Under the pieces are notes generated by a model. It was given only the letters and a program-made list of their open reading frames with translations, had not been told where the DNA came from and made no database searches. Made by a program: the position numbers and the translations under genes. Below, in pieces: positions 1 through 64,000 of a DNA stretch of 64,000 nt; the first letter of the stretch is position 1, and each line of letters opens with the position of its first letter. This DNA comes from an uncultured Chloroflexia bacterium (GTDB lineage: Bacteria > Chloroflexota > Limnocylindria > Limnocylindrales > CSP1-4), in the NCBI GenBank assembly GCA_963835945.1, contig CAWIHR010000077.1, forward strand, positions 6,792 through 70,791. Direction: 5' to 3'.

Positions 1-118
1 TACATGCCAGCGACGAACGACGTGATCGTGACAGCATGTCCGATGCCGTCCCGTCGCGTGCAGTCTCACGCTCAGGATGGCGCCTCGGCAGGGCCTCGAG
101 GGGGATGCAGTCCGACCG

Positions 119-352
119 CTACGCTACCGACTCTGCTACCACATGCCCCCTCAGAGCGAGCAGCTCGGGCGGGAACACGACTGAGCCCGGCCGCCCGTGG
201 CAGCGGCCATCGGCGCGCATAACGGTGGCATAAGCGGCGGTGCAGTCCCGGCAGGGCGAGGCGGCGTGGTAGCGACCTGGGCAATGCTCGTTTGCCGCGA
301 TCCAGGCTGCCAGCTCCCTGGCTGTCAGGCAGGGCCACACGCCGTCGACCAT
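119..352 (-). CDS. hypothetical small Cys-rich protein (77 aa)
   Basis: ATG-to-TAG ORF with strongly G/C-biased third codon positions. Contains CPGRYHAASPCRDC. No family recognised. Confidence 0.45.
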   Translation of the reverse strand: MVDGVWPCLTARELAAWIAANEHCPGRYHAASPCRDCTAAYATVMRADGRCHGRPGSVVFPPELLALRGHVVAESVA

Positions 353-373
353 CGGCTCAAGCGTTGCCGCCCC

Positions 374-547
374 CTAGCGCGCCGGACCCGACTTGGAGGG
401 CGCTGCGGGCGGCGCGGGGACCTTCGGCGCAGCCGTCACAGTGCCCGCGTCAGCCGCTGTCCGCCGATGCTCGCGCTCGTGGGCTCGCAGACGCCTAACG
501 GCCTCCCGCTCGGCCTTACGACGGCTCTCTTTCTGTGGGTTGCTCAT
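374..547 (-). CDS. hypothetical basic protein (57 aa, below ORF-track cutoff)
   Basis: Hand translation gives MSNPQKESRRKAEREAVRRLRAHEREHRRTAADAGTVTAAPKVPAPPAAPSKSGPAR. Its ATG overlaps the stop of the upstream gene (ATGA at 544-547). Confidence 0.4.
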   Translation of the reverse strand: MSNPQKESRRKAEREAVRRLRAHEREHRRTAADAGTVTAAPKVPAPPAAPSKSGPAR

Positions 548-1575
548 CCAGCGCGGGCCAGCCCGTCACACAGGACCCGGCCGTCCTTGCGGACGGTCCC
601 CCACTGATCCGGCGGCCACGCCTTCTGTCGCGCCTCGATGATCCAGCGATCCCAGGCCCCGACGAACTTGGCGCGGGCCATCCAGCCCTGCCTCGTCAGC
701 TCCACGCAGACGGCCACGGCGCCCGGCCAGTCGAAGGCGGGCTCGTCCGACGCCGCCATCTCGGCCTGCGCCCGAGCCTCCTGCTCGGGTGTGAGCAGAC
801 GCAGTCCAGCCGGCGAGCTCGTGCTGGCCTGGGTCTTGCTGGGCCGGTTCCTGCTTGCAAAGACCCCCAGGTGCATCGAGATCCCCCACTTGCGACCCGC
901 CCGGCGGGCGGAGGACGTCGCCGGCTGTCCAGAGTCCCGCGCGGGCGCGGGCTGCTCGGACGTGCTGGACGGCCCGGTAAGGCGGGGATCGGACATGCCT
1001 GCCACGAGACCCTGGTCCTGCAGCTCGGATGCGGGGCCGGGCGGCCGGACGTCCGAATGCCACGCGGGCGCAATCCGATCGGGAAGCAGGCGGTTCACGA
1101 GAAGGGTGTCGTACCTGGAAGACACCCGGCCAGCGGGCGAGTCGTAGGCGATGGTCGCCTCGGTGAGCGGGACCATGACCTCTCGCCGATGGAAGAAGCC
1201 GGCGACCGGGTCGGTGCCGGGAAAGGCGTGCAGGTGGCCGCTGACGTCGTAACGCCGGAGCCGGAGCTCCACCGGGTAGGACCGGGTCCGTAGTCGACGC
1301 CGCGGGTTGCCTTGCGGTCCGGTGACCGCCACGGCATACATCTCCTCGCGCAGGACGACCGCCTCGGGGAGCGCCAGCTCATGGCCATCCTCGAGGCTCT
1401 GCGCGGACAGATCGACGAGGGTGAACTGCTCGGCACTATTCAGCAGATCGGTCACGCGATCGGCCGAGAGCGCCACCCGACCGGAGGCCCGGGAGTCATC
1501 CGCGTAGACCGTCAGCTCGACGAGCGGGTCGGGCGAGAGGTACTTGGCTGCGAGGGACTCGATCGCGGTTGCCAT
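544..1575 (-). CDS. hypothetical protein (343 aa) with C-terminal FDWPGAVAVCV domain
   Basis: The ATG at 1575 is preceded by a GGGGAGA RBS, and the longer ORF-track N-terminus is Arg-rich and unlikely. The C-terminal ~70 aa are paralogous to the 84-aa protein at 3400-3654. Confidence 0.6.
   Translation of the reverse strand: MATAIESLAAKYLSPDPLVELTVYADDSRASGRVALSADRVTDLLNSAEQFTLVDLSAQSLEDGHELALPEAVVLREEMYAVAVTGPQGNPRRRLRTRSYPVELRLRRYDVSGHLHAFPGTDPVAGFFHRREVMVPLTEATIAYDSPAGRVSSRYDTLLVNRLLPDRIAPAWHSDVRPPGPASELQDQGLVAGMSDPRLTGPSSTSEQPAPARDSGQPATSSARRAGRKWGISMHLGVFASRNRPSKTQASTSSPAGLRLLTPEQEARAQAEMAASDEPAFDWPGAVAVCVELTRQGWMARAKFVGAWDRWIIEARQKAWPPDQWGTVRKDGRVLCDGLARAG
736..1112. repeat. 377-bp segment, copy 1 (inside CDS 544-1575), identical to 2260-2636
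   Basis: Base-by-base comparison by eye shows no mismatch. Confidence 0.9.
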
Positions 1576-1859
1576 CTCGTCTCCCCTGCTGGCCGAACGG
1601 ATCACGCCGCCTCTCGGAGCCAGGCCCTGCACCCCGCGGCGACAGCATCGACTGTGCGCCCCGACCCCCCGAGCCCGCAATCGTCAGGACTGCGTAGGCC
1701 CCGATGCTCTCGGCTCGCGGCCGGCACAGCTTCCGCCTAACGCGTTCGCAGCGCCTCCGCCAGCTCCCAGAGCATCTCGGCCTCGGTCCCCCCGCGCGAG
1801 TCCACCGCAAGCCGGGTCGCGAACCGGCGCAGGTGCCCCGCGTAGAACGCCGACGCGGC

Positions 1860-2150
1860 TCAGAGCCGTTCCTCGGAGTGCCACTGCGGGCGGGTGGCCT
1901 CCCAGCCCGGCAGGCGCTCAAGGGCTGCGAGCACGGCTTCCCAAGCCTCGCTCCGTTGGCTCATGGTGTGGGAGCCTAGAACGAACGGACTCGTCGCTGC
2001 ACGCCGCGCGGGCCCCACCGCCCTCGCATCACTGGCGGCACGACTACCGCCGAGAGGGGTGCGGGACGAGGGATGGTCCCGCCTCTGGCCGCTCACGCGA
2101 AGGAGGCCCGCCTCGGCGGGCCTCCCGTTGCCGGGTCTGCCCGATCCCAT
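1860..2150 (-). CDS. hypothetical small protein (start uncertain: 2150 or internal ATG at 1964)
   Basis: ORF-track frame. The C-terminal part reads MSQRSEAWEAVLAALERLPGWEATRPQWHSEERL. An in-frame TGA separates it from a downstream TEAE-type tail. Confidence 0.3.
   Translation of the reverse strand: MGSGRPGNGRPAEAGLLRVSGQRRDHPSSRTPLGGSRAASDARAVGPARRAATSPFVLGSHTMSQRSEAWEAVLAALERLPGWEATRPQWHSEERL
2102..2125 (-). terminator. GC-rich hairpin (11-bp arms GGAGGCCCGCC/GGCGGGCCTCC)
   Basis: Perfect inverted repeat followed by a weak TTCGCG tail on the minus strand. It lies between cassette copy A and the next ORF. Confidence 0.35.
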
Positions 2151-2154
2151 CCCC

Positions 2155-2264
2155 GCGGGTCGGTCTCGTCATTTTCCGGCGGCCGGTGTATGGGCCGCGC
2201 GTCAGAGCCCCCCGCGTAATGGGCCGATTATCCCACCCAGCCTCGATGCCACCCGAACTGGCGG
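2155..2264 (-). promoter_or_regulatory. leader/promoter cassette copy A
   Basis: Minus strand carries TGGGATAAT (2235-2227), a conserved hairpin and GACGAGACCGACCCGC. Differs from copy B by one substitution and a 9-nt indel. Confidence 0.6.
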
Positions 2265-2636
2265 GCTCGTCCGACGCCGCCATCTCGGCCTGCGCCCGAG
2301 CCTCCTGCTCGGGTGTGAGCAGACGCAGTCCAGCCGGCGAGCTCGTGCTGGCCTGGGTCTTGCTGGGCCGGTTCCTGCTTGCAAAGACCCCCAGGTGCAT
2401 CGAGATCCCCCACTTGCGACCCGCCCGGCGGGCGGAGGACGTCGCCGGCTGTCCAGAGTCCCGCGCGGGCGCGGGCTGCTCGGACGTGCTGGACGGCCCG
2501 GTAAGGCGGGGATCGGACATGCCTGCCACGAGACCCTGGTCCTGCAGCTCGGATGCGGGGCCGGGCGGCCGGACGTCCGAATGCCACGCGGGCGCAATCC
2601 GATCGGGAAGCAGGCGGTTCACGAGAAGGGTGTCGT
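2260..2636. repeat. 377-bp segment, copy 2, bracketed by cassette copies A and B
   Basis: Identical to 736-1112. Out of its original gene context, so it represents a gene fragment. Confidence 0.9.
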
Positions 2637-2637
2637 C

Positions 2638-2756
2638 GCGGGTCGGTCTCGTCATTGAGGCGCGGTTCCGGCGGCCGGTGTATGGGCCGCGCGTCAGAGC
2701 CCCCCGCGTAATGGGCCGATTATCCCACCCGGCCTCGATGCCACCCGAACTGGCGG
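2638..2756 (-). promoter_or_regulatory. leader/promoter cassette copy B
   Basis: Same blocks as copy A, with TGGGATAAT at 2727-2719. Confidence 0.6.
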
Positions 2757-2957
2757 CGGATTGGCCGCAGCCACCGAACCGACGCCACCGCCCGCTTGCG
2801 TCGCGGACTCCTGGCGGGCGCGCTCGTACGCTCGCCTCGCCTGCGCCGCCCGCCGTTCCGCCTCCTCCACCTCGACGTGGCGGAGGAGCCACAGGTCCCG
2901 TTCCGCGTCGCGCCAGTCCTCGAGCAGGTCAGCGAGGCGCTGCTCGGGTGTCGACAT
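2694..2957 (-). CDS. hypothetical coiled-coil protein (87 aa)
   Basis: ATG preceded by a GGGGAGGG RBS. Sequence begins MSTPEQRLADLLEDWRDAERDLWLLRHVEVEEAERRAAQARRAYERARQE. The 3' end runs into cassette B. Confidence 0.5.
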   Translation of the reverse strand: MSTPEQRLADLLEDWRDAERDLWLLRHVEVEEAERRAAQARRAYERARQESATQAGGGVGSVAAANPPPVRVASRPGGIIGPLRGGL

Positions 2958-3399
2958 CGCCGCCCTCCCCTGTGGCTTCCTCCGCCCACAAGCGTGCGAA
3001 TAGAGGCCAGCGCCTGCAATAGGTAGCTGGGACTATTGGTGTACGGCGGCACCACTTTCGTACTAGGGGGAGGAGGGCGCGAACGGAGCCCGCCCGTCCG
3101 GGGCGCGGAGCGGGGCCAGGACGGAGGCTGGACGGCGGCGCCTACCCTGCGCTTACGGCCGGCCGTTGTAGGTGCGCGCGAGGGCGGGCCGCCGGCGCGG
3201 GTACTGGCCGGTGGACTTCTTTCCTTTCAGGCCGCGGCGCGGTGCCGCCGCTCGTATCGGCCGTCTGCCGCCAGGGTGCCGACGACAGGCGGAACGGACG
3301 GCCGTGGGTGAGCGGTCCGGCCGCCAGAAGGAGCGACGACAGCCTGGACCGCGGGACGAGGGAGAGGTCAGCGCGACGGTCGCCGCGCCTGCGGCACCG

Positions 3400-3654
3400 T
3401 CAGCGGACGTGGCCGTCCATGCGGAGGGTCTTCCACTCATCCAACGGCAACCGCTTGTGCCGCGCCTCCACGGCCCAGCGATCCCCGGGCCCGACCAGCC
3501 GCGTGTGGGCCAGCCAGCCGCGCTTCGTCAGGGTGACGCAGACGGCCACGGCGCCTGGCCAGTCGAAGGTGGCCACGTCTGACGGTTCGGTCTCTACCTG
3601 CGCCCGCGCCTCCGGTTCGGATGGCGGCGATCGCATCCCAGCAGTCGGGCTCAT
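3400..3654 (-). CDS. hypothetical protein (84 aa), stand-alone FDWPGAVAVCV domain
   Basis: ATG at 3654 is preceded by AAGAGGAGA and the spacer TCGGATCGGC. Paralogous to the C-terminus of CDS 544-1575. About 105 nt downstream of the -10-like box of cassette C. Confidence 0.6.
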   Translation of the reverse strand: MSPTAGMRSPPSEPEARAQVETEPSDVATFDWPGAVAVCVTLTKRGWLAHTRLVGPGDRWAVEARHKRLPLDEWKTLRMDGHVR

Positions 3655-3686
3655 GCCGATCCGATCTCCTCTTGGGACGCGTCCCT

Positions 3687-3811
3687 GCGGGTCGGTCTCG
3701 CCAGCGGCTCGGCGCGGTCCGGGCGGCACGTATGTGGGCCGCGTGTCAGAGCCCCCCGTACGCGTCCATTGTCCCACCGGGGTCGATGCGCCCGACGCGC
3801 TCGGCTCGCGG
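3687..3811 (-). promoter_or_regulatory. leader/promoter cassette copy C
   Basis: Carries TGGGACAAT (3776-3768), the conserved hairpin and GGCGAGACCGACCCGC. Closely related to copy D. Confidence 0.6.
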
Positions 3812-3828
3812 CGGCCAAGGACGGGCAC

Positions 3829-4059
3829 TTACCAGCGCCGCAGCGCCTCCACCAGCTCCCGCAGCGCCTCGGCCTCGGTCATGCCCCGCGGCACGCCTGC
3901 AATCCGTCCAGCAAGGTCGGCGGCACAGGCTCCCTGCGCGTGCTCGACGCTCCCCGGAGTTCGAGGGCGACAGGCAGGGAGCCCAGACCGTGAGAGGTCC
4001 GGGCTCCCCTTGATGCCGGGGCGGCAACCGTCGCGAGGCGGCTCTGTCGGACAAGGCAA
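3829..4059 (-). CDS. small ORF ending ..GVPRGMTEAEALRELVEALRRW (start uncertain); weak HicB/UPF0150-like flavour
   Basis: TTG-initiated ORF in the track. Its tail is paralogous to ..SRGGTEAEMLWELAEALRTR at about 1741-1859. The start overlaps a terminator hairpin, so the true start is probably internal. Confidence 0.25.
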   Translation of the reverse strand: MPCPTEPPRDGCRPGIKGSPDLSRSGLPACRPRTPGSVEHAQGACAADLAGRIAGVPRGMTEAEALRELVEALRRW

Positions 4060-4090
4060 GCCGCCCGGGGTGTTCTCCAGGCGGCTTGCC
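4055..4090 (-). terminator. hairpin terminator candidate after the beta-helix gene
   Basis: Perfect 11-bp arms GGCAAGCCGCC/GGCGGCTTGCC with a 14-nt loop. Sits 22 nt after the stop at 4112 and is followed by TTGT on the minus strand. Confidence 0.5.
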
Positions 4091-4111
4091 AGTTGCAGAA
4101 CGAAGCTCAGG

Positions 4112-5677
4112 TTAAGGATGTAGTCGCGGCAGCTTGAGCCTGCCGATGGAAGAGGCTGGACTCACATTGGGGGTGACGCCGGACGTTGCCGCCGACGTGG
4201 GCGCGGGCGCACACCCGATCACCGTGTTGCCGGTGCCCTGATTGAGGGCCGTGTCGTTGGGACTGGCGCATATCAGGGTGTTCTTGGTTGTGTACGGGTC
4301 GAGGATGTACTGGGCAACCGGGGCAACGCCGATGTAGCTCGGGTCGAGCGCGACGCCGCTGACGTTGTTGCCGAAGATCGAGTTGCCCGTGGCGGGCAGC
4401 CACGCCGGGAGGTTGCCCCACAGGCTGATGGCGTCATACGTCCCGGTCGGTGTCGCGGTGATGGTGTTCCCCGAGATCGTGCTGCCCGTGATGTTGTTGG
4501 CGTCGATCCCCTCTTTGAAGTCACCGCTTGCAAGGCCCAGGACGTAGTTGCCCGGGAGCGAGATCGTGTTGCGCGTGATCGTGGCCGTGAACCACTGGGG
4601 GCCGGGGTTGGGCGGAGAAGGCACGTTCGCGGGATACGCGTCCCAGTCGTACAGCAGCATGCCTGCCATGTAGCAGCCGCAGGTGTCTGTGACGAGGATG
4701 GCATTGTCGTGGATGGAGAACTGCGAGAGGCCGTGCTCCAGGCCCGCGAAGTTCGACGGCTCCACCCACACGCCGATATGGTTTTGCCGAATGGTGCTGG
4801 GGTTGTCCGCGGCGACGGTGTTGTCCGAGACGTCGAAGGTCGAGTTCGCCGCGCCGAGGTCGATGCCGAAGTCGACGTTGTCGATCTGGTTCCCGCTGAT
4901 CGTGACCTGGCTCGACGTGATCGCGCCCGACACGACCACGGCGTCATAGATGGTCTGCACGGAGCTGTTGCGGACCGTGAACGACCCGCTCCGGGGGATG
5001 TACGTCGTGCTCGGGCCTTGTAGGGTGTTCGGGAAGTACCCGTCGAAGACGATCCCTTCGAGGACGTTGAAGCCCGTGCCCAGGATGTTCGTCGGCGAGG
5101 TATCGGGACGGCCAGTCACGCTGACCCGGTCGACCGAGGCGTTGCCGGTGCCGTCAGACGTGAAGCCCATGGCGTAGCCCAGGCCGTTCGTCGGCTGCTC
5201 GCCGAAGATCCAGGTCTTCGCCGCGTGGCCGTTCGTCCAGGGGAAGTCGAGGGAGAGATCGGAGACCTCGACATTGCCGTCGACGAAGGTGATGAGAACG
5301 GACCACCGGCAGTTGGTGAAATTGGGCGCGCATTCACCCTGCGTGAAGAAGTCCGACTCGGTGACGAGCAGATCGGGCAGGGCCGCGATGGTCGTGCGGG
5401 ACTCGCCCATGCCTCGGAACGTCCCCTGGAAGTTGTACTCGACGAGCTGGCTGGTGTGGTAGGTCCCGTCCTGTAACTGGACGGTGCAGCGCGGGCTGCC
5501 GTAGTGCGCGCAGTAGTCCAGGCCTGCCTGGATGGCGGCCGTGTCGTTCGAGTTCGGCCCCAATTGGGGCGGCGGCACCAGATACGTCGAACCGAACGGC
5601 AACGCCATGACGGCCGCCGGTGCCGCCAGCGAGGCGGCCAGCATCCCGGCGGTCAGAAACACGAGGATGCGTCTCAC
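4112..5677 (-). CDS. secreted right-handed parallel beta-helix (pectate-lyase-fold) protein, 521 aa
   Basis: GTG at 5677 follows GGGGAGGGG plus 7 nt. N-terminus MRRILVFLTAGMLAASLAAPAAVMALP looks like a signal peptide. PbH1-like repeats are present (ISGNQIDN, ISGNTITA, IFGNNVSG). GC is lower than in neighbouring genes. Confidence 0.8.
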   Translation of the reverse strand: MRRILVFLTAGMLAASLAAPAAVMALPFGSTYLVPPPQLGPNSNDTAAIQAGLDYCAHYGSPRCTVQLQDGTYHTSQLVEYNFQGTFRGMGESRTTIAALPDLLVTESDFFTQGECAPNFTNCRWSVLITFVDGNVEVSDLSLDFPWTNGHAAKTWIFGEQPTNGLGYAMGFTSDGTGNASVDRVSVTGRPDTSPTNILGTGFNVLEGIVFDGYFPNTLQGPSTTYIPRSGSFTVRNSSVQTIYDAVVVSGAITSSQVTISGNQIDNVDFGIDLGAANSTFDVSDNTVAADNPSTIRQNHIGVWVEPSNFAGLEHGLSQFSIHDNAILVTDTCGCYMAGMLLYDWDAYPANVPSPPNPGPQWFTATITRNTISLPGNYVLGLASGDFKEGIDANNITGSTISGNTITATPTGTYDAISLWGNLPAWLPATGNSIFGNNVSGVALDPSYIGVAPVAQYILDPYTTKNTLICASPNDTALNQGTGNTVIGCAPAPTSAATSGVTPNVSPASSIGRLKLPRLHP

Positions 5678-5706
5678 GATCCGACCCCTCCCCACAGATG
5701 TGATCT

Positions 5707-5802
5707 GCGGGTCGGTCTCGCCAGTGGCTCGGCGCGGTCCCGGCGGCACGTATGTGGGCCGCGTGTCATGGCTCCCCGTATGGGCAGATTGTCCCACCGG
5801 GC
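5707..5802 (-). promoter_or_regulatory. leader/promoter cassette copy D
   Basis: Carries TGGGACAAT (5796-5788), the conserved hairpin (5743-5762) and GGCGAGACCGACCCGC. Directly upstream of the beta-helix gene. Confidence 0.6.
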
Positions 5803-5975
5803 GGAAGCGACTCAGGGGCGCCGTCGGCCTGCCGGGGAGCCGAACACGGGGAGCCCGGACTCCCCGGGCAGGCACCCCGAACATGCCGCCCCCATGCAGA
5901 CGGTGTCAGTGATGAAGGTTACTCAGCAGCCATCTACTGCGGCGCGCATCTCCGGGACCTCACGCGGCCGGCAGG

Positions 5976-6569
5976 TTAGGCGGCAGAGCGGTGGCGCCCG
6001 GCCAGGGGCTCGAGCTTGCCGTCAGGGGTCAGCGTGCCGACCACGGGCGGCGCAGGCGACGGGATGCGGTCTCCGTGGGCGTCATAGACCGGGCCGTGCA
6101 GACTGCCGGCGGCGTAGACGGGCGCGTACCCGGCGATCACGTCCCGCATGGCCCCGCGAAGGTGCGGCAGAGGCGGGGAGTCGTCGGCCCGAGTTGCAGT
6201 CGGCGTCGGTGCCTCGATAAGGGCCGTTAGTGAGTCCGTTTCACGCACGAACTCCGGCGACTTGTCCTCGCAGTGGTCTCCCAGTGCCTGTTCGCCGTAA
6301 GTGGGGTCTATCAGCGTCATGTCGCGCTCCCTGCGGCGGCGTTCGCGCTGCGCCCCCGACCGGCGGGCGCGCTCTTCCGCGCGACGGTCGGCCTCCCGGG
6401 CGCGGGCGATGGTCGCGGCGGCCTCGGTGCCAGCCAAGTGGCCGCATCCCGGCCGGTGCCCCTCGCCCCGGCATCGCTGGCGGGTCTCGTCTCGCCCAAG
6501 ATGCGCGCAACCCTCGCGGTGGCGATCGCCTCGGCATCTTCGGCGCCCGGGTTCGATGATCGGGGTCAC
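5976..6569 (-). CDS. hypothetical protein with tandem Cys/His knuckle repeat (197 aa)
   Basis: ATGA overlap with the upstream gene. Two repeats: CRGDRHREGCAHL and CRGEGHRPGCGHL. Confidence 0.55.
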   Translation of the reverse strand: MTPIIEPGRRRCRGDRHREGCAHLGRDETRQRCRGEGHRPGCGHLAGTEAAATIARAREADRRAEERARRSGAQRERRRRERDMTLIDPTYGEQALGDHCEDKSPEFVRETDSLTALIEAPTPTATRADDSPPLPHLRGAMRDVIAGYAPVYAAGSLHGPVYDAHGDRIPSPAPPVVGTLTPDGKLEPLAGRHRSAA

Positions 6570-6886
6570 GCTCGGCCGCCTTGCGCGAGGCTGTGCGCGG
6601 AGCAGGCGAACCCCCGCAGGCCGTAGGCGCGGACCACGGCGGAGCAGTAGTGGCAGCAGTACCTTTGATCCTTCCGGCCGGGGACGAAGGACGCGGTGCA
6701 GCCGGCGCAGGCACGCGGGCCGTAGTGGACGCGACGGGCAGCGTTGAGGGCGTCACGGTTGCGGGCCCGCCATGCGCGGTTAGCCCCGATCGGGTCAGGC
6801 GGCGAGCAGGTCAGGCAGTACTGGCGGGGCTTGCCGGTCTGCCTCGGACGCTCAAACGCGACGCCACAGGCCGGACAGGTCGTCAT
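6566..6886 (-). CDS. zinc-ribbon protein (106 aa)
   Basis: Begins MTTCPACG and continues with ..YCLTC..CAGC..YCCHYC Cys clusters. The ORF-track N-terminal extension crosses an AT-richer intergenic region and was rejected. Confidence 0.55.
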   Translation of the reverse strand: MTTCPACGVAFERPRQTGKPRQYCLTCSPPDPIGANRAWRARNRDALNAARRVHYGPRACAGCTASFVPGRKDQRYCCHYCSAVVRAYGLRGFACSAHSLAQGGRA

Positions 6887-7001
6887 CGCGGGCCACCGTT
6901 GCTCGCGCAGGGAACGAAAGACTCGCTCGCCGAAAACTGCGTCACGGTCTGGCGCGTTTTCGATTTGCCGCTTTTGGTTTGAACTCGGACGGCCCGCAAC
7001 C

Positions 7002-7469
7002 TCACCGCGCTCGACCTCCCGGCCCGCGGCCGTTGCCGCCAGCCCATGGCCGCTCCGCTTGCAGCTCGCGGAACGCCGCGGCCCGGCTGAGCTCCTGCCG
7101 GAGCGGTGAGCCGTCAGGCAACACGAGCGCCGCGGCGGCGAGCACATCGGCCTTGCCGACCTCTCGGGTGTCCCGCGCGAGCGGCTGCACCTCTTCGAGC
7201 CGGAGCGGCACATACGCGCCAGTCGTGCGGTCGACGTAGCCGTACTGCATCGGCGTGGTCGCCTGCGCGCCCTCGATCTTTGCGACCGTGCGATAGAGCG
7301 CCTCCATGCGGGCCGCGTAGGCATCGGCGACCGGTGCGAGCGCCTCATTGATCGCCGGGCCGATCTTTGCGACGGTGCGCCGCACATCGACCGGCGGCGA
7401 CTGCATCTTCGCGGCGCGACCGCGCAGCATGGCCTCAGCGATGATCCGCTCGGCCCGCTTGCGCTTCAC
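7002..7469 (-). CDS. hypothetical protein (155 aa)
   Basis: GTG at 7469 overlaps the upstream stop (GTGA), with GAGGAGG 7 nt upstream. High GC3. Confidence 0.55.
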   Translation of the reverse strand: MKRKRAERIIAEAMLRGRAAKMQSPPVDVRRTVAKIGPAINEALAPVADAYAARMEALYRTVAKIEGAQATTPMQYGYVDRTTGAYVPLRLEEVQPLARDTREVGKADVLAAAALVLPDGSPLRQELSRAAAFRELQAERPWAGGNGRGPGGRAR

Positions 7470-7900
7470 GGTCGGCCTCCTCGCCACGGGTGATCGCGTC
7501 GAAGCGTCGCGAGGGCAGCGGTCGCACCATCCGCCTGCACGTCATCCGGCGGCGCAGCCTTCGCGACGGTGGGCCCGGGCGCGTTCGTCCTCGCCTTCAC
7601 GATCCGGCCCCCGGAGCGCCATGGTGTCTCACTCTGCAGGATGCCCAGCGCGCTCGACACTCCACCGTCAGGCGCACTCTTTGCGACGGTCGGAGCCGCC
7701 CCGCCGAACACGGCCGGAGCCGCGTCGGTGGAGAGAGCCGAGCGAGCCTTCTGAACCTGCGCCCGCGCCTTTCGGATGAGCGCCAGGCGGGCAGTGCGAG
7801 TCGGCGTCGGCGGCTTCGAGCTGAGGATGCCCTCGGCCTCGCTGAGCGCCGCTGCCGCGCGGTCAAGTGCAGCGAGCTTCGTCTCGCCCGGCGTGGTCAT
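7466..7900 (-). CDS. hypothetical protein (144 aa) with internal repeat
   Basis: Packed 2 nt after the upstream stop. Repeats PTVAK(S/A)APxxxV...PWRxGG. Confidence 0.55.
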   Translation of the reverse strand: MTTPGETKLAALDRAAAALSEAEGILSSKPPTPTRTARLALIRKARAQVQKARSALSTDAAPAVFGGAAPTVAKSAPDGGVSSALGILQSETPWRSGGRIVKARTNAPGPTVAKAAPPDDVQADGATAALATLRRDHPWRGGRP

Positions 7901-7902
7901 CG

Positions 7903-8151
7903 TCAGACGCCCCCGCCGGGCGTGCTTGTCAGCGAGACGAACAGCGGCGTTACGCTGGCGCCCGCGCTGTGCGAGGTCGCCTCGGAACCATTTGCCCCGC
8001 GATCGACAAACAAGGGGTTATCGGGCCGGGTGGTGATCTTCATGACCTCGGCATCGACCTCGACGGCGAACGTCCCGGCGGGCAGTCCGTCGCCCGCGAG
8101 CACAATGGGATCGGAATCGCGGAAGATGTTTTCGGCGAGCGTGGTAGCCAT
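7903..8151 (-). CDS. hypothetical protein (82 aa) with phage tail-fibre-like RG-x2-G-x2-A-x2-H-x2-G motif
   Basis: ATG follows GAGAGAGAAGGA. The segment FVDRGANGSEATSHSAGASV resembles a motif I recall from actinophage minor tail proteins (memory only). Confidence 0.5.
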   Translation of the reverse strand: MATTLAENIFRDSDPIVLAGDGLPAGTFAVEVDAEVMKITTRPDNPLFVDRGANGSEATSHSAGASVTPLFVSLTSTPGGGV

Positions 8152-8168
8152 GTTCGGGTCCTTCTCTC

Positions 8169-8828
8169 TCAGTAGCCGTCGGGCGGGAAAATGAACAGCC
8201 TCGGGATGGCGAGGCAGGGGATGCGCGCCACGTCCCAGCGCAGATCGGCCGCCATCGGGTCGAGCCGCCCTACCGTCTGCGCCGCCTGCGGGTTCCTGTC
8301 GAAGTCGGCGGCGCCCTTGGCGAGCTCGTGGAACTCCTGGCCGAGCAGGGCTCGGCGGTTGAGCACCTCGACCAGCGGGGCGAGCAGGCGGTCGATTTCT
8401 GCGTCGGACGCCTCGGCCTCGGCCATGAGCTCGGCGGCTTTCGTCCGCATCTCGGCCGCGGTGCGCGCCATCACGGCGGCCCCGTGGGACCGTTGCGCGG
8501 CCGCCTGCTCGGCGGTCAGGACGGCCTCCTGTTCGCGCAGTTCGGCCAGGGCGTCGGATACTGCGCGGTGCCGCTCGAGCAGGGCCGCGGTGCTCGAGGG
8601 CTTCGCCTCGCCCCGCACGACGGCCAGACGGTTTCGGGTGAGGGCCTCGACGGCATCGGCGAGGGCGGCCTCCGCGGCGGCGATCTCGGCCCGGAGCAGC
8701 TCGGCCCGCTGGCGCCAGGTGTCGAGCTCGGCCCACCGCGCCTCCGCCTCGGCCGTGGCAGCGGCCAGCGCCTCGGCGAGTGGATCGGGCACGCTGGCAG
8801 CGGGCGGGACCTCAGACACTAGGACCAT
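8169..8828 (-). CDS. Ala/Glu-rich coiled-coil protein (219 aa)
   Basis: Internal ATG at 8828 is preceded by GAAGAGGGGAA. Long heptad-like AEAxxAL stretches. Confidence 0.6.
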   Translation of the reverse strand: MVLVSEVPPAASVPDPLAEALAAATAEAEARWAELDTWRQRAELLRAEIAAAEAALADAVEALTRNRLAVVRGEAKPSSTAALLERHRAVSDALAELREQEAVLTAEQAAAQRSHGAAVMARTAAEMRTKAAELMAEAEASDAEIDRLLAPLVEVLNRRALLGQEFHELAKGAADFDRNPQAAQTVGRLDPMAADLRWDVARIPCLAIPRLFIFPPDGY

Positions 8829-9590
8829 GGCGGGTTCCCCTCTTCGGATGGCGATAGGGCGTGGAGTGGCGGCGGCGCGAGTGATGGGCCGGCCACAGGC
8901 TGGGCGGCCGGGTGCCAGCCCGACAGCTCGGGCACCAGGCCAACATGCGGGGACCGAGGGGCTGGTGGCAGCGGTCGCACAGGCCGAGCCCGAAGGGCTC
9001 GAGCGGCGGGACGGGAACGGCAGGCCCTCGGTCATCTCGCGGTTTCTGCCATCCCCGGCGGGATGCACGGTCACGACGTAAACCTGTTGCTGCACATCCC
9101 GCGAGAGCGGCGGGAGCGCGCGCGGACTCCGGCCGTCGGCGCTGGCGTCCGGCTGTGGGCCGACGCCAGCTACCGGGAAACTGGGGCGGAACGGCGTCGC
9201 GGGACCGGCCTGATCGTCGTTTATCCCGTGCCGTTCACCATGCCAGGCCTCCGCATAGAGGTCGCGCGGTTGGTCGTTCATTGCTTGCTCCAATCCGGTT
9301 GGTATGGCGGCTCGTTGGTATGGCGGCTCGGCGGTGATCCCGCGCGCCGCCAGGTGGGCGACGATGGTCCGCGCCATCTCGTCAAACTTTGCCCGGCTGA
9401 GATACGGCCGGGCGAGCTCGAGGAACGTCAGGGCGGCGATCAGCCGCACGGTCTCGCGAGCACCGGCGGATCGATCGCCGGCGTCGAGGCCTGCCCCGCC
9501 GGGTCGGTCGTCCCCCGGCCGGATCGATCCCTCGAGCTCCACCGGCAGGAAAGGAAGCTGTCGGTAGGTCCCGGGACAAGCCTTATCCAT
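8812..9590 (-). CDS. hypothetical protein with C-terminal zinc ribbon, reading frame shifts near 9030-9060
   Basis: The 5' part is in the frame of ORF 8169-9590 (MDKACPGTYRQLPF...). The 3' part in another frame, ..PLEPFGLGLCDRCHQPLGPRMLAWCPSCRAG.., has much higher GC3 and ends at a TGA at 8812. Confidence 0.45.
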
Positions 9591-10017
9591 CGAGAGCCTC
9601 GGCGTAGCGTGCGGCGAAGGCGGGCGAGACGCGCAGCGCGCCCTCTGCGGCCGAGAGACGCTGGCGGCACAGGCCGAGCCGCGCGGCGAGCTGCGCCTGT
9701 GTCAGGCCCGCTCGCCGGCGGGCGGCGCGCAGGTCCGGGCCGGTGGTATCCATCGCGGATAGCGTCGCGCTCGGCTCGGCGTCCGGACAGGGGTCGAAAG
9801 ACGGCCCCCCTGCTATAGCGGCGATGGCGGCGACGGCCTGCACGAGCGCGTCCACGGAAAGTCGCTCGCGTGCCGCGGCGGCGTGACGCGCGACGGTTCG
9901 CTGGCGGATGCCGAGCTCATGGGCGACGGCCTTGGTGCCTCCGAGTCGGCCATAGGTGATCAGCACCTCTCGTTGCCTCGGCGTCAGGCTGTCGAGCGGC
10001 CCCGGGACGCCGGTCAC
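9583..10017 (-). CDS. dual HTH DNA-binding regulator (LuxR/sigma-r4-like plus XRE-like)
   Basis: GTGA overlap with the upstream gene. LTPRQREVLITYGRLGGTKAVAHELGIRQRTVARH is followed by LRAARRRAGLTQAQLAARLGLCRQRLSAAE. Confidence 0.65.
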   Translation of the reverse strand: MTGVPGPLDSLTPRQREVLITYGRLGGTKAVAHELGIRQRTVARHAAAARERLSVDALVQAVAAIAAIAGGPSFDPCPDAEPSATLSAMDTTGPDLRAARRRAGLTQAQLAARLGLCRQRLSAAEGALRVSPAFAARYAEALDG

Positions 10018-10259
10018 GGCAGGAGCCTCGGCGGGGCGACGGCGGACAGGAACGCGGACCGCTCGGCATCGCTCGGCTCGACTAGCAGGGCGATCGCGTC
10101 GGCCGCATGTCCGCCAGGCGAGACGGCAGGCAGGCATTGCGGGTTAGCGCCGGCCCGGCAGGCGTAGCGGGGCGGGCGGTCCGGACGGACGCGCGACAGG
10201 ATGACGAGCAGGTCCCGCGGCTCCGGGTTGCCGCACGAGTAGCAGGCCGGCACCTTCAT
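10014..10259 (-). CDS. hypothetical Cys-containing protein (81 aa)
   Basis: ATGA overlap with the upstream ORF. Very high GC3. Begins MKVPACYSCGNPEPRD. Confidence 0.5.
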   Translation of the reverse strand: MKVPACYSCGNPEPRDLLVILSRVRPDRPPRYACRAGANPQCLPAVSPGGHAADAIALLVEPSDAERSAFLSAVAPPRLLP

Positions 10260-10441
10260 GCCACCGGCCTCCGGTCGGTCGGCTTGGGCAAACGGGAGCG
10301 GTGGACGTAGACCGGCACTCCGGTCGCGAGGTCGCGATGTGTCAGGAGCGGGCGGCACCAGCACCACGGCGAGGCTGAGTGGTCACGCCCCGGCAGTTCG
10401 ATAGGCGCAGCATGGATCGGGAGCGGTGGGCGGGTACTCAT
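10256..10441 (-). CDS. hypothetical protein (61 aa)
   Basis: First ORF after the repeat-rich intergenic region. Translationally coupled to the next gene. Confidence 0.45.
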   Translation of the reverse strand: MSTRPPLPIHAAPIELPGRDHSASPWCWCRPLLTHRDLATGVPVYVHRSRLPKPTDRRPVA

Positions 10442-10453
10442 CTCTGAGGCCCT

Positions 10454-10570
10454 GCATTGCGTTTCGGGTGCGCAATGCCGGCGGCTCTCTCTTCGTAGAA
10501 GAGAGCCGTCATTGCGTCTCCCGCAATGCGCTCATTGCGCTGGCGTTGCGTTCCATTGCGCTCGTTGCGC
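10454..10570. repeat. array of CATTGCG/CGCAATG 7-8-mers (iteron- or operator-like)
   Basis: IR GCATTGCG-N9-CGCAATGC (10454-10478). IR CGGCTCTCT..AGAGAGCCG (10482-10508). IR CATTGCG-N5-CGCAATG (10510-10528). Tandem CATTGCGCT(G)GCGTTGCG appears twice (10533-10570). Confidence 0.7.
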
Positions 10571-10604
10571 TGGGCGGTCGGCAGGACCGTGCGCGGTGCG
10601 CGTC

Positions 10605-11549
10605 TTACCGGTCACTGACGGCCACCCATCGATGGTCAGGCATCTTGAGGAAGCGCCCCGACCTGCTGCCCTGGCTGAGGTAGGCCCGCACCACGTTCGC
10701 GGCCATGCCGGTGCCATCGACGATGTCCGAGGCGTCGCTGCGCCCATGCTCCGTGAAGAACCGCTCGACGCGGTCGATGCCGCGCATGGCGGCCGCGACA
10801 AGCTCGGGCGTCGCGATCTCTTCGCGCGCGACCCGGATCATGCGCGGCGGCTCGTGCCCATCGAACTCGAGGCGGATGCCGACTGGCGCGACCGGCGCCC
10901 CGTTTGTCTTGGTACAGATCAGGGCCAGATGCAGGAAGCCGTCGGCGCCAGCTGACTCACGCCGCAGGGCGAACACACGCCGCGAGTCGTTCATCTTGTA
11001 GATCGAGCCGTATGGTTTCGCGGCCGGACGCTCCGACTCGACGTCGGCACCGGCCACGTGGTCCAGCAGGACGGCCGAGCAGTGGAGCTCGCGCAGTGCC
11101 ATGAACATCCGCTTAGTCGTCTCTTCGGCGGATCCGCCCTCGGTCGTCTGCCCCAGCGCGCCGCCGACCGCGTCGACGATCACCATCACGACGTCGCGCT
11201 CTTGCACGAAACTCGCGATCTCTTCGACCTGGTCGGCGAGCGGCCGCATCCCGCAGTGTCGGTACGCGATGTCGGGTGCCTCGATCCCAGCGCCGGCGGC
11301 GATCGCCGCAATGAGCGCGTTCCACGTGTCGAGGTCGTTCTCCCAGTCGAGCACGAGCACGCCGCCCTGTCGCGGCTCGAGTCCTGGGACGATTGCCACT
11401 CCCGCCGCGACGCTCACCGCGAACACGGCGCCGAGGATTGTCTTGCCGGTGCCGCCCGGGCCGTGGATGGTGATCGGTAAGACGTCGGGCACAACGCCGG
11501 CGATGCGGTAGACGAGTTCACGCGCGGCGACCGGCCGGCGGCCGACCAT
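10605..11549 (-). CDS. RepA-like RecA-fold P-loop ATPase (AAA_25-type)
   Basis: Walker A motif ITIHGPGGTGKT and Walker B-like VMVIVDAVG. This architecture is typical of replication/primase-helicase ATPases of actinobacterial integrative elements. Confidence 0.8.
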   Translation of the reverse strand: MVGRRPVAARELVYRIAGVVPDVLPITIHGPGGTGKTILGAVFAVSVAAGVAIVPGLEPRQGGVLVLDWENDLDTWNALIAAIAAGAGIEAPDIAYRHCGMRPLADQVEEIASFVQERDVVMVIVDAVGGALGQTTEGGSAEETTKRMFMALRELHCSAVLLDHVAGADVESERPAAKPYGSIYKMNDSRRVFALRRESAGADGFLHLALICTKTNGAPVAPVGIRLEFDGHEPPRMIRVAREEIATPELVAAAMRGIDRVERFFTEHGRSDASDIVDGTGMAANVVRAYLSQGSRSGRFLKMPDHRWVAVSDR

Positions 11550-12112
11550 CTCGAACGGCTCTGCCTGCTCGCGGGCCCGGATGACCGCGAGGCTGGCCCA
11601 CTCGAGCAGATCGCGCCAGGGCGACTGTCCCGCCCGTCTTCTCTGCGAGCAGCTTCGCTCGGGCCGCCCGTGCGCTCGAGCTCGTCAGGTCCAGCGTGCC
11701 GTGGTCGACGTGCTGATCCCGGTGGCGTACGACGAGGTAGGCTGCGGCACTCGCCGCGGCTCCAGCGCAGCCGGCTGATCTCGAGCTCGCTCGGGTCCGC
11801 CATGACGAGGAAGCCGAGCCCCTGTCGCACGAGCAGCGGCTCCCCGGTGCGGAGTGAGCGGTCTAGTGCAGCGGCTTCTTCGGGCGGTAAGTCGGGCGGG
11901 CGCGGGATGCTCTCGACGTCCGCCAGGACGGGCGGCGGCTCGGCCATGACTTGGTCCCGGTACGCGATCGCCTGCGCCCGGTGCCGGAGCTGCACCTGCT
12001 CGGCCGTGAACTCCTCGAGGGCCAGCCCGTCGTCCTCGTCAGCCTCGGGCGGCGGTATCGGGGCGACGATCCACGCTCCGTCGTCGGCGGGCATCGGCTC
12101 GGCCCCGTTCAT
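11550..12112 (-). pseudogene. probable N-terminal region of the RepA-like protein, split over three frames
   Basis: Frame 1 reads MNGAEPMPADD...SELEISRLRWS. Frame 2 reads AAASAAAYLVVRHRDQHVDHGTLDLTSSSARAARAKLLAEKTGG. Frame 3 reads QSPWRDLLEWASLAVIRAREQAEPFEMVGRR and runs into the ATPase ORF. Confidence 0.4.
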
Positions 12113-12342
12113 TGCGGCCCCCACCACGGGCGGAACCCGGCGGCCAGCATCCGTCGAGTGAACGCGGAGCCACGGACTCGGCGAAACGGGATCACGTTTG
12201 CCGGCGCCGGGGCAGGCTTCGGCGGTTGTGGAGTAGCGGGCGGGCGCGAGCCCCTGCTAGCATCTCGGCGGGAGTCTGAGGTACGCACAGAGACGGACTC
12301 CTCCGGGCCGGGTGCAGTCGAGGCGCCCGGTCCGTCTATTCA

Positions 12343-12360
12343 GGGCGGGCGTTCCCGCCC
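12343..12360 (-). terminator. short GC hairpin GGGCGGG-CGTT-CCCGCCC after the excisionase-like gene
   Basis: Perfect 7-bp stem 15 nt downstream of the stop at 12375. No U-tract. Confidence 0.3.
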
Positions 12361-12374
12361 CCGAGTGAGGGAGT

Positions 12375-12695
12375 TCAGGCGGCCGCATGAGGCGCCGCCT
12401 TCGACGGGTGCCGGCGGCCGGCCGGAGCGGGCGCAGTGGCGAGCCTCTCAACCTCCGAAGATGGGATCAGTCGGCGCCCGCCTACCGTCACGCTCTGCAC
12501 GGTGCCGGCGGCCATGAGGCTGTAGAGCGTCGAGCGGGACATACCGCCCAGCCGCTCCGCGGCGCGCTTCACGTCTAGCAGCTCGACGGGTGCGGGGCGT
12601 GCCGCGTCGGCCGATCGCTCGGCGGCGACGGCCAGCACGGCCGCGACGAGCTCGCGGGTAGCGACCTCGAGCCGGGCCTCGGCGGGCGTGGTCAC
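12375..12695 (-). CDS. xis: excisionase-family (MerR-like) HTH DNA-binding protein
   Basis: GTG at 12695 overlaps the RHH stop (GTGA). LLDVKRAAERLGGMSRSTLYSLMAAGTVQSVTVGGRRLIPSSEVERL matches the excisionase-type HTH pattern. Confidence 0.7.
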   Translation of the reverse strand: MTTPAEARLEVATRELVAAVLAVAAERSADAARPAPVELLDVKRAAERLGGMSRSTLYSLMAAGTVQSVTVGGRRLIPSSEVERLATAPAPAGRRHPSKAAPHAAA

Positions 12696-12886
12696 GGCCG
12701 CGGCTCCGGCGAGGGCGTAGCCGGAGGAACGGCGGACGATCGCCCGCGCGCGCGCTCGGCTCTCTCGAGCCCGTCCAGGATCAGCCTGGCGGCCTGGGCC
12801 CGCGGGTCGCGGAGCTCGCACCGCGCGAGGGCGATCAGTCGATCGACAGCGCTGGCCGGGAGCTCGACGCGTACCCAACGGTTCAC
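12692..12886 (-). CDS. ribbon-helix-helix (CopG-like) protein
   Basis: VRVELPASAVDRLIALARCELRDPRAQAARLILDGLERAE fits a beta-strand plus two helices. Coupled to xis. Confidence 0.6.
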   Translation of the reverse strand: MNRWVRVELPASAVDRLIALARCELRDPRAQAARLILDGLERAERARGRSSAVPPATPSPEPRP

Positions 12887-12965
12887 GAGTCGAGTGTGCG
12901 GCGGGTCAGCCTGACAGAGACTGACTCCGCCCGGACAAGTAGCCTGACAAATGACGCGAAGGCGA

Positions 12966-13499
12966 TCAGTCGAAGCGGGGCGGCCAGCCCGGGATGCGGA
13001 GGTCGTCCTGTGCGCGCTTCAGCGTCCGCCCGCTGTAACTCGGCCAGCCCATCTCTTCGTTGAGGATGCCTGCCACTACGTCCCGACTGTAGCGCGGGCC
13101 GTGGCTCTTCTTTGCACGCGAGCATCCCTCTTGGAGCATCGCTCGGGTCAGGCTCCGGGCAACCTGTGGCGCGTCAGGGTCCGGGGATAGCTCGGCGGAT
13201 GCGCTGAGGGTTCGCTCGGTGAGGCTCCCCCGGACGTACTCCGCGATCGCGTGGCGATCCCGAAGGCTCTCCGTCGGCGCCAGGCTGATGCCGTAGCTCT
13301 TGAGGTCCATGCGGACGCGCCCGGCCATCCTGGCGATTTCGTCGACGATCTCCTCTTCGCTCCACCCCTCGGCGACGCCTTGCGCGATCATCCCCGCCCG
13401 TGCCCCCTCGAGCATCCGGCCAGCGGCCCGCGTAAGGCCGTCTAGGTCGCGAGCCTCTAGCGGAGCGGCCCCCTTCGTGTTGCCATCCTCGCCGCTCAC
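12966..13499 (-). CDS. hypothetical protein (177 aa), translationally coupled to integrase
   Basis: Its start overlaps the integrase stop by 4 nt. No family recognised. Confidence 0.6.
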   Translation of the reverse strand: MSGEDGNTKGAAPLEARDLDGLTRAAGRMLEGARAGMIAQGVAEGWSEEEIVDEIARMAGRVRMDLKSYGISLAPTESLRDRHAIAEYVRGSLTERTLSASAELSPDPDAPQVARSLTRAMLQEGCSRAKKSHGPRYSRDVVAGILNEEMGWPSYSGRTLKRAQDDLRIPGWPPRFD

Positions 13500-14653
13500 G
13501 ACGCACCCCCGAGCGCCCGCTCGATCGCATTCGCGGCCTCGCGCTTCTGTGCCCGGTCCATGTGCGCGTACACGTCGGCGGTTATCGCGATCGTGCTATG
13601 TCCGAGAGCATCGGAGACGAGCTTGAGAGGGACTCCCTGCGCGAGCATGAGAGACGCGACGCCGTGCCGAAGATCGTGGAACCGGACGCGAGGCAGGCCG
13701 AGCCGTGCCAGCGTCGCGTGGAACTCCCGGTCTACCGTCCAAGAACGCAACGAGCGGCCCAGTGCGTCAGTGAACACGAGCCCGTCGCGATCCTGCCACA
13801 GCTCCCCGGCGGCGAGCCGTTGCGCGGCCTGGCGGGCTCGTTGACGCCGGAGCGCCCGGACGGTGGTAGGTCCGAGCTCGAGGGTGCGCCGGCTGCGCGG
13901 TGTCTTCGTCTCGGCCAGCCCCCAACCGCCCCCGCGGATGCGGGCCATGCTGTGCCGGACGGTGAGCGTTGGTGCCGGCCCCTCGAGCTCCACGTCGGCC
14001 CATGTCAGGCCGAGTACCTCCCCCTGCCGGAGCCCGGTGGTCGCGGCCACGGCGAAGAGCGGGGCGAGGTCCCCGTCGTCCTCGAGCAGGGCCCGCGTCT
14101 CCTCAGCGGTCAGGACGTGCATCTCGCGGCGCGCGACGGCCGGAGGACGCGACAATGCCGCGACATTGCGAACAATGAGCTCGTCTCGCTGGGCGTCGCC
14201 GAGAGCGCGGCGCAGCGTCCCGCGGATGCCACGCGCCGTCACGCCGGAGCGCCCGCGCGACAGGACCGTGGTCATTAGGCGATCCACGTCCGAGGGTCGC
14301 AGGTCCGCCAGGGGAATATGGCCGAGCTCCGGGATCAACCAGTCCCGGCAGTGCTGCGCCCGGGCCCGCCAGCTCGCGGAGCGCACCCGGCCCTCCTCGG
14401 CTGCCAGCCATCCGGCCAGGTAGTCCGCGACCGTCGTCCGCGCGGTCGGGCGTCCCGTGTCCTCAAGCCGGCGCCGCAGATCGCGCAGTCGCTCCCGCAC
14501 GATCGCTTGCGACTGGCCGGAGACGACGTGCCGGGTATGCCGCCCGTCGGCGTCAACCGCGACGATGGCACCCCGCCATCGGCCGTCGGCAGTGTGGTAG
14601 ATGCTCCCCTCGCCTCTTGGGCGGCGGCGTCGGGGGGTGGTAGTCTCGTTCAT
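13496..14653 (-). CDS. int: tyrosine-type site-specific integrase
   Basis: 385 aa. Has an N-terminal SAM-like domain. Catalytic pattern is R (GLRQGEVLGL), HDLRH, and Y in ADVYAHM. Confidence 0.95.
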   Translation of the reverse strand: MNETTTPRRRRPRGEGSIYHTADGRWRGAIVAVDADGRHTRHVVSGQSQAIVRERLRDLRRRLEDTGRPTARTTVADYLAGWLAAEEGRVRSASWRARAQHCRDWLIPELGHIPLADLRPSDVDRLMTTVLSRGRSGVTARGIRGTLRRALGDAQRDELIVRNVAALSRPPAVARREMHVLTAEETRALLEDDGDLAPLFAVAATTGLRQGEVLGLTWADVELEGPAPTLTVRHSMARIRGGGWGLAETKTPRSRRTLELGPTTVRALRRQRARQAAQRLAAGELWQDRDGLVFTDALGRSLRSWTVDREFHATLARLGLPRVRFHDLRHGVASLMLAQGVPLKLVSDALGHSTIAITADVYAHMDRAQKREAANAIERALGGAS

Positions 14654-14747
14654 GGTGCCGACCTCCGCAACAGGTCTGTGCGCCGGGACCCTCGGACCGT
14701 TCGCGCGGCCGGGGGTCCGTCCTTGTCCGGCTATGCTACCGGATGCA

Positions 14748-15122
14748 CTACCATTCGGGCGTCAGGGTGCCATCTTGAGCACGAACACGGCCCGAAGCAA
14801 CAAGCGATATGATCGTCGCGCCGGCCTGTGAGACCGCCACGTTCATGGCGCCGATGAAGACTGGGCCGCCGACCAGGGCGAGAACCGCGAGCCTTGCGAT
14901 CTGTTGGTTCGTTGGCTTCGGCGGTCGTGGACCCAGACCGCCGAGCGCCACAACCGCGGCCAGCCCCGCCGTCGCCAGCAACCCGCGCCACGTCGTCGCG
15001 GACAGCGGAGCGAAGGACCGCAGCACGAACGCGGTCGCCACGTAGGACGTGCCGAACAGGACCGCCGCGGTCGCCGACGCGGCCATGCCGAGCCACTTCG
15101 TCGCGGCGACTCCCGCCCCCAA
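14748..15122 (-). pseudogene. EamA/DMT-family transporter gene truncated at the island junction
   Basis: Only about 3.5 TM helices are present (..VLFGTSYVATAFVLRSF.., ..LALVGGPVFIGAMNVAVSQAGATIISLVAS). They are followed by an unrelated lower-GC tail GRVRAQDGTLTPEW and a stop. Confidence 0.6.
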
Positions 15123-15368
15123 TGCCAGTCACCGCCGGCAACGGTACCGTTCGGCGCCCGGTGCGACAAGCAGAGCGGTGCGTCAGCTCCCGCCGGAACG
15201 GACGCCGAGCAGGCCGTCCAGCAGGTGGGACCGCCGTGTGTCGTCGAAAACCCTGAGGGGATGGACGCATTGGAGGTGTGGGTCGACGTGGCGAAGACCG
15301 CAGGGGGAGATCCTGCACACGTGGGCGACGTCACGATCGTCGTGCGACGCGGCGCCCAGCAACTGCGA

Positions 15369-15392
15369 GGACCGGGCGTCTCCACCCGGTCC
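15369..15392. terminator. hairpin GGACCGGG-N8-CCCGGTCC downstream of ppdK
   Basis: 8-bp perfect stem about 55 nt after the ppdK stop. No clear U-tract. Confidence 0.35.
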
Positions 15393-15446
15393 TCCGTTCG
15401 ATGAGCCCCCCGGCGGGGCGCCGGGCGGGCGGTAGCGGTTGCCCCG

Positions 15447-18233
15447 CTACTTGTCGCGCTCGCCGGCGAGCACCGCCTGCGCTGCCGCCAAGCGGGCCAC
15501 CGGGATCCGGAACGGCGAGCATGAGACGTAGTTCAGGCCGATCTCATGACAGAACTCGATCGACGACGGGTCGCCGCCGTGCTCGCCGCAGATGCCGAGC
15601 TTGATGTCCGGCCGTGTTGCCCGGCCCTTCTCCACTGCGATCCGCATCAGTTGGCCCACACCAGCCCGGTCGAGCTGCTGGAAGGGGTTGAACGGCAGGA
15701 TCTTGCGCTCCACGTACGCGAGCAGGAAGCCGCCCTCGGCGTCGTCGCGGCTGTAGCCGAACGTCATCTGCGTCAGGTCGTTCGTGCCGAAGCTGAAGAA
15801 CTGCGCATACTTCGCGATCTTGTCGGCCGTCAGCGCGCCGCGCGGCACCTCGATCATGGTGCCGAACTTGTAGTCGACGGTCGCGCCGGCCGCCTCCATG
15901 ACCTTCTTCGCCTCAACCTCGAGCAGAGTCTGGCTGGCCGCAAGCTCGTTCACGTGCCCCACGAGCGGGATCATGATCTCCACGTGCGGGTCACCGCCGT
16001 TGCGGCGCACCGCGATCGCGGCGTTGAGGATCGCGCGCGTCTGCATCTTGGTGATGTCCGGGATCATCAGCCCGAGGCGGATGCCCCGCAGCCCGAGCAT
16101 CGGGTTCTGCTCGCGGAGCGCCTCGACGGCCGCGAGTAGCGTGCGCGCCTTGACGAAGGCTGGGTCGTCCTCGGCCGTGCCGCGCTCGCGCAGCTGCGTG
16201 ACCTCCACGAGCAGCCCCTCGTGCTTGGGCAGGAACTCGTGCAGGGGCGGGTCGATAAGCCGGATCACGACCGGGAGCCCGCTCATCGCCGAGAGGATCC
16301 CCTCGAAGTCGCCCTGCTGGAGCCGCTCGAGCTTGGCGATCGCCGCATCGAACCGCTCGATCGCGGCCTGGTCTGCGTCGCCGATCGACTCGCCCGCGTC
16401 GCGGCGGTCTTTGGCCCGCGTGGCCTGGAACGCCACGAGGATCGCGTCGCGCACGATCTCGAGCCGCTCGCCCTCGCGGAACATGTGCTCGGTGCGGCAG
16501 AGCCCGATCCCCTGCGCCCCGTACCGGCGGGCCTGCGCGGCCTCTTCTGGCTTGTCGGCGTTAGTCCAGACCTGCAGACGACGGATCCCGTCGGCCCAGC
16601 CCAGGATCTTCTGCAGCTCGGGCTGCTCCTCGAAGCGTGCCGCGACAGTGGGCAGCGAGCCCAGGAAGACCTCACCAGTGGAACCGTCCACGCTGAGAGG
16701 GTCTCCCTCCCGGAAGGCCGAGCCGTTTGCCGTCGCGGACTTGTCCCGATAGTCCACCAGGAGCTCGGAGCAGCCCGCCACGCACGGCTTGCCGATCTGG
16801 CGCGCGACGACGGCCGCATGCGACGTGGCACCGCCTCGGGCGGTCAAGATTCCCTGCGCGACTGCCATACCGTGAAAGTCGTCGGGCGACGTCTCGATGC
16901 GCACGAGCACGACGCGCTCGCCGCGGGCGGCCCACTCCACAGCGGTGTCGGCGTCGAAGACGGCCTTGCCGACGGCGGCGCCTGGCGACGCGTTCAGCCC
17001 TCTGGCGATCCGGACCGCCTTCTGACGGGCGACCGGGTCGAACTGCGCGCGGAGCAGCTGATCCACCTGCGCGGGCTCGATCCGCTCGACCGCCTCCGCC
17101 TCTGTGATGATCCCCTCGGCCACCATGTCGACCGCGATCTTCACGGCAGCAGCCGCGGTGCGCTTCGCCGACCGGGTCTGCAGCATGAACAAGCGACCGC
17201 GCTCGATGGTGAACTCCAGGTCCTGCACGTCGCGGTAATGGCGCTCAAGTTTCTCGGCTATCGCCTGGAACTCGCGGAACGCCTGCGGCAGCTCCTGCTC
17301 GAGCTGCGCGATCTTTCGCGGCGTCCGGATACCGGCGACGACGTCCTCGCCCTGCGCGTTGGTCAAATACTCGCCGAACAGCACCTTCTCGCCGGTGTTG
17401 GGATCGCGAGTGAAGGCTACACCGGTCCCAGAATCATTCCCCATGTTGCCGAAGACCATGGTCACCACGTTGACGGCGGTACCGAGGTCGTGGGCGATCT
17501 TGTTGTAGTTACGGTAGTCCACGGCTCGCTTGCCGAACCACGAGCCGAAGACCGCCTTGATCGCCAGGTCCAGCTGTTCGTTGGGATCGGTCGGGAAGTC
17601 GCGACCCGTGGCGTCCTTCACGATGTGCTTGAACGTGCCGACAAGCTCGCACAGCGCAGCCGCGTCGAGATCCGTGTCCGCCTTGGCGCCGCGCTGCTGT
17701 TTGGCCTGGTCGAGAGCCTCATCGAAGCGCTCGCCTGGCACGCCGAGGACGATGCGGCCGAACATCTGGATGAAGCGCCGGTACGCGTCCCACCCGAAGC
17801 GCTCGTTCTGCGTGAGCGCGATCAGGCCAGGCAGCGTCTCCTCGTTCAGACCCAGGTTCAGGACCGTGTCCATCATCCCCGGCATCGAGAACTTGGAGCC
17901 AGAGCGGACGCTCACCAACAGGGGGTTGTCCCATCCGCCGAACCCCTTGCCGGTCTCCCGCTCGACGTCGCGCATCGCCGCCTGGACGTCTTGCCAGAGG
18001 CCATCCGGAAGCTTCTCACCGCCCGAGAAGTAGTCGTTGCATGCTTCGGTCGTGATGGTAAATCCAGGAGGAACCGGGAGCCCGGCCCGCGTCATCTCAG
18101 CGAGCCCGGCGCCCTTGCCGCCGAGGAGACCCTTCATCTCGCCGTTCCCCTCGGCGTTGCCACCGCCGAACGCGTAGATGTAGCGCTTGGCCGCGCGGTG
18201 CGTGCGCTCGGCCACGGTGTCGGGGGTCGTCAT
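15447..18233 (-). CDS. ppdK: pyruvate, phosphate dikinase
   Basis: 928 aa. Contains GGATSHAAVVARQIGKPCVAG (phospho-His loop), CGEHGGDP, and the N-terminal ATP-grasp segment GGKGAGLAEM. AAGGAG RBS upstream. Confidence 0.95.
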   Translation of the reverse strand: MTTPDTVAERTHRAAKRYIYAFGGGNAEGNGEMKGLLGGKGAGLAEMTRAGLPVPPGFTITTEACNDYFSGGEKLPDGLWQDVQAAMRDVERETGKGFGGWDNPLLVSVRSGSKFSMPGMMDTVLNLGLNEETLPGLIALTQNERFGWDAYRRFIQMFGRIVLGVPGERFDEALDQAKQQRGAKADTDLDAAALCELVGTFKHIVKDATGRDFPTDPNEQLDLAIKAVFGSWFGKRAVDYRNYNKIAHDLGTAVNVVTMVFGNMGNDSGTGVAFTRDPNTGEKVLFGEYLTNAQGEDVVAGIRTPRKIAQLEQELPQAFREFQAIAEKLERHYRDVQDLEFTIERGRLFMLQTRSAKRTAAAAVKIAVDMVAEGIITEAEAVERIEPAQVDQLLRAQFDPVARQKAVRIARGLNASPGAAVGKAVFDADTAVEWAARGERVVLVRIETSPDDFHGMAVAQGILTARGGATSHAAVVARQIGKPCVAGCSELLVDYRDKSATANGSAFREGDPLSVDGSTGEVFLGSLPTVAARFEEQPELQKILGWADGIRRLQVWTNADKPEEAAQARRYGAQGIGLCRTEHMFREGERLEIVRDAILVAFQATRAKDRRDAGESIGDADQAAIERFDAAIAKLERLQQGDFEGILSAMSGLPVVIRLIDPPLHEFLPKHEGLLVEVTQLRERGTAEDDPAFVKARTLLAAVEALREQNPMLGLRGIRLGLMIPDITKMQTRAILNAAIAVRRNGGDPHVEIMIPLVGHVNELAASQTLLEVEAKKVMEAAGATVDYKFGTMIEVPRGALTADKIAKYAQFFSFGTNDLTQMTFGYSRDDAEGGFLLAYVERKILPFNPFQQLDRAGVGQLMRIAVEKGRATRPDIKLGICGEHGGDPSSIEFCHEIGLNYVSCSPFRIPVARLAAAQAVLAGERDK

Positions 18234-18448
18234 GAGTCGCTGGCTCCTTATGCAGGGCGGTTCGCGTCAGGGGCGTCCGATCCGTGGGACGTTCGGAACG
18301 CGGCGTCGGGCAGCGTCAGAATGGGAACGCCGTTCCAGCACGATTGTACCGCCGCCGAGCGCCGCGCCGGACGCGCCGAGCTGTCGGATGCGTCGGGCCG
18401 ACCGGGCTTGGTCAAGCGACCTCCGGAGGCGCGTGCCATGATTCCTAG

Positions 18449-20473
18449 ATGACCAACACGTTTGATTTCGACCGGTTCGTCGCCCTGCCGCGCCTGTCGG
18501 GCCTGCGGTGCTCACCCGACGGGAGTCGCCTGGTCGTCTCCGTGGAGACACCGGCATCGGACGGTAAGAGGCTACTGTCCGCCATCTGGGAGATCCATCC
18601 GCTGGGCCGCCGGGCGCCGCGACGACTCACCCGGTCCGGCGTGGGCGAGAGCAACGCCGCGTTCCTTCCCGACGGCTCGCTTCTGTTCACGTCCGCACGC
18701 CCGAACCCCGAGGACGGTGAGCCCGCCCCGAAGCGGGAAGCCGCCCTATGGATGCTGCCGCCAGACGGCGGCGAGGCCCGCCGACTGCTCGCCCCAGAGG
18801 GTGGCGTCGATGCGGTTCGCACGGCCCGGGACGCGCGCACCGTCCTGATCGCCGCGCGCATGCACCGCCATGCGCGCACGCTCGAGGCGGATGCGGAGCG
18901 CGCCAAGGCCCGAAGCGAGGCCGGCATTTCAGCGCTGCTGTTCGACGCATATCCCATCCGCCACTGGGACCACTACATTGGGCCGCGCGAGCGACACCTG
19001 CTGGTGGCGAACGCCCCGGGCGAGGAGAACGGGAACGTGCCGGCGCCGCGCGACCTCACGCCGGACGCGGGCCCGGCGCTCGAGGAGCGCGGCTTCGACA
19101 TCTCACCGGATGGGACGACGGCCGTCGCGTCGATGATGGTGAGCGACGTTCGCGCCCCCGCGGCCGACCTTGTTGCGATCGACGTGACGACCGGCGAGCG
19201 ACGGACCCTGACGGCCGCAGACGCCTCCTACGACCAGCCGTCGTTCGCGCCCGACGGGAGGTCAGTCGCTTGCGTCCGGACCACATCGGGGGACCCTGAC
19301 ACCGCGGGCGTGCAACGGCTGTGGCTGATCGACCTGACAGATGGAAGGGGCCGTGATCTTGCGCCGTCTGCCGACCTCTGGCCCGAGTGCCCGACCTGGT
19401 CGCCCGACGGTTTGGCCGTGTTCTTCGTCGCGGACCAGGACGGCGCCGGCGCGATCTTTCGCGTGGACGTCGTCTCCGGCAAGGTCACCTGCCTGGTCGC
19501 CGACGGCTCCATCGGTGACGCTTGCCCGTCGCCCGACGGTTCGTCGGTCTTCGCGCTGCGCTCGACGCTGCGCCTGCCGAACGAGGTGGTGCGGCTGGAC
19601 GCGCGAACGGCGGATCAGGCCCCGACCGTCCTGCCCTCACCCGCGCTCGACGACGCGACTGTCGGGTCGCCCGGGCGCTTCGAGCGCATCGAGGCGACCG
19701 CGCAGGACGGTGCGCGGATCCGGGCCTGGCTGCTGCTCCCTCCCGACGCGTCACCCGACCATCCCGCTCCGCTTGTCGTGTTCGTCCACGGCGGCCCGCT
19801 CGGATCGTGGACGAACGGTTGGCACTGGCGCTGGAACCCGCAGCTCCTGGTCGCCCGCGGTTACGGGGTCCTGCTCCCAGACCCCGCGTTGTCGCTCGGG
19901 TACGGCCAAGCGTTCGTGCAGCGTGGCTGGGGCCGGTGGCGCGAGGCGCCGTACACGGATGTGCTAGCTGCGGTGGACGTCGCGGTATCTCGGCCCGACA
20001 TCGACGAGTCGCGGCAGGCGCTCATGGGAGGTTCGTTCGGGGGGTACATGGCGAACTGGGTTGCGGGGCACACGGACCGCTTTCGCTGCGTCGTGACCCA
20101 CGCGAGCCTGTGGGAGCTGCGTGGGTTTCACGGCACCACCGACGACGGCAACTGGTGGGAGTACGAGTTCGGCGACCCATACGTCGATCCGCACCGCTAC
20201 TTGGAACAGAGCCCGTCGAACGCGATCGCAACGATCCGGACGCCGATGCTCGTGATCCACGGCGAACTCGATCACCGCGTCCCGATCAGCGAAGCACTGC
20301 GCCTCTGGACGGACCTGCAGCGGCACGGAGTCGAGTCGAAGTTCCTCTACTTCCCGGACGAGAACCACTGGGTGCTGAAGCCGCGGAACGCGCGGCTGTG
20401 GTACCAGACTGTGCTGGCCTTCCTCGATCAGCACGTGCTGGGTAAAGCCTGGGTACAGCCGAGCCTGCTGTAG
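18449..20473 (+). CDS. S9-family serine peptidase (prolyl oligopeptidase/acylaminoacyl-peptidase-like)
   Basis: 674 aa with an N-terminal beta-propeller-like region. The C-terminal hydrolase domain carries GGSFGGYM, HGELDHRVP and DENHW. Confidence 0.85.
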   Translation: MTNTFDFDRFVALPRLSGLRCSPDGSRLVVSVETPASDGKRLLSAIWEIHPLGRRAPRRLTRSGVGESNAAFLPDGSLLFTSARPNPEDGEPAPKREAALWMLPPDGGEARRLLAPEGGVDAVRTARDARTVLIAARMHRHARTLEADAERAKARSEAGISALLFDAYPIRHWDHYIGPRERHLLVANAPGEENGNVPAPRDLTPDAGPALEERGFDISPDGTTAVASMMVSDVRAPAADLVAIDVTTGERRTLTAADASYDQPSFAPDGRSVACVRTTSGDPDTAGVQRLWLIDLTDGRGRDLAPSADLWPECPTWSPDGLAVFFVADQDGAGAIFRVDVVSGKVTCLVADGSIGDACPSPDGSSVFALRSTLRLPNEVVRLDARTADQAPTVLPSPALDDATVGSPGRFERIEATAQDGARIRAWLLLPPDASPDHPAPLVVFVHGGPLGSWTNGWHWRWNPQLLVARGYGVLLPDPALSLGYGQAFVQRGWGRWREAPYTDVLAAVDVAVSRPDIDESRQALMGGSFGGYMANWVAGHTDRFRCVVTHASLWELRGFHGTTDDGNWWEYEFGDPYVDPHRYLEQSPSNAIATIRTPMLVIHGELDHRVPISEALRLWTDLQRHGVESKFLYFPDENHWVLKPRNARLWYQTVLAFLDQHVLGKAWVQPSLL

Positions 20474-20559
20474 AGGCGCGCGGGCAGGCGACGACGTCGA
20501 CTTGAGCCCCGGCGCGTGCGACGGCTTGACGGGGCTGTCGCCGGTTGAGCAGAGGAACC

Positions 20560-21110
20560 TCGAGCCGCCGTGTGCGCCGACGTCGTGCGCTAGTTCGGGC
20601 CGTGCGGGACCGACCCGCCGTACGTGAACCAGGCGCTGGGGGCGCCCCAAACCCCGGAGAATGGGCACGTGGCCTTCGGCCTCATGGACCAGGCGCCCGA
20701 AGCACTGGGCGTGGCGCCATCGCCATCCGGCTCGACTGCCGCACGCTCGCGCGGCGCCCAGTGCCGCTACCACTCGACCGGTGCGCGATCATCCTGTGCG
20801 ACACCGGCTCGCCACGGCGCCTGGGGTCGTCCGGGCACAAATGCGCGCCGCGCGCGGTGGCGAGGCGGCGGTCTCGCTCCCTCGCGACGTCCGACCCCTC
20901 CATCCATGCGCTGCGCGACGTCACACCGGAGATGCTGGAGTCGATCCGAAGCCGCCTCGACGACGAGACGTACCGGCGCTGCGAGCACGTCGCCCCCGAA
21001 GAAGAGCGTGTCCTGCAGACGGTGGCCGCGCTCGAGACGGGGGACCTAGCCGCGGTGGGACGCTGTCTCACGGAGAGCCACGCCTGGCTGCGCGACTTGT
21101 ACGACGGGAG
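20560..21110 (+). pseudogene. galK: decayed galactokinase (GalK/GHMP kinase) remnant
   Basis: GalK-like blocks are spread over two frames: ENGHVAFGLMDQ, AIAIRLDCRTLARRPVPLP, AIILCDTGSPRRL, and LRDVTPEMLESIRSRLDDETYRRCEHVAPEEERVLQTVAALETGDLAAVGRCLTESHAWLRDLYD. The N-terminal ATP-binding part and the C-terminal GGGFGG part are missing. Confidence 0.5.
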
Positions 21111-21322
21111 GGCCGGTTCGCGCCGGGTGGTTGGACGGCACCGCGTCGCAAAGCCGCTTCTCAGCCTGACGCCGCGCGTCCTTGCCGTCGAAGCCGTCTG
21201 GGGGGCCGGCATTCTGCCCCTCCGGCAGGGGTCGGGGGCGGGCCTCCGGGCCAGCGACGTAGACTGGCGTCGTTCGCCCGAGGCGGACGCCACCGTCGGA
21301 CCCAGGGAGATGCCGCGCCACG

Positions 21323-22177
21323 ATGACCATACTGGAGGACCCGCGCGTCATCGAGTTCGGCTCCGAGCACTACAACGCGGAGCTCGTCAGACGCGAGGAC
21401 GACACGGAGGAGCTCGCGACCTTCTGGGTAAGGTTCCGGGGCGAGCCCGTCTCGTTCGAGCCCGGCCAGTACATGACCATCGGGGTCTACGCCGACGGCC
21501 GGCTTGTGCAGCGGCCGTACTCAGTGGCCTCCTCGCCGCGCATGGCCCGCGACGGCTACGAATTCTACGTCCGGCTCGTCCCGATCCTGCGGTTCACGTC
21601 GTTACTCTGGCGGCTTCCGCTCGGGCACGGTATGCGGATGACCGGCCCCAAGGGGCGCTTCGTGCTGGAGGACGACGACCCACGCACACACCTCTTCATC
21701 TCGACCGGCACCGGGATCGCGCCATTCATTTCGATGATCCGGACCGCCCTGGTCGACAAGAGACCGCGCCGCACGGTGATCGCGCACGGTGCCTCCTACG
21801 TGGAGGAGCTGGGCTACCGCCGCGAGCTCGAACAGCTACAGCGCGAGGGGTACCCGCTGACCTACGTGCCCACGATCTCCCGGCCCGCAGAACCCGAGAA
21901 CGCAGGCTGGCAGGGCAGGACCGGCCGCATCGAGACTATCCTGCACGACCTCTGCGACGAGTGCAGTATTCTCCCGTACCGGACGGTCGTGTACATCTGC
22001 GGGAACCCGGAGATGATCCTGAAGGCGGAGGCGATCGTGCAGAGCCACGGGCTCCCCGAGCCACACGTCAAGAAAGAGCTGTACTGGCCTAAGGGCAAGG
22101 GTGCCGGGCAACCGGTCGACGTGACCACAGGCGAGCGAGTGCACGGGCGCGCGGCGGAGGTCGCCAGCCAGGCCTGA
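21323..22177 (+). CDS. ferredoxin-NADP+ reductase family flavoprotein
   Basis: Contains RPYSVASSP (RxYS FAD motif), GPKGRF and ISTGTGIAPFISM. Confidence 0.8.
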   Translation: MTILEDPRVIEFGSEHYNAELVRREDDTEELATFWVRFRGEPVSFEPGQYMTIGVYADGRLVQRPYSVASSPRMARDGYEFYVRLVPILRFTSLLWRLPLGHGMRMTGPKGRFVLEDDDPRTHLFISTGTGIAPFISMIRTALVDKRPRRTVIAHGASYVEELGYRRELEQLQREGYPLTYVPTISRPAEPENAGWQGRTGRIETILHDLCDECSILPYRTVVYICGNPEMILKAEAIVQSHGLPEPHVKKELYWPKGKGAGQPVDVTTGERVHGRAAEVASQA

Positions 22178-22330
22178 CGCGTCGCAGACCTCCATGCCGT
22201 GCCGGGCCCCGCCCGCTCGGGCAGGGCCCCTCGTGACCTTCGGCCCACCGGTACGCGAACTCTGGTGGGTCGCCTAGGAACCATACGTACGCCACTCTAT
22301 GTTTAGCAGAACCGCAGAACAGGATTGTCG

Positions 22331-23167
22331 ATGCACCAGATCCTCGAGAAGGCGCAGCTATCACCAAACGTCACCCTGTTGAGGGTCAGCGCCCCACGTA
22401 TCGCGGAGATCCGACGGCCCGGCCAGTTCGTGATCGTGCGCCTGGGACCCGGAGCTGAGCGCATCCCGCTCACGATCGCCGACGCCGACTCCGTCGCCGG
22501 GAGCATCACGCTGGTCATCCAGTCGATTGGGAAAAGCACGGCCGATCTCGTTGAACTCGGGGTTGGGCAGGCCATCCAAGACATCGCCGGCCCGCTCGGC
22601 CACCCCACCGACCTCCCCGAAGCCGGTCACACCGTGTGTGTGGGCGGCGGCGTAGGGACCGCGGTGATCCTCCCGATCGCCCAGGAGCTTCACCGGCGCG
22701 GGCTATCCGTCACGAGCGTGATCGGCGGCCGATCGCGCGAGTGGGTGATCATGGAGGACGAACTCCATCGCTACGGCGACGTCGTGACCTGCACCGATGA
22801 CGGGAGCTACGGCCGGCCCGGGTTCGTGACCCAGGCGCTCAAGGACCTGCTCGACCAAGGCGGGATCGACACCATCTTCGCCGTCGGGCCCGTGCCAATG
22901 ATGCGGGCCGTGTCCGAGATGACGCGCCCATACGGCGTGCCCACGATGGTCTCGCTGAACTCGATCATGCTCGACGGCACCGGCATGTGCGGGGGCTGTC
23001 GGGTCGAGGTGGGGGGCCAGACCCGGTACGCCTGCGTGGACGGCCCGGAGTTCGACGGGCACCAGGTGGACTTCCGCCTGCTCGCCGATCGCCTGACCAC
23101 CTACCGGACCTTCGAGCAGGAGGCCCTGACGCATCGCGAGGCGTGCCGAGTGGGGGCCACGCAATGA
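22331..23167 (+). CDS. NfnA/sulfide-dehydrogenase-beta/PyrK-like FAD and 2Fe-2S electron-transfer subunit
   Basis: Contains PGQFVIVRLGPGAERIPLTIAD and the C-terminal cluster CGGCRVEVGGQTRYACVDGPEF. ATG at 22331 is preferred over the TTG at 22325. Confidence 0.8.
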   Translation: MHQILEKAQLSPNVTLLRVSAPRIAEIRRPGQFVIVRLGPGAERIPLTIADADSVAGSITLVIQSIGKSTADLVELGVGQAIQDIAGPLGHPTDLPEAGHTVCVGGGVGTAVILPIAQELHRRGLSVTSVIGGRSREWVIMEDELHRYGDVVTCTDDGSYGRPGFVTQALKDLLDQGGIDTIFAVGPVPMMRAVSEMTRPYGVPTMVSLNSIMLDGTGMCGGCRVEVGGQTRYACVDGPEFDGHQVDFRLLADRLTTYRTFEQEALTHREACRVGATQ

Positions 23168-24648
23168 CCGACCAGCCCGTCCCGGGCGAGCGCCCCGTGC
23201 TCAGCAAGAAAGAGCGGATGAAGATCGACCGCCAGCTCATGCCCGAGCAGGACGCGGTTCTCCGCAGCGCCAACTTCCGCGAGGTGAACTTGGGGCTCAC
23301 CGAGCAGCTCGCGTTCCTCGAGGCAGAGCGCTGCATCCAGTGCCCCAAGCCGTACTGCATCGACGGCTGCCCGGTGCGCGTCAACATCCCGCGCTTCATC
23401 GAGCGCCTCACGCAGGGCGACCTGCCCGGCGCCGCCGCTTCCCTCCTCGACGACAACGCCCTTCCATGCGTGACGGGCCGCGTGTGCCCGCAGGAGACGC
23501 AATGCGAGGTGGTCTGCCTGCGCGCGAAGACCGGTAAGCCGGTCGCGATCGGGTACCTCGAGCGGTTCGTGGCCGACTGGGCCAACGAGCACGGGGACAC
23601 CCTCGCCGCCGTGCCGCCGATTGCGAGCGGCAAGCGCGTGGCCGTCATCGGCTCCGGACCGGCCGGCCTGACGGCAGCCGGGGAGCTGGTCAAGTCACGG
23701 CATCACGTCACGATCTTCGAGGCGTTGCACGCCCCTGGCGGGGTGCTCATCTACGGCATCCCCGAGTTCCGCCTGCCGAAGGACATTGTGCAGGACGAGA
23801 TCGACCGGCTGGTGGCACGGGGCGTGGAGATTCAGCCCAACACCATCATCGGCAAGACCTACACGCTGCCGGAGATCCGGGAAATGTACGACGCGGTGTT
23901 CATCGCCGTCGGCGCGGGCCTGCCGGTCTTCATGAACGTCCCCGGTGAGAACCTCAAGGGCGTGTACTCGGCCAACGAATACCTGACCCGGGTCAACCTG
24001 ATGGGGGCTTGGAACCCGGAGTCCGACACGCCAATCCTCAAGGGCCGGCGGATCGCCGTTGTCGGCGGCGGCAACGTCGCCATGGACTCGGTGCGAACGG
24101 CGAAGCGACTCGGCGCCGACGAGGCGATCTGCGTCTATCGGCGCAGCCGCGACGAGATGCCGGCGCGCGTCGAGGAAGTCCACCACGCGGAACAGGAGGG
24201 AATCCGTTTCGACTTCCTCGTCTCGCCGGTCGAGGTCCTCGGAGATGACAAGGGTTGGGTGACCGGCCTGCGCTGCGTCCGGATGGAGCTCGGCGAGCCC
24301 GACTCGTCGGGTCGGCGTCGTCCCGTCCCGGTCACGGGGTCGGACTTCACGATCGACTGCGAGGAAGTCGTGGTCGCGATCGGCACGCGCAGCAATCCTC
24401 TGCTGACGCGCACGGCGCCCGAGCTGCAGGTCAACCAGTGGGGCTACATCGCCACCGACGAGCACGGCATGACGAGCATGCCGGGCGTCTTTGCCGGTGG
24501 CGACATCGTGCGCGGCGCGGCGACGGTGATCCTCGCCATGGGCGACGGGAAGTCGGCAGCCCACGCCATCGACGCCTACTTGCGGGGGGCGTATCCGCCA
24601 GCGCCCGAGGCTGCGCTGGAACCCGCCCGACCGGCACACCACCAATAA
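23164..24648 (+). CDS. NfnB/GltD-like NADPH-dependent oxidoreductase (glutamate synthase small-subunit family)
   Basis: ATGA overlap with the upstream gene. Two Fe-S motifs (CIQCPKPYCIDGCPV, GRVCPQETQCEVVC). Rossmann motifs VAVIGSGPAGL and IAVVGGGNVAMD. Confidence 0.85.
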   Translation: MTDQPVPGERPVLSKKERMKIDRQLMPEQDAVLRSANFREVNLGLTEQLAFLEAERCIQCPKPYCIDGCPVRVNIPRFIERLTQGDLPGAAASLLDDNALPCVTGRVCPQETQCEVVCLRAKTGKPVAIGYLERFVADWANEHGDTLAAVPPIASGKRVAVIGSGPAGLTAAGELVKSRHHVTIFEALHAPGGVLIYGIPEFRLPKDIVQDEIDRLVARGVEIQPNTIIGKTYTLPEIREMYDAVFIAVGAGLPVFMNVPGENLKGVYSANEYLTRVNLMGAWNPESDTPILKGRRIAVVGGGNVAMDSVRTAKRLGADEAICVYRRSRDEMPARVEEVHHAEQEGIRFDFLVSPVEVLGDDKGWVTGLRCVRMELGEPDSSGRRRPVPVTGSDFTIDCEEVVVAIGTRSNPLLTRTAPELQVNQWGYIATDEHGMTSMPGVFAGGDIVRGAATVILAMGDGKSAAHAIDAYLRGAYPPAPEAALEPARPAHHQ

Positions 24649-24656
24649 CGTCCACG

Positions 24657-24688
24657 CCCCGGCCGGCAGCTGCACCGCCCGGCCGGGG
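24657..24688. terminator. bidirectional hairpin between convergent genes (CCCCGGCCGG-N12-CCGGCCGGGG)
   Basis: Perfect 10-bp arms located between the nfnB-like stop and the glyQS stop. Confidence 0.45.
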
Positions 24689-24724
24689 CCTCGCTCTCGC
24701 AGGGCGCGCAGCCCTGCGGCTCGG

Positions 24725-26173
24725 TCAGGCGCGGGCGGTCGCGAGTCTGTCGAGCAGGTGGCTCCGCAGCCCGTCAACGGCCACGCGCACCTGCTCCATA
24801 GAGTCCCGGTCTCGCACCGTGACGGCCCGGTCCTCCAGGGAGTCGACGTCGACGGTCACGCAGAACGGCGTGCCGATCTCGTCCTGCCGCCGGTAGAGTT
24901 TGCCGATCGAGGCCGTGTCGTCGTAGACCGCCATCACGTCGCGCCTCAGGTCATCCACGATGCGGTGGCAGAGCTCGACGATCTCGGGCCGCTTCTTGAG
25001 GAGTGGCAGCACGGCCACCTTGTAGGGCGCGAGGTCCGGGTGGAAGCCGAGCACGACGCGCGTCTCGCCACGCACTTCTTCCTCCCGGTATGCGTCGATA
25101 AGGAACGTGAAGGCCGCCCGGTCCGCACCGGCCGACGTCTCCACGATCCAAGGCACGAAATGCTCGTTGGTGGCCTGGTCGAAATACTCGAGGTTCTCGC
25201 CAGTTGCCTCCTGGTGCCTGCCCAGGTCCCAGTCGCCGCGGTTGTGGATGCCCTCCAGCTCCTTCCACCCGAACGGGAACCGGTACTCGACGTCCACCGC
25301 CTTCTTGGCGTAGTGCGCCAGCTCGTCCGGAGCGTGCTCGCGGAAGCGCAGCCGCGCCGGGTTGACACCGTACTGTTCGTACCACGCGCGGCGCCGCGGC
25401 ATCCACTCCTCGAAGTACGCGGCAGCAGTGTCCGGCCTGACGAAGTACTGCATCTCCATCTGCTCGAACTCGCGCATCCGGAAGACGAAGTTACCGGGGC
25501 TGATCTCGTTGCGGAAGGCCTTGCCGATCTGCGCGATCCCGAACGGCACCTTTTTGCGGCTCGTCTCTCGGACGTTGCGGAAGTTGACGTAGATGCCCTG
25601 CGCCGTCTCCGGGCGAAGGTACACGAGCGCGGCGTCGTCCTCGACAGGGCCCATGTGCGTACTAAACATCAGGTTGAAGCGGCGCGGCGTCCCCAGGGTT
25701 CCCTCGTCCACGGGGCAGCGCAGTCTGAGCCGCTCGACGATCGTGGGGTCGCGCAGCTCAGTCTGCGTGAGCTGCTCGGCACCCGGCAGCTCATCGAGGC
25801 GAAAACGACGATGGCACGTCTCGCACTCGACGAGCGGATCGCTGAACGACGCGACGTGCCCAGAAGTTACCCACACCTGCGGCGCCATTAGGATCCCGGC
25901 GTCGAGGCCAACGATGTCGTCGCGCTCCTGCACCATGGCGCGCCACCAAGCGCGCTTTACGTTGTTCTTGAGCTCGACCCCGAGCGGGCCGTAGTCCCAC
26001 ACGGCATTGATGCCGCCGTAGATCTCCGAGCTGGGGAAGACGAAGCCCCGACGCTTCGACAGAGAGACGATCGTGTCGAGCCCCGCGACGGCCGGGCCGG
26101 GGTCGGAGGCCGGGCCGGCGGGGTGGCTGGCACCGGGCTCGACGGAGCGATTGGGATCGACGGGATCGGTCAC
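24725..26173 (-). CDS. glyQS: glycine--tRNA ligase (homodimeric class II)
   Basis: 482 aa. Contains SLSKRRGFVFPSSEIYGG, class II motifs and the C-terminal anticodon-binding domain. Confidence 0.95.
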   Translation of the reverse strand: MTDPVDPNRSVEPGASHPAGPASDPGPAVAGLDTIVSLSKRRGFVFPSSEIYGGINAVWDYGPLGVELKNNVKRAWWRAMVQERDDIVGLDAGILMAPQVWVTSGHVASFSDPLVECETCHRRFRLDELPGAEQLTQTELRDPTIVERLRLRCPVDEGTLGTPRRFNLMFSTHMGPVEDDAALVYLRPETAQGIYVNFRNVRETSRKKVPFGIAQIGKAFRNEISPGNFVFRMREFEQMEMQYFVRPDTAAAYFEEWMPRRRAWYEQYGVNPARLRFREHAPDELAHYAKKAVDVEYRFPFGWKELEGIHNRGDWDLGRHQEATGENLEYFDQATNEHFVPWIVETSAGADRAAFTFLIDAYREEEVRGETRVVLGFHPDLAPYKVAVLPLLKKRPEIVELCHRIVDDLRRDVMAVYDDTASIGKLYRRQDEIGTPFCVTVDVDSLEDRAVTVRDRDSMEQVRVAVDGLRSHLLDRLATARA

Positions 26174-26271
26174 GGCTTGGCGTGGCTCCTGCTGCGGGCG
26201 GCGGAACGGGCTGGGCTGGACGCGTCGAGCTCATTCTTGCACGACAAGACGCTGTGGCGCCGGCGCCGCCG

Positions 26272-27036
26272 TCAACGCCCGGCGCGGACCTCGTCGAGGA
26301 ACTCAAGCGAGCGGGCCTCGCGCTCCAGCACGTGCCGCACGAAAAGTCGCATGGCCTGCTCTGCTTCCGCCTCGACCGACGCAGGCAGCCGCAGCCCGGC
26401 GATCGTCTCCAAGTCCACGTGTCGATAGGCCTTAAGCAGGCGGAGCCCGTCGCGGGAGAGGCCCGCGCGTTCCACGGTGGGGCCGGGATGAGCGACGCAC
26501 AGAAGGCCGCCCAGCGCCGGCACCCAGCGGAATGCTTCGTCCGACTCCAGCCGGCGGTCGCACTCGACGCACCGGTCGACCTCCGGCCGCAGTCCCAGCT
26601 CGTCGGTGAACCGGAACTCGAACCAGCGCGCGACGCGCCCCGGAGGCAGCCCGGCATCCAGGTGCTCGCAAGCGGCCAGCAGCAGGTCGTAGAGTCTTGA
26701 CGCCGGCGCGCGCTCCTCGGTCGAACGCTCCACCAGCTCCGAGAGATACCAGGCGGTCGCCGTCAATTCCAGGCGGTCCCGGAGCGCGAGCCAGGCGTGC
26801 AACACCGTCGCCTGCGTCACGACGTCGAACGTTCGCCCGTGGGCGAGCACAAGGTGCAGTTCGGCGAACGGTTCTAGGCTCCCGCCCAGCCGGCTCTGCG
26901 GGCGGCGCACCCCTTTGGCAATCGCCTTGAGCTTGCCGTCGTGCGGCGTGAGCAGCGTCAGAACACGATCCGCCTCACCCAGGTCAAACCGCGAGAGCAC
27001 GATCGCGCTCGTCTTGTAGACGCGGGCCACTGGCAT
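26272..27036 (-). CDS. recO: DNA repair protein RecO
   Basis: Sequence YKTSAIVLSRFDLGEADRVLTLLTPHDGKLKAIAKGVRRPQSRL, with the Cys motif CVECDRRL. Confidence 0.9.
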   Translation of the reverse strand: MPVARVYKTSAIVLSRFDLGEADRVLTLLTPHDGKLKAIAKGVRRPQSRLGGSLEPFAELHLVLAHGRTFDVVTQATVLHAWLALRDRLELTATAWYLSELVERSTEERAPASRLYDLLLAACEHLDAGLPPGRVARWFEFRFTDELGLRPEVDRCVECDRRLESDEAFRWVPALGGLLCVAHPGPTVERAGLSRDGLRLLKAYRHVDLETIAGLRLPASVEAEAEQAMRLFVRHVLEREARSLEFLDEVRAGR

Positions 27037-27068
27037 CGACCAAGCGTAGCGCCTGTATCATCGGCTAC

Positions 27069-28088
27069 GTGCTGACCCAGGCCGACCTGCAGGCCATGAT
27101 CTCAGACACCGAGGCCGAGATCCTCAACTTGGTGGACGCGGCCGATGCACCCACGACGCGCGATCTCTACGACATGGTCCGCTACCACCTCGGGCTCGAC
27201 GGCGCCAGCGGCGTCAGCGGCAAGCGCCTTCGGCCGCTCCTCGGACTGCTCGCATACGCGTCGATCGCTGGCGACTATGCGCGCGCGCTTCCGGGCGCGG
27301 CGGCCGTTGAGCTCGGCCACAACTTCAGCCTGGTCCACGACGACATCGAGGACCGGGACGTCGAGCGGCGCCACCGCGCCGCTCTCTGGACGGTCTACGG
27401 CGTGGGGCAGGCGATCAACACCGGCGACACGCTCTTCGTGCTCTCGCGGCTCGCCCTGCACCGGCTCACGGACCTCGGCTTCAGCGACGGTCGGGTGCTC
27501 CGGCTCATGCGTCTCTACGACGACACGTGCCTCGCGCTCTGCGAAGGGCAGTTCCTCGACTTGTGGGGCTCGGAGCACGGCGGCTCGATGTCGGTCGAGC
27601 TCTACTTCGACATGATCGGCCGCAAGACCGCGGCGCTCATCGCGGCGTCGATCGAGGCGGGTGCGATGCTGGCCACCGACGACCGGGCGGTGGTCGACGC
27701 GTACCGCCGCTTCGGGTGGGCCCTAGGGCTGGCATTCCAGCTCAACGACGACCTGCTCGGGATCTGGGGGCAGGAGCAGGTGACCGGGAAGGAGCCGTCG
27801 GACCTGGCGAAGCGGAAGAAGACGCTCCCGGTGCTGTACGCGCTGGAGCACGCGTCGGAGACCGACCGGGCGCGCCTGCTGGCGATCTACGATCACGCGG
27901 ATCCGACGCCTGGTGAAGTCGCCGAGATCCGGGCCATCCTAGGACGGTCGGGCGCGGCCGACTACACGCGCACCGAGGCTCGGCGGCTGCGCGACGAGGC
28001 ACTGGCCGCCCTCGATGCCACAGGCGTGGTCCTTGGCGCGGCCCGCGACAGGCTGAGGGAGATCATCGTCGCGGCGATCAGCGCGTGA
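27069..28088 (+). CDS. polyprenyl diphosphate synthase (trans-isoprenyl diphosphate synthase family)
   Basis: First Asp-rich motif LVHDDIED and second NDDLLGIWG. Chain length cannot be determined. Confidence 0.85.
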   Translation: MLTQADLQAMISDTEAEILNLVDAADAPTTRDLYDMVRYHLGLDGASGVSGKRLRPLLGLLAYASIAGDYARALPGAAAVELGHNFSLVHDDIEDRDVERRHRAALWTVYGVGQAINTGDTLFVLSRLALHRLTDLGFSDGRVLRLMRLYDDTCLALCEGQFLDLWGSEHGGSMSVELYFDMIGRKTAALIAASIEAGAMLATDDRAVVDAYRRFGWALGLAFQLNDDLLGIWGQEQVTGKEPSDLAKRKKTLPVLYALEHASETDRARLLAIYDHADPTPGEVAEIRAILGRSGAADYTRTEARRLRDEALAALDATGVVLGAARDRLREIIVAAISA

Positions 28089-28147
28089 GCTTCTGCCAGG
28101 GCCGCGAGGTCGGTCGCCGTCCGCGCCGGCCGGACTGGCAGCAAGCC

Positions 28148-29479
28148 CTACTCCGGGGGGTCTTCCGCCGCGGGGGCCGCCTCCGTGGGACGACCCACGG
28201 CCAGTACCTTCCCCACCCGGCGGCCGTCGGTTGATTCGACCGTCAGCGTGAGGCCGTTCAGGTCGATACTGTCGCCCACCCGGGGCACGCCACCGACTCG
28301 GTGGTAGACCAGCCCGCCCACCGTGTCGTACTCCTCGCGGTCCTCGTCGGCTAGGTCCACGTCGAACGCGTCGACAAGGTCATCGATGCTGGCCCGGCCG
28401 TCGAAGCGCACCTCGCGTTCCGAGACATGCTCGACCATGGGCTCCTCGACGTCGTACTCGTCCTGGATCTCGCCGACGATCTCCTCCAGCAGGTCCTCGA
28501 TGGTGACCATGCCGGCGGTCCCGCCGTACTCGTCGAGCACGACCGCGATATGCACTTTTCGCCGTTGCAGCTCGTGGAGCAGGTCGTCTACGCTCATCGA
28601 CTCCGGCACGAAGAGCGGCGTGCGGAGCAGCCGCCGCAGCTCGGGTGGCTCCGCGTTGTCCTTCAGGTACGGCAGCAGGTCCTTGGCGTACAGGATGCCG
28701 ACGACGTTATCGATCGACTCCTCGTACACCGGGATGCGGGAATGCCCCTCGCGCAGGATCGTGTCCACCGCCTCGCCGAACGGCGTCTCGACGGCGATGG
28801 CCGTGACGTCGATGCGCGGGACCATCACCTCGTGCACGCGTCCCTCGCCGAGCTCGATCACGGCGGAGATCATCTGCTCTTCCTCGGCCTCGAGGACCCC
28901 CTGCTCCCCGCCCCGCTCGACGAGGATCTTCAGCTCTTCCATCGACATCCGGCCGCGATCCTGATGCTCGGCACCGAGCGGGCGCGTGATGGCATTAGTG
29001 ACCAACTCGAGCAGCCGCACCACGGGGCCCAGCACCGTCTCGAGGAATTCGAACGGCCCGGACACGGCAAGGGCGACGCGCTCAGCGTTGGCCAGCGCGA
29101 GCGTCTTGGGCACGAGCTCTCCGAACACGATGGTGACCAGCGACAGGAGCAGGGTCACGAGCACCAGGCTAAGCGCCGCGGCGTACGGGGCGAGCGGCGA
29201 GACCTTCTTCAACAGGTCGTCGGTCGCGAGCGTCAGGGTCACCGCCGCGAAGGCCGACGACAGGAACCCAATGAACGTGATCCATAGCTGCGTAACCGCG
29301 AGGAACCGCCCAGGTCGCTGCAGGAGTCGCTCCACGCGCCGGGCGGCGCGGCTCCCCTCCTCGACCAGCTGCTCGACGCGACTCCGGCGGATCGTCACGA
29401 GGGCGATCTCCGCGGCCACGAAAATCGCGTTGAGCGCGATCAGGATCGCGATGACGACGAGCTCTTCGAGCGCGCTCAT
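28148..29479 (-). CDS. CNNM/hemolysin-family membrane protein (DUF21 - CBS pair - CorC/HlyC)
   Basis: ATG at 29479 overlaps the glmU stop (ATGA). Begins MSALEELVVIAILIALNAIFVAAEIALV, followed by CBS and CorC_HlyC-like regions. Confidence 0.85.
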   Translation of the reverse strand: MSALEELVVIAILIALNAIFVAAEIALVTIRRSRVEQLVEEGSRAARRVERLLQRPGRFLAVTQLWITFIGFLSSAFAAVTLTLATDDLLKKVSPLAPYAAALSLVLVTLLLSLVTIVFGELVPKTLALANAERVALAVSGPFEFLETVLGPVVRLLELVTNAITRPLGAEHQDRGRMSMEELKILVERGGEQGVLEAEEEQMISAVIELGEGRVHEVMVPRIDVTAIAVETPFGEAVDTILREGHSRIPVYEESIDNVVGILYAKDLLPYLKDNAEPPELRRLLRTPLFVPESMSVDDLLHELQRRKVHIAVVLDEYGGTAGMVTIEDLLEEIVGEIQDEYDVEEPMVEHVSEREVRFDGRASIDDLVDAFDVDLADEDREEYDTVGGLVYHRVGGVPRVGDSIDLNGLTLTVESTDGRRVGKVLAVGRPTEAAPAAEDPPE

Positions 29480-30939
29480 GCCGGGGGCGTCGGGTCCTCC
29501 GGTGCGGGTTCGGACGGACGGCCGCCAGCAGGCGGGACGACGTCGGGCTCGGAACCGGGCGAACCGGAAACGCCGGGCCGCGGACGCCGGAGCCGGGCCG
29601 GGACGCCGACGGCGAGCATGCCGTCGGGCACATCGTGCGTCACCACGGACCCCGCACCGGTGCGCGCGCCGGCGCCCACTCTCAGGGGTGCGATAAGCAT
29701 CGTGTCGGAACCGATGAACGCGCCATCTCCAATCACGGTGCGATGCTTGGCGGTCCCGTCGAAGTTGCACGTGATCGTCCCGGCGCCGATGTTGACGTGC
29801 TCGCCGACCGTCGCGTCGCCGAGGTAGCTGAAGTGGTGCTGCTTGGAGCCGCGCCCGAGGCTGCTCGACTTCATCTCGGCGAAGTTGCCGACCTCCGCGC
29901 CGTCGCCGACACGGGCGCCGGGCCGAAGATGCGCCCACGGGCCGACCCTGACGTCGTCGCCGACCTCGCTCGATTCGATGACGCTCGACCAGATGCGGCA
30001 GCGCTCGCCGACGACGCTGTCCACGATCCGGCTGCCGCTCCCTACGACGGTGTCCGCCCCGATCTGCGTCGTGCCCTGGAGGATGACGCCGGGCTCGAGC
30101 ACCACATCCGGGGCGAGCGCCACCGCGGCCTCGATCGTGACGCTCCCGGGGTCGAGCATCGTAACGCCGGCGCGCATGTGCGCCTCGACGATCCGTCTGC
30201 GCAGCTCCGCCTCCGCTACGGCAAGCTGGACGCGGTCGTTGATGCCTGCCAGCTCGCGCTCGTCGGACACGTCCAGCGCGACGACCGTCCGGCCTTCCTG
30301 GTGCGCCATCGCCACCAGCTCGGGCAGGTAGTACTCGCCGGTCGCCGGCGACGGCGGGACGCCGGCCACACGCTCACGTACCCAGGGCCCGTGGAATGCG
30401 TAGAGCGCGGCATTGACCTCGCCGATCGCGCGAGTCGCCTCGTCCGCGTCCGTCTCCTCGACGACGCGCGCCACGCGGCCGTCTGCGTCGCGGACAACGC
30501 GGCCGTACCCGCGCGGGTCGGCGGGGTGGATGACGGCTATGGCGATCGTGGCATCCTCGCCACGCCGCAGGGCAACCAGTCGCCGGACCGTGTCGGCGCG
30601 CAGGAGCGGGACGTCACCGCTCAGGACCACCACATCGTCCGCGTCGGGTGGCGCCACCGCCAGGGCCGCGCGCAGCGCGTCGGCGGTGCCGAGCGGTTCC
30701 GTCTGGACCGCGTAGGTCACCCCGTCGCTGCCGACCGCCCCTCGCACCGCATCCGTCGCGGGCGAGATCACTACGAGGGGCGCACGGCCACCTACGGCGC
30801 GGGCCACATCCAGGACGTGCTCGATCATCGGCCGACCGCATACTGCGTGGAGGACCTTGGGTCGCCGCGACCGCATGCGGGTTCCCAGCCCCGCGGCGAG
30901 CACGACGGCGAGCGGAGCGGCCGGGGCGTCGCAGGTCAC
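29476..30939 (-). CDS. glmU: bifunctional UDP-GlcNAc pyrophosphorylase / GlcN-1-P N-acetyltransferase
   Basis: Contains LAAGLGTRMRSRRPKVLH and left-handed beta-helix hexapeptide repeats. Has a Pro-rich C-terminal tail. Confidence 0.95.
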   Translation of the reverse strand: MTCDAPAAPLAVVLAAGLGTRMRSRRPKVLHAVCGRPMIEHVLDVARAVGGRAPLVVISPATDAVRGAVGSDGVTYAVQTEPLGTADALRAALAVAPPDADDVVVLSGDVPLLRADTVRRLVALRRGEDATIAIAVIHPADPRGYGRVVRDADGRVARVVEETDADEATRAIGEVNAALYAFHGPWVRERVAGVPPSPATGEYYLPELVAMAHQEGRTVVALDVSDERELAGINDRVQLAVAEAELRRRIVEAHMRAGVTMLDPGSVTIEAAVALAPDVVLEPGVILQGTTQIGADTVVGSGSRIVDSVVGERCRIWSSVIESSEVGDDVRVGPWAHLRPGARVGDGAEVGNFAEMKSSSLGRGSKQHHFSYLGDATVGEHVNIGAGTITCNFDGTAKHRTVIGDGAFIGSDTMLIAPLRVGAGARTGAGSVVTHDVPDGMLAVGVPARLRRPRPGVSGSPGSEPDVVPPAGGRPSEPAPEDPTPPA

Positions 30940-30989
30940 GACGCCGGCCGCTCGTCACGACCTGGAGGCTTGGTTGACACGTCGGGTCG

Positions 30990-31018
30990 ATTCTCCGGCC
31001 CGCGTATGGGGGTGTCAA
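30990..31018 (-). promoter_or_regulatory. sigma-70-like promoter candidate for glmU (TTGACA-N17-GAGAAT)
   Basis: Minus-strand TTGACA lies at 31018-31013 and GAGAAT at 30995-30990, about 50 nt upstream of the GTG at 30939. Confidence 0.4.
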
Positions 31019-31099
31019 CGCCGGCGCGGGCGGGCGGCATGGGAGCCGGGCAGAGACCAAGCGAGCCGCCACACGGGATGGTCGAGAGGGCGCCAGGGG

Positions 31100-31486
31100 T
31101 CATGAATGGTCGGGCAGGAACGCGATGACGTCGATCTCGATCCGGCCTCCGCGCGGCAGCGAGGCGACCGCGACAGTGGACCGCGCAGGATACGGCTCCT
31201 CGAAGTGGCGCGCGTAAATCGCGTTGACCGCCGCGAAGTCGCCCATGTCGGCGAGGTAGATAGTCGTCTTCACGACGTCCCGCATGGTGGCTCCGCCCGC
31301 CTCGAGCAGGGCCCGGACGTTCCTCATCGCCCGCTCGACCTGCGCCTCTGTGCCAGCCACGAGCTCGCCCGTGGCCGGATCCAGTCCGAGCTGCCCCGAG
31401 CAGAACACGAACCGGTGCGCGCGGACGGCCTGGGTGTAGGGACCGATGGCGGCCGGGGCCGAGTCGGTCGCGAGGTAATCCGTCAT
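31100..31486 (-). CDS. ridA: RidA/YjgF-family reactive intermediate deaminase
   Basis: 128 aa. Contains PAAIGPYTQAV..GQLGLDP..ARSTVAVASLPRGGRIEID. Confidence 0.9.
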   Translation of the reverse strand: MTDYLATDSAPAAIGPYTQAVRAHRFVFCSGQLGLDPATGELVAGTEAQVERAMRNVRALLEAGGATMRDVVKTTIYLADMGDFAAVNAIYARHFEEPYPARSTVAVASLPRGGRIEIDVIAFLPDHS

Positions 31487-32592
31487 GCCTCTCCTCCCGT
31501 GATGGTGGCGATCACCTGCAGGCTTCCGCCGGGGGGCAGCAGCGCACCCCGCGCCACCGCGGCCCGAACCGCGGTGGCGCCGCGGCGGGCGGCGCCTGCT
31601 GAAGGATAGAGGACGACGAGCGTCGGGCCCGAGCCGGTGAGATGCACCGGGCGACCCAGCACGTCGCCGAGGTTGCGGCGCAGGTGGTCGAGGCCGGGAA
31701 GAAGCACAACCGCGGCGGGGAACAAATCGTTCGCCGGCTGCAGGTCCGCGACCTCAGACGCGGGAGCACCTCGACGCAGCACCGCGGCGAGGTGCCGGGT
31801 GGCGCCGCGGTGCGACCTGCCCGGGGATGCCATGCGGCGGCACGCGTCCTGCAGAAGCCCGCCGGGCTCCGCGCTTCCGGCGAGTCTCACCGTGTCTGTT
31901 GCGTCGAGTGCGGCGAAGACGTCGCGGGTGGAGAGCCGCGCGGTCGGGACCACAAGCAGCACACCGAGCGGGCCGCCTTTCGGCGGCGGCAGTCGTCGCA
32001 GCCGCTCGCCGCGGCCGCCCACGAGGGCCCATCCTCCGAGCGCAAAGAACGGGACGTCCGAGCCGAGGGTCGCCGCCAGCTTCATGCGGCGCCGTATACC
32101 CAATCGGAGCCGCCAGGCGGCCGCGGCGAGGTCGAGCGCGGCGAGCGCGTCGCTGCTGCCGCCACCGAGGCCCGCAGCGGCCGGGATCCGCTTGAGCAAG
32201 CGGAGTGCGAGCGGTGAGAGCGGGCGGCCAGCCTCGGTCCGCAGCAGGGCCGCGGCGCGAAGCACGAGATTGTCCTCTGTTGGGATGTCGTCGGCGCCAC
32301 AAATCGAGAGCCGGTCCCCAGCCGGCCGCGCGGACCTCAGCTGGGGCTCCGCCGCACCGCGGCCCAGGGCAAGCTGACGGACCCACAGCTCGTCCGATAG
32401 TGCGAGCGGCGCGAGCACCGACTCCAGCTCGTGAAAACCGTCCGACCTGCGTCCAATGACCTCGAGCGTCAGGTTGATCTTGGCCGGCGCGACCCCGACA
32501 AGCGCGCCTCCCCGCAGAACCCCTCCTTGCGGATCCCTCGGCCGGCGGCCCGCGGGAACGGCCACACCTGCGCCAGCGGCCGACTTGATCAC
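31483..32592 (-). CDS. ispE: 4-diphosphocytidyl-2-C-methyl-D-erythritol kinase
   Basis: APAKINLTLEVIGRRSDGFHEL plus the GHMP motif IPAAAGLGGGSSDA. The GTG at 32592 overlaps the rsmA stop, and an ATG at 32616 is also possible. Confidence 0.85.
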   Translation of the reverse strand: MIKSAAGAGVAVPAGRRPRDPQGGVLRGGALVGVAPAKINLTLEVIGRRSDGFHELESVLAPLALSDELWVRQLALGRGAAEPQLRSARPAGDRLSICGADDIPTEDNLVLRAAALLRTEAGRPLSPLALRLLKRIPAAAGLGGGSSDALAALDLAAAAWRLRLGIRRRMKLAATLGSDVPFFALGGWALVGGRGERLRRLPPPKGGPLGVLLVVPTARLSTRDVFAALDATDTVRLAGSAEPGGLLQDACRRMASPGRSHRGATRHLAAVLRRGAPASEVADLQPANDLFPAAVVLLPGLDHLRRNLGDVLGRPVHLTGSGPTLVVLYPSAGAARRGATAVRAAVARGALLPPGGSLQVIATITGGEA

Positions 32593-33515
32593 GAGCCCGC
32601 CTCCGCCGATCGCCATCCAGTCCCAATGAGCGTCAGCTCTTCGGCCAGCGCAAGCCACTCCTCGACAGACAACGTCTGAGGCCGGCGGCCCGACGCGATC
32701 CCGAGCGCGCCCAGCGCGGCGTGGATGCGCTGCCGGCCCAGCACCGGGAGCTGCCTGGGCAGGACGTTCCCAATCATCTTGCGCCGCTCACGAAAGCCCG
32801 CCTGTACCAGCCTCCAGAGCGCCTCCTCCTCATCGAGGGGGAGCCGGCGCACCCGCGTTCGGCCTGCTAGGACGGCCGAGTCGACCGTAGGTACCGGCTC
32901 GAACGACGCGGCCGGCACGACCCGGATGATGCCGACCCGCGCGTGGTATTGGACGAAGACGGACAGGTAGCTGAGGCCGCCAGGTGGAGCGGCGATTCGC
33001 TCGGCGACCTCTCGCTGGAGCATCAGCACGAAGCGCTCCGGGCGCGGTTCGCTGCCGAGCACGTGGTGGAGGGTGGGGCTCGTGATGTGGTACGGCAGGT
33101 TCGCCACCAACTCGTACGGCGGCGTTACAAGATCTCCGAGGGCGAGGTCGAGCGCGTTGGCCTCGATCAGGCGCAGGGCCCCGGGAGCGTCCGGATCGGA
33201 GACGGCGATCCCCAATGCCTCCGCGAAGCGCTCGCGAAGATGCGCCACCAGCCGGGGGTCGACCTCGACCGCGGTCACCGCCGCACCGGCACGGAGCAGG
33301 CTGCCCGTCAAGATACCGACTCCGGGCCCTATCTCGAGGATCCGGCGGCCGGGAGCGGGGGCCGACGCCTCGACGATCGCCTCGAGCGCCTCGCCGTCGG
33401 CCAGGTGGTTCTGGCTAAGCGAGCGGCGCGCCTCCAAGCCGTGGCGGCGGAGATGCCGGCGGACCGCCTCCGGCCCGAGATGGCTCGCGTCGAGCGGATC
33501 GCCGCCGGCAATCAC
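32589..33515 (-). CDS. rsmA: 16S rRNA (adenine1518/1519-N6)-dimethyltransferase
   Basis: Contains SLSQNHLAD..ILEIGPGVGILT..ANLPYHITSP. Confidence 0.95.
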   Translation of the reverse strand: MIAGGDPLDASHLGPEAVRRHLRRHGLEARRSLSQNHLADGEALEAIVEASAPAPGRRILEIGPGVGILTGSLLRAGAAVTAVEVDPRLVAHLRERFAEALGIAVSDPDAPGALRLIEANALDLALGDLVTPPYELVANLPYHITSPTLHHVLGSEPRPERFVLMLQREVAERIAAPPGGLSYLSVFVQYHARVGIIRVVPAASFEPVPTVDSAVLAGRTRVRRLPLDEEEALWRLVQAGFRERRKMIGNVLPRQLPVLGRQRIHAALGALGIASGRRPQTLSVEEWLALAEELTLIGTGWRSAEAGS

Positions 33516-34564
33516 CGGACGAGCGGCAATGAGGGACGCGCGTCTAGGTCGAGCGAGGCGCGGGTGCCAGCACGCGCCCGGAAGAAGCCTGCGGCCCCGA
33601 TCATGGCCGCGTTATCGGTACAGAGTCCGGGCCGGGGCACGATCAGCGCGATGCCCAGGTCTCGTGCACGCTCGGCCACGCGCTCGCGGAGGACCGTGTT
33701 CGCGGCCACTCCACCGCCGAGCACGATGGCGCGAGCTCCGCTGCGCTGCGCGGCCAAGCCAGCCTTCGTGGCGAGCACGTCGACGACCGACTCCTGGAAC
33801 CCATACGCAAGCTCGGCCACGACGCCAGGCCCGAGCGCCGTAGTACCGCCCCGTGCCTCGATTGCACGCCGGGCGGCGGTCTTTAGGCCGCTGAAGCTGA
33901 AGTCGTACGAGTCGCCCATCCAGGCACGCGGGAACTCCACGTCGCGGTCCCGCGCGCCGGCGGCTGCCGTCATGATTGCCGGACCGCCCGGGTAGGACAG
34001 CCCCAGCAGTCTGCCCACCTTGTCGAACGCCTCGCCGGCCGCGTCGTCCACCGTCTGCCCGAGGAACCGGTACTCAAGGTGGTCGCGCATCTCCACAAGG
34101 AACGTATGGCCGCCACTCACGACCAAGGCAACGAGCGGGAAGGGCGGTGCAGGCCGCCCGGCCTCGTCGGGGTCGAGGAGCCAGGCGGCGTAGATGTGCC
34201 CCTCAAGGTGGTTGACGGGGACAAGGGGCCGCGAGTGGACGTAGGCCAGCGTCTTGGCGAAGTTGATCCCGACGAGCAGCGATCCGGCAAGCCCCGGCCC
34301 GTATGTCACCGCCACAGCCTCGATCTCGGACCAGTCCTCGACGCCCGCGGCGCCGCGCGCCTCTTCGAACACCGGCACGATCCAGCGAAGGTGGGCGCGC
34401 GCCGCGACCTCCGGCACGATCCCGCCGGTCGCCGCGTGCATCGCGACCTGGCTGGCCACCACGCTGGCCCGGATTCGGCGCCCGCCCTCGACGACCGCCA
34501 CCGCCGTCTCGTCGCACGAGGTCTCGACAGCCAGGATCAGGCCCGTCCCTCGACCGTCCATCAC
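33512..34564 (-). CDS. tsaD: tRNA N6-adenosine threonylcarbamoyltransferase
   Basis: Contains ILAVETSCDETAVAVV and the HLEGH metal site. Confidence 0.95.
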   Translation of the reverse strand: MMDGRGTGLILAVETSCDETAVAVVEGGRRIRASVVASQVAMHAATGGIVPEVAARAHLRWIVPVFEEARGAAGVEDWSEIEAVAVTYGPGLAGSLLVGINFAKTLAYVHSRPLVPVNHLEGHIYAAWLLDPDEAGRPAPPFPLVALVVSGGHTFLVEMRDHLEYRFLGQTVDDAAGEAFDKVGRLLGLSYPGGPAIMTAAAGARDRDVEFPRAWMGDSYDFSFSGLKTAARRAIEARGGTTALGPGVVAELAYGFQESVVDVLATKAGLAAQRSGARAIVLGGGVAANTVLRERVAERARDLGIALIVPRPGLCTDNAAMIGAAGFFRARAGTRASLDLDARPSLPLVR

Positions 34565-35091
34565 GGCGCGCCCCCTGGTTGGTCGGCCAGCCGCAGACGC
34601 AGTTCGGAAGAGAGTCGGTCGATCCGGGCGCGCATGTCGCGGGACCGCAACTCGCTCGTGGTCATGATGAGCGCGTCCTCGTTGTTGTCGGTGTAGTACC
34701 GCGGGCGTACGCCGACCGGGCGGAACCCGTACTTCTCGTAGAGCCGTCTCGCCGGCAGGTTCGACACGCGAACCTCGAGCGTCGCTACGGCCGCCCCGAC
34801 CGACTCCGCGATCCGCAGCAGCTCGAGGAGCAAGTGCTCCCCTACGCCCTGGCGTCGGCGATCGGGCGCCACCGCGAACGTCGTAATGTGCGCCTCATCG
34901 ACCATCAGCCACAGCCCCGCATAGCCCACGACACTTTCCCCGTCGCGTGCCACTAGGTAGCGAGCCAGCCGGTTCGCCTCGAGCTCCTGACGAAACGCGT
35001 ATGTCGGCCACGGTGCCGTGAAACTCGCGCGCTCGATCTCGTGGACGGCGGGGATGTCGTCGACACTCATGGGCTCCACGGCGACCCTCAT
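34561..35091 (-). CDS. rimI: ribosomal-protein-alanine N-acetyltransferase (GNAT)
   Basis: ATG at 35091 overlaps the tsaB stop. GNAT motif RRQGVGEHLL. Confidence 0.85.
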   Translation of the reverse strand: MRVAVEPMSVDDIPAVHEIERASFTAPWPTYAFRQELEANRLARYLVARDGESVVGYAGLWLMVDEAHITTFAVAPDRRRQGVGEHLLLELLRIAESVGAAVATLEVRVSNLPARRLYEKYGFRPVGVRPRYYTDNNEDALIMTTSELRSRDMRARIDRLSSELRLRLADQPGGAP

Positions 35092-35846
35092 TGGTGGTCT
35101 CGAGACCACTCGATCGTCTCCGCCCGCGCCGCGATGCCGCGTGGCAGGGTCACGTAGGCCGGCACCAACGCCGCGACGTCGTCTGTGCGGCCTCTGTCCA
35201 GCGCCTCACGTCCCGCCGCGAGGAGGGCCGCGCCGAGCCCCGCCTGGGCTGCCAAGCCAAGCTCGCACGCGTCGGCAGCAATCTCGGGGCCGGCTGGTAG
35301 GTCAACGACCACGAGCGTCGCGGCCGCGATCTTGGAGACGATGGACTCGCCGCCGGGCACGAGCTCCGGCTCTTCCAACGGCACGGCCGCGAGACTGGGC
35401 GCGCTCGATGCGTCCCACCAGCCCGGCGCCAAGCGGTAGCGTGCAAGGTAGCGATCGTGCGGACCCGCGGGCATGACCACCACCGTCTCGGGGTACCGCA
35501 AGCGTGCCCCGCCGGCCAGCCGCGCGGCGAGGGCAAGCGCGGCCGTCGAACGAACGCCGATTACCGGAATGCGCAACCCGCACGCGAGACCCTTTGCCGT
35601 CGCGAGTCCCACCCGCAGGCCCGTGAACGCCCCGGGGCCGGTGCCCACTACGACGGCAGAGAGGGACGTAAGCGTAGTCCCGGCCTCGCGCAGCACTTCG
35701 TCAAGGACGGACAGCAGCTCCTCGCCGTGCCGATAGCCCGCCTCCCACGACCTCAACGCGAGTGGTGCATCCCGACCAGAGCCGATCGCGACGGCCGCCC
35801 GCCGCGTCGCCGTGTCGATAGCGAGCATAGGCGACTCCGTGCTCAT
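35088..35846 (-). CDS. tsaB: tRNA threonylcarbamoyladenosine biosynthesis protein TsaB
   Basis: MLAIDTATRRAAVAIG N-terminal signature. ATG at 35846 overlaps the tsaE stop. Confidence 0.85.
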   Translation of the reverse strand: MSTESPMLAIDTATRRAAVAIGSGRDAPLALRSWEAGYRHGEELLSVLDEVLREAGTTLTSLSAVVVGTGPGAFTGLRVGLATAKGLACGLRIPVIGVRSTAALALAARLAGGARLRYPETVVVMPAGPHDRYLARYRLAPGWWDASSAPSLAAVPLEEPELVPGGESIVSKIAAATLVVVDLPAGPEIAADACELGLAAQAGLGAALLAAGREALDRGRTDDVAALVPAYVTLPRGIAARAETIEWSRDHQ

Positions 35847-36355
35847 GCCGCTCCGCGGGCTTCCGGCACCCACGCCCCGGCGACGGCGACGTATCGCTCC
35901 CCGCGCGGGGAGCGCGCGACGAGCATGAGCTGTCGCACGTCGTCGCCTGCTCCCCGAAACCGTACCTCCAGGTCCGCGCCGCCGACCGGTCCGCCGAGCC
36001 GCTCCGCCCACTCGATCAGAGTCACACCCGCCTGCTGACGCTCGTCCAGCAATCCGCCCGCCACGGCATCCGCGGCTCCGGCGAGCCGATAGAGGTCGAG
36101 GTGGAAGAGTGGGAGACGGCCCGTGTACTCCGCCATCAGCGTGAAGCTGGGGCTGTTGACCACGACCGTGACGCCGAGGCCATGGGCGAAACCCTTGGCG
36201 AACTGCGTCTTGCCAGCCCCGAGGTCGCCTCGCAGTGCGATCACGTCGCCGGCCACCGCCGCGACTGCGAGGCGCGCGGCGAGCGCGCGGGTCTCGTCCG
36301 CCGACGCACTGGCGAGTGCTGCGTGATCTCGTCGCACTGGCCGGGAATCAGCCAT
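35843..36355 (-). CDS. tsaE: tRNA threonylcarbamoyladenosine biosynthesis ATPase TsaE
   Basis: Contains [15 protein letters not shown] (P-loop), SPSFTL and HLDLYR. Confidence 0.9.
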
Positions 36356-37379
36356 CACGCTCGAGGTCTGCCATGGGGACGTCCACCACGTCCGTCGCCT
36401 CGGCGGGCGTAACCGGGTCGACAACGACTCTGGCGCAGTCCTGGTAGACGCCACCCGGCTGACGACGGAGACCGGGAAGCGCCACAACGCGACCGGTCCG
36501 GCCGAGCAACCGGCCCGAGGTGACACGCACGCGGTCCGGCTCAGCACGCAGGAGGACGGCGCCCGGCGGGAACGCCACGAGTGGTGGCGTGATCGTGAGG
36601 CCAACCACCGTTCCAGCGGCACGGGCAAGCGCGTCCCACGCATTGTGGGGGATCGGTCGCTTGCCGTACCCGTCCAGCACCACGAGCGCGAACGGCGGGC
36701 TCGCGTGCACGGACGCCTCCTGGCGGTCGATCGATGCTCGCAGCGCCACGACGTCGGCGCCGATGACGCCGCCGGCGATGACGCCGCGCACGCCCATCGC
36801 GCGCGCGCGCGTGAGGCTCTCGACGTCCACCCGCGATCCGGCGACCAGCACGGCCCCGGCATGCCGCACGTCGATGCCCTGAGCGTGGAGCTCGTCATCG
36901 GGGCCGGCAACCACCAAGACCAGGGGCCCGCTGGCCGGCTCACCGACCGCCAGCGCGGCCCGGAGCGCCGCCCCGTCAGCGCGGATGGTGAGCGAGCACG
37001 CGTCGAGCGACTCGATCGTCCCGGCAACCGGCGATTCGACCGTACCGTGGTGTCGCGATACGACCGCGCGCAACCGACCGGAGGGGGTGGCGTACAGCAC
37101 CTCGCCGCCACCGTCGAACCGCGATGCACGCCGGTCGTCCCCGGCGAGTGACCCGTCTTCCGCAACCCGGGTGCCCGGTGCGGGAACGCGGCGTCCACGC
37201 AGCGACTGCTCGCCAACCTGGGGATGCCGCGGGCGACGCAGGATCCCGTCCCCGGGCGCCACGCGGTCGCCTTGAGCGACGAGAGGTTCGTCTCCCGGCA
37301 ACACGCGGATCCGGATCTTCGGCTCGGTGAACACGGCAGCCCACGGCGGGATCCGATCCAGCTCCAAGTGCGCAGTCAT
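36348..37379 (-). CDS. hypothetical protein (343 aa)
   Basis: ATGA-coupled to the upstream gene and overlapping tsaE. Has a hybrid-barrel-like VLPGDEPLVAQGDRVAPGDGIL segment. No family assigned. Confidence 0.6.
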   Translation of the reverse strand: MTAHLELDRIPPWAAVFTEPKIRIRVLPGDEPLVAQGDRVAPGDGILRRPRHPQVGEQSLRGRRVPAPGTRVAEDGSLAGDDRRASRFDGGGEVLYATPSGRLRAVVSRHHGTVESPVAGTIESLDACSLTIRADGAALRAALAVGEPASGPLVLVVAGPDDELHAQGIDVRHAGAVLVAGSRVDVESLTRARAMGVRGVIAGGVIGADVVALRASIDRQEASVHASPPFALVVLDGYGKRPIPHNAWDALARAAGTVVGLTITPPLVAFPPGAVLLRAEPDRVRVTSGRLLGRTGRVVALPGLRRQPGGVYQDCARVVVDPVTPAEATDVVDVPMADLERDG

Positions 37380-38980
37380 GCTTCGGCGTTGGTCCACAGC
37401 GGCAGTTGCCACGCATCGAGATACTCTCGGCGGCGCTCTGGACGGTCGGGTAGTCGGAGCGGGACATCCCGCGTATCGACGAGCAGACCACCGAGGCCAC
37501 CCGAGAGCGTGAAGGCGACGCGCCGTGCCCGTGCGCCCACGACCAAGTCGTCGGGAGCGTCGAGCTCGACCGTCGCGGAGAGGCCCGGCGGGAGGTCCAC
37601 GACCTGCACACGGTCAGGCGCCAGGGGCAGTGTGGTCAAAGCGCCGTCCGCGATCACTCGCAGGCTGCCCCTGCGCCCTGCCCGCAGCCCAGGTGCGACG
37701 ATGGCGCAACCGAGCGGCACCAGGACGTCGTCCAGGAGATCCGCGAGGAGCCGCCGCCGATCGTGCTCGTCATCGAGCGTCCCGAGCGGCCCCAGGATCC
37801 TGGCGTGATCGAGCGTCAGGGCTACCGCGCCCGGGCGGCGTAGGACATCGATCAGCGCGAGCGCCACCGCAGGACCCGGGGGCACCGCGAACGCCCCGCC
37901 GCTCGCGACCACCACGTCCGGTGCGACAGGACTCACCCTGTGACCACCGTGCTCTCCGGATCGATCAAGGCCGCGGCTCCGGTCGCGACCGTCCGTCTGC
38001 CAGGCATCCTCCAGTCGCTCGAGCGCCGCGCGCGCCGCCGCCAGCCGCAGTCGTGCGCCGTCGCCTGCGGCATCCCGCCAGGGTGCGATCCGCAGGTTTC
38101 GGAGCCGATCGCGCACGGCGTAGGCGTCGTCGGAGAGCGGCGACCAGCGCGCGACCGCGTCGAGCAGCCGGTGGTCGTCGAGTGCAGCGGGCGGAACGAG
38201 CGCGGCGTCGGCAAGGACGATGCGGCGCCGGATCCCGTCCGGTCCCGCCATGACGCGCGTCCCCGCGTCGAACCCGACGTCCACCCCCTCCACCTGGAGG
38301 TCGAGGACGGCGGCCAGCGACGCGATAGACCGGACGAAGCCCTCGCGGCCGTCCGACATGCGCGGGACTGCCTCGCGCGCTAGCGCAACGGCGTCCGCCG
38401 GGCCATGGCTGCGCACGACGCGCTCTTCGGGGACGCCGGGTATCGAGTTGACTCCGGGTCCCGACACAAGCACCGGAACCATGTCCCGCAGGCCGACCAT
38501 CGCCCCGACCAGGGCTGTCACGTCGCGGAGCGCGTCGCGCTCGTTGCCGCCCAGCCCGCCGGGCGCCGCGATGACCACAAGGTCGAGGTCAGGGTCGCGC
38601 AGCGCCTGCGCCGCCTCGAGCACGACGGCTCGTTCAGGGGTCACGCATGCCGTCGCTTGCCATCCGTCCCTTTTGAAGGCGTGCACGAGCGGTTCGACTG
38701 TGCCATCGGACGCGCCGGCGACGACCACGCGGGCGCCAGGGAGGGTCCGACTCTCGACGCGCGCCCACTCCCTCCAGCCACTTGTACCGGCCAGGAGCGT
38801 CCCGTCGGCCGCTGCCACCGCGTCGGCCAGGTGGCTGAGCAGGGGGTCGATCCCGACCGCCGCGGGTGCCACGGTCGACGCGAGTAGCCGCCACCGGCCG
38901 TCGATGCGCGCCACGAGGGCAGCGCCAATCGATGCGGATCCGATGTCGAGGGTGAAGAAGGGGTGAGAACCGGACGTCAC
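37376..38980 (-). CDS. GlmL/MutL-like ASKHA (actin-fold) protein
   Basis: N-terminal FTLDIGSASIGAALV phosphate-1-like motif and C-terminal LSGGLGGLLVDTRDVPLRLPDRPERRREYLDAW. Resemblance to the glutamate mutase L family is from memory. Confidence 0.45.
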   Translation of the reverse strand: MTSGSHPFFTLDIGSASIGAALVARIDGRWRLLASTVAPAAVGIDPLLSHLADAVAAADGTLLAGTSGWREWARVESRTLPGARVVVAGASDGTVEPLVHAFKRDGWQATACVTPERAVVLEAAQALRDPDLDLVVIAAPGGLGGNERDALRDVTALVGAMVGLRDMVPVLVSGPGVNSIPGVPEERVVRSHGPADAVALAREAVPRMSDGREGFVRSIASLAAVLDLQVEGVDVGFDAGTRVMAGPDGIRRRIVLADAALVPPAALDDHRLLDAVARWSPLSDDAYAVRDRLRNLRIAPWRDAAGDGARLRLAAARAALERLEDAWQTDGRDRSRGLDRSGEHGGHRVSPVAPDVVVASGGAFAVPPGPAVALALIDVLRRPGAVALTLDHARILGPLGTLDDEHDRRRLLADLLDDVLVPLGCAIVAPGLRAGRRGSLRVIADGALTTLPLAPDRVQVVDLPPGLSATVELDAPDDLVVGARARRVAFTLSGGLGGLLVDTRDVPLRLPDRPERRREYLDAWQLPLWTNAEA

Positions 38981-39077
38981 CCCGGAATCCTACCCGGCCG
39001 CGGGTCTCGGCGCCGGTGCTGTGTCGTTGCCGACGAAGCCGAGGGGACAGCGGCGCCGCCGTTCCAACCGTTCGGAG

Positions 39078-39371
39078 TCACGAATCCCAGCGCGATTCCT
39101 CGTCAAGTTCCTCAAGCCGTTCGATCAGGCGCTCGATCCCGGTGTCGTCGGCCAGCACCCGGTCGACCCCAACGACCCCGCCAGTTAGGATGCCCCGCAG
39201 GACCGGGTCGAAGAACAGCATCGCCTGGCTACCAAGGGCGCGGTATGGGCGGCTCGCCTCGAGGAACAGGACCATGCTAGTTGTCAGGCCGCGCATCTGC
39301 ACCTCCCGCGCCACGGCGTCCACAAGCTCGTCCTGAACCTCGTCTGGCCGTGGGAACCGCGACTCACTCAT
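39078..39371 (-). CDS. hypothetical protein (97 aa)
   Basis: ATGA-coupled to the macro-domain gene. Acidic C-terminus. No family recognised. Confidence 0.55.
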   Translation of the reverse strand: MSESRFPRPDEVQDELVDAVAREVQMRGLTTSMVLFLEASRPYRALGSQAMLFFDPVLRGILTGGVVGVDRVLADDTGIERLIERLEELDEESRWDS

Positions 39372-40045
39372 CGCGCCGCCTTCCCGCCAGGAGCTCCGGA
39401 TGCGCTGCCCACGCCCTCGGCCGGACCGACAGGTGGGCCGGAAACTGACAACGAACGCTCAGCGGGCGACCCCCGGGGCGGCGCCATCGCGCCCACCAGC
39501 CCCTCTTTCGCCCCCGGCACGATCGGGATGGCGCGCAGGACGGAGATGCTCCCGATCTCGTCCCGGAACGCCGCGTAGGTCCGGGGTCCGCGGAGCGCGA
39601 TCACAACCTCGTCGATGGCAGGACACTCCGAGAGCATCTCGTGGATGGCCCGGACCATGATCCGGGCGCAATCGGCGAGCGGCACCCCACCAAGCGGCGA
39701 GCCGAGTGCGGGCAGTGCGACGACGTGGAGGTCCAACTGGTCGGCGAGGCGAACCGCCGCACGCGTGGCGCCGTCAATCGCGGCCGCAGACGTGCGCCGA
39801 TCCGGGCCGAGCGACACCGCATGGATGACATGCCGACAGCCGAGCGAACCGGCGCCGGTGGCCACCGCGGACCCCGTCGGCTGCGGAGCCATGGCCACCG
39901 CCTCGAACTCGATCCCGTGGCCCCCTCGCTGCTTGACGGCGACGGACAGACCGGAGGTCATCCAGAGCATGGGCGTGGCGGGCACGACGATCGCATCGAC
40001 CTGGAGGTCACAGATGTCTCCCATCCAGAGCCTGATGCCGCTCAA
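39368..40045 (-). CDS. macro-domain (ADP-ribose-binding/hydrolase-type) protein
   Basis: GDICDLQVDAIVVPA..GSAVATGAGSLGCRHVIHAV..LPALGSPLGGVP fits the macro fold. The TTG at 40045 overlaps the alr stop (TTGA), and an ATG at 40024 is the alternative start. Confidence 0.7.
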   Translation of the reverse strand: MSGIRLWMGDICDLQVDAIVVPATPMLWMTSGLSVAVKQRGGHGIEFEAVAMAPQPTGSAVATGAGSLGCRHVIHAVSLGPDRRTSAAAIDGATRAAVRLADQLDLHVVALPALGSPLGGVPLADCARIMVRAIHEMLSECPAIDEVVIALRGPRTYAAFRDEIGSISVLRAIPIVPGAKEGLVGAMAPPRGSPAERSLSVSGPPVGPAEGVGSASGAPGGKAAR

Positions 40046-41292
40046 GCCACCCCCACGCCGGCGCGGCGAACCTCGCCCGAGAGCGTCCGTACGCTCAGCA
40101 CCTCGCCGCCCGCATCGTACACGCGGGGCAGGCGCGACGCCATCGCCGCGACGATCTCCCAGGGGATCGTGGTGCGCGCGCGCGCCAGCTCCAGTGCCCC
40201 GATCTGCTCCGATCCCTGGGCACCGAGGAGCACGAATTCGTCCCCGGTATCGACGCCCGAGACATCCGTGACGTCGGCGGCGATCGCGTCCATCGCGACG
40301 CTCCCCACGAGCGGTACGCGACGGCCTCGCACGAGAGCCTCCGTCCGGCCGGCCGATCCGTACACCCATCCGTCCCCGTATCCGACGGGCAGCGTGGCGA
40401 CGCGGGACGGACGCTCGGCCCGCCAGCGCGCCCCGTACCCGACCGCCTCGCCCGGGGCCACGTCGGCCACCCGCAGCGGCCGGGCACGCAGCGACATCGC
40501 AGGGCGCAGCGCGGCGGCGACCCCACGTGCCGCCGGCGCGACGGGGAGCGCGTCCGGAAGGAGGCCGTAGAGCGAGAGCCCGATCCGGACCATGTCGAGG
40601 TGCGGCGCGGTCGCGGCCAGGACGGCGCCGCTCGCCGACATGTGCCGCAGTAGGCCGCGTGCTCCGGCGGCTTCCATGGCGCGGCACGCCTCACGGAAGC
40701 GGCCGACCTGCGCGGCACTGACCGACGCGTCGTCCGCGCTGGCCAAGTGCGTCCACGTGCCTACGAGCTCGACCCCCGGAACCCGCAGAAGCGATGCGGC
40801 CGCGGTCGCGGCTCGGCCCACAGGCACGCCGGCCCGCTGCAGGCCGGTGTCCACTTCGACGTGCACCCGCAGAGGCCGAGCGGCAGACAACCGGAGTCGC
40901 GCGATGTCGGCGACCGCGCGCTCCGTCGCGACCGTGACCTCGACCCCGGCCGCCGCGGCGCCGGCCATGCCGTCTAGGGGAGGCTGAAACAGCACAAGGA
41001 CCGGTACGCCGGTACCGGTCGCTGCGATCGTCAGCGCCTCATCGAGCGTCGCCACGCACAGGTACGCGGCACCGGCGCCTGCGAACACCCTCGCCGCCGG
41101 GACAAGGCCGTGGCCGTACGCATCGGCCTTCACGACCGCCGCCAGGCGCACGCCGGGATCGAGGAGCGTCCGGAGCACCTTGAGGTTCGATGCGAGGGCC
41201 TCCGCGTCGATCTCGAGCCAGGCGGAACGGGGCAGCGGCGGCAGTCCCGCCGCTGCGAGCCGGACTTCGATCGGCGCGCGCTGGCCAATCAC
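40042..41292 (-). CDS. alr: alanine racemase
   Basis: PLP-Lys motif AVVKADAYGHG. The GTG start overlaps the nnrD stop. Confidence 0.95.
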   Translation of the reverse strand: MIGQRAPIEVRLAAAGLPPLPRSAWLEIDAEALASNLKVLRTLLDPGVRLAAVVKADAYGHGLVPAARVFAGAGAAYLCVATLDEALTIAATGTGVPVLVLFQPPLDGMAGAAAAGVEVTVATERAVADIARLRLSAARPLRVHVEVDTGLQRAGVPVGRAATAAASLLRVPGVELVGTWTHLASADDASVSAAQVGRFREACRAMEAAGARGLLRHMSASGAVLAATAPHLDMVRIGLSLYGLLPDALPVAPAARGVAAALRPAMSLRARPLRVADVAPGEAVGYGARWRAERPSRVATLPVGYGDGWVYGSAGRTEALVRGRRVPLVGSVAMDAIAADVTDVSGVDTGDEFVLLGAQGSEQIGALELARARTTIPWEIVAAMASRLPRVYDAGGEVLSVRTLSGEVRRAGVGVA

Positions 41293-42254
41293 GCTTGGTC
41301 GCCTCGAATAGAGAACCCCACGCGGCGGGCGCTGCCGGCCCTTCGATCGCGCACCCTGGTCAGACGGTGGCGCGCATGCGCCACCTCGGCCGGCAGGTCG
41401 GAAGCTAGGAGCCCGCCCTCGCCCAGTCGCTCGCGCAGCACCTCGCCGGCGGCGCCATGCAAGTAGACTCCTAAGCGGGCTGCGGCGTACGGCTCGAGCC
41501 CCTGGCCCAACAGCGCCCCGATGATCCCGGAAAGCACGTCGCCCGTCCCTCCGGTCCCCAGGGCGGGGTTCTCGAATGGAGCGCGCGCGGCTTCACCACC
41601 CGGCGCGGCGACCACCGTCCGAGCCCCCTTGAGCAGGATGACTTGGCCCCATGCCATCGCAGCCTCGCGCGCCGCGCGCTCGCGCGCGTCATCGTCGGCA
41701 GACAGGTCTCCGGCTTCGTCGGGACGCAGGCGCCGGAACTCGCCGGGGTGCGGGGTCAAGACACAGCGCCGCCGCACCTGGTGCGCCCACCTATCGGTCC
41801 GCGAGAGCACGTTGAGAGCCTCGGCGTCCACCACGGCCGGCGCTCCTTCCGTGGCGAGCAGCGCGAGGACGAGCGCGTCGGTCGCGTCCGAGCGCCGAAG
41901 TCCGGGGCCGACCACGAGAGCGTCGTGCGGCACCCCCTGCAGGGCCGCCAGCGAGGCGTCCGGGTCGGCCTCCCAAGGAGAGCGCTCCGGGAGTCCCAGC
42001 GTGATGACCTCGACGTAGCGGCCGGCGACCACGGGCTGCAGCGATCTAGGCACTGCGAGGGTGACCAGCCCGGCGCCCGCCCGGCCCGCGGCGAGGCTGG
42101 CGAGCAACCCGGCGCCGGCATAGTCCAGCGATCCGGCGAGCAGAAGCACGCGGCCGTTGTCGCCCTTGTGGGCGCGCGGGTCGCGGACCGGCAGGAGCGC
42201 GGCGACCGCCTGGTCGTCGAGCAGTTGCAGCGGACCCGAGTCTGACCCGGTCAT
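41289..42254 (-). CDS. nnrD: ADP-dependent NAD(P)H-hydrate dehydratase (YjeF C-terminal type)
   Basis: Contains HKGDNGRVLLLAGS and GTGGTGDVLSGIIGALL. Confidence 0.85.
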   Translation of the reverse strand: MTGSDSGPLQLLDDQAVAALLPVRDPRAHKGDNGRVLLLAGSLDYAGAGLLASLAAGRAGAGLVTLAVPRSLQPVVAGRYVEVITLGLPERSPWEADPDASLAALQGVPHDALVVGPGLRRSDATDALVLALLATEGAPAVVDAEALNVLSRTDRWAHQVRRRCVLTPHPGEFRRLRPDEAGDLSADDDARERAAREAAMAWGQVILLKGARTVVAAPGGEAARAPFENPALGTGGTGDVLSGIIGALLGQGLEPYAAARLGVYLHGAAGEVLRERLGEGGLLASDLPAEVAHARHRLTRVRDRRAGSARRVGFSIRGDQA

Positions 42255-42799
42255 CGTGGCTCACCTAGACCGGCGGCCCCGCGCTGCTCCGCGGACAGCG
42301 CCCGGATCCGCTCCAAGCGACCCATGAGGCGGCGCTCACGCTCGTCCAGCCGCGCCTCGATGTCGGGCGGGAACAGAAACGCGCCGCCCTCGGTGCGGAC
42401 GCCAGAGGCGACGGCGACGGCGTACTCGCGTTCGTGGGTGATCGAGAGCGCGATGCGGCCCATCCCAAGCTGTCGGGCGCGCGCCAGCGCGCGGCCCGAG
42501 AGCCGCACGGTTGGTTGGCCAGTCGGGAGCCGCACGACCTCGATATCGCGCCATCCGACGCCGCGTACGCCCAGCCCCAGCACCTTGCTCACTGCCTCCT
42601 TCGCCGCCCACCGACCCGCGAACCGCTCCGCGTTCGACCGCACGTACGAGGCCTCCTCGGAAGTCAGGACCCGGCTGGCAAAGCGGGCGCCAAAGCGCTG
42701 CAGGGCCTCGCCGATCCGCGAGACGCGAATGATATCGACCCCGAGCTCGGGAATGGGGTCGCGCGCTCCGGAGCCTGCGTCGGTCAACGCGTCGGTCAT
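42251..42799 (-). CDS. acpS: holo-[acyl-carrier-protein] synthase with ~55-aa C-terminal extension
   Basis: Contains GVDIIRVSRI and RWAAKEAVSKVLG. The extra tail begins after about residue 125. Confidence 0.85.
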   Translation of the reverse strand: MTDALTDAGSGARDPIPELGVDIIRVSRIGEALQRFGARFASRVLTSEEASYVRSNAERFAGRWAAKEAVSKVLGLGVRGVGWRDIEVVRLPTGQPTVRLSGRALARARQLGMGRIALSITHEREYAVAVASGVRTEGGAFLFPPDIEARLDERERRLMGRLERIRALSAEQRGAAGLGEPR

Positions 42800-42803
42800 C
42801 GGC

Positions 42804-44630
42804 CTACTCGACCGTCACGGACTTGGCTAGGTTGCGCGGCTGGTCGACGTCGGTGCCGCGCGCAACAGCCATGTGGTACGCGAAGAGCTGGAGCGGGATG
42901 ACAGCCAGGATCGGGCTGAGCGCCTCCAGAGTGTCGGGCACAGCGAACACGTCGTCGGCGTACCGCGCGATCTCGTCGTCGCCCTCCGTGGCGACCGCGA
43001 TCACGCGCGCATCGCGTGCCCTGCCCTCCATCACGTTGCTGAGAAGCTTCTCGCGGACCGACGACCGGGTGGCGACCGCGACCAGCGGCACCTCCACATC
43101 GAGGAGCGAGATAGGGCCGTGCTTCAACTCCCCCGCCGCGTAGCCCTCGGCGTGCGTGTAGCTGATCTCCTTCAGCTTTAGGGCGCCTTCCAGCGCGGCT
43201 GGGTAGCCCACGCCGCGCCCGATGAACATGAAGCCTCGGCTGCCAACATAGCGGCGGGCGGCGTCTCGCGTCAGCGGATCCAGCGCCAGCGCCCGGCGCG
43301 CCTGGTCGGGCAGCGCGCGGAGCCCCGCGACCAGTTCCCGCTCATGCTCGGAATCCAGCCGCCCCCGCGCCCGGGCCATGACGGCCGCGAGCATGACTGC
43401 CACCGCGACTTGCGTGACGAACGTCTTCGTTGCGGCGACCGCAATCTCTGGGCCGGCCTGCAGGAAGCACACGGCGTCGGCTTCGCGGGTCAGCGCCGAG
43501 CCGACCGTGTTCGTCACGGCCACGATAGGGCAGCCGCACGAGCGGGCGAGCCGTGTCGCCGCCAGCGTGTCCGCCGTCTCCCCGGACTGGCTGACCGCCA
43601 CGACAAGAGTCCGCCCGTCGAGCGGCGGCGGCGCGTAGCGGAATTCCGACGCGACCGTCATGCGTGCCGGCACACCGGCCAGGGACTCCACAAGGTGCGC
43701 CCCGACGAGGCTCGCGTATGCTGCGGTGCCGCACGCGACAAACTCGACACGGTCGGCCTCGGCGAGCGCCCGTCGCACGGGGTCCAGCTCGTCGACGACC
43801 AGATGGTCCCGCACCAGGCGCCCGGTGACCGCCGCGCGGATCGCGTCCGGCTGCTCGTGCATCTCCTTCAGCATGAAGTGCGCGAAGCCGCCCTTCTCGG
43901 CCGCCTCGATCGTCCAGTCGATCGCATGCACGGCGCGCTCACGCGGCTCCCCGTCGAGCCCGGTGATGCGCAGCGACCCCGCGTTGAGGTCCGCGACATC
44001 GCCTTCCTCGAGAAACATGACCCGATTGGTGTACGCCAGGACCGCGGCGACGTCCGAGGCCAGGAATGTCTCCCCGTCGCCGATCCCGACGATCAGCGGC
44101 ACGTTCATGCGTGCGCCGATCAGCCTGCCGGGCTCGCCGCGGTGAAGCACGGCGAGGGCGTAGGCGCCGGATGCCCGCGCGAGGGCGCGCCGGACGGCCT
44201 CCCCGATGTCGCCGGCGTACTCCTCCTCGACTAGATGTGCCAGCGCCTCCGTGTCGGTCTCGGAGGCGAGCTGGTGGCCGCGCGCCTCGAGTCCGTCCCG
44301 GAGCTCCCGGAAGTTCTCAATGATCCCGTTGTGGATCACCACGATGTCGCCGGTGCAGTCGGCGTGCGGGTGGGCGTTCAGGTCGTTCGGACGGCCGTGC
44401 GTGGCCCAGCGGGTGTGTGCCAGCCCCGCGCCGGATGACGGCGCAGCGTCTCCGATCGCCGCCCGCAGGTTCTCCAGCTTGCCGGCCCTCTTCTCGATGA
44501 AGATCGAGCCGTCGCGGCGGACGAGAGCGATCCCCGCCGAGTCGTAGCCACGATACTCGAGCCGGGCGAGTCCCTCCAGCAGGATGGGAGCCGCCTCACG
44601 TGGTCCGCTGTAGCCGACAATGCCGCACAC
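42804..44630 (-). CDS. glmS: glutamine--fructose-6-phosphate aminotransferase
   Basis: N-terminal MCGIVGY, two SIS domains, C-terminal ..LAKSVTVE. Confidence 0.97.
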   Translation of the reverse strand: MCGIVGYSGPREAAPILLEGLARLEYRGYDSAGIALVRRDGSIFIEKRAGKLENLRAAIGDAAPSSGAGLAHTRWATHGRPNDLNAHPHADCTGDIVVIHNGIIENFRELRDGLEARGHQLASETDTEALAHLVEEEYAGDIGEAVRRALARASGAYALAVLHRGEPGRLIGARMNVPLIVGIGDGETFLASDVAAVLAYTNRVMFLEEGDVADLNAGSLRITGLDGEPRERAVHAIDWTIEAAEKGGFAHFMLKEMHEQPDAIRAAVTGRLVRDHLVVDELDPVRRALAEADRVEFVACGTAAYASLVGAHLVESLAGVPARMTVASEFRYAPPPLDGRTLVVAVSQSGETADTLAATRLARSCGCPIVAVTNTVGSALTREADAVCFLQAGPEIAVAATKTFVTQVAVAVMLAAVMARARGRLDSEHERELVAGLRALPDQARRALALDPLTRDAARRYVGSRGFMFIGRGVGYPAALEGALKLKEISYTHAEGYAAGELKHGPISLLDVEVPLVAVATRSSVREKLLSNVMEGRARDARVIAVATEGDDEIARYADDVFAVPDTLEALSPILAVIPLQLFAYHMAVARGTDVDQPRNLAKSVTVE

Positions 44631-44651
44631 AACCCTGCCCTCCTGTGCCCG

Positions 44652-45992
44652 TCAGGCGGGCTGGTTGAGACGTTGAGAGGCGAGCGTGGCGAGCCCGTCG
44701 GCGAGGGCCGAGACGAGCCCCTCGTCCTCGCCCTCGACCATGATCCGCAGCATGGGCTCGGTGCCTGACGGCCGCACCAGCACGCGGCCCCCGGTCGAGA
44801 GCTGGCCTTCCGCGGCACACACCGCGGCCGCGAGCTCCAAATCCGCGTCCCACTGGTCCTTGTGCCGTACTCGGACGTTGCGCTGCTGCTGTGGGTACAG
44901 CGGGATCGCGTCGGCAAGTTCCGAGAGCCGCCGACGTCGGCGCGCGAGGATCCCCAGCACCTCCAGCGCGGTGACGATCCCGTCTCCAGCGTTCGCGTGC
45001 TCAGCCACGATCACGTGCCCACTCTTCTCACCACCCAGCCCCGCGCCGGACACCAGCATCGCATCGAGGATGTACTTGTCGCCCACCGGCGTTCGAACGA
45101 CGTGCCCGCCGGCGCCAAGGATGGCGGCCGCGAGCCCGCCGTTCGACAGCACGCTGACAACCACCGTGCGGCCCATGAGCGCGTCCCGCTCGAGTCGATC
45201 GAGCGCGATCAGCCCGATGAGCCTGTCGCCGTCGACCACCCTGCCTCGCTCGTCCACGGCGACACAGCGGTCGGCGTCGCCGTCGAGTGCGAACCCAACG
45301 TCCGCGCCATCCTCCTGCACCTGTGCCGCCAGCGATGCAGGGTGCGTGGCTCCACACTCGAGGTTGATGTTCACGCCGTCGGGCGCGTCGTGGATCGCCG
45401 TCACCCGAGACCCTGATTCGCCGATGATGCGGGCCGCCACGCCGCACCCGGACCCGTTCGCACAGTCCACGATGACACGCAGGCTGTTGGCGCTCCGGTG
45501 CGCCAGCTCGACACGATGGGCGACATACTCCTCGACCAGGTGGCGCGCGTCCACGTCGCGGCCGATCCCAGCGTTCGTCGGGCTTGTGAGCTCGTCGGCC
45601 CGCCAGATCAGCGTGTCGAGCTCGTCCTCCAGCGCATCGTCCAGCTTGATGCCCCGCCGATCGAGCACCTTGAGCCCATTATCGTCGGCGGGGTTGTGCG
45701 AGGCGGATACTACGATCCCGGCGGCGAACGCCCCGGTCCCGGCCAGATGGGCGAGTCCCGGCGTGGGAAGGACCCCGACTCGATACACGTCCACACCCAT
45801 CGACGTCGCGCCCGCCACGATCGCGGCGGCCAGCATGTCGCCGGACCGCCGCGTGTCCTGGCCAAGCACGATCGGCCCTTTGCCAGCCGCCAGCAGATGG
45901 GCGGTGGCTCGGCCGAGGGCGTAGGCAAGGGTCGGCTTCAGGTCGACGTTGGCGATTCCTCGAATCCCGTCGGTGCCGAAGAGCCGCGCCAT
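44652..45992 (-). CDS. glmM: phosphoglucosamine mutase
   Basis: Contains MARLFGTDGIRG and the active-site segment SASHNPADDNG. Confidence 0.97.
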   Translation of the reverse strand: MARLFGTDGIRGIANVDLKPTLAYALGRATAHLLAAGKGPIVLGQDTRRSGDMLAAAIVAGATSMGVDVYRVGVLPTPGLAHLAGTGAFAAGIVVSASHNPADDNGLKVLDRRGIKLDDALEDELDTLIWRADELTSPTNAGIGRDVDARHLVEEYVAHRVELAHRSANSLRVIVDCANGSGCGVAARIIGESGSRVTAIHDAPDGVNINLECGATHPASLAAQVQEDGADVGFALDGDADRCVAVDERGRVVDGDRLIGLIALDRLERDALMGRTVVVSVLSNGGLAAAILGAGGHVVRTPVGDKYILDAMLVSGAGLGGEKSGHVIVAEHANAGDGIVTALEVLGILARRRRRLSELADAIPLYPQQQRNVRVRHKDQWDADLELAAAVCAAEGQLSTGGRVLVRPSGTEPMLRIMVEGEDEGLVSALADGLATLASQRLNQPA

Positions 45993-45995
45993 CCG

Positions 45996-47255
45996 TCAGG
46001 CCCCCGGAGTGCTCGTGGCAGTGGGCGACGGGCTCGGGGTCGGCGCCGTCACCGTCACCTGCACGGATAAGGGGCTGATCGCAAGCAGCGACGTGCCGGG
46101 CGGGGGCGTGAACCGCACGGGCACGGTGAAAGTCCCGGCGTCCAACCTGGCCACGCTCGCGGTCACATAGAGGCCGGCAGGATCGGCGTCGTCTAGCGCA
46201 CTACTGGAGCCACCGAGCGTCACCAAGACGTCGGGCACCGAGAGGCTGTACGTGCGATCCGACCGGGCGCCCGTCAGCAGGACGCCAGCGGCAAAACTGC
46301 GCGAGCCTGTTTCGACCATAACCTGGATCCGCACCTGGACTCTGGTCGATCCCAGCACAGTGATCCCTATGGGCGGCTGGAGAGTCACCATCGTGGTCAG
46401 GTCCGTGGTGCGACCATCGACGCTGATCGGCGCCGTCGGCACGCTCGTCAATGCCTCCATGGCCGATCCCGATCCGCTAAGGGTTGCTGTGAGCGGCGTG
46501 ACCGTGACATCCAGAATGTCATAGCCCTGGGCGAGGTTGCCGGTGACGTTCGGGACGACGGGCAAAGTGCGGTTGACCTGCTGCTCGCCGACCAGGATCG
46601 TCACATGGACGCTGGATGGCTGGATAGTGACTGGCGAGATCACGTTGCCGCGAGCGTCGACCGCGACGAGGTCGACGTTGGTATCGACGTTGGCCCCGCT
46701 AGGATCAATCGCGACGCGCGCCAGCGCCGCGGCGACCTGCGACACGAGCGAGCTTGCCCCGCTGACCGAAACCGCGGCGGGGCTGGCTGTGGGCTGTCCA
46801 GCGGTGAACCCGGGCGGCACGGCGCCCCGGTAGACGTGCACGGCGACCTGCTCGACGATGACGGGGTCGAGACGGGCGACGACCGTCGCAGGCTCCCAGC
46901 TCACTACCTGGATGCGCTGATCTCGGGCCACCACGCGCACCGGTACGGTGACGGGCGCCCCGTTCGGCTGAGCCCCGACCCCGGCCAGATCGGCGGTGGC
47001 GACAAACGACGAGTTCGTCACCTGCGCGGCGACGTCGAGCGGCGCGATGTACTGGACGGTGGTCACGGTGCCCAGGCCCGCAAGCAGGAACGTTCCGGCC
47101 GGCTGGTCGATTGCGTCAATCGTCACCGGCCCGTTCCAAGTCCGAGCGTTCTGAGAGATCACGAGCCCCAGGTACAGGACGATCGCCAGCGCGATCGCGC
47201 CCAGTCGCAGCGGCCAGTTCCGTACCAGGACGCGAAAGAGCCGGCGCGTCCTCAC
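45996..47255 (-). CDS. cdaR: YbbR-domain protein (CdaR-type regulator of diadenylate cyclase)
   Basis: GTG at 47255 overlaps the cdaA stop. Has an N-terminal TM helix and repeated YbbR-like beta-rich modules. Sits in the canonical position between cdaA and glmM. Confidence 0.75.
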   Translation of the reverse strand: MRTRRLFRVLVRNWPLRLGAIALAIVLYLGLVISQNARTWNGPVTIDAIDQPAGTFLLAGLGTVTTVQYIAPLDVAAQVTNSSFVATADLAGVGAQPNGAPVTVPVRVVARDQRIQVVSWEPATVVARLDPVIVEQVAVHVYRGAVPPGFTAGQPTASPAAVSVSGASSLVSQVAAALARVAIDPSGANVDTNVDLVAVDARGNVISPVTIQPSSVHVTILVGEQQVNRTLPVVPNVTGNLAQGYDILDVTVTPLTATLSGSGSAMEALTSVPTAPISVDGRTTDLTTMVTLQPPIGITVLGSTRVQVRIQVMVETGSRSFAAGVLLTGARSDRTYSLSVPDVLVTLGGSSSALDDADPAGLYVTASVARLDAGTFTVPVRFTPPPGTSLLAISPLSVQVTVTAPTPSPSPTATSTPGA

Positions 47256-48196
47256 GTGCGGTCGGTCCGCCCGGCCGACACGGCGCCAGCGGTCGCTCCC
47301 GGCCCGCCGCGCCGCGACCGGCGGGGCACGCTGGGGCGCGGCCACCCTCGCCCGGTGCGGCCGAGCCACTCCATCTTTGCCCGGTCACGGCCGTCGAGGT
47401 CGCCACGGAGCGCGGCGTCGAGCCGCAACAGGGTAACCAGCGCCACCCTCAGCTGCTCCTCGTCGAGATTCCGGACGATGTGTCCGCGCTCGACCAGCCC
47501 GATGGCACCGGTCTCCTCGCTCACGACCACCACGAGCGCATCGGTCTCTTCGGTGATACCGAAGGCGGCGCGGTGCCTCGTCCCAAACCGTTCGCCGCCC
47601 GGGCCGCTCCCGGCCAGCGGCAGCACCACGCCGGCCGCGAGAATCCGGTCACCCCGGACGATGGCGGCCCCGTCATGGAGAGGCGAACGCGGCATAAAGA
47701 TGGTGCGCAGCAACTCCGCCGACAGGTCGGCGTGCATCATGACTCCCGTCTCGCAGAAGTCTTCGAGGCCCGTCTCGCGCTCGAGGACGATTAGGGCCCC
47801 GTGTCTGTCCTGCGCGAAACCGGTGGCGGCCCGCGCGACCTCGGCAGCGACGTGGTCGATCGGTCCTTGCTGCCCAGGCGCCAGCATCCAGCCCAGCGAA
47901 CCCACGTGTCCGAGCCGCTCGAGCGCGCGGCGCAGCTCCGGCTGGAAGACGACGACCAGCGCGAACAGGCCCACAACGGCGCCGGCCTGGAGGATCTGCG
48001 AAAGGAGCTGCAGGCCGAGCAACTGGGCAAGCACGTAGACGCCGTACAGCAGGGTGACCCCGATCACGAGCCGGAGCGCCCGGGTGTCGCGGATAAGGCT
48101 GAACAGTCCGTAAATCAGCAGCGCTGTGAGCCCGATATCGAGGAAGGTCGATGGCTTCGGCTGGATGCCCGAGAGCAGGTCGACGAGTTGCTGCAT
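47252..48196 (-). CDS. cdaA: membrane diadenylate cyclase (c-di-AMP synthase), CdaA type
   Basis: Three N-terminal TM helices. The DAC domain carries HDGAAIV and GTRHRAA. Has an Arg-rich C-terminal tail. Confidence 0.9.
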   Translation of the reverse strand: MQQLVDLLSGIQPKPSTFLDIGLTALLIYGLFSLIRDTRALRLVIGVTLLYGVYVLAQLLGLQLLSQILQAGAVVGLFALVVVFQPELRRALERLGHVGSLGWMLAPGQQGPIDHVAAEVARAATGFAQDRHGALIVLERETGLEDFCETGVMMHADLSAELLRTIFMPRSPLHDGAAIVRGDRILAAGVVLPLAGSGPGGERFGTRHRAAFGITEETDALVVVVSEETGAIGLVERGHIVRNLDEEQLRVALVTLLRLDAALRGDLDGRDRAKMEWLGRTGRGWPRPSVPRRSRRGGPGATAGAVSAGRTDRT

Positions 48197-48235
48197 GGCC
48201 GGTTCAGTGTAGCAGCGGCCTCCCGGCGCCCAACC

Positions 48236-49408
48236 TCACGACTCCGCCGCGCGTCGCGCGTGGCGGTGCGCACGGGTGCCGCCGCCGGGCGGACTCGCCA
48301 GCTCCCTGAACGCCGCCACCCGCGTCAGACCATCCTCGTCGCCCTCGAGTGACAGGAGCCGGTCGAGCAAGTCCAGCTTCTCAGCGGCCCGGCCGTGGTG
48401 CCCGGTCGCGAGGTCGATCCGCGCCAGCGTCAGGTGGACGTCCGTCTCGGCCGGGGCTGTCGCGAGGGCGCGGAGGCATGCGTCGACGGCCGTGTCCGCC
48501 GCGCCCGCCTCCAGGTACTGCGTCGACGCGTCCACGTACAGGCGAGCCGCCTCCCGCGCCTTGCCGTCGGCCGCAAGATCCTCGGCCGTGACGAACAACT
48601 CGTCTGGATTGACCGGCTTGGACGATGCCGGCCTGCCGGGCTGCGCTGGTGGCGCGGTCGTCCCGCTGGGTCGGTCCAGCTCGGAGGCTTCTGCGGGCGC
48701 ACTAGAGCCCGCGTGCTCGCCGGGGTCCCCCGGCCTGCTGATCCCCGTTGCTGCCGCGGGCTTGACGCGCGGACGCGGCTCCCTGGGCACTACCTGTGCG
48801 GCGGGACGCGCGGGCGCGGTGAGCGAGACGAGAGATGCGGATGTCGCGGGTTGCGCCGTCGGGGCAGGTCTCGGCGACGACGCTGGTGCGCCCGTCAACA
48901 CGACTGCCGGCACCGCACCCACTCCGTCCACGGTGCCCAGGGTCCAAACGGAATCTGCGAGCCGGGCGCGTTCGGCGTCAACCGCGGACTGCAGCGCGGC
49001 AAGGCGGTCCCTACGAGCGTCTGTCGGGTCCGCCGCCATCGCCCGAGTGGCCGCCGAGCACGCGTCCTCTGTGCGGCCCTGTCCCTCCAGAATGTCGGCC
49101 AGCCGGTCGAGACAGGCGGCTGCGTCGACGCCGCGACCGGCAGCCGCGTGGATGCGGGCGGTGAGGTCCAGCCCCGCCTCGTCAAGGGGAGCGAGTCGCA
49201 GCGCCGCGGCTGAGGCGGCAAGGGCCTCCTCGTGACGGCCCAGCCGCAGCAGCACGTCCGCCATCCCGATGTGCGGCAGCGCGCGGTCCGGCGCGATCGA
49301 CGCGGCGACGCGGTAGTGTTGGAGCGCGTCGTCCGGCCTCCCGCGCAACGCGGCAACATGGCCGGCGCGCAGCGCTTCCTTGTATCGCTCGAAGATCGGG
49401 TCCGGCAT
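48236..49408 (-). CDS. TPR-repeat protein with Pro/Ala-rich central linker
   Basis: TPR-like helices at both ends (ALQHYRVAASIAPD.., ARLYVDASTQYLEAG..). Internal ATG at 49408 chosen as start. Confidence 0.65.
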   Translation of the reverse strand: MPDPIFERYKEALRAGHVAALRGRPDDALQHYRVAASIAPDRALPHIGMADVLLRLGRHEEALAASAAALRLAPLDEAGLDLTARIHAAAGRGVDAAACLDRLADILEGQGRTEDACSAATRAMAADPTDARRDRLAALQSAVDAERARLADSVWTLGTVDGVGAVPAVVLTGAPASSPRPAPTAQPATSASLVSLTAPARPAAQVVPREPRPRVKPAAATGISRPGDPGEHAGSSAPAEASELDRPSGTTAPPAQPGRPASSKPVNPDELFVTAEDLAADGKAREAARLYVDASTQYLEAGAADTAVDACLRALATAPAETDVHLTLARIDLATGHHGRAAEKLDLLDRLLSLEGDEDGLTRVAAFRELASPPGGGTRAHRHARRAAES

Positions 49409-49582
49409 GCGTCCAGCGTCGCATACGGCGGCGCGGGCTGCAAGGCGGACCAGTCGCAGCCGCACGCGACTCAAGCGCGCCCGGCTCTCGACTGTCTGAG
49501 GAGATGCTCCGCCCCCGGGACCGCCCTCTCCCTAGGCAACGACTACCTCGGACGGCGGACGAACTGCCGCGTCCAGGCCGAG

Positions 49583-49606
49583 CGCCGGGGCCGGCCGGCC
49601 CCGGCG
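49583..49606 (-). terminator. 24-nt perfect GC palindrome after rpsI
   Basis: Sequence CGCCGGGGCCGGCCGGCCCCGGCG, 20 nt downstream of the rpsI stop. No U-tract. Confidence 0.35.
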
Positions 49607-49625
49607 ACGGACCCGCTGGCTCGAA

Positions 49626-50027
49626 CTAGCGCTTCGTGTACTGCGGCGCCTTGCGCGCTCGCTTAAGGCCGTACTTCTTGCGCTCCTTCATCCGCGGATC
49701 TCGGGTCAGAAGCCCGGCCTGGCGAAGCGGGACGCGGGCCATCTCGGGGTCCGACTGCAGCAGCGCGCGGGCGATCCCGTGGCGGATCGCGCCGGCCTGC
49801 CCCTGGTAGCCGCCGCCCTCCACCATGACCATGGCGTTGTAGTGACCCTCGGTTCCCGTGACACGGAACGGCATCAGGATCTCGGACTGGTTGATCGCGT
49901 TGCCGAAGTGCTCGTCGAGACTGCGTCCGTTGACAACGATCTCACCCTCACCCGGGATCAGCCGGACGCGAGCGACGCTGGTCTTTCGGCGACCCGTCCC
50001 GTAGTAAAAAGCAACATTGGTGCTCAT
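49626..50027 (-). CDS. rpsI: 30S ribosomal protein S9 (uS9)
   Basis: C-terminal ..[18 protein letters not shown]. Confidence 0.97.
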
Positions 50028-50476
50028 GCTCTCGTGGTCTCCGTTGAAGCCAGCGGTTCGGGCCGCTGCGCCTGGTGCGGGTGCTCGGCTCCCGAGTACA
50101 CCTTGAGCTTGCGCAGTTGCTGGGCGCCCAGGCGATTGCGCGGCAGCATCCCCTTGATGGCGCGCCGGATCACTTCCTCTGGGCGCCGCTCGAGGAGATC
50201 GCCGAGCGTCTCCTGGCGAAGTCCGTTGGGGTACCCGCTGTGGCGCCAGTACACCTTCGACTCGCGCTTGTCGCGCGTGACCGCGATCCGCCGGGCGTTC
50301 ACGATGATCACGTGGTCCCCGGTGTCGATGTGGGTCGCGTACTTGGGCTTGTGTTTGCCCTCGAGGACGCGCGCCACGCGCGACGCCAGGCGGCCGAGCG
50401 TCTGGTCAGTGGCATCGACCACGAACCACTGGCGCTCGATCCCCTCCTCGCTAGGCGTAAACGTCTTCGTCGTCAT
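50024..50476 (-). CDS. rplM: 50S ribosomal protein L13 (uL13)
   Basis: Contains [24 protein letters not shown] at 50476 overlaps the truA stop. Confidence 0.95.
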
Positions 50477-51225
50477 CCTTCTCCGTCCGTCGAGCCGGCC
50501 CGTCTGAACACGACGCGCCGTAGGCACAGCCCATGTGGCGGCGCCACCGCACCGTGAAAGGCTCGAGCGCCGGACCCGAGGGCCTCGACGATCTCGCCGA
50601 CGGCGAGTTCTCCGCGACCCGCGCGGAGGAGCGCCGCCACGATGCTTCGCACCATCTGGCGCAGGAACGCGTCCGCGGCGACGTCGATCGTCACCTCGTG
50701 TCCCGTCCTGCGGATCCGGATCCAGTGAATGGTCCGGATCGGTTGTCGATCTGTCACGCCAAAGGCCGAGAAATCGTGCCGGCCCACCAAGGCCGACGCG
50801 GCCTCGGCCATCGCCGCGACGTCCAATGGGTCCCGAACCCCGAGCGCATATCGCTCGCGGAGCGGGCTCCGCGGCCCGTTCCAGACGGTATAGCGATACT
50901 CCCGGTACCGCGCCGCGTAGCGAGGGTGGAAGCCCGGTCGTGCCCGGCGGACGCCGCGCACGCCGATGTCGGCCGGGAGGATCGCCGCGAGCGCTCGCTC
51001 CAGCTCTCCCGCCGGAAGCCGCCCAGGGTAGGTGAACGCGATCACTTGCCCCGCCGCATGCACCCCGGCGTCGGTCCGGCCGGCGGCCACCACGCGCACT
51101 CCGCGCCTGTCAGAGACACGCGCAAGGGCTGCCTCCAGCTCTCCTTGGACGGTTCGCCGGCCAGGCTGGGCCTGGAAGCCGTCGAACTCCGTCCCGTCAT
51201 ATTCGACCCGTGCTCTGTAGCGCAC
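50473..51225 (-). CDS. truA: tRNA pseudouridine(38-40) synthase
   Basis: Contains YRARVEYDGTEFDGFQ and AGRTDAGVHA. GTG at 51225 has a GAGAGGG RBS, and an ATG at 51273 is the alternative start. Confidence 0.9.
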   Translation of the reverse strand: MRYRARVEYDGTEFDGFQAQPGRRTVQGELEAALARVSDRRGVRVVAAGRTDAGVHAAGQVIAFTYPGRLPAGELERALAAILPADIGVRGVRRARPGFHPRYAARYREYRYTVWNGPRSPLRERYALGVRDPLDVAAMAEAASALVGRHDFSAFGVTDRQPIRTIHWIRIRRTGHEVTIDVAADAFLRQMVRSIVAALLRAGRGELAVGEIVEALGSGARAFHGAVAPPHGLCLRRVVFRRAGSTDGEG

Positions 51226-51286
51226 GGGGCCACCCTCTCGGGCGGACCTCGGACCGACCTCGCGGCCGGTCATGCCTATCGGCGCC

Positions 51287-51640
51287 TCAGACGAGCTCGA
51301 TCTGGACGATGGGCGCGGCGTCGCCGGCCCGTTGGCCGAGCCGTACGATCCGCGTGAACCCCGACGTCCGGTCGGCGTACTTCGGTGCGATCTCGTTGAA
51401 GAGCTTGTCGATTACGAGCGGCTCGTCCGGTAGCGCGGCGACCACGCGACGGCGCGCCGTCAGGGAACCATCGCGCGCGAGCGTGATCATCTGCTCGACC
51501 CGGCCGCGGACCTCCTTGGCCTTGGCCTCGGTCGTGCGCACCTGCTCATAACGCAGGACCGAGACGACCAGGTTGCGGTACAGCGCCAGGCGCGGTCCCT
51601 GCTTTCGGCCGAGCTTCCGGCCGTCGATCCGGTGGGCCAT
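51287..51640 (-). CDS. rplQ: 50S ribosomal protein L17 (bL17)
   Basis: Contains GRKLGRKQGPRLALYRNL. Confidence 0.97.
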   Translation of the reverse strand: MAHRIDGRKLGRKQGPRLALYRNLVVSVLRYEQVRTTEAKAKEVRGRVEQMITLARDGSLTARRRVVAALPDEPLVIDKLFNEIAPKYADRTSGFTRIVRLGQRAGDAAPIVQIELV

Positions 51641-51643
51641 CGC

Positions 51644-52693
51644 TCAGGCCTCTGTGTCGGACGGCACGATGTCATCACCCTCGTCGCCATCGAGCGCATC
51701 AAGGGCGTCCTCGTCCTCGGGGAGCTCGTTGTCGGCGCCGGCCACCTCGTTCGCCTCGTCGTCGGGAAGGGTAAAGCCGCGCATTCGAAGCCGCTCCTTC
51801 ATCTCGTCGAGCGACTTCTTGCCGAAGTTGCGCATCCGCAGCAGGTCGTCGTCGGAGAGCTGCAGGAGTTGCCCGACCTTGACGATGTTGTTCCGCTTCA
51901 GCGAGTTGTACGCCCGCATCGGCAGGTCCAGTTCCTCGATCGGCATCTCTAGCATGTTCGCTGGGAGCTGCGGGGTGGAGGCACCGGCGCCGGCGCCCGC
52001 ACCGACCTGCTTGCCGGCCGCTGTGAACAGGCTGAAGTGGCGAACGAGAATGTCCGCCGCCATCGACAGCGACTCCTCCGGCGAGATGGAGCCGTCCGTC
52101 TCGATCTCCAGTGTCAGCTTGTCGTAGTTGGTCATCTGGCCGACTCGGACGGGCTCGACTGTGTAGTTGACCTTGCGGACTGGCGAGAAGATCGCGTCGA
52201 CCGGGATGACCCCGATGGGTAACGGCTCGGTCCGCTCTGCGCCTAGGTACCCGATCCCGGCCTCGACCGTGAGGTCCACCTCCACCGCGACGTCGCCGGA
52301 GTCGAGTGTCATCAGGTGGAGTTCGGGGTTGATGATCTCCACCTCGGCGGACGGCGTGATGTCAGCGGCCGTCACTTCACCCGCCCCGCTCTTCGTCAGC
52401 TTGAGCTGGACCGGGTGGTCGGGCGAATAGCTCTTGAGCCGCAGGTTCTTTACGTTCAGCACGATCTGCGTGACGTCTTCCTTCACGCCCGGGATGGTGC
52501 TGAACTCGTGGTAAACATCGCGGATCTGGATCGCGGTAACCGCGGCGCCCTCGAGCGACGAGAGCAGCACGCGGCGCAGCGCGTTCCCGAGCGTGACGCC
52601 GTAGCCCGCCGGCAGCGGACCGGCCTCGAATTTCGCATAGGACGTCCCCAGCTGCTCGATCGACTCGATCTGGGGGGTCTCCAGTTGCATCAT
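51644..52693 (-). CDS. rpoA: DNA-directed RNA polymerase subunit alpha
   Basis: Contains GVTLGNALRRVLLSS and the C-terminal domain segment LDLPMRAYNSLKRNNI. Confidence 0.97.
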   Translation of the reverse strand: MMQLETPQIESIEQLGTSYAKFEAGPLPAGYGVTLGNALRRVLLSSLEGAAVTAIQIRDVYHEFSTIPGVKEDVTQIVLNVKNLRLKSYSPDHPVQLKLTKSGAGEVTAADITPSAEVEIINPELHLMTLDSGDVAVEVDLTVEAGIGYLGAERTEPLPIGVIPVDAIFSPVRKVNYTVEPVRVGQMTNYDKLTLEIETDGSISPEESLSMAADILVRHFSLFTAAGKQVGAGAGAGASTPQLPANMLEMPIEELDLPMRAYNSLKRNNIVKVGQLLQLSDDDLLRMRNFGKKSLDEMKERLRMRGFTLPDDEANEVAGADNELPEDEDALDALDGDEGDDIVPSDTEA

Positions 52694-52703
52694 GTACGAC
52701 GAC

Positions 52704-53330
52704 CTACCTCGAGTAGTACTCGACCACGAGCTGCTCGTTGAGCTCGAGCGGCATCTGGTCGCGGCGCGGAAGGGCGGCGATGGTGCCGCTCAGCCGCTCG
52801 GGGTCCACCGCCAGCCACTCCGGCCGCGGCGCGGCGCCCATCTGCGTGCGCGCGTTCTTGAACGGGTCCAGGGAGCGACTGCCCTCCAGAACCTCGACGC
52901 GGTCGCCGGGGCGAAGCTGATACGACGGAATGTCGGTCGGCACGCCGTTCACCGCGAAGTGCCCGTGGTTCACGAGTTGGCGTGCCATAGGCCGGCTGCT
53001 GGCGAATCCCATCCGGTACACGGCGTTGTCTAGCCGCAGCTCGAGCAGCCGGAGCAGGTTCTCGCCGGTAACGCCGGGGCGAGAGCGGGCGAGGACAAAG
53101 TAGTCCTTGAACTGCCGCTCCATCACCGAGTAGACCCTGCGGAACTTTTGCTTCTCCCGCAGGTGCGTCCCGAAGTCCGACATCTTGCGGCGCCGGATGC
53201 CGTGCTGCCCAGGGGGGCTGGGGCGCCGCTCGACAGCGCACTTCTTGGTGTAGCAGCGGGTGCCCTTTAGGAAGAGCTTGGTGCCCTCCCGTCGGCACAG
53301 CCGGCAGACTGAATCGTGGTAACGGGCCAT
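52704..53330 (-). CDS. rpsD: 30S ribosomal protein S4 (uS4)
   Basis: Begins MARYHDSVCRLCRREGTKLFLKG. Confidence 0.97.
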   Translation of the reverse strand: MARYHDSVCRLCRREGTKLFLKGTRCYTKKCAVERRPSPPGQHGIRRRKMSDFGTHLREKQKFRRVYSVMERQFKDYFVLARSRPGVTGENLLRLLELRLDNAVYRMGFASSRPMARQLVNHGHFAVNGVPTDIPSYQLRPGDRVEVLEGSRSLDPFKNARTQMGAAPRPEWLAVDPERLSGTIAALPRRDQMPLELNEQLVVEYYSR

Positions 53331-53346
53331 GCGCTCGCGCTCCTGC

Positions 53347-53742
53347 TCAGACCCGGCGCCGCTTGGGCGGCCGGCAGCCGTTGTGCGGGATGGGCGTCAC
53401 GTCGGTGATGGCCGTAACTTCGAGTCCCGCCGCCTGCAGCGACCGGATGGCCTGCTCGCGTCCGGCACCGGGGCCCTTTACGAAGACCTCGACCTGGCGC
53501 ATGCCGTGGTCCATTGCCCGCCGAGCCGCGCCGTCGGCGCTCAGCGCCGCGGCGTACGGCGTGCTCTTGCGGGAGCCCTTGAACCCCGCCAGCCCGGCGC
53601 TCCCCCACGCCACAGTCGCTCCCGAGGGATCGGTGATCGTGACGATCGTGTTGTTGAAGGAGGCCTGGATGTGCACGTGGCCGGTCGGCACATTCTTGCG
53701 TTCGCGGCGTCGGGTCTTCGTTGCGCGCTTTCGATCCGCCAT
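53347..53742 (-). CDS. rpsK: 30S ribosomal protein S11 (uS11)
   Basis: Contains [15 protein letters not shown] and ..[16 protein letters not shown]. Confidence 0.97.
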
Positions 53743-53778
53743 ACGTCGGTACTACCTGCTGCTACGTTCCGGTGGCTG

Positions 53779-54150
53779 CTACTTCTTGCGGCGTACACCG
53801 ACGGTCCGCTTGGGGCCGCGACGCTGCCGCGCATTGGTCTTCGTCCGCTGCCCGCGCACGGGCAGGTTGCGGCGATGCCGCAGGCCCCGGTAGGAGCCAA
53901 TCTCCTGGAGGCGCTTGATATTGAGCGCCACTTCGCGGCGCAGGTCGCCCTCGACCTTGTACCGCCGATCGATGATGTCGCGGAGCCGGTTGACCTGCTC
54001 TTCCGTCAGGTCCCGCACACGGGTGTCGGGATTCACGTTTGCCTGCGTCAGGATGATCTGGCTCGTGGGGAGGCCGATACCGTAGACATACGTCAGGGCC
54101 ACCTCGACGCGCTTTTCGCGCGGGAGATCGACGCCGGAGATGCGTGCCAT
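53779..54150 (-). CDS. rpsM: 30S ribosomal protein S13 (uS13)
   Basis: Begins [26 protein letters not shown]. Confidence 0.97.
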
Positions 54151-54157
54151 GCTGCTC

Positions 54158-54271
54158 CTAACCCTGGCGCTGCTTGTGCTTGGGATTTGTGCACAGGACC
54201 ATCACCGTTCCGTGCCTGCGGATGATCTTGCACCGCTCGCAGCGCGTCTTCACCGACGCTCGGACCTTCAC
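54158..54271 (-). CDS. rpmJ: 50S ribosomal protein L36 (bL36), Cys-containing form
   Basis: GTG-initiated 37-aa product (M)[36 protein letters not shown]. Confidence 0.9.
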
Positions 54272-54287
54272 CGTTGCCTTACCTACC

Positions 54288-54506
54288 CTACTTGAGTCGA
54301 TAGGTGATGCGCCCGCGCGAGAGGTCGTACGGGGACAACTCAACGCGAACCCGATCGCCGGGGAGGATGCGGATGAAGTTCATCCGCAGCTTGCCGCTGA
54401 TGTGGGCAAGGACGCGATGCCCGTTCTCGAGTTCGACAGCGAACATCGTATTGGGCAACGGCTCAACGACCGTTCCCTCCACCTCGATGGCGTCCTTCTT
54501 GGCCAC
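54288..54506 (-). CDS. infA: translation initiation factor IF-1
   Basis: Begins [41 protein letters not shown]. Confidence 0.97.
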
Positions 54507-54584
54507 AGGCGACCGTCATTCCCCTTTGCCGAGTGATCGGCGGGCACCACGTCACAGGCACGTGGCACGCGAACGCTAAGTGTA

Positions 54585-55400
54585 TCAGACGCCCGCTTCC
54601 CCCGACAAACTTACGTCACGCCCGTTCGCCGTCAGGACCTCGGGCCCCTCCGGCAAGATGGCAATCGTCTGCTCCCAGTGCGCGGCCAGACTGCCGTCGG
54701 CCGTGGCGACGGTCCAGCCGTCGTCGCGGACCCGCACCTCAGGCCGGCCGAGCGTGAACATGGGCTCGATTGCCAGGCATAACCCGACCTCAAGCTTGCG
54801 CCCGCGACCGAATCCGCGATAGTTGGGCACGAACGGCTCCTCGTGCATCTCGGTGCCGATGCCGTGGCCCCCGTACTCCCTCAGCACACCATAGCCACGC
54901 TCCATCGCCACGGCCTCAACTGCGGAGGCGATATCGCCGACGACCCCTCCCGGCCGCGCTGCGGCGATGCCGGCATCCATCCCGCGCCGCGTCTCCTGAA
55001 CCAGCAGGCGAACCTCCGGCGCCACCGAACCGACCGTGAATGTCCGTGCCGCGTCCCCGTGCCACCCGTCGACGATTGCGCCGGCGTCGATCGACACCAC
55101 CTGCCCCGCCTCGATCCGGCGGCGACCGGGGATGCCGTGGACCACTTCGTCGTCGATCGAGACGCAGATCGTGTGGCGGTATGGCGAGCCCGCGCCCATC
55201 ATCACGCCGATAAACGAGGGCGTCGCACCGACATCACGGATCATCTCCGCGGCGACCCGGTCGAGATCCTCCGTGGTGATCCCCGGGCACAGCTCCTCCC
55301 CCAGCCGGTCGAGCACATCTGCGACGAGCCGGCCGGCTCGTCGCATCGTCTCCACCTGGCTGCGGGACTTGAGCGTGACACGTCGCTCGGCCAAGATCAT
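54585..55400 (-). CDS. map: type I methionine aminopeptidase
   Basis: The internal ATG at 55400 overlaps the true adk stop (ATGA). Metal-binding blocks VSIDAGA, GHGIG and LAIEPM. Confidence 0.92.
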   Translation of the reverse strand: MILAERRVTLKSRSQVETMRRAGRLVADVLDRLGEELCPGITTEDLDRVAAEMIRDVGATPSFIGVMMGAGSPYRHTICVSIDDEVVHGIPGRRRIEAGQVVSIDAGAIVDGWHGDAARTFTVGSVAPEVRLLVQETRRGMDAGIAAARPGGVVGDIASAVEAVAMERGYGVLREYGGHGIGTEMHEEPFVPNYRGFGRGRKLEVGLCLAIEPMFTLGRPEVRVRDDGWTVATADGSLAAHWEQTIAILPEGPEVLTANGRDVSLSGEAGV

Positions 55401-56075
55401 GCGGCCTCGCTCCGCCCCGGCCTGGCCGGATGTGAGATCGCCCGCAGGAGCGCGTCTGTGACCCTCTCGATCGACTCGGTGCCATCCACGGCCACTAGGA
55501 CGCCCTGATTCTGTGTAGTGGTCGATCACGTCGTACATCGGCGGTAGCTGCTGATCGAGTCGCGCGCGGACTGTCTCGGGGCGGTCGTCGTCGCGCTGGT
55601 ACAGCGCCGACCCGTCGACGTCGCAGATGCCGGGCACAGCGGGGGGCCGACTGACGACGTGGTATGGATGGCCGGCTGCGCGGCAGAGCCAGCGCCCCGA
55701 CAGCCTGCCGACGAGTTCCTCCTCGGGCACGCCGATATACAGCGCGGCGTCGACGCGGGCACCACGTCGCGCGAGTGCCGCGTCAAGGGATCCTGCCTGC
55801 GGCCGTGTGCGCGGGAAACCGTCCAGGATGACGCCGTCCGCGGCGTCGGCCTGGTCGAGGCGCTCCTCGATCATGCCAACCACGACGGGGTCCGGCACGA
55901 GTGCCCCACGGTCCATGTACCGCTTGGCCTCGCCACCGAGCCGGGTGCCAGCTCGCACGGCCTCCCGGAACAGGTCGCCCGAGGCGACGTGCAGGAGCCC
56001 CAGCCGCTCCGCGAGGATGGCCGCCTGAGTTCCTTTGCCGGCGCCCGGGGCGCCGATCATGACGTAGACCTTCAC
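55397..56075 (-). CDS. adk: adenylate kinase with one apparent frameshift near 55505-55520
   Basis: The 5' frame reads GAPGAGKGTQ...DVIDHY. The expected C-terminus QNQGVLVAVDGTESIERVTDALLRAISHPA.. is in another frame and ends at a TGA at 55397. The ORF track therefore shows a false adk-map fusion. Confidence 0.85.
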
Positions 56076-57349
56076 CGGATGAAGCCCTCGTAGTTGCGCA
56101 TCATCAGTTGCGCCTCCACCTGCTTCATCGTCTCGACCACAACCGATACAACGATCAGGAGCGCGGTGCCCCCGAGGGCGATCCCCTGCAGGCTCGGGAA
56201 CGCCTGCGAGATGACGAACGGCATCACGGCCACGACGCCCAGAAAGAGAGCCCCTGCGATCGTAATGCGGAACACCACTGCCTGCAGGTAGTCACGGGTG
56301 GGGTTACCGGGCCGGATGCCGGGTATGAACCCGCCGTTCTTGCGCAGCTGGTCCGCGGTGTCCTCGGGCTTGAAGGTGAAGGCTGTGTAGAAGTAGGTGA
56401 ATCCCACCGTAAGGGCAAAGTACAGCGCCGCATACAGGGGGCTGGTAGTGCCCAAGAGAGTCTGGATCGCGTGGGCTACGTCCGCCACGACCGCGACCTG
56501 CGAGGAAGCGAAATAGGACGCGAGCTGCGCGGGGAACAAGATGATGCTGACCGCGAAGATGATCGGGATGACGCTGGCCTGATTGACCCGCAATGGGAGG
56601 AACGTGGCACCGCCCTGGTACAAGCGGCGACCGCGCACGCGGCTCGCGTACTGCACCGGGATACGACGCTGTCCTTCTTGCATGTAGATGATCGCCGCGA
56701 TCATGATTATGCCGACCACCGCGAGCGCGATGCCGGCGGCCCAGTCGGGCGCCTGGAGGAACGCGCCCACGGCCACCGGCACGCGGCCCACGATGCCGGC
56801 GAAGATGATGAAGCTCACCCCGTTGCCGATCCCCCTCTCGGTGATCAGCTCGCCGAGCCACATCAGCAGCACCGTCCCGGCCGTCAGCGAGATGATCTGC
56901 GTGACGGTGACCAGGCTCGCAAGGTCGAAGCTCGTCAGCACGCCCTGGCTGTTGAGGATCGCCAGGAATCCGTAGGACTGGATCAGCGCCAGCGGCACCG
57001 TTAGGTACCGGGTGTACTGGTTGATCCGCTGCCGCCCGTACTCGCCCTCGTGCGACAGCGCCTGCAGGCTCGGGATCACGCCCTGCATCAGAGTCAGGAT
57101 GATGGACGCGTTGATGTAGGGGTTGAGGCCCATGCCGATCACCGAGAACGACGACAGGCCTCCGCCCGAGAAGATGTTGAGCAGGCCAAGCAGCTGATTG
57201 TTGTTGAAGAGGGTATTCAGGGCCTCGTGGTTGACTCCCGGCACAGGCACGTGCGCCAGCGCGCGCACGATGATTAGCATTCCGAAGACGAACAGTATTC
57301 GTCGCCGGATGTCCGGGGCGCGGAACGCGTTAATGAGGGCGTCGAACAC
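56072..57349 (-). CDS. secY: preprotein translocase subunit SecY
   Basis: 425 aa and 10 TM helices. Contains GMGLNPYINASII and GIGNGVSFIIFAGI. Confidence 0.97.
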   Translation of the reverse strand: MFDALINAFRAPDIRRRILFVFGMLIIVRALAHVPVPGVNHEALNTLFNNNQLLGLLNIFSGGGLSSFSVIGMGLNPYINASIILTLMQGVIPSLQALSHEGEYGRQRINQYTRYLTVPLALIQSYGFLAILNSQGVLTSFDLASLVTVTQIISLTAGTVLLMWLGELITERGIGNGVSFIIFAGIVGRVPVAVGAFLQAPDWAAGIALAVVGIIMIAAIIYMQEGQRRIPVQYASRVRGRRLYQGGATFLPLRVNQASVIPIIFAVSIILFPAQLASYFASSQVAVVADVAHAIQTLLGTTSPLYAALYFALTVGFTYFYTAFTFKPEDTADQLRKNGGFIPGIRPGNPTRDYLQAVVFRITIAGALFLGVVAVMPFVISQAFPSLQGIALGGTALLIVVSVVVETMKQVEAQLMMRNYEGFIR

Positions 57350-57352
57350 CGT

Positions 57353-58000
57353 CTACTCCGCCTGCGGGGATACGGACCCCTGCTCCTCGTCGGATTGAGG
57401 TTCGGGCTCAGCGGCCGCCGGCGCGGACTCGTCCACGGTCGGCCCGGACGATGTTGCGTCGACTCCGGGAGCGTCCTTGCCGGGTGCGGCCACACCGAGG
57501 GCGCTGAGCGGCTGGTCAGGGATTTCGAGCACCTGGGCCGTGCCGCCCGCGGCCTCGATCTTCGCCGCCGCACTCTTGGTGAACGCATCGGCGACCACGA
57601 ACAGTCGGCGATCCACATCCCCTTGGCCCAGAACCTTGACGGGCTGCCGCACCGAGCCGAGCAGCCCGGCGGCAAGCATCAGGTCCGGGTTAACCGCGAC
57701 GGGAGAGTTCGACGCTGGTTCGCCGAAGCCACCGGCAGCGGCGACGTCGTTGATGCGGCCGACGTTGACCACCGCGTAGTCCAGGCGGAACCGCCGCTTG
57801 AAACCGCGCAGCTTGGGGATGCGCTGAGACGCTGGCGTCTGGCCGCCCTCGAACCACAGGCGGATCGAGCTGCCGGTGCGGGACTTCTGACCCTTAGTGC
57901 CTCGGCCGGCCGTCTTGCCCTTGCCGGCCGCGATGCCCCGGCCTACGCGGGTCCGGGCAGTGTGCGACCCGTCGGCGGGACGCAGGTCGTGGAGCTTCAT
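57353..58000 (-). CDS. rplO: 50S ribosomal protein L15 (uL15) with ~65-aa acidic/Pro-Ala C-terminal extension
   Basis: ATG at 58000 follows an AGGAGGAA RBS. Begins MKLHDLRPADGSHTARTRVGRGIAAGKGKTAGRGTKGQ. Confidence 0.92.
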   Translation of the reverse strand: MKLHDLRPADGSHTARTRVGRGIAAGKGKTAGRGTKGQKSRTGSSIRLWFEGGQTPASQRIPKLRGFKRRFRLDYAVVNVGRINDVAAAGGFGEPASNSPVAVNPDLMLAAGLLGSVRQPVKVLGQGDVDRRLFVVADAFTKSAAAKIEAAGGTAQVLEIPDQPLSALGVAAPGKDAPGVDATSSGPTVDESAPAAAEPEPQSDEEQGSVSPQAE

Positions 58001-58100
58001 GCCCGTTCCTCCTGAGGGCCAGACCCTTCGGTGGCCGCGTTTGGCGCTGCGCCCTGCCGCGCCGGCCCGCCGGCGGCGGCATCGAGTGCGGCTGCCCACC

Positions 58101-58364
58101 CTACTCTTGCCCGGCCAGGCACCTTGGGGGCCGTACGACGCGGGCCGGCGTGCACGGGCTGCTCAGCGGGCACCTCCTCCACCTCGACAAGGAATCAATG
58201 GAGCGCACCATGCCACGGGTTGCGGGGTTGTCAGTGACCTCGACCGTCTCGTGCATCCGGTGCAGCCCAAGTGCGCGGACGGTGCCCCGAGCCTTCGCGG
58301 TATAGCTGATGGGACTCTTGTGCAGACGAACACGCAGCCTGCCGGGCACCAACTTATCCGACAT
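58101..58364 (-). CDS. rpmD: 50S ribosomal protein L30 (uL30); 3' end uncertain because of a frameshift near 58185
   Basis: ..[32 protein letters not shown] is followed by out-of-frame text. The expected VEVEEV continues in another frame that stops at 57997 (ATGA with rplO). Confidence 0.75.
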
Positions 58365-58889
58365 CGACGGCCACCTCCGTGGTCGGCTGGCCGCTGATCA
58401 CGCTCCGCAGTGGCACCCCACGCTGTGCCGACAGCTCCTCCGCGCTGCGGAGGCTCCGCAGCGCCTCGAGCGCGGCCCTAGTCACGTTCACCGGGTTCGT
58501 TGAGCCCAGCGACTTGGACAGGATGTCCCGGATCCCGGCGGACTCCACGACCGCCCGCACAGAACCGCCGGCGATCACGCCGGTCCCTGCGACGCGGGCT
58601 TGAGCAGCACGCTGCCGGCCCGAAGTGGACGGTGACCTCGTGCGGGATGGTGGTGCCGACGAGCGGCACGCGGAACAGGTGTCTTCTTGGCGTCCTCGAC
58701 ACCCTTGCGGATGGCCTCGGGCACCTCGTTTGCCTTGCCAAGGCCGACACCGACGTGGCCGTCGCCGTCGCCGACCACGACGAGCGCGCAGAAGCTGAAG
58801 CGCCGGCCGCCCTTCACGACCTTGGCGACGCGGTTGATCTGGACGACGCGCTCCTCGAGCGTCAGCCTCGCTGGGTCGATCCTCGCCAA
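58354..58889 (-). CDS. rpsE: 30S ribosomal protein S5 (uS5), at least 3 frameshifts
   Basis: The pieces [23 protein letters not shown].., ..[20 protein letters not shown].., ..VLLKPASQG.. and ..[28 protein letters not shown].. lie in different frames. Confidence 0.8.
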
Positions 58890-58908
58890 CGATGGCTCCG
58901 TTCCGTCT

Positions 58909-59296
58909 CTAGAAGTCGAGGCCCGCTTCGCGGGCGGCGTCGGCGAGCGCCTTGACGCGCCCGTGGTACGGAATCCCGCCCGGTCGAAGACGACCTTGCT
59001 CGATGCCGGCGACCTGGCCCGCTCGGCGACCAGGCGGCCGACCTGCTCGGCGCGCGCTCGGTCTTGGTGCCCGTGGCCCGCGCGCAGCTCGGGCTCGAGC
59101 GTCGACGCCGCGGCCAGCGTGCGGCCGGTCGCGTCGTCGATGACCTGGGCGTAGATGTGGTCGAGGCTGCGGAAGACCGCCAGCCGCGGCCGCTGCCGCC
59201 GTCCCGCCGCGTGGAGGCGGATCCGCTCGTGGCGCTTCGGCGAGCGGCGCTCGCGACTGCCGAGCCTGTCGTCGTCGGACTACGTCCGCCTCGCAC
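58909..59296 (-). CDS. rplR: 50S ribosomal protein L18 (uL18), at least 5 frameshifts
   Basis: The pieces [30 protein letters not shown] / ATGTKTE / [15 protein letters not shown] / GQVAGIEQ / VVFDRAGF / [19 protein letters not shown] alternate between frames. Confidence 0.75.
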
Positions 59297-59303
59297 CGGC
59301 TGC

Positions 59304-59859
59304 TCACTTCTTCGCCGCCATCTTGCCGGCCTTGCCGGCCTTGCGGCGGATCTCTCGCCGGCGTACCTGATGCCCTTGCCCTTGTAGGGCTCGGGCTTGC
59401 GGAGCGCGCGGACGCTTGGCGGCGACCTGGCCGACCAGCTCCTTGTCGATGCCGACGATCACGGCGAGTCGGTCGGGTTCGTCCACCTCGAAGGTGATGC
59501 CCGGCGGGCGGCTCGATGTCGACGGGGTGGCTGTAGCCCAGCCGAGCTCCAGCTTTCGCCCGACTTTCTGGGCGCGGTAGCCGACGCCGATGATCTCGAG
59601 CGCTTGCGTGAAGCCCTGCCGTCACCCCGGTCGACCATGTTGGCGACGAGCGTCCGGGTCAGCCCGTGCAGCGCGCGCTGAGCGCTTGCTCGTCGTCGGG
59701 CGCGCTCGACGCGCATGCCGCCGTCTTCCGGACGACGGTGATCCGGGGTGAGCGTCCCGTGGAGCTCCCCTTGGGGCCCTGTCACCGTGACGTGGCTGCC
59801 GTCGATGGTGACCTCGACGCCTGCCGGGACGGGATGGGCAGCTTTCCGATACGTGACAT
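59304..59859 (-). CDS. rplF: 50S ribosomal protein L6 (uL6), multiple frameshifts
   Basis: [10 protein letters not shown] / [28 protein letters not shown] / ..[19 protein letters not shown].. / ..RRKAGKAGK lie in different frames. Confidence 0.75.
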
Positions 59860-59868
59860 GGCTGCCCT

Positions 59869-60269
59869 CTACCAGACATAGCGCGAGGACTTCGCCGCCG
59901 AGCTGGCCTTGCGGGCCTGACGGTCGGTCATGATGCCCTTGGCGGTGCTGAGATGACGACGCCGAGGCCGCCGAGGACCCTCGGGATCGTCGGTCTTCGG
60001 CGTAGACGCGCAGACCGGGCTTGCTGACACCGCTTGAGCCCCGGACGACGGGCGCCTTGCCGCTCGACGTACTTGAGCGTCGATCTCGAGCATTGCCCGC
60101 GGCCCTTCGCCGTCTCGTCGAAGTCGGCGATGAAGCCCTCCTCCTTGAGGATTCGGCGATCTCTCGCTTGATCCGCGAGGCCGGGACATAGCACCTGCGT
60201 GCGTGCCGCGCCGTGCTCGCGTTGCGGATTCGCGTCAGCATGTCGGCGATCGGGTCGAGTCATGTTCAT
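59869..60269 (-). CDS. rpsH: 30S ribosomal protein S8 (uS8), multiple frameshifts
   Basis: MLTRIRNA / [13 protein letters not shown] / SKPGLRVYA / [13 protein letters not shown] / LGGEVLA(YVW) are split among frames. Confidence 0.75.
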
Positions 60270-60275
60270 CGGCTC

Positions 60276-60463
60276 TCACCAACTCGACTTCGTCACGCCG
60301 CGGGAGCATTCCCTGGAGCGCTCGCTCCCGGAAGCAGATGCGGCACAGCGCGAATCGACGCATGAACCCCCGCGGACGGCCGCACACGTAACACCGGTGC
60401 TTCTCCCGCACCTTGAACCGGTGTCGGGCGCTTCGCCTTCGCGATCATGGACTTCTTGGCCAT
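60276..60463 (-). CDS. rpsN: 30S ribosomal protein S14 type Z (uS14), frameshifted
   Basis: [12 protein letters not shown].. / ..[17 protein letters not shown].. / ..GVTKSSW lie in different frames. Length is 188 nt, not a multiple of 3. Confidence 0.75.
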
Positions 60464-60483
60464 TCGTGTCCCTCCCGCTCCGC

Positions 60484-61024
60484 TCAGCTCTGCGAACGGC
60501 ATGCCGAGGAGCTCGAGAAGCTCTTCGATCCTCGTCGTACTTCGCCGTGGTCACGATCTGACCTCCATGCCCGCGCAGACGGTCCATCTTGTCGTAGTCG
60601 ATCTCGGGAAACAGTGAGCTGCTCCCGGAGCCCGAGGGAGTAGTTGCCCCGGCCGTCGAACGAGCGCGACGGGACAGCCGCGGAAGTCGCGGATGCGCGG
60701 CAGCGCAAGCGCGAGAGCCGCTCCAGGAAGTCCCACATTCGCTCGCCGCGCAGCGTGACTTTGGCGCCGATCGGGTTGCCGGTCGCGGAGCTGGAACTGC
60801 GCGATCGACTGCTTGGCGCTGGTCACGACGGCTTCTGCCCGGTGATCGGCCGTCAGATCGCCCACGGCCGCATCGAGGGCTTTGGCGTTCTGCAGCGCTT
60901 CACCTAGGCCGATGTTGACGACGATCTTCTCGACACGCGGCACCTGCATGGGGTTCGAGTAAGCGAACTCCTTTTGGAGCGCCGGCACGACTTCCTCGCG
61001 GTAGCGCCGCTTCAGCTCGCTCAT
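60484..61024 (-). CDS. rplE: 50S ribosomal protein L5 (uL5), at least 6 frameshifts
   Basis: [20 protein letters not shown].. is intact, then the consensus AITGQKP reads [29 protein letters not shown] / [10 protein letters not shown] / [19 protein letters not shown] / [12 protein letters not shown] / [11 protein letters not shown] alternate between frames. Confidence 0.78.
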
Positions 61025-61413
61025 GACCTCACCTCCCGGCCGAGGGGCTCGCCGCACCGCACGCACACGCGGACGCTCGTGCCGGTAGCAAGAGCGGCGT
61101 GCCTGACTCGGGTTGGCTGCCCGCAGGAGGGGCACACGACCATGACGTTGCTGGCGGGCAACGGCATCGTCTTGTCGAGGATGCCGCCCTGCTGGATCTG
61201 TGGTGCGGACTCGGTCCGGCCCTGCATCGTGCGCGGCTTGGTGTGCCGCTTGGCGACGTTGACCCCGCCGACGATCACGCGGTCGGGGCGCACCAGGCGA
61301 TCGACCGTGCCGCGCTTGCCGGCATCCTTGCCGGCGAGCACGACGACCTGATCACCCCTGCGGATCTCCAGCACCTTGGTGACGTGCTTAACGACCTCGC
61401 CCGGCATTCTCAC
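61021..61413 (-). CDS. rplX: 50S ribosomal protein L24 (uL24) with C-terminal CxxC..CxxC zinc-ribbon-like tail
   Basis: KOW motif [21 protein letters not shown], followed by [10 protein letters not shown]...CVRCGEPL. Confidence 0.92.
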
Positions 61414-61778
61414 AGCACCTCCGGGGCGAGCGACACGATCTTCATGTAGTTGCGGTCTCGCAGCTCCCTCGCGACGGGGCCGAAGATGCGGGTTCCGCGC
61501 GGGTTCCCCTGATTGTTGATGAGCACGGCGGCGTTCTTGTCGAACCGGATGTAGCTGCCGTCGGGCCGCCCGTACTCCTTGCTCGTGCGGACGACGACCG
61601 CTCGCACGACATCGCCCTTCTTGACGGCCGCGTTCGGGATCGCCTGCTTGACGCTCGCGATGATGACGTCGCCGACCTCAGCCGTGGTCCTCTGGGAGCG
61701 CCCCATGATACGGATGCACTGGATCGTGCGTGCGCCGGTGTTGTCGGCCACGCGCAGCCGGCTGTACTGCTGGATCAT
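61410..61778 (-). CDS. rplN: 50S ribosomal protein L14 (uL14)
   Basis: Begins [26 protein letters not shown]. Confidence 0.97.
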
Positions 61779-62152
61779 GCGGTCGCCCCTCCGCCGGGCG
61801 ACTTGTCGCGCCGACCCGGATGGGCCGCAGCGTGGATCGCCTCCTCGGTCGACGCCTCTTCGGCGACCAGCTGGTCGCTCATGCCGTCGGTCGCGCGTTG
61901 GACGATCTCGACCAGGCGCCAGCGCTTGCTCGCGCTCAACGGCCGCGACTCCTCGATTCGCACCGTGTCGCCGATGCGAGCCTCGTTGCGCTCGTCATGG
62001 GCCTTGAACTTCGTGGTCAGTCGCACAACGCGCTTGTAGAGAGGATGGCGTGAGAGGCGCTCGACGGAAACCACGATCGTCTTGTCCATCTTGTCGGAGA
62101 CGACCCGCCCGACCTTGGTCTTACGCTGGCGTTCCACCTTCACTCCACTCAT
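61775..62152 (-). CDS. rpsQ: 30S ribosomal protein S17 (uS17) with ~40-aa C-terminal extension
   Basis: Contains [34 protein letters not shown] overlap with rplN. Confidence 0.95.
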
Positions 62153-62364
62153 CGCCCGGCCTCCGCGACCGTCGTCTCATGGCGACGCTCGGTCTGCACG
62201 GTGAGAATCCTTGCGATCCGCTTTCGCGTGCTCCTGATCTGGTTATAGTCGCTCAGCTGGCGCGTAGCCAGCTGGAAGCGCAGGTCGTAGAGGTTCCGTC
62301 GGGCGGCAGCAAGCTCGGCCTCCAGCTCGCCATCAGTGAGCGCGCGGACTTCATCGATGTCCAT
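62149..62364 (-). CDS. rpmC: 50S ribosomal protein L29 (uL29)
   Basis: Internal ATG at 62364. Contains [29 protein letters not shown]. Confidence 0.92.
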
Positions 62365-62779
62365 CTGCGACGCCCTCCTTGACCACGAACTTAACGCTGA
62401 TCGGCAGCTTATGACCGGCCAGCCGCATCGCCTCCTGGGCCTCATCAACCGGCACGCCAGCCAACTCGAAGAGGATCCGGCCAGGCTTGACGACGGCCAC
62501 CCAGTGATCGGGCGCACCCTTGCCGGAGCCCATCCGCGTCTCGGCCGGTTTCTTGGTGACCGGCTTGTCAGGAAAGATCCGAATCCAGACCTTGCCGCCG
62601 CGCTTGACAGATCGCGTCATGGCGCGCCGGGCGGCCTCGATCTGCCGGCTGGTGATCCACGCCGGCTCCTCGGTCATGAGTCCATAGTCGCCGAACGCGA
62701 TCGCGCTCCCGCCCTTGGCCACACCGCTCATGCGACCGCGCATGACCCGGCGATGCTTGACTCGCTTGGGAAGCAGCAT
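62351..62779 (-). CDS. rplP: 50S ribosomal protein L16 (uL16)
   Basis: Contains [17 protein letters not shown] and ..RMGSGKG. Confidence 0.97.
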
Positions 62780-62782
62780 CGC

Positions 62783-63451
62783 TCAGGCCCCCGCCGCGGC
62801 GGCGGCCTCGTGGGGCGCCTGGCGTTCCGGGACGATGTCGCCCCGGTATACCCAGACCTTGACCCCGATCCGACCGTAGGTGGTGTGGGCATGCACTTGC
62901 CCGTAGCTAATGTCGGCGCGCAGGGTGCCCAGCGGGATTCGGCCTTCGCGCTCCCACTCGCGCCGGGCCATCTCGGCGCCACCGAGGCGGCCCGCAACGG
63001 CAATCCGGACGCCCTTGGCGCCGGCCTTCATCGTCCTCTGCACCGACTGCTTCATCGCCTTCTTGAAGGCGATGCGCCGGCTCAGCTGCTGCGCGATGTT
63101 GGCGGCGACCAGCTGAGCGTCGAGCTCAGGCTGGCGGATCTCCTTGATCTCTAGCTTGACCTTGCGGCTGGAAATCTTGCCGATCTGCTGGCGCAGCGCT
63201 TCGACGTTGGCGCCACCCTTCCCGATCACGATCCCGGGTTTCGCGGTATGGATCGTAACGGTGACGTGGTTGATGCCGCGCTCGATCTCGACGTGGCTCA
63301 CGCTCGCGTTGGCGAGCCGCTTGTCGACCAGGTCGCGGATCGCGAAGTCCTCCTTGAGGAGGTCCGCGTAGCCCTTGTCCGCGTACCAGTTCGCCGTCCA
63401 GCCCCGCGACACGCCGATGCGAAAGCCGTACGGATGGACCTTGTGACCCAA
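62783..63451 (-). CDS. rpsC: 30S ribosomal protein S3 (uS3)
   Basis: Begins MGHKVHPYGFRIGV and has a KH domain. Confidence 0.97.
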   Translation of the reverse strand: MGHKVHPYGFRIGVSRGWTANWYADKGYADLLKEDFAIRDLVDKRLANASVSHVEIERGINHVTVTIHTAKPGIVIGKGGANVEALRQQIGKISSRKVKLEIKEIRQPELDAQLVAANIAQQLSRRIAFKKAMKQSVQRTMKAGAKGVRIAVAGRLGGAEMARREWEREGRIPLGTLRADISYGQVHAHTTYGRIGVKVWVYRGDIVPERQAPHEAAAAAGA

Positions 63452-63452
63452 C

Positions 63453-63791
63453 CTAGGCCTCCTTGCTCTCGACGACTACGGTGATGTGGGTCATGGGCTT
63501 GTGGATAGGGAATGCCCGCCCCTGGGCACGCGGTTGCCAGCGCTTGATCGTCGGACCCTTGTCGGCCCGCGCCTCCGCGACGATCAAGTCGTCGGGCGCG
63601 AGATGGTGGTTGTTTTCAGCGTTCGCGGCGGCGCTCTTGAGCACCTTCGCGACGTCCCGCGCCGCGCCCTGCGGCATGAACTGCAAAATGGCGCTGGCCT
63701 CGCCCACCGGGCGACCCACGATCGCCTGGGTGATAAGGCGCGTCTTGCGCGTCGAGCGGCGGATGTACCTGGCGGTGGCGGCGACTCGCAC
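63453..63791 (-). CDS. rplV: 50S ribosomal protein L22 (uL22)
   Basis: GTG start. Contains ARYIRRSTRKTRLITQAIVGRPVGEA. Confidence 0.95.
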   Translation of the reverse strand: MRVAATARYIRRSTRKTRLITQAIVGRPVGEASAILQFMPQGAARDVAKVLKSAAANAENNHHLAPDDLIVAEARADKGPTIKRWQPRAQGRAFPIHKPMTHITVVVESKEA

Positions 63792-63800
63792 GGCGTGCTC

Positions 63801-64000
63801 CTACTTCAGCGCTGTCGAGCGCTCGGTGTGCTTGCCGTGCCCGCGGAAGGTCCGCGTCGGCGCGAACTCTCCCAGCCGATGCCCGACCATATTCTCGGAC
63901 ACGTAGACCGGGATGTGCTTGCGCCCGTTGTAGACGGCGACCGTGTGTCCGACGAAGTCCGGGAAGATGACGCTCGCACGAGACCAGGTCTTGAGGACCC
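63801..64000 (-). CDS. rpsS: 30S ribosomal protein S19 (uS19), 5' end beyond window
   Basis: Hand translation gives ..[62 protein letters not shown] with a stop at 63801. Confidence 0.93.

Follow-up and report, generated by a model that had tools for sequence, protein, structure and literature searches.

A 14.8-kb integrated island with phage-type recombination and replication genes, no recognised virion genes and riboswitch-controlled cargo in a probable member of the Chloroflexota

Background

Integrative and conjugative elements of actinomycetes (AICEs; pSAM2/SLP1 type) are small, high-GC elements in which a replication gene, xis and int follow one another in the order rep-xis-int. In the staphylococcal PICIs (SaPIs), the replication origin lies immediately 3' of rep. 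PICI/SaPI elements are about 15 kb long, lack virion genes and run in the order integrase, AlpA/xis-like HTH protein, replicase, origin, small ORFs and, at the far end, accessory genes. They correspond to the SatelliteFinder class "Type C" (de Sousa et al. 2023, PMC10085698), for elements equivalent to the present one, whose members have int, a regulator of the AlpA type and a replicase and nothing more. These authors state that an element with int, AlpA and a primase or replicase may be a functional or a defective satellite, or an element of another kind. According to the same study, satellites and phages have few core genes in common, and Chloroflexota is outside the phyla named for most satellites. 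Cryptic or defective prophages are remnants that retain int/xis and early genes; they show integrase-mediated insertion with a duplicated core, genes homologous to those of temperate phages, missing late genes, pseudogenes and host-type cargo.

Here we analyse an island in a stretch of 64,000 nucleotides, termed the window. Its host is probably an uncultured soil bacterium of the Chloroflexota (Limnocylindrales-like) and not an actinobacterium.

Results and Discussion

Limits and insertion site

The island lies wholly within the window (23-14816; 14,787 bp) and interrupts an EamA/DMT gene, with a 7-bp core repeated at its two ends (Table 1). A genome of the same genus, G012, is colinear, about 98% identical in nucleotide sequence in the flanks, and lacks window positions 30-14809; its EamA gene is intact and reads ...VSQAGATITSFVAGMYAV.... 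The sequence-only reading had put the island at 1-14795 with its left end outside the window, and both statements are corrected by the two cores. It also suggested extending leftwards and comparing related genomes: the missing DMT half (Pfam EamA, 2.9e-19 on L001:6182-6796) includes the left core and runs from window position 29 to contig position C77:6182, and G012 has the uninterrupted gene and no island. Farther left are two IS copies and housekeeping genes, with no capsid, terminase or tail gene immediately beyond the island, in keeping with the earlier view that this is not a complete prophage.

The coiled-coil gene of the island was absent from all 13 genomes of the genus that were searched, and Rep from all seven of those 13 that were searched with it. 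The empty site in a same-genus genome supports the island as an integrated, recently mobile element. The insertion is recent relative to the 98%-identical G012.

Table 1. Features of the island and its junctions, in window coordinates.
Feature	Position	Strand	Evidence or remark
C-terminal EamA/DMT half, first codons	1-29	-	continues leftwards to C77:6182
Left core TGATCGT	23-29		three-way junction alignment with empty site in G012
77-aa Cys-rich cargo ORF	119-352	-	47-52% identity paralogues on C33, C50, C26; no family match
Left-arm pair, putative integrase arm-type sites GCTACC-N6-GCTACC	123-140	+
Cargo ORF, about 345-378 aa	544-1680	-	C-terminal FDWPGAVAVCV-type domain; many paralogues in genome
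Rearranged cargo segment	2149-2713	-	repeat families D1 and D4; two RF03169 matches
Riboswitch (3681-3765), then small FDWPG-domain ORF	3400-3765	-	RF03169 56.2 bits, E 4.8e-9
Riboswitch (5701-5785), then secreted right-handed beta-helix protein	4112-5785	-	RF03169 58.3 bits, E 1.4e-9
Packed orphan ORF, 197 aa	5976-6569	-	GC3 frame plot
Packed orphan ORF, double CxxC, zinc-ribbon-like	6566-7000	-	GC3 frame plot
Packed orphan ORF, 161 aa	7002-7487	-	GC3 frame plot
Packed orphan ORF, 144 aa	7466-7900	-	GC3 frame plot
82-aa ORF, resembles N-terminal domain of phage tail-fibre proteins	7903-8151	-	phrog_8469 "tail fiber protein" 1.6e-5
473-aa open frame	8169-9590	-	composite: parts match two separate early genes of L035
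Double-HTH regulator	9583-10137	-	Pfam GerE 9.6e-7 (LuxR/GerE type) and HTH_3 4.6e-7 (Xre/HTH_3 type)
117-aa Cys-rich ORF	10014-10367	-	GC3 frame plot; no family match
Iteron-like array, putative replication origin	10455-10575	.	30 bp downstream of rep stop codon
rep, RepA/DnaB-like helicase gene	10605-12127	-	Pfam AAA_25 1.1e-13
Intact distal frame of rep with ATG	10605-11549	-	AAA_25 RepA-like ATPase
Excisionase/AlpA-like HTH_17 protein	12375-12695	-	Pfam HTH_17 3.6e-7; phrog_66 2.4e-6
64-aa RHH-like small protein	12692-12886	-	weak phrog_9751 match, 7.7e-4
177-aa orphan ORF	12966-13499	-	4-bp overlap with int stop codon, translationally coupled to int
Tyrosine integrase, 385 aa, full length	13496-14653	-	Pfam Phage_integrase 3.5e-20; phrog_1 5.5e-63
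Right-arm pair, putative arm-type sites GCTACC-N6-ACTACC	14735-14752	+
N-terminal EamA half	14748-15080	-	translation; its last 14 codons and the stop that follows now come from the island
Right 7-bp crossover core TGATCGT	14810-14816	.	three-way alignment: empty site, left junction, right junction

Recombination genes and a related temperate phage

The closest phage relative is a metagenomic temperate-phage contig, L035 (ENA ERZ27256974 k141_694800), in which an integrase gene with a coupled ORF is accompanied by xis, the gene for a replication initiator, small ORFs and genes for an HNH endonuclease and the large terminase (TerL). The island integrase and excisionase are homologous to those of L035 (58% and 61% identity), as are three early ORFs (39-42%). 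The int leader is conserved between the two, together with the right-arm pair, and a GGTAGC pair adjoins int in L035. The arm-type pairs of the island have the same 12-nt spacing and orientation in both arms, and may be arm-binding sites of the integrase. Both elements have a coupled ORF after int; the 172-aa ORF of L035 shows no detectable similarity to the 177-aa ORF of the island, which has no homologue among 5.8e9 proteins. L035 differs from the island in that it adjoins a tRNA 3' end, whereas the island targets EamA; in its replication initiator, which is phrog_3926-type rather than an AAA_25 helicase; and in continuing into the HNH-TerL packaging genes, both absent from the island, where cargo takes their place. 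The homology of five island genes to the early region of L035 favours temperate-phage ancestry.

The genome (G000) holds at least eight paralogues of the integrase, as detected by tblastn. Paralogues of the 64-aa protein, 63% identical, adjoin integrase genes on contigs C26 and C6; its sequence pattern suggests an RHH fold.

Replication module

In the product of rep, an N-terminal domain precedes the RecA-fold AAA_25 core, and a winged helix lies at the C-terminal end. As assembled, the gene contains two frameshifts, near 11740 and 11625, which appear as three collinear HSPs in three frames. The minus-strand module order described earlier (int, coupled ORF, RHH, xis, RepA, iterons, HTH, small ORFs, cargo) stands, except that the "structured spacer" which it places between xis and RepA is accounted for largely by the N-terminal 140 or so codons of rep. 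Homologues of Rep are 352-508 aa long, most of them 425-508 aa and some only 352-369 aa; a 314-aa product starting from the ATG at 11549 would retain the ATPase and winged-helix parts. An AF2 model (pLDDT 77) matched DnaB, KaiC, RecA and RSF1010 RepA in Foldseek searches (E about 1e-9). Homologues were found in the phage-type elements L013, L015 and L017; L015 is a compact element of about 12 kb between two integrases, which encodes TerL, a major head protein and Neck1 besides its Rep homologue.

In the iteron-like array, copies of CGCAATG/CGCAACG in both orientations flank a lower-GC palindrome. Exact CATTGCG/CGCAATG copies number 6 within 106 bp, versus 13 in the whole 64 kb. Its position and repeat structure suggest that the array serves as a replication origin.

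Regulator and small ORFs

A packed run of small ORFs extends over 5976-10367 on the minus strand. The double-HTH regulator also matches PHROG regulator families. In the 473-aa frame, the N-terminal 100 or so residues match one early gene of L035 and the C-terminal 207-aa coiled-coil part (8169-8792) another; the L035 proteins of 153 and 248 aa matched the frame in tblastn at 4e-8 and 3e-21. HMMER searches of 1.84e9 representatives gave homologues for residues 259-472 only (P0018, E 4.6e-20). In L035, G042 and G046, homologues of the coiled-coil part are encoded about 0.3-1.4 kb upstream of TerL. The 82-aa ORF is 39% identical over its full length to an 87-aa ORF of L035 (E 4e-14).

The four orphan ORFs between 5976 and 7900 had no matches in Pfam, NCBIfam, PADLOC or PDB, and the zinc-ribbon-like ORF showed only two sub-threshold matches to PHROGs of unknown function (1.5e-3 and 7.5e-3). 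No homologue of the 161-aa ORF was found among 5.8e9 proteins, and its single-sequence AF2 model was poor (pLDDT 62).

Virion, packaging and conjugation genes

Family searches (Pfam, PHROGs, NCBIfam, PADLOC) covered ORFs of at least about 55 aa judged coding by GC3 frame analysis, and detected no capsid, terminase, portal, FtsK/Tra or relaxase gene in the island. A scan of its six frames revealed a single Walker-A motif, located in Rep. Both results agree with the absence of these genes from the sequence-only reading. The island likewise carries no lysis genes. Only Int, Rep, the beta-helix protein, the 378-aa cargo ORF and the composite 473-aa frame exceed 200 aa among the ORFs judged coding, and the 378-aa ORF has no virion-family match. 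A six-frame search of the genome for FtsK_SpoIIIE returned the chromosomal ftsK alone, on another contig. The 86%-complete assembly yielded no HK97-type capsid gene (PF05065), and thus no helper was identified. Searched by tblastn, 72,556 plasmids gave no match to the island core, and tblastn searches of phage and plasmid collections were likewise negative.

Origin of the island

A conjugative element and a complete prophage were both rejected, the first having no counterpart here in conjugation genes and the second none in virion genes. Given the absence of particle, packaging and conjugation genes, we consider it most likely that the island is a prophage derivative that has lost its late region, is decaying in place and carries c-di-GMP-controlled cargo (probability roughly 0.55). 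The five genes homologous to L035, the frameshifted rep and the lack of a conserved family of virion-less islands favour this reading. Decay is suggested by the two rep frameshifts, as against 11.4 kb of flanking chromosome with no coding indels relative to G012, and by duplicated fragments in the cargo. The island shares the traits listed above for cryptic prophages, rep being the pseudogene, but its att sites and arm repeats are both intact, its late region is cleanly missing with c-di-GMP riboswitch modules in its place, and its replicon is not of the type found in its nearest phage relative. The late region may have been lost after integration, or the element may already have been small on arrival. 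Int would have recombined attP with the EamA site, and Int and Xis together can probably still release it. Amplification of the excised circle would have depended on Rep loading at the iterons, a function that is now doubtful, and transfer to another cell would need a helper. Counting against decay, the intact integrase, excisionase, cores and arm-site pairs and the recent insertion give the island the look of an active element, with a layout and length of the PICI type.

The island could instead be a functional PICI-like satellite, a possible but rather doubtful reading under which an L035-related helper would induce it; excision, replication from the iteron origin and packaging in helper particles would follow. 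Some of the orphan small ORFs would then redirect packaging or assembly, and since these ORFs are orphans, such hijacking functions are conceivable. Gene order and size fit PICI-type elements, int, xis and the att sites are intact, and the iteron array is directly 3' of rep, as in SaPIs. Rep has homologues in compact elements such as L015, the coiled-coil family is found close upstream of TerL in three phage contexts, where a role related to packaging would fit, and the 82-aa ORF resembles a tail-fibre N-terminus. However, no gene for TerS, capsid morphogenesis or redirection, or interference was recognised, rep is frameshifted twice, there is no known helper, and no family of similar islands was found, with the 161-aa and 177-aa ORFs being orphans. 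Unlike PICI/SaPI elements, the island also has five genes in common with a phage. The sequence-only reading had preferred a satellite or a small actinobacterial element to a complete prophage; the complete prophage is indeed excluded and the satellite is possible, but the AICE comparison fails. AICEs were rejected because the island has no FtsK/SpoIIIE-type Tra gene and its host looks like Chloroflexota; Spd, Pra, Kor and NUDIX genes are also missing, Rep is of another type and the gene order differs.

An integrative mobilisable or plasmid-like element of non-phage origin, namely an integrated RepA-iteron replicon transferred by a conjugative element in the same cell, is an unlikely alternative. 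In its favour, plasmid replicons typically have iterons, the Rep core is similar in structure to the RSF1010 RepA helicase (1nlf, TM 0.61 on target), and the genome contains other int and primase islands, on C26/C6 and C31. Against this, no relaxase, coupling protein, FtsK-like translocase or recognisable oriT is present, the plasmid search was negative, and all informative homologies point to phage-type contexts. A complete small virus too novel to be recognised, with its structural proteins among the orphan ORFs, is very improbable: many ORFs do lack homologues and a literature search gave no description of Limnocylindria prophages, but there is one P-loop protein only, the orphan ORFs are 82-197 aa (the 473-aa composite frame apart) and mostly helical or of low complexity, riboswitch-controlled cargo with host paralogues makes up a third of the element, and the related L035 has a conventional HNH-TerL module.

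Cargo and riboswitches

Three or four c-di-GMP-II-GAG riboswitches (Rfam RF03169), a family with 39 matches in the genome, precede the host-type cargo that makes up the left 5.9 kb of the island (30-5900). Cargo paralogues up to 90% identical lie behind other of these matches; the small FDWPG-domain ORF, for example, shares 90% identity with a C33 copy in such a position. The ORF at 544-1680 has tblastn matches on more than 15 contigs, with up to 77% identity, and its only Pfam match is a sub-threshold one to DUF6812. In the rearranged segment, the riboswitch at 2632-2713 scores 42.9 bits (gathering threshold 40) and a weak remnant at 2149-2221 scores 27.5 bits; positions 2260-2559 are a 100% identical copy of 736-1035, an internal duplication. 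The beta-helix protein (4112-5677, 521 aa; Pfam NosD 4e-6, Beta_helix 4.5e-5) lies with its riboswitch in a segment of lower GC content, about 65%, and has a paralogue on C11 that is likewise preceded by a riboswitch.

Source genome and gene prediction

The island lies on C77, a 71-kb contig of an 86-contig, 4.05-Mb metagenome-assembled genome; the window covers positions 6792-70791 of the contig. Raw ORF lists are noisy because of the GC content of ~71%; for gene calling, a codon log-odds model was trained on this genome and used with GC3 frame plots. The minus strand is the coding strand across the whole region. The flanking PPDK gene is most similar to genes of Candidatus Limnocylindrales MAGs (77% and 74%) and of other Chloroflexota, so that a comparison with actinobacterial elements, drawn in the sequence-only reading, is unlikely to apply. 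Small genomes are known from Limnocylindraceae, in agreement with the presence in the same order of a family with genomes of ~1.1 Mb.

Island boundaries and the empty site

The missing half of the interrupted EamA/DMT transporter gene, expected to the left, directly adjoins the window as a 204-aa fragment (Pfam, 2.9e-19); beyond it come two transposase genes and genes for saccharopine dehydrogenase and thymidine kinase. The N-terminal part of EamA lies at 14748-15080 and is followed by 14 unrelated codons and a stop. A relative without the insertion, of the kind proposed earlier for comparison, was found by searching 40 relatives with the C-terminal EamA fragment: G012, a genome of the same genus, encodes a 98% identical protein in an uninterrupted open frame of 408 aa. 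Its 20-kb region aligns with C77 in three colinear blocks of 97.6-98.3% identity, from which C77 2745-6015 (two IS copies) and window 30-14809 are absent.

By three-way alignment of the junctions, attB reads ...GACGAACGACG[TGATCGT]CGCGCCGG... The left junction follows attB through the core at window 23-29 and continues as island DNA. The right junction is island DNA, ...AGCAACAAGCGATA[TGATCGT], with its core at 14810-14816 and the chromosomal DNA of attB beyond. The island is thus 14,787 bp long, including one core copy, and lies wholly within the window; its left end, earlier placed outside, is at 23-29 with the EamA half directly to the left. The island arm beside the right core imperfectly imitates attB (~17/24 positions in our own alignment). 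Pairs of the form GCTACC-N6-(G/A)CTACC occur in the same orientation ~65-110 bp inside both ends, and we interpret these as putative arm-type integrase sites.

The EamA gene has truly been inactivated by the insertion. The coiled-coil gene of the island is absent from the 13 same-genus genomes, and Rep is also absent from the seven of these searched, which argues that the insertion is recent and specific to this lineage. No primary tRNA attB was found, the reconstructed attP having no other match in the source genome. A candidate second occupied EamA site in another relative, G005, was rejected, as its short open frame results from a frameshift in a gene that is contiguous and has no insertion; this orthologue (L006, G005:C13, about 1111-1500) appears frameshifted near the attB-equivalent position. 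The IS copies at L001 (C77) 2745-6002 are in tandem, 99.9% identical with a 1,629-bp period, and encode a DDE_Tnp_1_4 transposase; they are missing from the otherwise colinear G012, and the assembly has no further copy.

Gene content of the island

Recognized genes encode a full-length tyrosine integrase, an HTH_17 excisionase, an AAA_25 ATPase, a GerE + HTH_3 regulator and a secreted beta-helix protein. The remaining ORFs had no match in Pfam, PHROGs, NCBIfam or PADLOC except for a few sub-threshold PHROG matches and one that is informative, between an 82-aa ORF and the N-terminal part of a tail-fibre family (1.6e-5). PADLOC and NCBIfam gave only sub-threshold HTH and similar matches, with no defence or transfer family, and all virion, packaging and conjugation families were negative in Pfam and PHROGs. 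A six-frame scan located one genuine Walker-A motif in the island, in Rep. No island ORF matched FtsK_SpoIIIE (PF01580), for which a six-frame search of the genome returned only the chromosomal ftsK on contig C31. Among ORFs judged coding, only Int, Rep, the beta-helix protein, a composite 473-aa frame and a cargo ORF of 378 aa are longer than 200 aa; conventional genes for a capsid, portal, large terminase or DNA translocase cannot be accommodated. The earlier view that virion and conjugation genes are lacking holds for the complete element.

ORFs of 161 and 177 aa matched only themselves among 5.8e9 proteins, and a single-sequence AF2 model of the former was of insufficient quality for a structure search (pLDDT 62, pTM 0.26). 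Five ORFs or profiles, searched against PDB sequences, gave no meaningful match, and all core proteins, joined into one 2,309-aa query, had no tblastn match at 1e-3 to 50,697 phage and 72,556 plasmid records. Two neighbouring orphans of 144 and 161 aa at window 7002-7900 have in common the motif TVAK and, at or close to the C-terminus, a motif L-x(4-5)-P-W-[RA]-[SG]-G in three copies, which suggests a distant duplication.

Features of the island and their matches
Feature	Window position	Strand	Match	Identity or score	E
c-di-GMP-II-GAG riboswitch, precedes beta-helix gene	5701-5785	minus	Rfam RF03169	58.3 bits	
c-di-GMP-II-GAG riboswitch, precedes small FDWPG-domain gene	3681-3765	minus	RF03169	56.2 bits	
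c-di-GMP-II-GAG riboswitch, precedes rearranged segment	2632-2713	minus	RF03169	42.9 bits	
Riboswitch remnant, weak	2149-2221	minus	RF03169		
82-aa ORF	7912-8151		L035 87-aa ORF	39%	4e-14
Island segment	8175-8636		L035 248-aa ORF	41%	3e-21
Island segment	9315-9440		L035 153-aa ORF	42%	4e-8
rep HSP, own frame	11618-11532		P0003 residues 114-142		
rep HSP, own frame	11712-11629		P0003 residues 84-111		
rep HSP, own frame	11845-11750		P0003 residues 31-64		
xis	12438-12683		L035 xis	61%	3e-19
Integrase	13511-14614		L035 integrase	58%	6e-118
L035, metagenomic temperate-phage contig (ENA ERZ27256974 k141_694800); P0003, Rep homologue; HSP, high-scoring pair.

Relationship to temperate phages

An exhaustive HMMER search with the 473-aa frame found homologues for its C-terminal 207 aa only, the coiled-coil protein. 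The best of these sits on L035, a 9.8-kb contig of 68% GC, in the order int, coupled 172-aa ORF, HTH_17 xis, replication initiator, several small ORFs, coiled-coil homologue, three small ORFs, HNH endonuclease and large terminase. Beyond the matching genes (Table), the non-coding leader between att and int, including the GGTAGC pair, is conserved between L035 and the island. Beside the L035 integrase, positions 1-280 at the contig end hold the 3' end of a tRNA (…GTTCAAATCTCGGCTTCGGCACCA) and not EamA, which indicates that the attachment site has changed within a single integrase lineage. In two same-family genomes (G042 and G046), weaker coiled-coil homologues precede a large terminase gene by ~0.3 and ~1.1 kb, as measured to an estimated terminase start. 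A scan of IMG/VR viral contigs with the coiled-coil homologue yielded no relatives. The homologies to L035, together with those upstream of TerL, indicate that the island, over its right two thirds, represents the lysogeny and early genes of a temperate-phage lineage, into which a different replicon has been swapped.

Homologues of Rep, though less telling, also occur in phage-like settings. At L013 a large terminase follows Rep, and L017 is a prophage-like early region. L015, which has the Rep family in common with the island, differs from it in encoding TerL, a major head protein and the connector Neck1; these lie with Rep and a sigma-like HTH protein in ~12 kb between two integrases. This locus (JGI 3300031671 Ga0307372_10007228, 270-13847), with no portal or tail recognized, is a candidate capsid-forming satellite or compact prophage. 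Its 464-aa and 127-aa proteins had no significant match to the island, only a weak HTH alignment. The Rep-bearing locus of G059 was set aside as an informative relative, being a differently organized element.

Replication gene and putative origin

A search of 5.8e9 proteins gave just 12 homologues of the AAA_25 protein, most of 425-508 aa. Their additional N-terminal ~140 residues align upstream of the 314-aa island ORF in three successive frames. These collinear HSPs, each in another frame, point to two frameshifts in rep, at ~11740 and ~11625; what had been described as a structured spacer between xis and RepA is mostly broken rep coding sequence. The assembly is not generally indel-prone: across 11.4 kb of flanking chromosome compared with G012, indels are confined to one short region, window 15097-15322, which precedes the inferred start of EamA.

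An AlphaFold model of Rep from the 12-sequence alignment (pLDDT 77, pTM 0.71) has a RecA-fold core that Foldseek groups with DnaB, KaiC, RecA and RSF1010 RepA. Its C-terminal helix-helix-helix-strand-strand unit is read as a predicted winged helix. Thirty bp beyond the end of rep, a lower-GC palindrome is surrounded by CGCAATG/CGCAACG heptamers, which occur in both orientations; 6 of the 13 exact matches in the whole 64 kb fall within 106 bp. We infer that this array is an origin bound by the winged helix of Rep. No primase domain was found.

Cargo and riboswitches

The repeated ~90-nt cassette that precedes cargo genes in the left 5.9 kb is the RF03169 aptamer (gathering score 40); a ydaO-type riboswitch is out, as Rfam assigns c-di-GMP-II-GAG. 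The genome contains 39 RF03169 matches, 34 of them above the gathering score, which together form a very large regulon. Paralogues of the island's cargo proteins, up to 90% identical, belong to it and lie in large numbers behind riboswitches elsewhere in the genome. Within the island, 736-1035 and 2260-2559 are 100% identical: this 300-nt internal fragment of the cargo gene at 544-1680, with its second copy between two riboswitches, is a very recent duplication or gene conversion. The cargo is host-type DNA, probably exchanged by recombination among dispersed riboswitch modules.

Classification of the island

The island is best explained as prophage-derived, with recombination parts kept in working order, a damaged replicon and no means of transfer of its own. 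Defective prophages combine several genes homologous and syntenic to those of a bona fide phage with the loss of essential modules; here five genes have homologues in L035, a contig bearing HNH and TerL, the late region is missing and rep has frameshifts. Host-type cargo occupies the place at which packaging genes follow in L035.

A functional PICI-like satellite is possible, because the layout, size and intact att, int and xis all fit. Like PICIs, which have int at one end and span ~10-15 kb between flanking att sites, the island has 7-bp cores at both ends and int by the right end. The HTH_17 protein (phrog_66, "excisionase and transcriptional regulator") may correspond to the AlpA/Stl/MerR-type regulators of PICIs, whose broad fold class it shares. 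Where PICIs have a primase/replicase and adjacent origin, the island has a RepA-like helicase and an iteron array, with no primase domain and with rep broken by two frameshifts. No satellite-specific feature was found: TerS, Cpm, Ppi and Rpp are absent by PHROG and Pfam, although the orphan ORFs could hold unrecognized analogues. Nor is there a conserved family of such islands in the phage, plasmid, protein and IMG/VR databases searched. Whether elements with int, AlpA and a replicase are satellites, defective or of another kind was explicitly left open by de Sousa et al. (PMC10085698).

AICEs, ICE/IMEs, cfPICIs, P4-like satellites and complete prophages each fail on a defining feature for which the island was tested. 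The integrase, excisionase and replication gene of AICEs are present in the island too; their FtsK/SpoIIIE-domain translocase (Tra) is absent, Rep is an AAA_25 helicase rather than of the RepSA, RepAM or prim-pol type, and the host is nearest Limnocylindrales (Chloroflexota) rather than an actinomycete. Of the two likenesses drawn earlier, the one to actinobacterial elements fails and the one to satellites is only a possibility. The att-bounded island contains no large terminase, portal, major capsid, tail or lysis genes. Capsid, terminase and tail genes directly to the left, which would make it an ordinary prophage, are also absent, the flank of the delimited element consisting of EamA, the IS copies and housekeeping genes. 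By Pfam and PHROGs it has neither the capsid, portal and connector genes of cfPICIs nor psu, delta, sid, epsilon and alpha of P4-like satellites. Relaxase, coupling protein and T4SS genes of ICE/IMEs are missing in Pfam and NCBIfam, and there is no plasmid match.

We consider it unlikely that this is a working phage satellite, which would be the first described in the Chloroflexota (class Limnocylindria): a PICI-like element with a RepA-iteron origin, for which a helper similar to L035 would provide packaging by way of orphan hijacking proteins, the TerL-upstream coiled-coil family perhaps among them, and spreading c-di-GMP-II-GAG riboswitch-controlled genes, including that of the secreted beta-helix protein, between cells. 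An active satellite would extend satellites to a new phylum; a merely decaying prophage would be an ordinary kind of object, though well resolved. Limnocylindria are soil and freshwater Chloroflexota, and no description of their mobile elements or phages was found in the literature searched. The island provides a precisely delimited integrative element, for which the empty site, the crossover core and putative arm sites are at hand; it also connects to a lineage of temperate phages and adds a rare RepA-like replicon family. Members of the c-di-GMP-II-GAG regulon travel on this mobile element, so that surface or secreted functions under second-messenger control could pass from strain to strain by this route, among others.

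Other phage-like loci in the source genome

Isolated pairs of a small and a terminase-like ORF occur at C29:85494-87361, C1:42295-44174 and C16:62430-64351 (also on C44 and C83), in which an ORF of 117-137 aa overlaps one of ~490-520 aa that matches the phrog_2 large terminase (E down to 3.5e-39). No head or tail genes are recognizable after these pairs, and the whole assembly has no match to the PF05065 capsid. Sibling islands were also observed. One, at C26:8319-13140 and C6:1-4407, combines an integrase gene with a frameshift, an RHH paralogue, a primase of AEP type and DUF3631; a second, at C31:7787-11685, has an integrase and a truncated D5_N/DUF5906 primase-helicase. The genome encodes at least 8 paralogous tyrosine integrases.

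Follow-up and report, generated by a model that had tools for sequence, protein, structure and literature searches.

Repeated leader blocks from an uncultured Chloroflexia bacterium match the c-di-GMP-II-GAG riboswitch class and may include two translational switches

The c-di-GMP-II-GAG riboswitch class has been present in Rfam for years (as RF03169), and it was reportedly among the variant classes described by Weinberg and colleagues in PNAS in 2017. Its biology is nevertheless essentially undescribed: we found no ligand for the GAG variant in the searchable literature, in which other papers list the family name only. The canonical c-di-GMP-II riboswitch (RF01786) is a validated sensor of c-di-GMP (PMC9481103, PMC10043782), and it, too, often precedes genes for surface or anchor proteins (PMC9481103). 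Among class I (GEMM) riboswitches, the so-called snugglers are c-AMP-GMP variants of the c-di-GMP-I aptamer (PMC7266159). Here, we describe four repeats, A to D, in a 64,000-nucleotide stretch of DNA from an uncultured Chloroflexia bacterium (the window), and we hold with high confidence that all four belong to the c-di-GMP-II-GAG class. Our best overall explanation, which we consider probable, is that C and D form complete mRNA leaders of the riboswitch type, acting on translation, and that B and A are decayed duplicates.

The original prediction for this locus described four same-orientation copies of a non-coding cassette, not assignable by eye to a known class, ahead of the cargo genes of an island. 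Repeat comparison and a clade-built covariance model place all four copies on the minus strand, and the class does exist: the covariance-model search against Rfam that the prediction had itself proposed returned RF03169 for every copy. D, C and B cover model positions 1-86 of this 86-position model end to end at or above its gathering score of 40 bits, and A falls below that threshold. RF03169 was retained for all four copies after clan competition (CL00127), in which six weaker overlapping clan matches were dropped; RF01786 was the best-scoring clan family on none of them. With filters off, the clade-built model found exactly these four copies in all 64 kb, the next-best match scoring 16 bits. 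The features are as follows, with all scores in bits and with deviations counted over 53 positions that are at least 90% conserved among 111 relatives.

5788 to 5796, minus strand: copy D, extended -10-like box TGGGACAAT, from sequence; hexamer GACAAT at 5793-5788
5701 to 5785, minus strand: copy D, intact aptamer; RF03169 58.3 (E 5.7e-9), clade model 85.2, no deviations in 53
5675 to 5707, minus strand: copy D, expression platform; hairpin CAGAUCACAUCUG (5707-5695), Shine-Dalgarno (SD) sequence GGGGAGGGG (5693-5685), GTG (5677-5675)
4112 to 5677, minus strand: gene behind D, 521 aa; Pfam NosD (2.5e-6) and Beta_helix (2.7e-5)
3768 to 3776, minus strand: copy C, extended -10-like box TGGGACAAT, from sequence and family spacing
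3681 to 3765, minus strand: copy C, intact aptamer; RF03169 56.2, clade model 81.8, one deviation in 53
3652 to 3686, minus strand: copy C, platform; hairpin GGGACGCGUCCC (3686-3675), SD AAGAGGAG (3673-3666), GAUCGGAUCGG spacer, ATG (3654-3652)
3400 to 3654, minus strand: gene behind C, 84 aa; 75% DNA identity with its paralogue, the 3' end of ORF 544-1575
2632 to 2727, minus strand: copy B, -10-like box TGGGATAAT (2727-2719) and degenerate aptamer (2713-2632); RF03169 42.9, clade model 63.4, seven deviations
2260 to 2636, minus strand: segment X, separating B from A; duplicates 736-1112, inside ORF 544-1575, exactly over 377 nt
2149 to 2235, minus strand: copy A, -10-like box TGGGATAAT (2235-2227) and broken aptamer (2221-2149); RF03169 27.5, clade model 37.1, 15 deviations
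1600 to 1727, minus strand: vestige at a fifth leader position; flanks homologous by alignment to the region upstream of C

The repeats fall into two pairs, with C and D 90% identical (3685-3781 versus 5705-5801) and A and B 99% identical (2174-2264 versus 2666-2756); repeat spacings of 483 and 492 reflect the 9-nt A/B indel that had been predicted. The shared sequence blocks are as had been described, except that CCGCGCC is absent from copy A, this being the 9-nt deletion. The ...CGAGACCGACC block is invariant and occurs in all four copies, and we infer that the "GAG" of the class name maps to GCGAGACC.

Copies C and D bear out the predicted leader arrangement, including the distances to ATG 3654 and GTG 5677, the SD sequences and the shared UCGGAUC spacer. 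In both, a -10-like box lies 11 nt upstream of the aptamer and a start codon follows on the same strand, 35 nt after the aptamer in C and 32 nt after it in D. In copy D, 11 nt separate the end of the hexamer from GGRNGC, as is most common in the family, and transcripts would start near 5781 in D and near 3761 in C. P1 of copy D pairs 5778-5775 with 5711-5708, and the 3' strand of the aptamer is CCGACCC (5715-5709), to which GGGUCGG (5687-5681) in the ribosome-binding site (RBS) is complementary; the duplex between RBS and aptamer 3' strand has a free energy of -17.9 kcal/mol in D and of -10.8 kcal/mol, an ordinary value, in C. The hairpin GGGACGCGUCCC of copy C includes the family linker motif GCGUCCC. 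Behind D, the encoded protein has a signal-peptide-like N-terminus (VRRILVFLTAGMLAASLAAPAAVMA) and right-handed beta-helix or NosD-like repeats, and the 84-aa protein behind C had no match in Pfam or PHROG. Neither terminator-like sites and intrinsic terminators nor canonical sigma-70 promoters were found in 1500-6100.

That the cassettes precede cargo genes is true of C and D but not of A and B, which are degenerate and have no RBS behind them. Copy B has lost the P2 3' strand and has A in place of G at two positions, 62 (in P3) and 88 (in the pseudoknot strand); its RF03169 score is barely above the gathering score, and its clade-model score compares with 70-99 bits in intact members. Copy A has lost the P3 3' strand to the 9-nt deletion. 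Because both flank an exact 377-nt duplicate, which the original prediction overlooked, and are degenerate and without an RBS, we read B and A as rearrangement debris: inserting a copy of the 377-nt fragment between two cassettes would have given rise to these decayed duplicates, which probably no longer function. Segment X and cassette A overlap by 5 nt (CCGCC) at their junction. The decayed fifth copy proposed at 1600-1727 can be aligned through its flanks only, and an aptamer was detected there neither by Rfam at E up to 10 nor by the clade model.

With the Rfam-derived structure laid on the family alignment, 84% of cells are paired, versus 29-41% with partners slid, and changes on both sides occur at ten pairs, five of them in P3. 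The paired fraction is 70% in P1, where family support is limited to about 5 bp (the inner five, which are well supported), 96% in P2 and 87% in P3. By the clade model, D and C can form P1, P2 and P3 with only one to three non-canonical pairs each; by the same model and the conserved columns, P2 is lost in B and the P3 3' strand is deleted in A. Pairing of the P3 loop (..GGYCGCC) with the 3' strand (GGCG-AGA-CCG) to form the pseudoknot is compatible with 88-99% of cells at zero compensatory changes, the 3' strand being fixed by the retrieval pattern; with the loop sequence of D and C, GUGCCGCC, pairing is clean in the CGCC:GGCG half only. Homologues outside the island, which had been named as one check on the prediction, are plentiful, but covariation, the other, is thin, since the relatives are highly conserved and many positions are fixed by the retrieval pattern, and it does not reach the pseudoknot. 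De novo, RNAalifold gave a nested fold that differs from the Rfam one and has almost no covariation behind it (a term of -0.22), and the single-sequence folding energies of D and C were no better than those of shuffles (z 0.16 and 1.76). The structure call rests on the Rfam model and the pair counts because the minimum-free-energy z-scores are uninformative or unfavourable and the RNAalifold fold is discordant.

Our genome scan showed that the element is not an island cassette, as had been thought, but a lineage-wide family in uncultured soil Chloroflexota, where it precedes more than a hundred genes by a good margin, many of them for putatively exported proteins. About 130 further copies were found, almost all in Chloroflexota (Limnocylindria-type) metagenome-assembled genomes and often three to five per 8 kb, and copies from different genomes are about 85-95% identical. 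The proposed extended -10 box is upheld by these relatives: an xAxxxT hexamer ends 6-18 nt upstream of the aptamer in 117 of 129, versus 41 of 129 in shuffled sequence, and in 88 members the distance from its end to GGRNGC is 11-13 nt. A same-strand ORF start, assigned heuristically, follows in 121 of 131 members, mostly 21-32 nt past the aptamer. Together with the full-length match to a curated riboswitch-aptamer family, this geometry supports the suggestion of a shared cis-regulatory 5'-leader RNA.

Among the 25 commonest Pfam families listed for 101 downstream ORFs, there were 13 SRPBCC, six methyltransferase, six SnoaL, four Kelch, four collagen, three beta-helix and three ABC transporter matches, other families being rarer. 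Signal-peptide- or TM-like N-termini occur in 54% of the downstream ORFs versus 17% of controls (p 1e-14). As seen so far, the regulon comprises small proteins, more than half of them with signal-peptide-like N-termini, plus SRPBCC, SnoaL and methyltransferase proteins. Pattern matches in Streptomyces, Nocardioides and Spirillospora were set aside, as they lack the P3 and P2 blocks of the family, are apparently coding and look like chance. A viral origin was also considered and rejected; megablast of 1-14800 against phage records gave no match. Two pattern scans of IMG/VR viral contigs, one of them strict, yielded on inspection chance matches only.

We postulate the following course of events for C and D. 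The extended -10 promoter would start transcription 1-3 nt ahead of helix P1, and the first 75 nt or so of the transcript would fold into a P1-P2-P3-pseudoknot aptamer, with the SD and start codon within about 30 nt after it. Without ligand, the invariant aptamer 3' strand GAGACCGACCCGC, which in the folded aptamer would supply the 3' sides of both the pseudoknot and P1, could instead pair with the RBS and block initiation; in D, this pairing would be CCGACCC:GGGUCGG. Ligand binding would lock the GAGACCGACCCGC strand into the aptamer and free the RBS, making a translational ON switch. The ligand would be a small molecule, and the likeliest candidate is a nucleotide-derived second messenger akin to c-di-GMP; in the host lineage, this ligand may govern a large, mixed gene set in which signal-peptide-like N-termini are over-represented.

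Regulation in cis at the level of translation seems to us likely, and to the ON direction we would give an even chance. RBS windows behind aptamers pair with the 3' strand at -10.0 kcal/mol, versus -8.1 kcal/mol for 583 control SD-plus-start windows from the same loci, a modest population shift (Mann-Whitney p 1.8e-7). The same control comparison showed no pairing enrichment with RBS windows for four other aptamer strands. This specific complementarity of the RBS to GAGACCGACCCGC suggests a ligand-activated ON switch. Shuffle-based z-scores gave no clear SD partner, and only the comparison with real control RBS windows was informative. When the aptamer is enforced, SD accessibility rises in 36 of 99 leaders and falls in five.

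The reversed logic, in which ligand binding represses translation because a linker hairpin (GCGUCCC...GGGAC) encloses the SD once the aptamer has folded and not otherwise, strikes us as rather unlikely, though it accounts for several features of the linker. In 53 of 128 leaders, GUCCC immediately precedes the SD, and in several leaders (for example L160, L192 and L206) it can pair with GGGAC or GGACG right after the SD; a weak preference of linkers for aptamer strands (z -0.5 to -0.7) would also fit a competition mechanism. The downstream partner, however, is not general in the family, the accessibility counts run the other way, and the enrichment in complementarity between RBS and 3' strand fits ON instead.

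It is improbable, in our view, that a protein or a trans-acting RNA, and not a small molecule, recognises the leader, which would then be a structured operator or attenuator that merely resembles a riboswitch family. The lack of a reported ligand would be in keeping with this, and the extreme primary-sequence conservation (the 53 columns noted above) would suit a protein-binding site too, but the match spans the whole of a covariance model in the same Rfam clan as the validated c-di-GMP-II aptamer, and the aptamer sits at the 5' end of the transcript, directly before the RBS of many unrelated genes, which is the classic riboswitch pattern. Nothing in the analysis favours the protein-binding leader of the original prediction. 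Remnants of duplicated coding sequence, a MITE-like mobile repeat or island recombination sites, with no regulatory RNA, can be dismissed as highly implausible: long ORFs do run through all copies, the A/B indel is a multiple of 3, and the duplicated segment between A and B shows 5-nt microhomology, but the frame through A/B (..GWDNRPITRG..) differs from that through C/D (..PVGQ..DTRPTYVPP..), so that a coding remnant is rejected, the roughly 130 relatives occupy intergenic leaders, ahead of genes unrelated to one another, at fixed orientation and start-codon distance, and terminal inverted repeats and opposite-orientation copies are absent.

It is tempting to speculate, though we think it somewhat doubtful, that the GAG variant senses a signalling nucleotide other than c-di-GMP that acts as a global host switch in Limnocylindria-type Chloroflexota, into which the island cargo is plugged via ON-type translational riboswitches. 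Such a switch would span dozens of genes per genome, many for exported proteins; the cargo would be the secreted beta-helix protein and the 84-aa protein, with the mobile element eavesdropping on a second messenger.

The copies described here and their relatives provide a means of attacking the class. Positions 5796-5675 and 3776-3652 each offer a minimal natural construct in which promoter, aptamer and RBS are defined, B and A are natural loss-of-function controls, and the aptamer 3' strand as an anti-SD is a concrete, falsifiable switching model. A view of a regulon is also gained for an abundant, uncultured soil lineage. If the ligand is a new signalling molecule, the signalling network of that lineage would be opened up; if it is c-di-GMP, the family would be a divergent c-di-GMP-II lineage and a matter of routine annotation.

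Among known systems, the SAS/ESAS and stoperator motifs of actinobacteriophages, 13-17-bp protein- or ribosome-related motifs, have in common with this block that a conserved non-coding sequence recurs shortly before the start codons of several genes of a mobile element. We rejected the comparison, as the block here is a structured RNA of about 85 nt that matches a riboswitch model and is not found in IMG/VR contigs by the strict pattern. The snugglers are a precedent, in that a few pocket changes retarget a cyclic-dinucleotide aptamer to another signalling nucleotide and the variant runs a different, heterogeneous gene set (PMC7266159), but they differ from the GAG copies in their class I fold and established ligand. 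With RF01786, the copies share clan CL00127 and a three-helix aptamer, which is predicted to be pseudoknotted here as well. The crystallised Clostridium c-di-GMP-II RNA also has the ...ACCGACC 3' strand common to the copies here. In the GAG variant, the ligand-contacting adenines of c-di-GMP-II are presumably replaced by or expanded to GAG, and a changed ligand specificity is therefore expected. Further differences from RF01786 are that the GAG model scores higher on every copy, that the hosts are high-GC Chloroflexota rather than Firmicutes, and that the platform appears to act on translation and not as a terminator or group I ribozyme. As in RF03169, P1, P2, P3 and the GGCGAGACCGACC 3' block are present in C and D, which also serve as 5' leaders that share the strand of the ORF behind them; P1 is about 5 bp here versus 11 in the model, whose outer pairs are mismatched. 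Nothing in C or D contradicts membership, B is marginal and A is below threshold. The four copies add members to an already known riboswitch class, and what may be new is the very large Chloroflexota set, its fixed promoter and RBS geometry, and its occurrence on an integrative island.

The repeated block belongs to a known riboswitch class. By Rfam, the block, which the original prediction had been unable to place by eye, is a c-di-GMP-II-GAG riboswitch aptamer (RF03169); its matches span the model end to end, and GAG is the top family within clan CL00127 for all four copies (A to D).

Aptamer copies in the window, with RF03169 score (gathering score 40 bits) and deviations among the 53 alignment columns with conservation of 90% or more across 111 relatives
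5785-5701, minus strand, copy D aptamer; 58.3 bits; 0 deviations
3765-3681, minus strand, copy C aptamer; 56.2 bits; 1 deviation
2713-2632, minus strand, copy B aptamer; 42.9 bits; 7 deviations
2221-2149, minus strand, copy A aptamer; 27.5 bits; 15 deviations

A model built from relatives (the clade model), run unfiltered over the whole window, returned these four copies only (85.2, 81.8, 63.4 and 37.1 bits), the next match scoring 16 bits. C and D are members of RF03169, since they pass the family tests of model score, helix formation and leader position. All four direct repeats stand at the minus-strand coordinates given in the original prediction, and the sequence confirms its shared blocks, its start codons, its SD sequences and its UCGGAUC spacer. 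Identity is 90% between C and D (97 nt) and 99% between A and B over 91 nt, plus one 9-nt indel. A coding origin of the block was rejected, as ORFs run through A/B and C/D in different frames. The window has a G+C content of about 70%, and no tRNA genes were found in it. In the gap 3' of gene C, the 84-aa protein gene behind copy C, a sub-threshold Rfam match to the Mycobacterium sRNA Ms_IGR-4 (3229-3253, minus strand; 24.3 bits, gathering score 55) is most likely due to chance.

Homologues outside the island, whose absence would have counted against a regulatory RNA, are numerous. One pattern scan of the species-representative genome collection gave at least 119 loci, and among the matches listed at least about 115-131 are true family members (consensus of their alignment A1, GCGGGAGGCUnUGACGCGCGGCCCAnACnCCGGCCGCCGGGACCGCGCCGAGCCACUGGCGAGACCGACCCGC), nearly all of them in Chloroflexota MAGs, mainly of soil origin, with the label Limnocylindria, Limnocylindrales or 'Chloroflexia', and a few on short contigs binned to other phyla. 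By the clade model, intact members score 70-99 bits; degenerate copies, at 30-55 bits, occur in other genomes too. Clusters of 3-5 copies per 8 kb are common (for example, loci L191, L221, L231, L203 and L159), and four copies in 3.6 kb are therefore normal for this lineage. C and D share about 85-95% identity with copies from other genomes, and their own likeness therefore reflects constraint on the RNA, not recent island-specific duplication. Matches in Streptomyces, Nocardioides and Spirillospora were set aside; they are without the family P3 and P2 blocks, look like chance and apparently fall in coding sequence. Strict pattern scans of IMG/VR for relatives on viral contigs likewise gave chance matches only.

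When the Rfam-derived P1, P2, P3 and pseudoknot are applied to the family alignment, 84% of cells are standard pairs, versus 29-41% with slid partners. Double-sided changes affect ten pairs, of which five belong to P3; locus L241, for example, has three consecutive distal P3 pairs swapped. Support for P1 extends over only about 5 bp. The pseudoknot is paired in 88-99% of cells with no compensatory changes, partly because the retrieval pattern fixed its 3' strand. RNAalifold gave a different nested fold de novo (covariation term -0.22), and neither D nor C has a significant MFE z-score. Taken by itself, thermodynamics thus does not prove the fold; the evidence for it is the curated model and the pair counts. 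The RNAalifold alternative (A1 columns 13-15/94-96, 29-33/51-55, 64-66/86-88 and 70-71/81-82) is equally conserved and mutually exclusive with P3 and the pseudoknot, and could be a ligand-free conformer or merely G+C-rich noise.

Upstream of the aptamer, an xAxxxT hexamer ends 6-18 nt 5' of GGRNGC in 117 of 129 members, versus 41 of 129 in shuffled upstream sequence, and among the members listed its distance to GGRNGC peaks sharply at 11-13 nt. The window hexamers, GACAAT and GATAAT, stand 11 nt from GGRNGC with a TG two bases upstream, and the GGTGGGAnAAT box also occurs in 14 relatives among the members listed. From the hexamer position we infer a probable transcript start 1-3 nt 5' of P1, near 5781 for D and near 3761 for C. 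A box GTTCGCCTCTCGCCAGA is also present about 35-50 nt 5' of the aptamer in 35 of the 129 members, with cTACGGTg ~17 nt later, and another 17 carry an upstream box GGCACTTG (loci with upstream boxes include L159, L161, L170, L182, L188, L221, L227, L232, L254, L267 and L268); a dedicated sigma factor may use these boxes as -35 elements, or they may be sites for regulators that act in addition to the riboswitch. Downstream, a same-strand start codon follows the aptamer by 21-32 nt in most members listed (32 nt for D, 35 nt for C), and no terminator-like sites were found within 1500-6100; regulation is therefore likely to be translational.

Complementarity to the aptamer 3' strand GAGACCGACCCGC is stronger in the ribosome-binding windows (-16 to +3) that follow aptamers than in 583 SD-plus-start windows taken from those loci as controls (mean -10.0 vs -8.1 kcal/mol; Mann-Whitney p 1.8e-7), and four other aptamer strands gave no such enrichment. 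In copy D, GGGUCGG (5687-5681) overlaps the SD and is the exact complement of CCGACCC (5715-5709); the duplex of 3' strand and ribosome-binding site reaches -17.9 kcal/mol in D and an ordinary -10.8 in C. With the aptamer enforced in folding, predicted SD accessibility rises in 36 of 99 leaders and falls in 5 of 99. These three observations favour an ON switch, a direction of which the modelling leaves us about half convinced: the 3' strand would act as an anti-SD without ligand, and ligand binding would capture it in P1 and the pseudoknot, thereby freeing the ribosome-binding site. An OFF switch using the GCGUCCC linker motif, which is frequent (53 of 128 leaders), seems rather unlikely; a shuffle-based search for an SD partner gave no clear signal either way.

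Copies A and B have lost much of this architecture. B has lost the P2 3' strand, and A replaces G at its positions 62 (P3) and 88 (pseudoknot strand); copy A has, in addition, a deletion of the P3 3' strand. Neither is followed by a ribosome-binding site at the family distance, B running directly into segment X (2260-2636) and A into unrelated sequence. Segment X, missed by the original prediction, is an exact 377-nt copy of 736-1112, within which a conserved gene ends and a gene C paralogue begins. Cassette B is followed by X and then by cassette A, and the X/A junction has an overlap of 5 nt (CCGCC). We read this order as a recent duplication or template switch mediated by microhomology; it may also be an artefact of assembly. 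The decayed fifth copy proposed at 1600-1727 did not hold up as an aptamer, aligning through its flanks only and drawing no match from Rfam or the clade model. Two genes were noted nearby:

544-1575, minus strand, 343-aa ORF, read-through- or fusion-like
1741-1963, minus strand, small gene with in-frame TGA at 1861-1859

The ORF has homologues for its first ~190 aa only (L266, 62% identity; L170, 56%); the final 84 aa form a gene C paralogue that may start internally near 876. The C-terminus of the small gene (..EAEMLWELAEALRTR) has a paralogue in the C-terminus (..EAEALRELVEALRRW) of 3829-4059, the gene lying upstream of riboswitch C. These C-termini, and a repeat between 573-824 and 3405-3656 (75% identity), point to duplication of the whole module of gene, leader and gene long ago.

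Riboswitch D precedes a 521-aa beta-helix protein, predicted to be secreted, and C an 84-aa protein without assigned function. Both genes lie inside an integrative element with a tyrosine integrase (13496-14653), HTH_17 and Xre/LuxR-type regulators and an AAA_25 ATPase, in which no virion genes were found. A 2,992-nt Logan contig (L271; public run ERR10755942) is 99.67% identical to the integrase end (window 11684-14676); sequencing elsewhere has thus recovered this same element or a close strain. Housekeeping genes flank the element, among them a conserved cluster (42804-48196, minus strand):

47252-48196, minus strand, cdaA (DAC + CdaA_N)
45996-47369, minus strand, cdaR/YbbR
44652-45992, minus strand, glmM
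42804-44630, minus strand, glmS

This gene content indicates that the host makes c-di-AMP, which makes c-di-AMP one candidate ligand. No ligand of c-di-GMP-II-GAG is named in the literature searched, which comprised papers other than the one defining the class; that one reportedly put forward the idea that the signalling molecules recognised may differ among c-di-GMP-II variants. The canonical c-di-GMP-II aptamer presumably has ligand-contacting adenines at the position where the variant here has GAG.

The copies are new members of an orphan class that was already known. This analysis adds a view of the class across the lineage, the geometry of promoter and ribosome-binding site, an ON model that can be tested, and the recognition of A, B and the 'fifth copy' as decay products. 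Among 101 ORFs downstream of aptamers, 64 Pfam families were matched, the commonest 25 of which were tabulated. They include SRPBCC/polyketide-cyclase-like proteins (13 ORFs), methyltransferases and SnoaL-like proteins (6 each), Kelch and collagen-repeat proteins (4 each), and beta-helix/NosD proteins and ABC ATPases (3 each); families beyond the commonest 25 account for at most about two ORFs each. A signal-peptide- or TM-like N-terminus is found in 54% of downstream proteins versus 17% of control ORFs (p 1e-14). A large, disparate gene set is typical of signalling-molecule riboswitches such as GEMM (PMC7266159), and the set here is likewise large and mixed.

Follow-up and report, generated by a model that had tools for sequence, protein, structure and literature searches.

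A probable consensus artefact in the spc ribosomal-protein operon of a Limnocylindria-type Chloroflexota contig

A patch of about 2.4 kb in the spc ribosomal-protein operon is very probably an artefact of assembly or consensus calling, a segment built from noisy reads and left unpolished, rather than a biological state of the genome. Within a 64-kb window (the whole stretch of DNA analysed), the patch carries indels that are private to this assembly, local, balanced between insertion and deletion, and blind to sequence context and codon position. They are laid over genes that are otherwise full-length, and the allelic background shifts in the patch as well. The organism itself almost certainly has intact rpsE, rplR, rplF, rpsH, rpsN and rplE genes, like its conspecifics.

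Extent of the patch and state of its genes

The minus strand of the window encodes the S10/spc/alpha ribosomal operon, at approximately 53.3 to 64 kb. The locus concerned is the spc operon, with the gene order rplN-rplX-rplE-rpsN-rpsH-rplF-rplR-rpsE-rpmD-rplO-secY-adk-map; this order was annotated with Pfam in three contigs of the same species (L081, L082 and L083), with which the window is collinear by tblastn and blastn. A first-pass annotation of the sequence had reported dense frameshifts at 58,185-60,850, and the patch that it described is real: the earliest indel by coordinate, an isolated one in rpmD, is at 58,196, indels become dense from 58,583 onwards, and the final indel is at 60,846 (Table 1). 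The rpmD deletion stands apart from the dense patch, ~390 nt away. Error-like substitutions span 58,600-60,810, and alleles of foreign lineages are limited to 58,513-60,907.

Table 1. Coordinates and indel content of the anomalous patch and of the genes affected in the window
Feature	Position	Strand	Observation
Anomalous patch	58513..60907	-	~2.4 kb; indel, error-like substitution and foreign-allele layers
adk	55397..56075	-	outside the patch; window-private 1-nt insertion at 55,512
rpmD (uL30; 122 codons in relatives)	57997..58364	-	1-nt deletion at 58,196; frames -3/-2
rpsE (uS5)	58354..58889	-	3 indels: 58,583 deletion, 58,619 deletion, 58,683 insertion
rplR (uL18)	58909..59278	-	16 indel events
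rplF (uL6)	59304..59859	-	~24 indel events (11 bases deleted, 15 inserted)
rpsH (uS8)	59869..60269	-	~17 indel events (8 bases deleted, 13 inserted)
rpsN (uS14, zinc-type, 61 codons)	60276..60463	-	3 inserted bases
rplE (uL5)	60483..61024	-	12 indel events, all at 60,485-60,846

The limits of the patch are unrelated to gene or operon units. The C-terminal 77 codons of rpsE are clean (98.7% identity to the same-species protein), and thus one edge falls inside this gene, at about codon 100. Likewise, rplE is identical to its L081 counterpart over the first 65 codons, which places the second edge inside a gene as well (about codon 65).

Same-species contigs were retrieved by an exact-protein look-up with RpsC, which is identical in four independent contigs (L081-L084) from different samples. 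Outside the patch, the window matches these contigs at 98.2-98.3% identity. L081, L082 and L083, which are short-read contigs, span all seven patch genes in intact form; L084 stops inside rplR, and the genes that it covers are intact. Exact-protein look-ups with SecY, the 928-aa ORF, RplN and RpoA found no further same-species sequence on record.

In pairwise alignments to L081, L082 and L083, the interval 58,500-60,910 contains 81-83 indel events (3.4% of positions), against 3-4 (0.03-0.05%) in 8,799 nt of flanking sequence (Fisher p = 7e-52 to 2e-49). Against L081, the interval (2,411 nt) contains 83 indels plus 194 substitutions and the flanks 3 and 149, with p = 7e-52 for the indel contrast. 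Rates were taken from pairwise alignments; a MAFFT multiple alignment inflates mismatches where indels are dense (230 versus ~150-190 pairwise). The same patch is visible against five more distant relatives (L001-L005). The indels are thus private to the assembly from which the window derives, and they are missing from the four independent conspecific assemblies.

When the window is searched with L081 proteins (tblastn), rpmD, rpsE, rplR, rplF, rpsH and rpsN are each split across two or three frames, and rplE is recovered in one frame at just 55% identity; this bears out the frame hopping first described. Removal of the indels yields seven full-length genes with zero internal stops and 83-98% identity to the same-species proteins; repaired rpsN agrees with L081 at 60 of 61 residues. 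In rplR, the Shine-Dalgarno sequence and ATG have been wiped out, along with the rplF-rplR spacer, by a burst of deletions at 59,251-59,305. The minimum of five frame switches proposed for uL18 holds, given its 16 indel events. Its stretch GTAARPRL is broken by indels as had been claimed, but the one-base repair offered for it is insufficient, as two 1-nt insertions (59,194 and 59,206) must be removed. In uL5, the aberrant ADHRAEA does arise from an insertion and a deletion 18 nt apart, each of 1 nt, at 60,846 and 60,828, respectively.

From rplV to rplX and from rplO to rpsK, adk excepted, the window is collinear with L081 and reads in one frame at 95.5-100% protein identity (tblastn). The flanking genes had been considered intact, which is correct for these two stretches but not for adk, where the insertion puts the last ~35 codons out of frame and joins adk and map in one 496-aa ORF. 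Isolated private indels are found at 55,512 (adk), 58,196 (rpmD) and 61,407, and point to a background level of indel error such as is typical of long-read assemblies. The remainder of the contig is essentially clean, and the cause of the patch must therefore be very local. A tblastn search of the 64-kb window, the part of the genome covered here, identified no second copy of the patch genes.

As for signals in the sequence itself, a GC3 frame plot of the whole window is too noisy to place frameshifts. A codon-usage Viterbi analysis recovers the patch and the adk frameshift and additionally flags ~11,614/11,750, 21,313, 29,588 and 47,346. Two of these, 29,588 (glmU / CNNM) and 47,346 (cdaA / ybbR), were rejected as frameshifts because they are ordinary gene boundaries by Pfam. 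Pfam gave no information on ~11,614/11,750 and 21,313.

Spectrum of indels and error-like substitutions

The patch contains 42 insertions and 42 deletions, for a net change of -10 nt. Most of these indels (71/84) are of 1 nt, their median spacing is 18 nt, and all four bases occur among those inserted or deleted, in both directions. One-base indels touch an identical base in 17 of 70 cases, compared with an expected fraction of 0.40 +/- 0.06 for simulated uniform indels (depletion p = 0.007). Thus, the indels are not the product of slippage, and homopolymer-driven error was rejected as their source. Errors that persist in polished nanopore or HiFi consensus sequences are usually homopolymer-centred; with its depletion of indels beside identical bases, the profile of the patch resembles raw reads rather than typical residual errors.

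Where nine relatives are invariant, the window differs by substitution at 72 columns in 2,589 nt (2.8%), against 17 in 7,677 nt of the flanking genes (0.2%). These 72 error-like substitutions are distributed 31/23/18 over the three codon positions (chi-square p = 0.17), and 57 are non-synonymous and 15 synonymous. The ratio of indels to error-like substitutions is therefore about 1:1 (3.4% versus 2.8%). A spectrum in which insertions are about as frequent as deletions, indels are about as frequent as substitutions and codon position is ignored is that of a sequencing process.

The first-pass annotation had interpreted the patch as a locally low-quality consensus, for instance a gap filled with a single error-prone read, in preference to the inactivation of seven essential genes. 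This reading is supported by the privacy of the indels, their balanced spectrum, the disregard of codon position and gene boundaries, the full length of the repaired genes and the absence of a second copy from the window. Under this reading, ~2.4 kb (58.5-60.9 kb) within the single, native spc operon would have entered the contig at raw long-read quality, with ~3.4% indels and ~3% random substitutions. The source would likely be a single noisy read, very few such reads, or a stretch never reached by polishing. We infer that the technical cause lies in low depth, in a long read that escaped polishing or in a read of another strain that bridges the patch; such a bridging read, if from a co-occurring strain, would fit the foreign template described below.

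Origin of the foreign alleles

In addition to the frameshifts reported at first, the patch has a layer of foreign alleles, which the earlier account did not include. Altogether, 102 substitutions in the patch (83 synonymous, 19 non-synonymous) match alleles of other lineages, corresponding to a rate of 3.9% versus 1.3% in the flanks. At sites diagnostic of the species clade, the clade allele is present at 185/193 sites (96%) in the flanks versus 35/65 (54%) in the patch. This drop suggests that the template of the patch came from a related strain; it appears to have been a closely related but distinct co-occurring strain, ~5% divergent from the population represented by the flanks. With a template from a distinct strain, the segment would probably also be chimeric across strains. 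Within the patch, clade alleles are intermingled with out-group alleles (~54:43) and do not form blocks.

Among 169 related loci, no donor lineage fits the patch better than the lineage of the flanks, the nearest being L081 at 8.0% mismatch. A donor was also sought in JGI metagenomes with SecY; the best match, L090, belongs to a different lineage and fits the patch no better. A higher conservation of the patch genes was rejected as the reason for the small rise in distance to L001 (L081 versus L001: 8.1-8.2% in the patch, 7.7% in the right flank). L090 is mosaic at secY, with 8-13% divergence around the gene and 2-5% within it. Natural recombination therefore occurs in this operon, and the foreign alleles could be biological rather than chimeric.

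On that basis, the indels may be errors superimposed on a real homologous-recombination tract of ~2.4 kb, acquired from a ~5% divergent relative and afterwards poorly covered or polished, for example because dominant-strain reads or short-read polishing data no longer mapped there. We consider this unlikely, although of more than negligible probability. It agrees with the natural mosaicism of the operon, with the interleaving of clade and out-group alleles, as expected of a sister lineage, and with the 83 synonymous against 19 non-synonymous shared substitutions, which indicate that these alleles evolved under selection. However, the tract of divergent alleles (58,513-60,907) and that of errors (58,583-60,846) agree in extent to within ~70 nt, for which one foreign noisy read is the simpler account.

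The same interleaving of alleles would be obtained if reads from at least two co-occurring strains had piled up on the operon and the polisher had returned a mosaic with spurious indels, and ribosomal operons are conserved enough for such cross-strain recruitment of reads. Such a collapse of the consensus is nevertheless improbable: correct reads, when mixed, would not yield 2.8% novel substitutions at sites invariant in all nine relatives, nor would they garble the rplF-rplR spacer, and rplN, rplP, rpsC and rpsM, neighbours that are just as conserved, are clean.

Gene decay, recoding and comparison with known systems

It is very improbable that the patch reflects true decay, with six or seven pseudogenes formed in situ or swapped in as a decayed duplicate and functional copies elsewhere in the genome. 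Disrupted frames and the loss of the rplR start codon and ribosome-binding site would be expected of decay. However, spontaneous mutation in bacteria yields indels at approximately one-tenth the frequency of substitutions, biased towards deletion and in slippage contexts, whereas in the patch indels and neutral-like substitutions stand at ~1:1, insertions equal deletions and repeated bases are avoided. The edges lie inside genes, leaving halves of rpsE and rplE pristine, and nonsense substitutions are absent. The flanks represent the native context of a single-copy operon, in which the essential downstream genes rplO and secY are intact, and conspecifics at 98.3% identity have intact copies of the patch genes. 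Bacterial pseudogenes are recognized by relaxed selection over gene units and by substitution-dominated change with deletion-biased, slippage-linked indels; the patch has a different signature.

Were the indels real, a free-living Limnocylindria-type member of the Chloroflexota would carry a shattered rpsE-rplE segment in its only spc operon and would depend on an unlinked second copy of six or seven ribosomal protein genes or on insertion/deletion correction of the transcript, which is scarcely credible and would mean that core ribosomal genes had been lost or recoded in a way without precedent. Repair at the level of expression, whether through dense programmed frameshifting or through insertion/deletion editing of the operon's RNA, can practically be dismissed: the indel density (median spacing 18 nt) superficially resembles Physarum mitochondrial insertional editing, but the repair would have to deal with all four bases, both inserted and deleted, in the absence of a conserved context, the indel sites are missing in all relatives, including conspecifics at 98% identity, random non-synonymous substitutions at invariant residues accompany the indels, and no such expression-level system for correcting indels is known in bacteria.

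The patch has a biological importance near nil, and its practical importance is one of data hygiene. To gene callers, six or seven essential ribosomal proteins would appear to be absent or pseudogenized, the completeness estimate of the metagenome-assembled genome (MAG) would be lowered, and the patch could be mistaken for genome decay. Because uL5, uS8, uL6, uL18 and uS5 are standard markers, it would also corrupt ribosomal-protein phylogenies. Given the foreign-allele layer, the 2.4-kb stretch should be avoided in strain-level or recombination analysis.

Physarum mitochondrial insertional editing and programmed ribosomal frameshifting act in one direction with a preferred nucleotide, or at slippery sites, and are conserved among relatives. 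The patch shares with them dense frame-disrupting sites in genes that need to be expressed, but it has no uniform direction, preferred nucleotide, slippery motif or conservation. True pseudogene decay is a feature of reductive bacterial genomes, such as those of Mycobacterium leprae and endosymbionts. Such pseudogenes and the patch have in common multiple frameshifts and the loss of a start codon and ribosome-binding site; however, the patch has the wrong indel:substitution ratio, no deletion bias, no slippage contexts and edges inside genes, and the genes concerned are essential, reside in their native operon and are intact in conspecifics.

As in chimeric or strain-mixed metagenome contigs, the allelic background switches lineage in the patch (96% versus 54% clade alleles). 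The patch differs from them in that the switch extends over just ~2.4 kb and reverts to the original strain, and in that it coincides with a burst of errors, a feature absent from ordinary short-read strain chimeras. Assemblies from long reads (nanopore or PacBio CLR) and hybrid assemblies are documented to contain gene-fragmenting indel errors, stretches left unpolished and errors that remain where polishing fails (PMC12007338, citing Watson & Warr; PMC8812927). The patch differs from the usual residual errors of long-read assemblies in that its density is at raw-read level (3.4% indels and ~3% substitutions over 2.4 kb), it is not homopolymer-centred and the rest of the contig is essentially clean. 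It is like long-read and hybrid assemblies, in which errors survive locally wherever polishing data fail to map, in that its indels are private and mostly of 1 nt, produce apparent pseudogenes of genes that are intact in relatives, and are accompanied by sporadic single indels elsewhere in the window (adk, rpmD).

An indel-dense patch in the ribosomal operon

The first-pass annotation described dense frameshifts across seven ribosomal protein genes (rpmD, rpsE, rplR, rplF, rpsH, rpsN and rplE) at 58185-60850, and the alignment to orthologous operons that it proposed confirms them: relative to same-species contigs, the patch at 58,500-60,910 (2,411 nt) contains 81-83 indel events versus 3-4 in the flanks (8,799 nt; Fisher p 7e-52 to 2e-49), and substitutions amount to 8.0-8.4% versus 1.7-1.8% (Fisher p ~1e-47). 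Against five more distant relatives, most 500-nt bins at 49-58.5 kb and 61-64 kb hold 0-3 frame-breaking indels, compared with 4-6 in the 58.5 kb bin and 10-28 per bin at 59.0-61.0 kb. One of these relatives, L001, has a private 89-nt insertion at the rpsE-rpmD junction (58,250-58,499 bin). The uL5 example of the annotation is exact (insertion at 60,846, deletion at 60,828), and its count of at least five frame switches in uL18 compares with 16 indel events in that gene; however, the uL18 stretch said to be restored by removing one base requires the removal of two insertions (59,194 and 59,206).

The window has a G+C content of ~68%. In a SecY-seeded scan of species-representative genomes, it falls among MAGs of 'Candidatus Limnocylindrales'/Chloroflexota; in the nearest of these, SecY is 92% identical and the nucleotide sequence 82-90% identical. 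Four contigs, each from a different sample, were identified by searching for proteins identical to the RpsC of the window: L081 (GCA_052144055.1), L082, L083 and L084, of which L082 and L083 are megahit k141 contigs. These represent the same species as the window because mismatch outside the patch affects just 1.5-2.0% of positions. In L081-L083, all seven genes are annotated as intact and encode the Pfam domains expected of them (rplE 179 aa, rpsN 61, rpsH 132, rplF 183, rplR 120-124, rpsE 178 and rpmD 121-122 aa); L084 terminates inside rplR, and the patch genes that it covers are intact. The uL30 (~122 aa) and uL15 (215 aa) proteins of this lineage carry long Ala/Pro/Gly/Glu-rich C-terminal extensions that differ among relatives.

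In tblastn searches with L081 proteins, rpmD, rpsE, rplR, rplF, rpsH and rpsN require two or three frames, and the match to rplE lies in one frame, at just 55% identity. The claim that genes on both sides are intact holds for neighbors matching in one frame at 95.5-100% identity, but fails for adk, which has a private 1-nt insertion. The same searches found no further copy of the patch genes within the 64-kb window. When the indels are taken out by alignment to L081, all seven genes become full-length with zero internal stop codons, and the repaired proteins are 83-98% identical to same-species proteins.

Indel spectrum, substitution classes and boundaries

Insertions and deletions are equally frequent (42 each), 71 of the 84 events involve a single base, all four bases are represented, and the events sum to a net -10 nt. 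An identical base adjoins 17/70 single-base indels, versus an expected fraction of 0.40 +/- 0.06 (binomial p = 0.007) obtained by simulating uniformly random indels on orthologous sequence and applying the same alignment pipeline. The indels, being depleted beside identical bases, are therefore neither homopolymer nor slippage events, and such an origin was ruled out. This depletion, seen along the dense run, is the opposite of the homopolymer bias usual in polished long-read consensus.

Substitutions in six patch genes split into two clearly distinct classes. Class (a) comprises bases that are new at positions where nine relatives all agree (n = 72; 2.8% in the patch, 0.2% in the flanks); these are spread over codon positions 1/2/3 as 31/23/18 (chi-square p = 0.17), with 57 non-synonymous and 15 synonymous changes, a pattern characteristic of random noise. 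Class (b), in which the window base is present in another lineage (n = 102; 3.9% and 1.3%, respectively), lies at third positions in 83 cases, with 83 synonymous changes, and is the signature of real divergence under selection.

At clade-diagnostic sites, where three same-species contigs have a common allele missing from six out-group lineages, the window has the clade allele at 185/193 sites in the flanks and only 35/65 in the patch; 28 of these 65 carry an out-group allele. The window differs from L081 at 1.7% of positions in the flanks and at 8% in the patch. Mismatch of the patch to L001 is 11%, whereas noise alone on an L081-like sequence would give ~14%; the L081-L001 distance is alike in the patch (8.1-8.2%) and right flank (7.7%). 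Judged from these sequence comparisons, the patch template probably came from another strain.

Indels, random substitutions and foreign alleles begin and end at the same places, to within ~70 nt, and the edges of all three layers fall inside genes. In rpsE, identity to L081 is 98.7% over the C-terminal 77 codons; in rplE, the initial 65 codons match L081 exactly.

Isolated indels and the rest of the window

Three isolated private indels (in adk, rpmD and the rplN-rplX spacer) occur in the 8.8 kb of flanking sequence, which otherwise matches conspecifics at 98.3% identity; they point to background errors of a long-read type, at a rate of ~3e-4. The adk insertion, probably a lone error left over from assembly, fuses adk with map, which are separate genes in all relatives. 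The spacer indel is intergenic and harmless.

Positions of features in the window
Feature	Position	Strand	Details
S10-spc-alpha ribosomal operon	~64.0 kb down to 53.3 kb	minus	rpsS, rplV, rpsC, rplP, rpmC, rpsQ, rplN, rplX, rplE, rpsN, rpsH, rplF, rplR, rpsE, rpmD, rplO, secY, adk, map, infA, rpmJ, rpsM, rpsK
Dense indel run	58,583-60,846		median spacing 18 nt
Out-group-allele sites	58,513-60,907		interleaved, limited to this interval
Deletion burst	59,251-59,305		removes rplF-rplR spacer, rplR Shine-Dalgarno and ATG
rpmD deletion	58,196		1 nt, outside dense run; frameshifts end of uL30 domain
adk	55,397-56,075		
adk insertion	55,512		1 nt, window-private, non-homopolymer; shifts last ~35 codons
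adk-map fusion ORF	54,585-56,075		496 aa
rplN-rplX spacer indel	61,407		1 nt versus conspecifics, outside dense patch
uL30/uL15 region	57,353-58,364		L081 9,631-10,643; both proteins with C-terminal extensions
Frame switch	11,614-11,750	minus	
Frame switch	~21,313	plus	
FNR-like oxidoreductase ORF	21,323-22,177		complete
RF03169 match	2,632-2,713	minus	42.9 bits
RF03169 match	3,681-3,765	minus	56.2 bits
RF03169 match	5,701-5,785	minus	58.3 bits

A codon-usage Viterbi scan found no second patch of this kind in the rest of the window, and the 45.9-52.8 kb flank contains no private frameshifts relative to six relatives. Besides adk, the scan marks only two unexplained stop-less frame switches, which are possible further frameshifts; their upstream pieces have no Pfam match. 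The FNR-like ORF follows a coding-like stretch whose frame is open to 22,090. Three matches to the c-di-GMP-II-GAG riboswitch aptamer (RF03169; above the Rfam gathering score) lie within 3 kb, in a region of weak codon-usage signal.

Origin of the patch

The patch is almost certainly not a real biological feature, and the simplest account of it is technical. A ~2.4-kb segment would have joined the contig at raw long-read quality, with insertions and deletions at ~1.7% each and substitutions at 3%; the total error rate of the patch approximates that of older single-pass nanopore reads. The source molecule would derive from a closely related, distinct strain, ~5% from the flanks' population once noise is subtracted, as expected if one read had bridged or filled a gap, or if polishing had not reached this part of the contig, where related strains occur together in a metagenome. 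From the observed error pattern we infer this cause (depth, platform, assembler). The initial reading of a locally low-quality consensus is supported by the random, private errors, the intact conspecific genes and the full-length repaired genes.

The foreign-allele layer may instead be a genuine recombination tract in which polishing then failed. L090, a locus of another lineage (Ga0209415_10002591), is 2-5% divergent within secY (compared over 56,250-57,250; SecY 99% identical to that of the window) and 8-13% across the rest of the operon, a mosaic suggesting that homologous recombination occurs naturally in this operon between lineages of Limnocylindria. The patch may also be a collapsed mixed-strain consensus, although this leaves the novel substitutions at invariant sites unexplained. 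Real pseudogenisation is very improbable: in spontaneous bacterial mutation, indels are ~10x rarer than substitutions, favor deletions and arise in slippage contexts, whereas the patch has a ratio of indels to neutral-like substitutions of ~1:1, balanced deletions and insertions, and indels that avoid repeated bases. Its edges also leave gene halves pristine, nonsense substitutions are absent, the context is native and single-copy with intact essential genes downstream, and the conspecifics, which are 98.3% identical to the window outside the patch, have these genes intact. Recoding or RNA editing is extremely improbable, as it would need to undo indels of both kinds, involving every one of the four bases, at positions that no relative shares.

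On the technical account, the patch calls for caution in annotation, completeness estimates and marker-gene phylogeny. Gene-fragmenting indels are well documented in long-read assemblies, as are errors that remain where polishing reads cannot be placed (PMC12007338; PMC8812927). With its gene-fragmenting indels, the patch resembles these documented long-read assembly errors.
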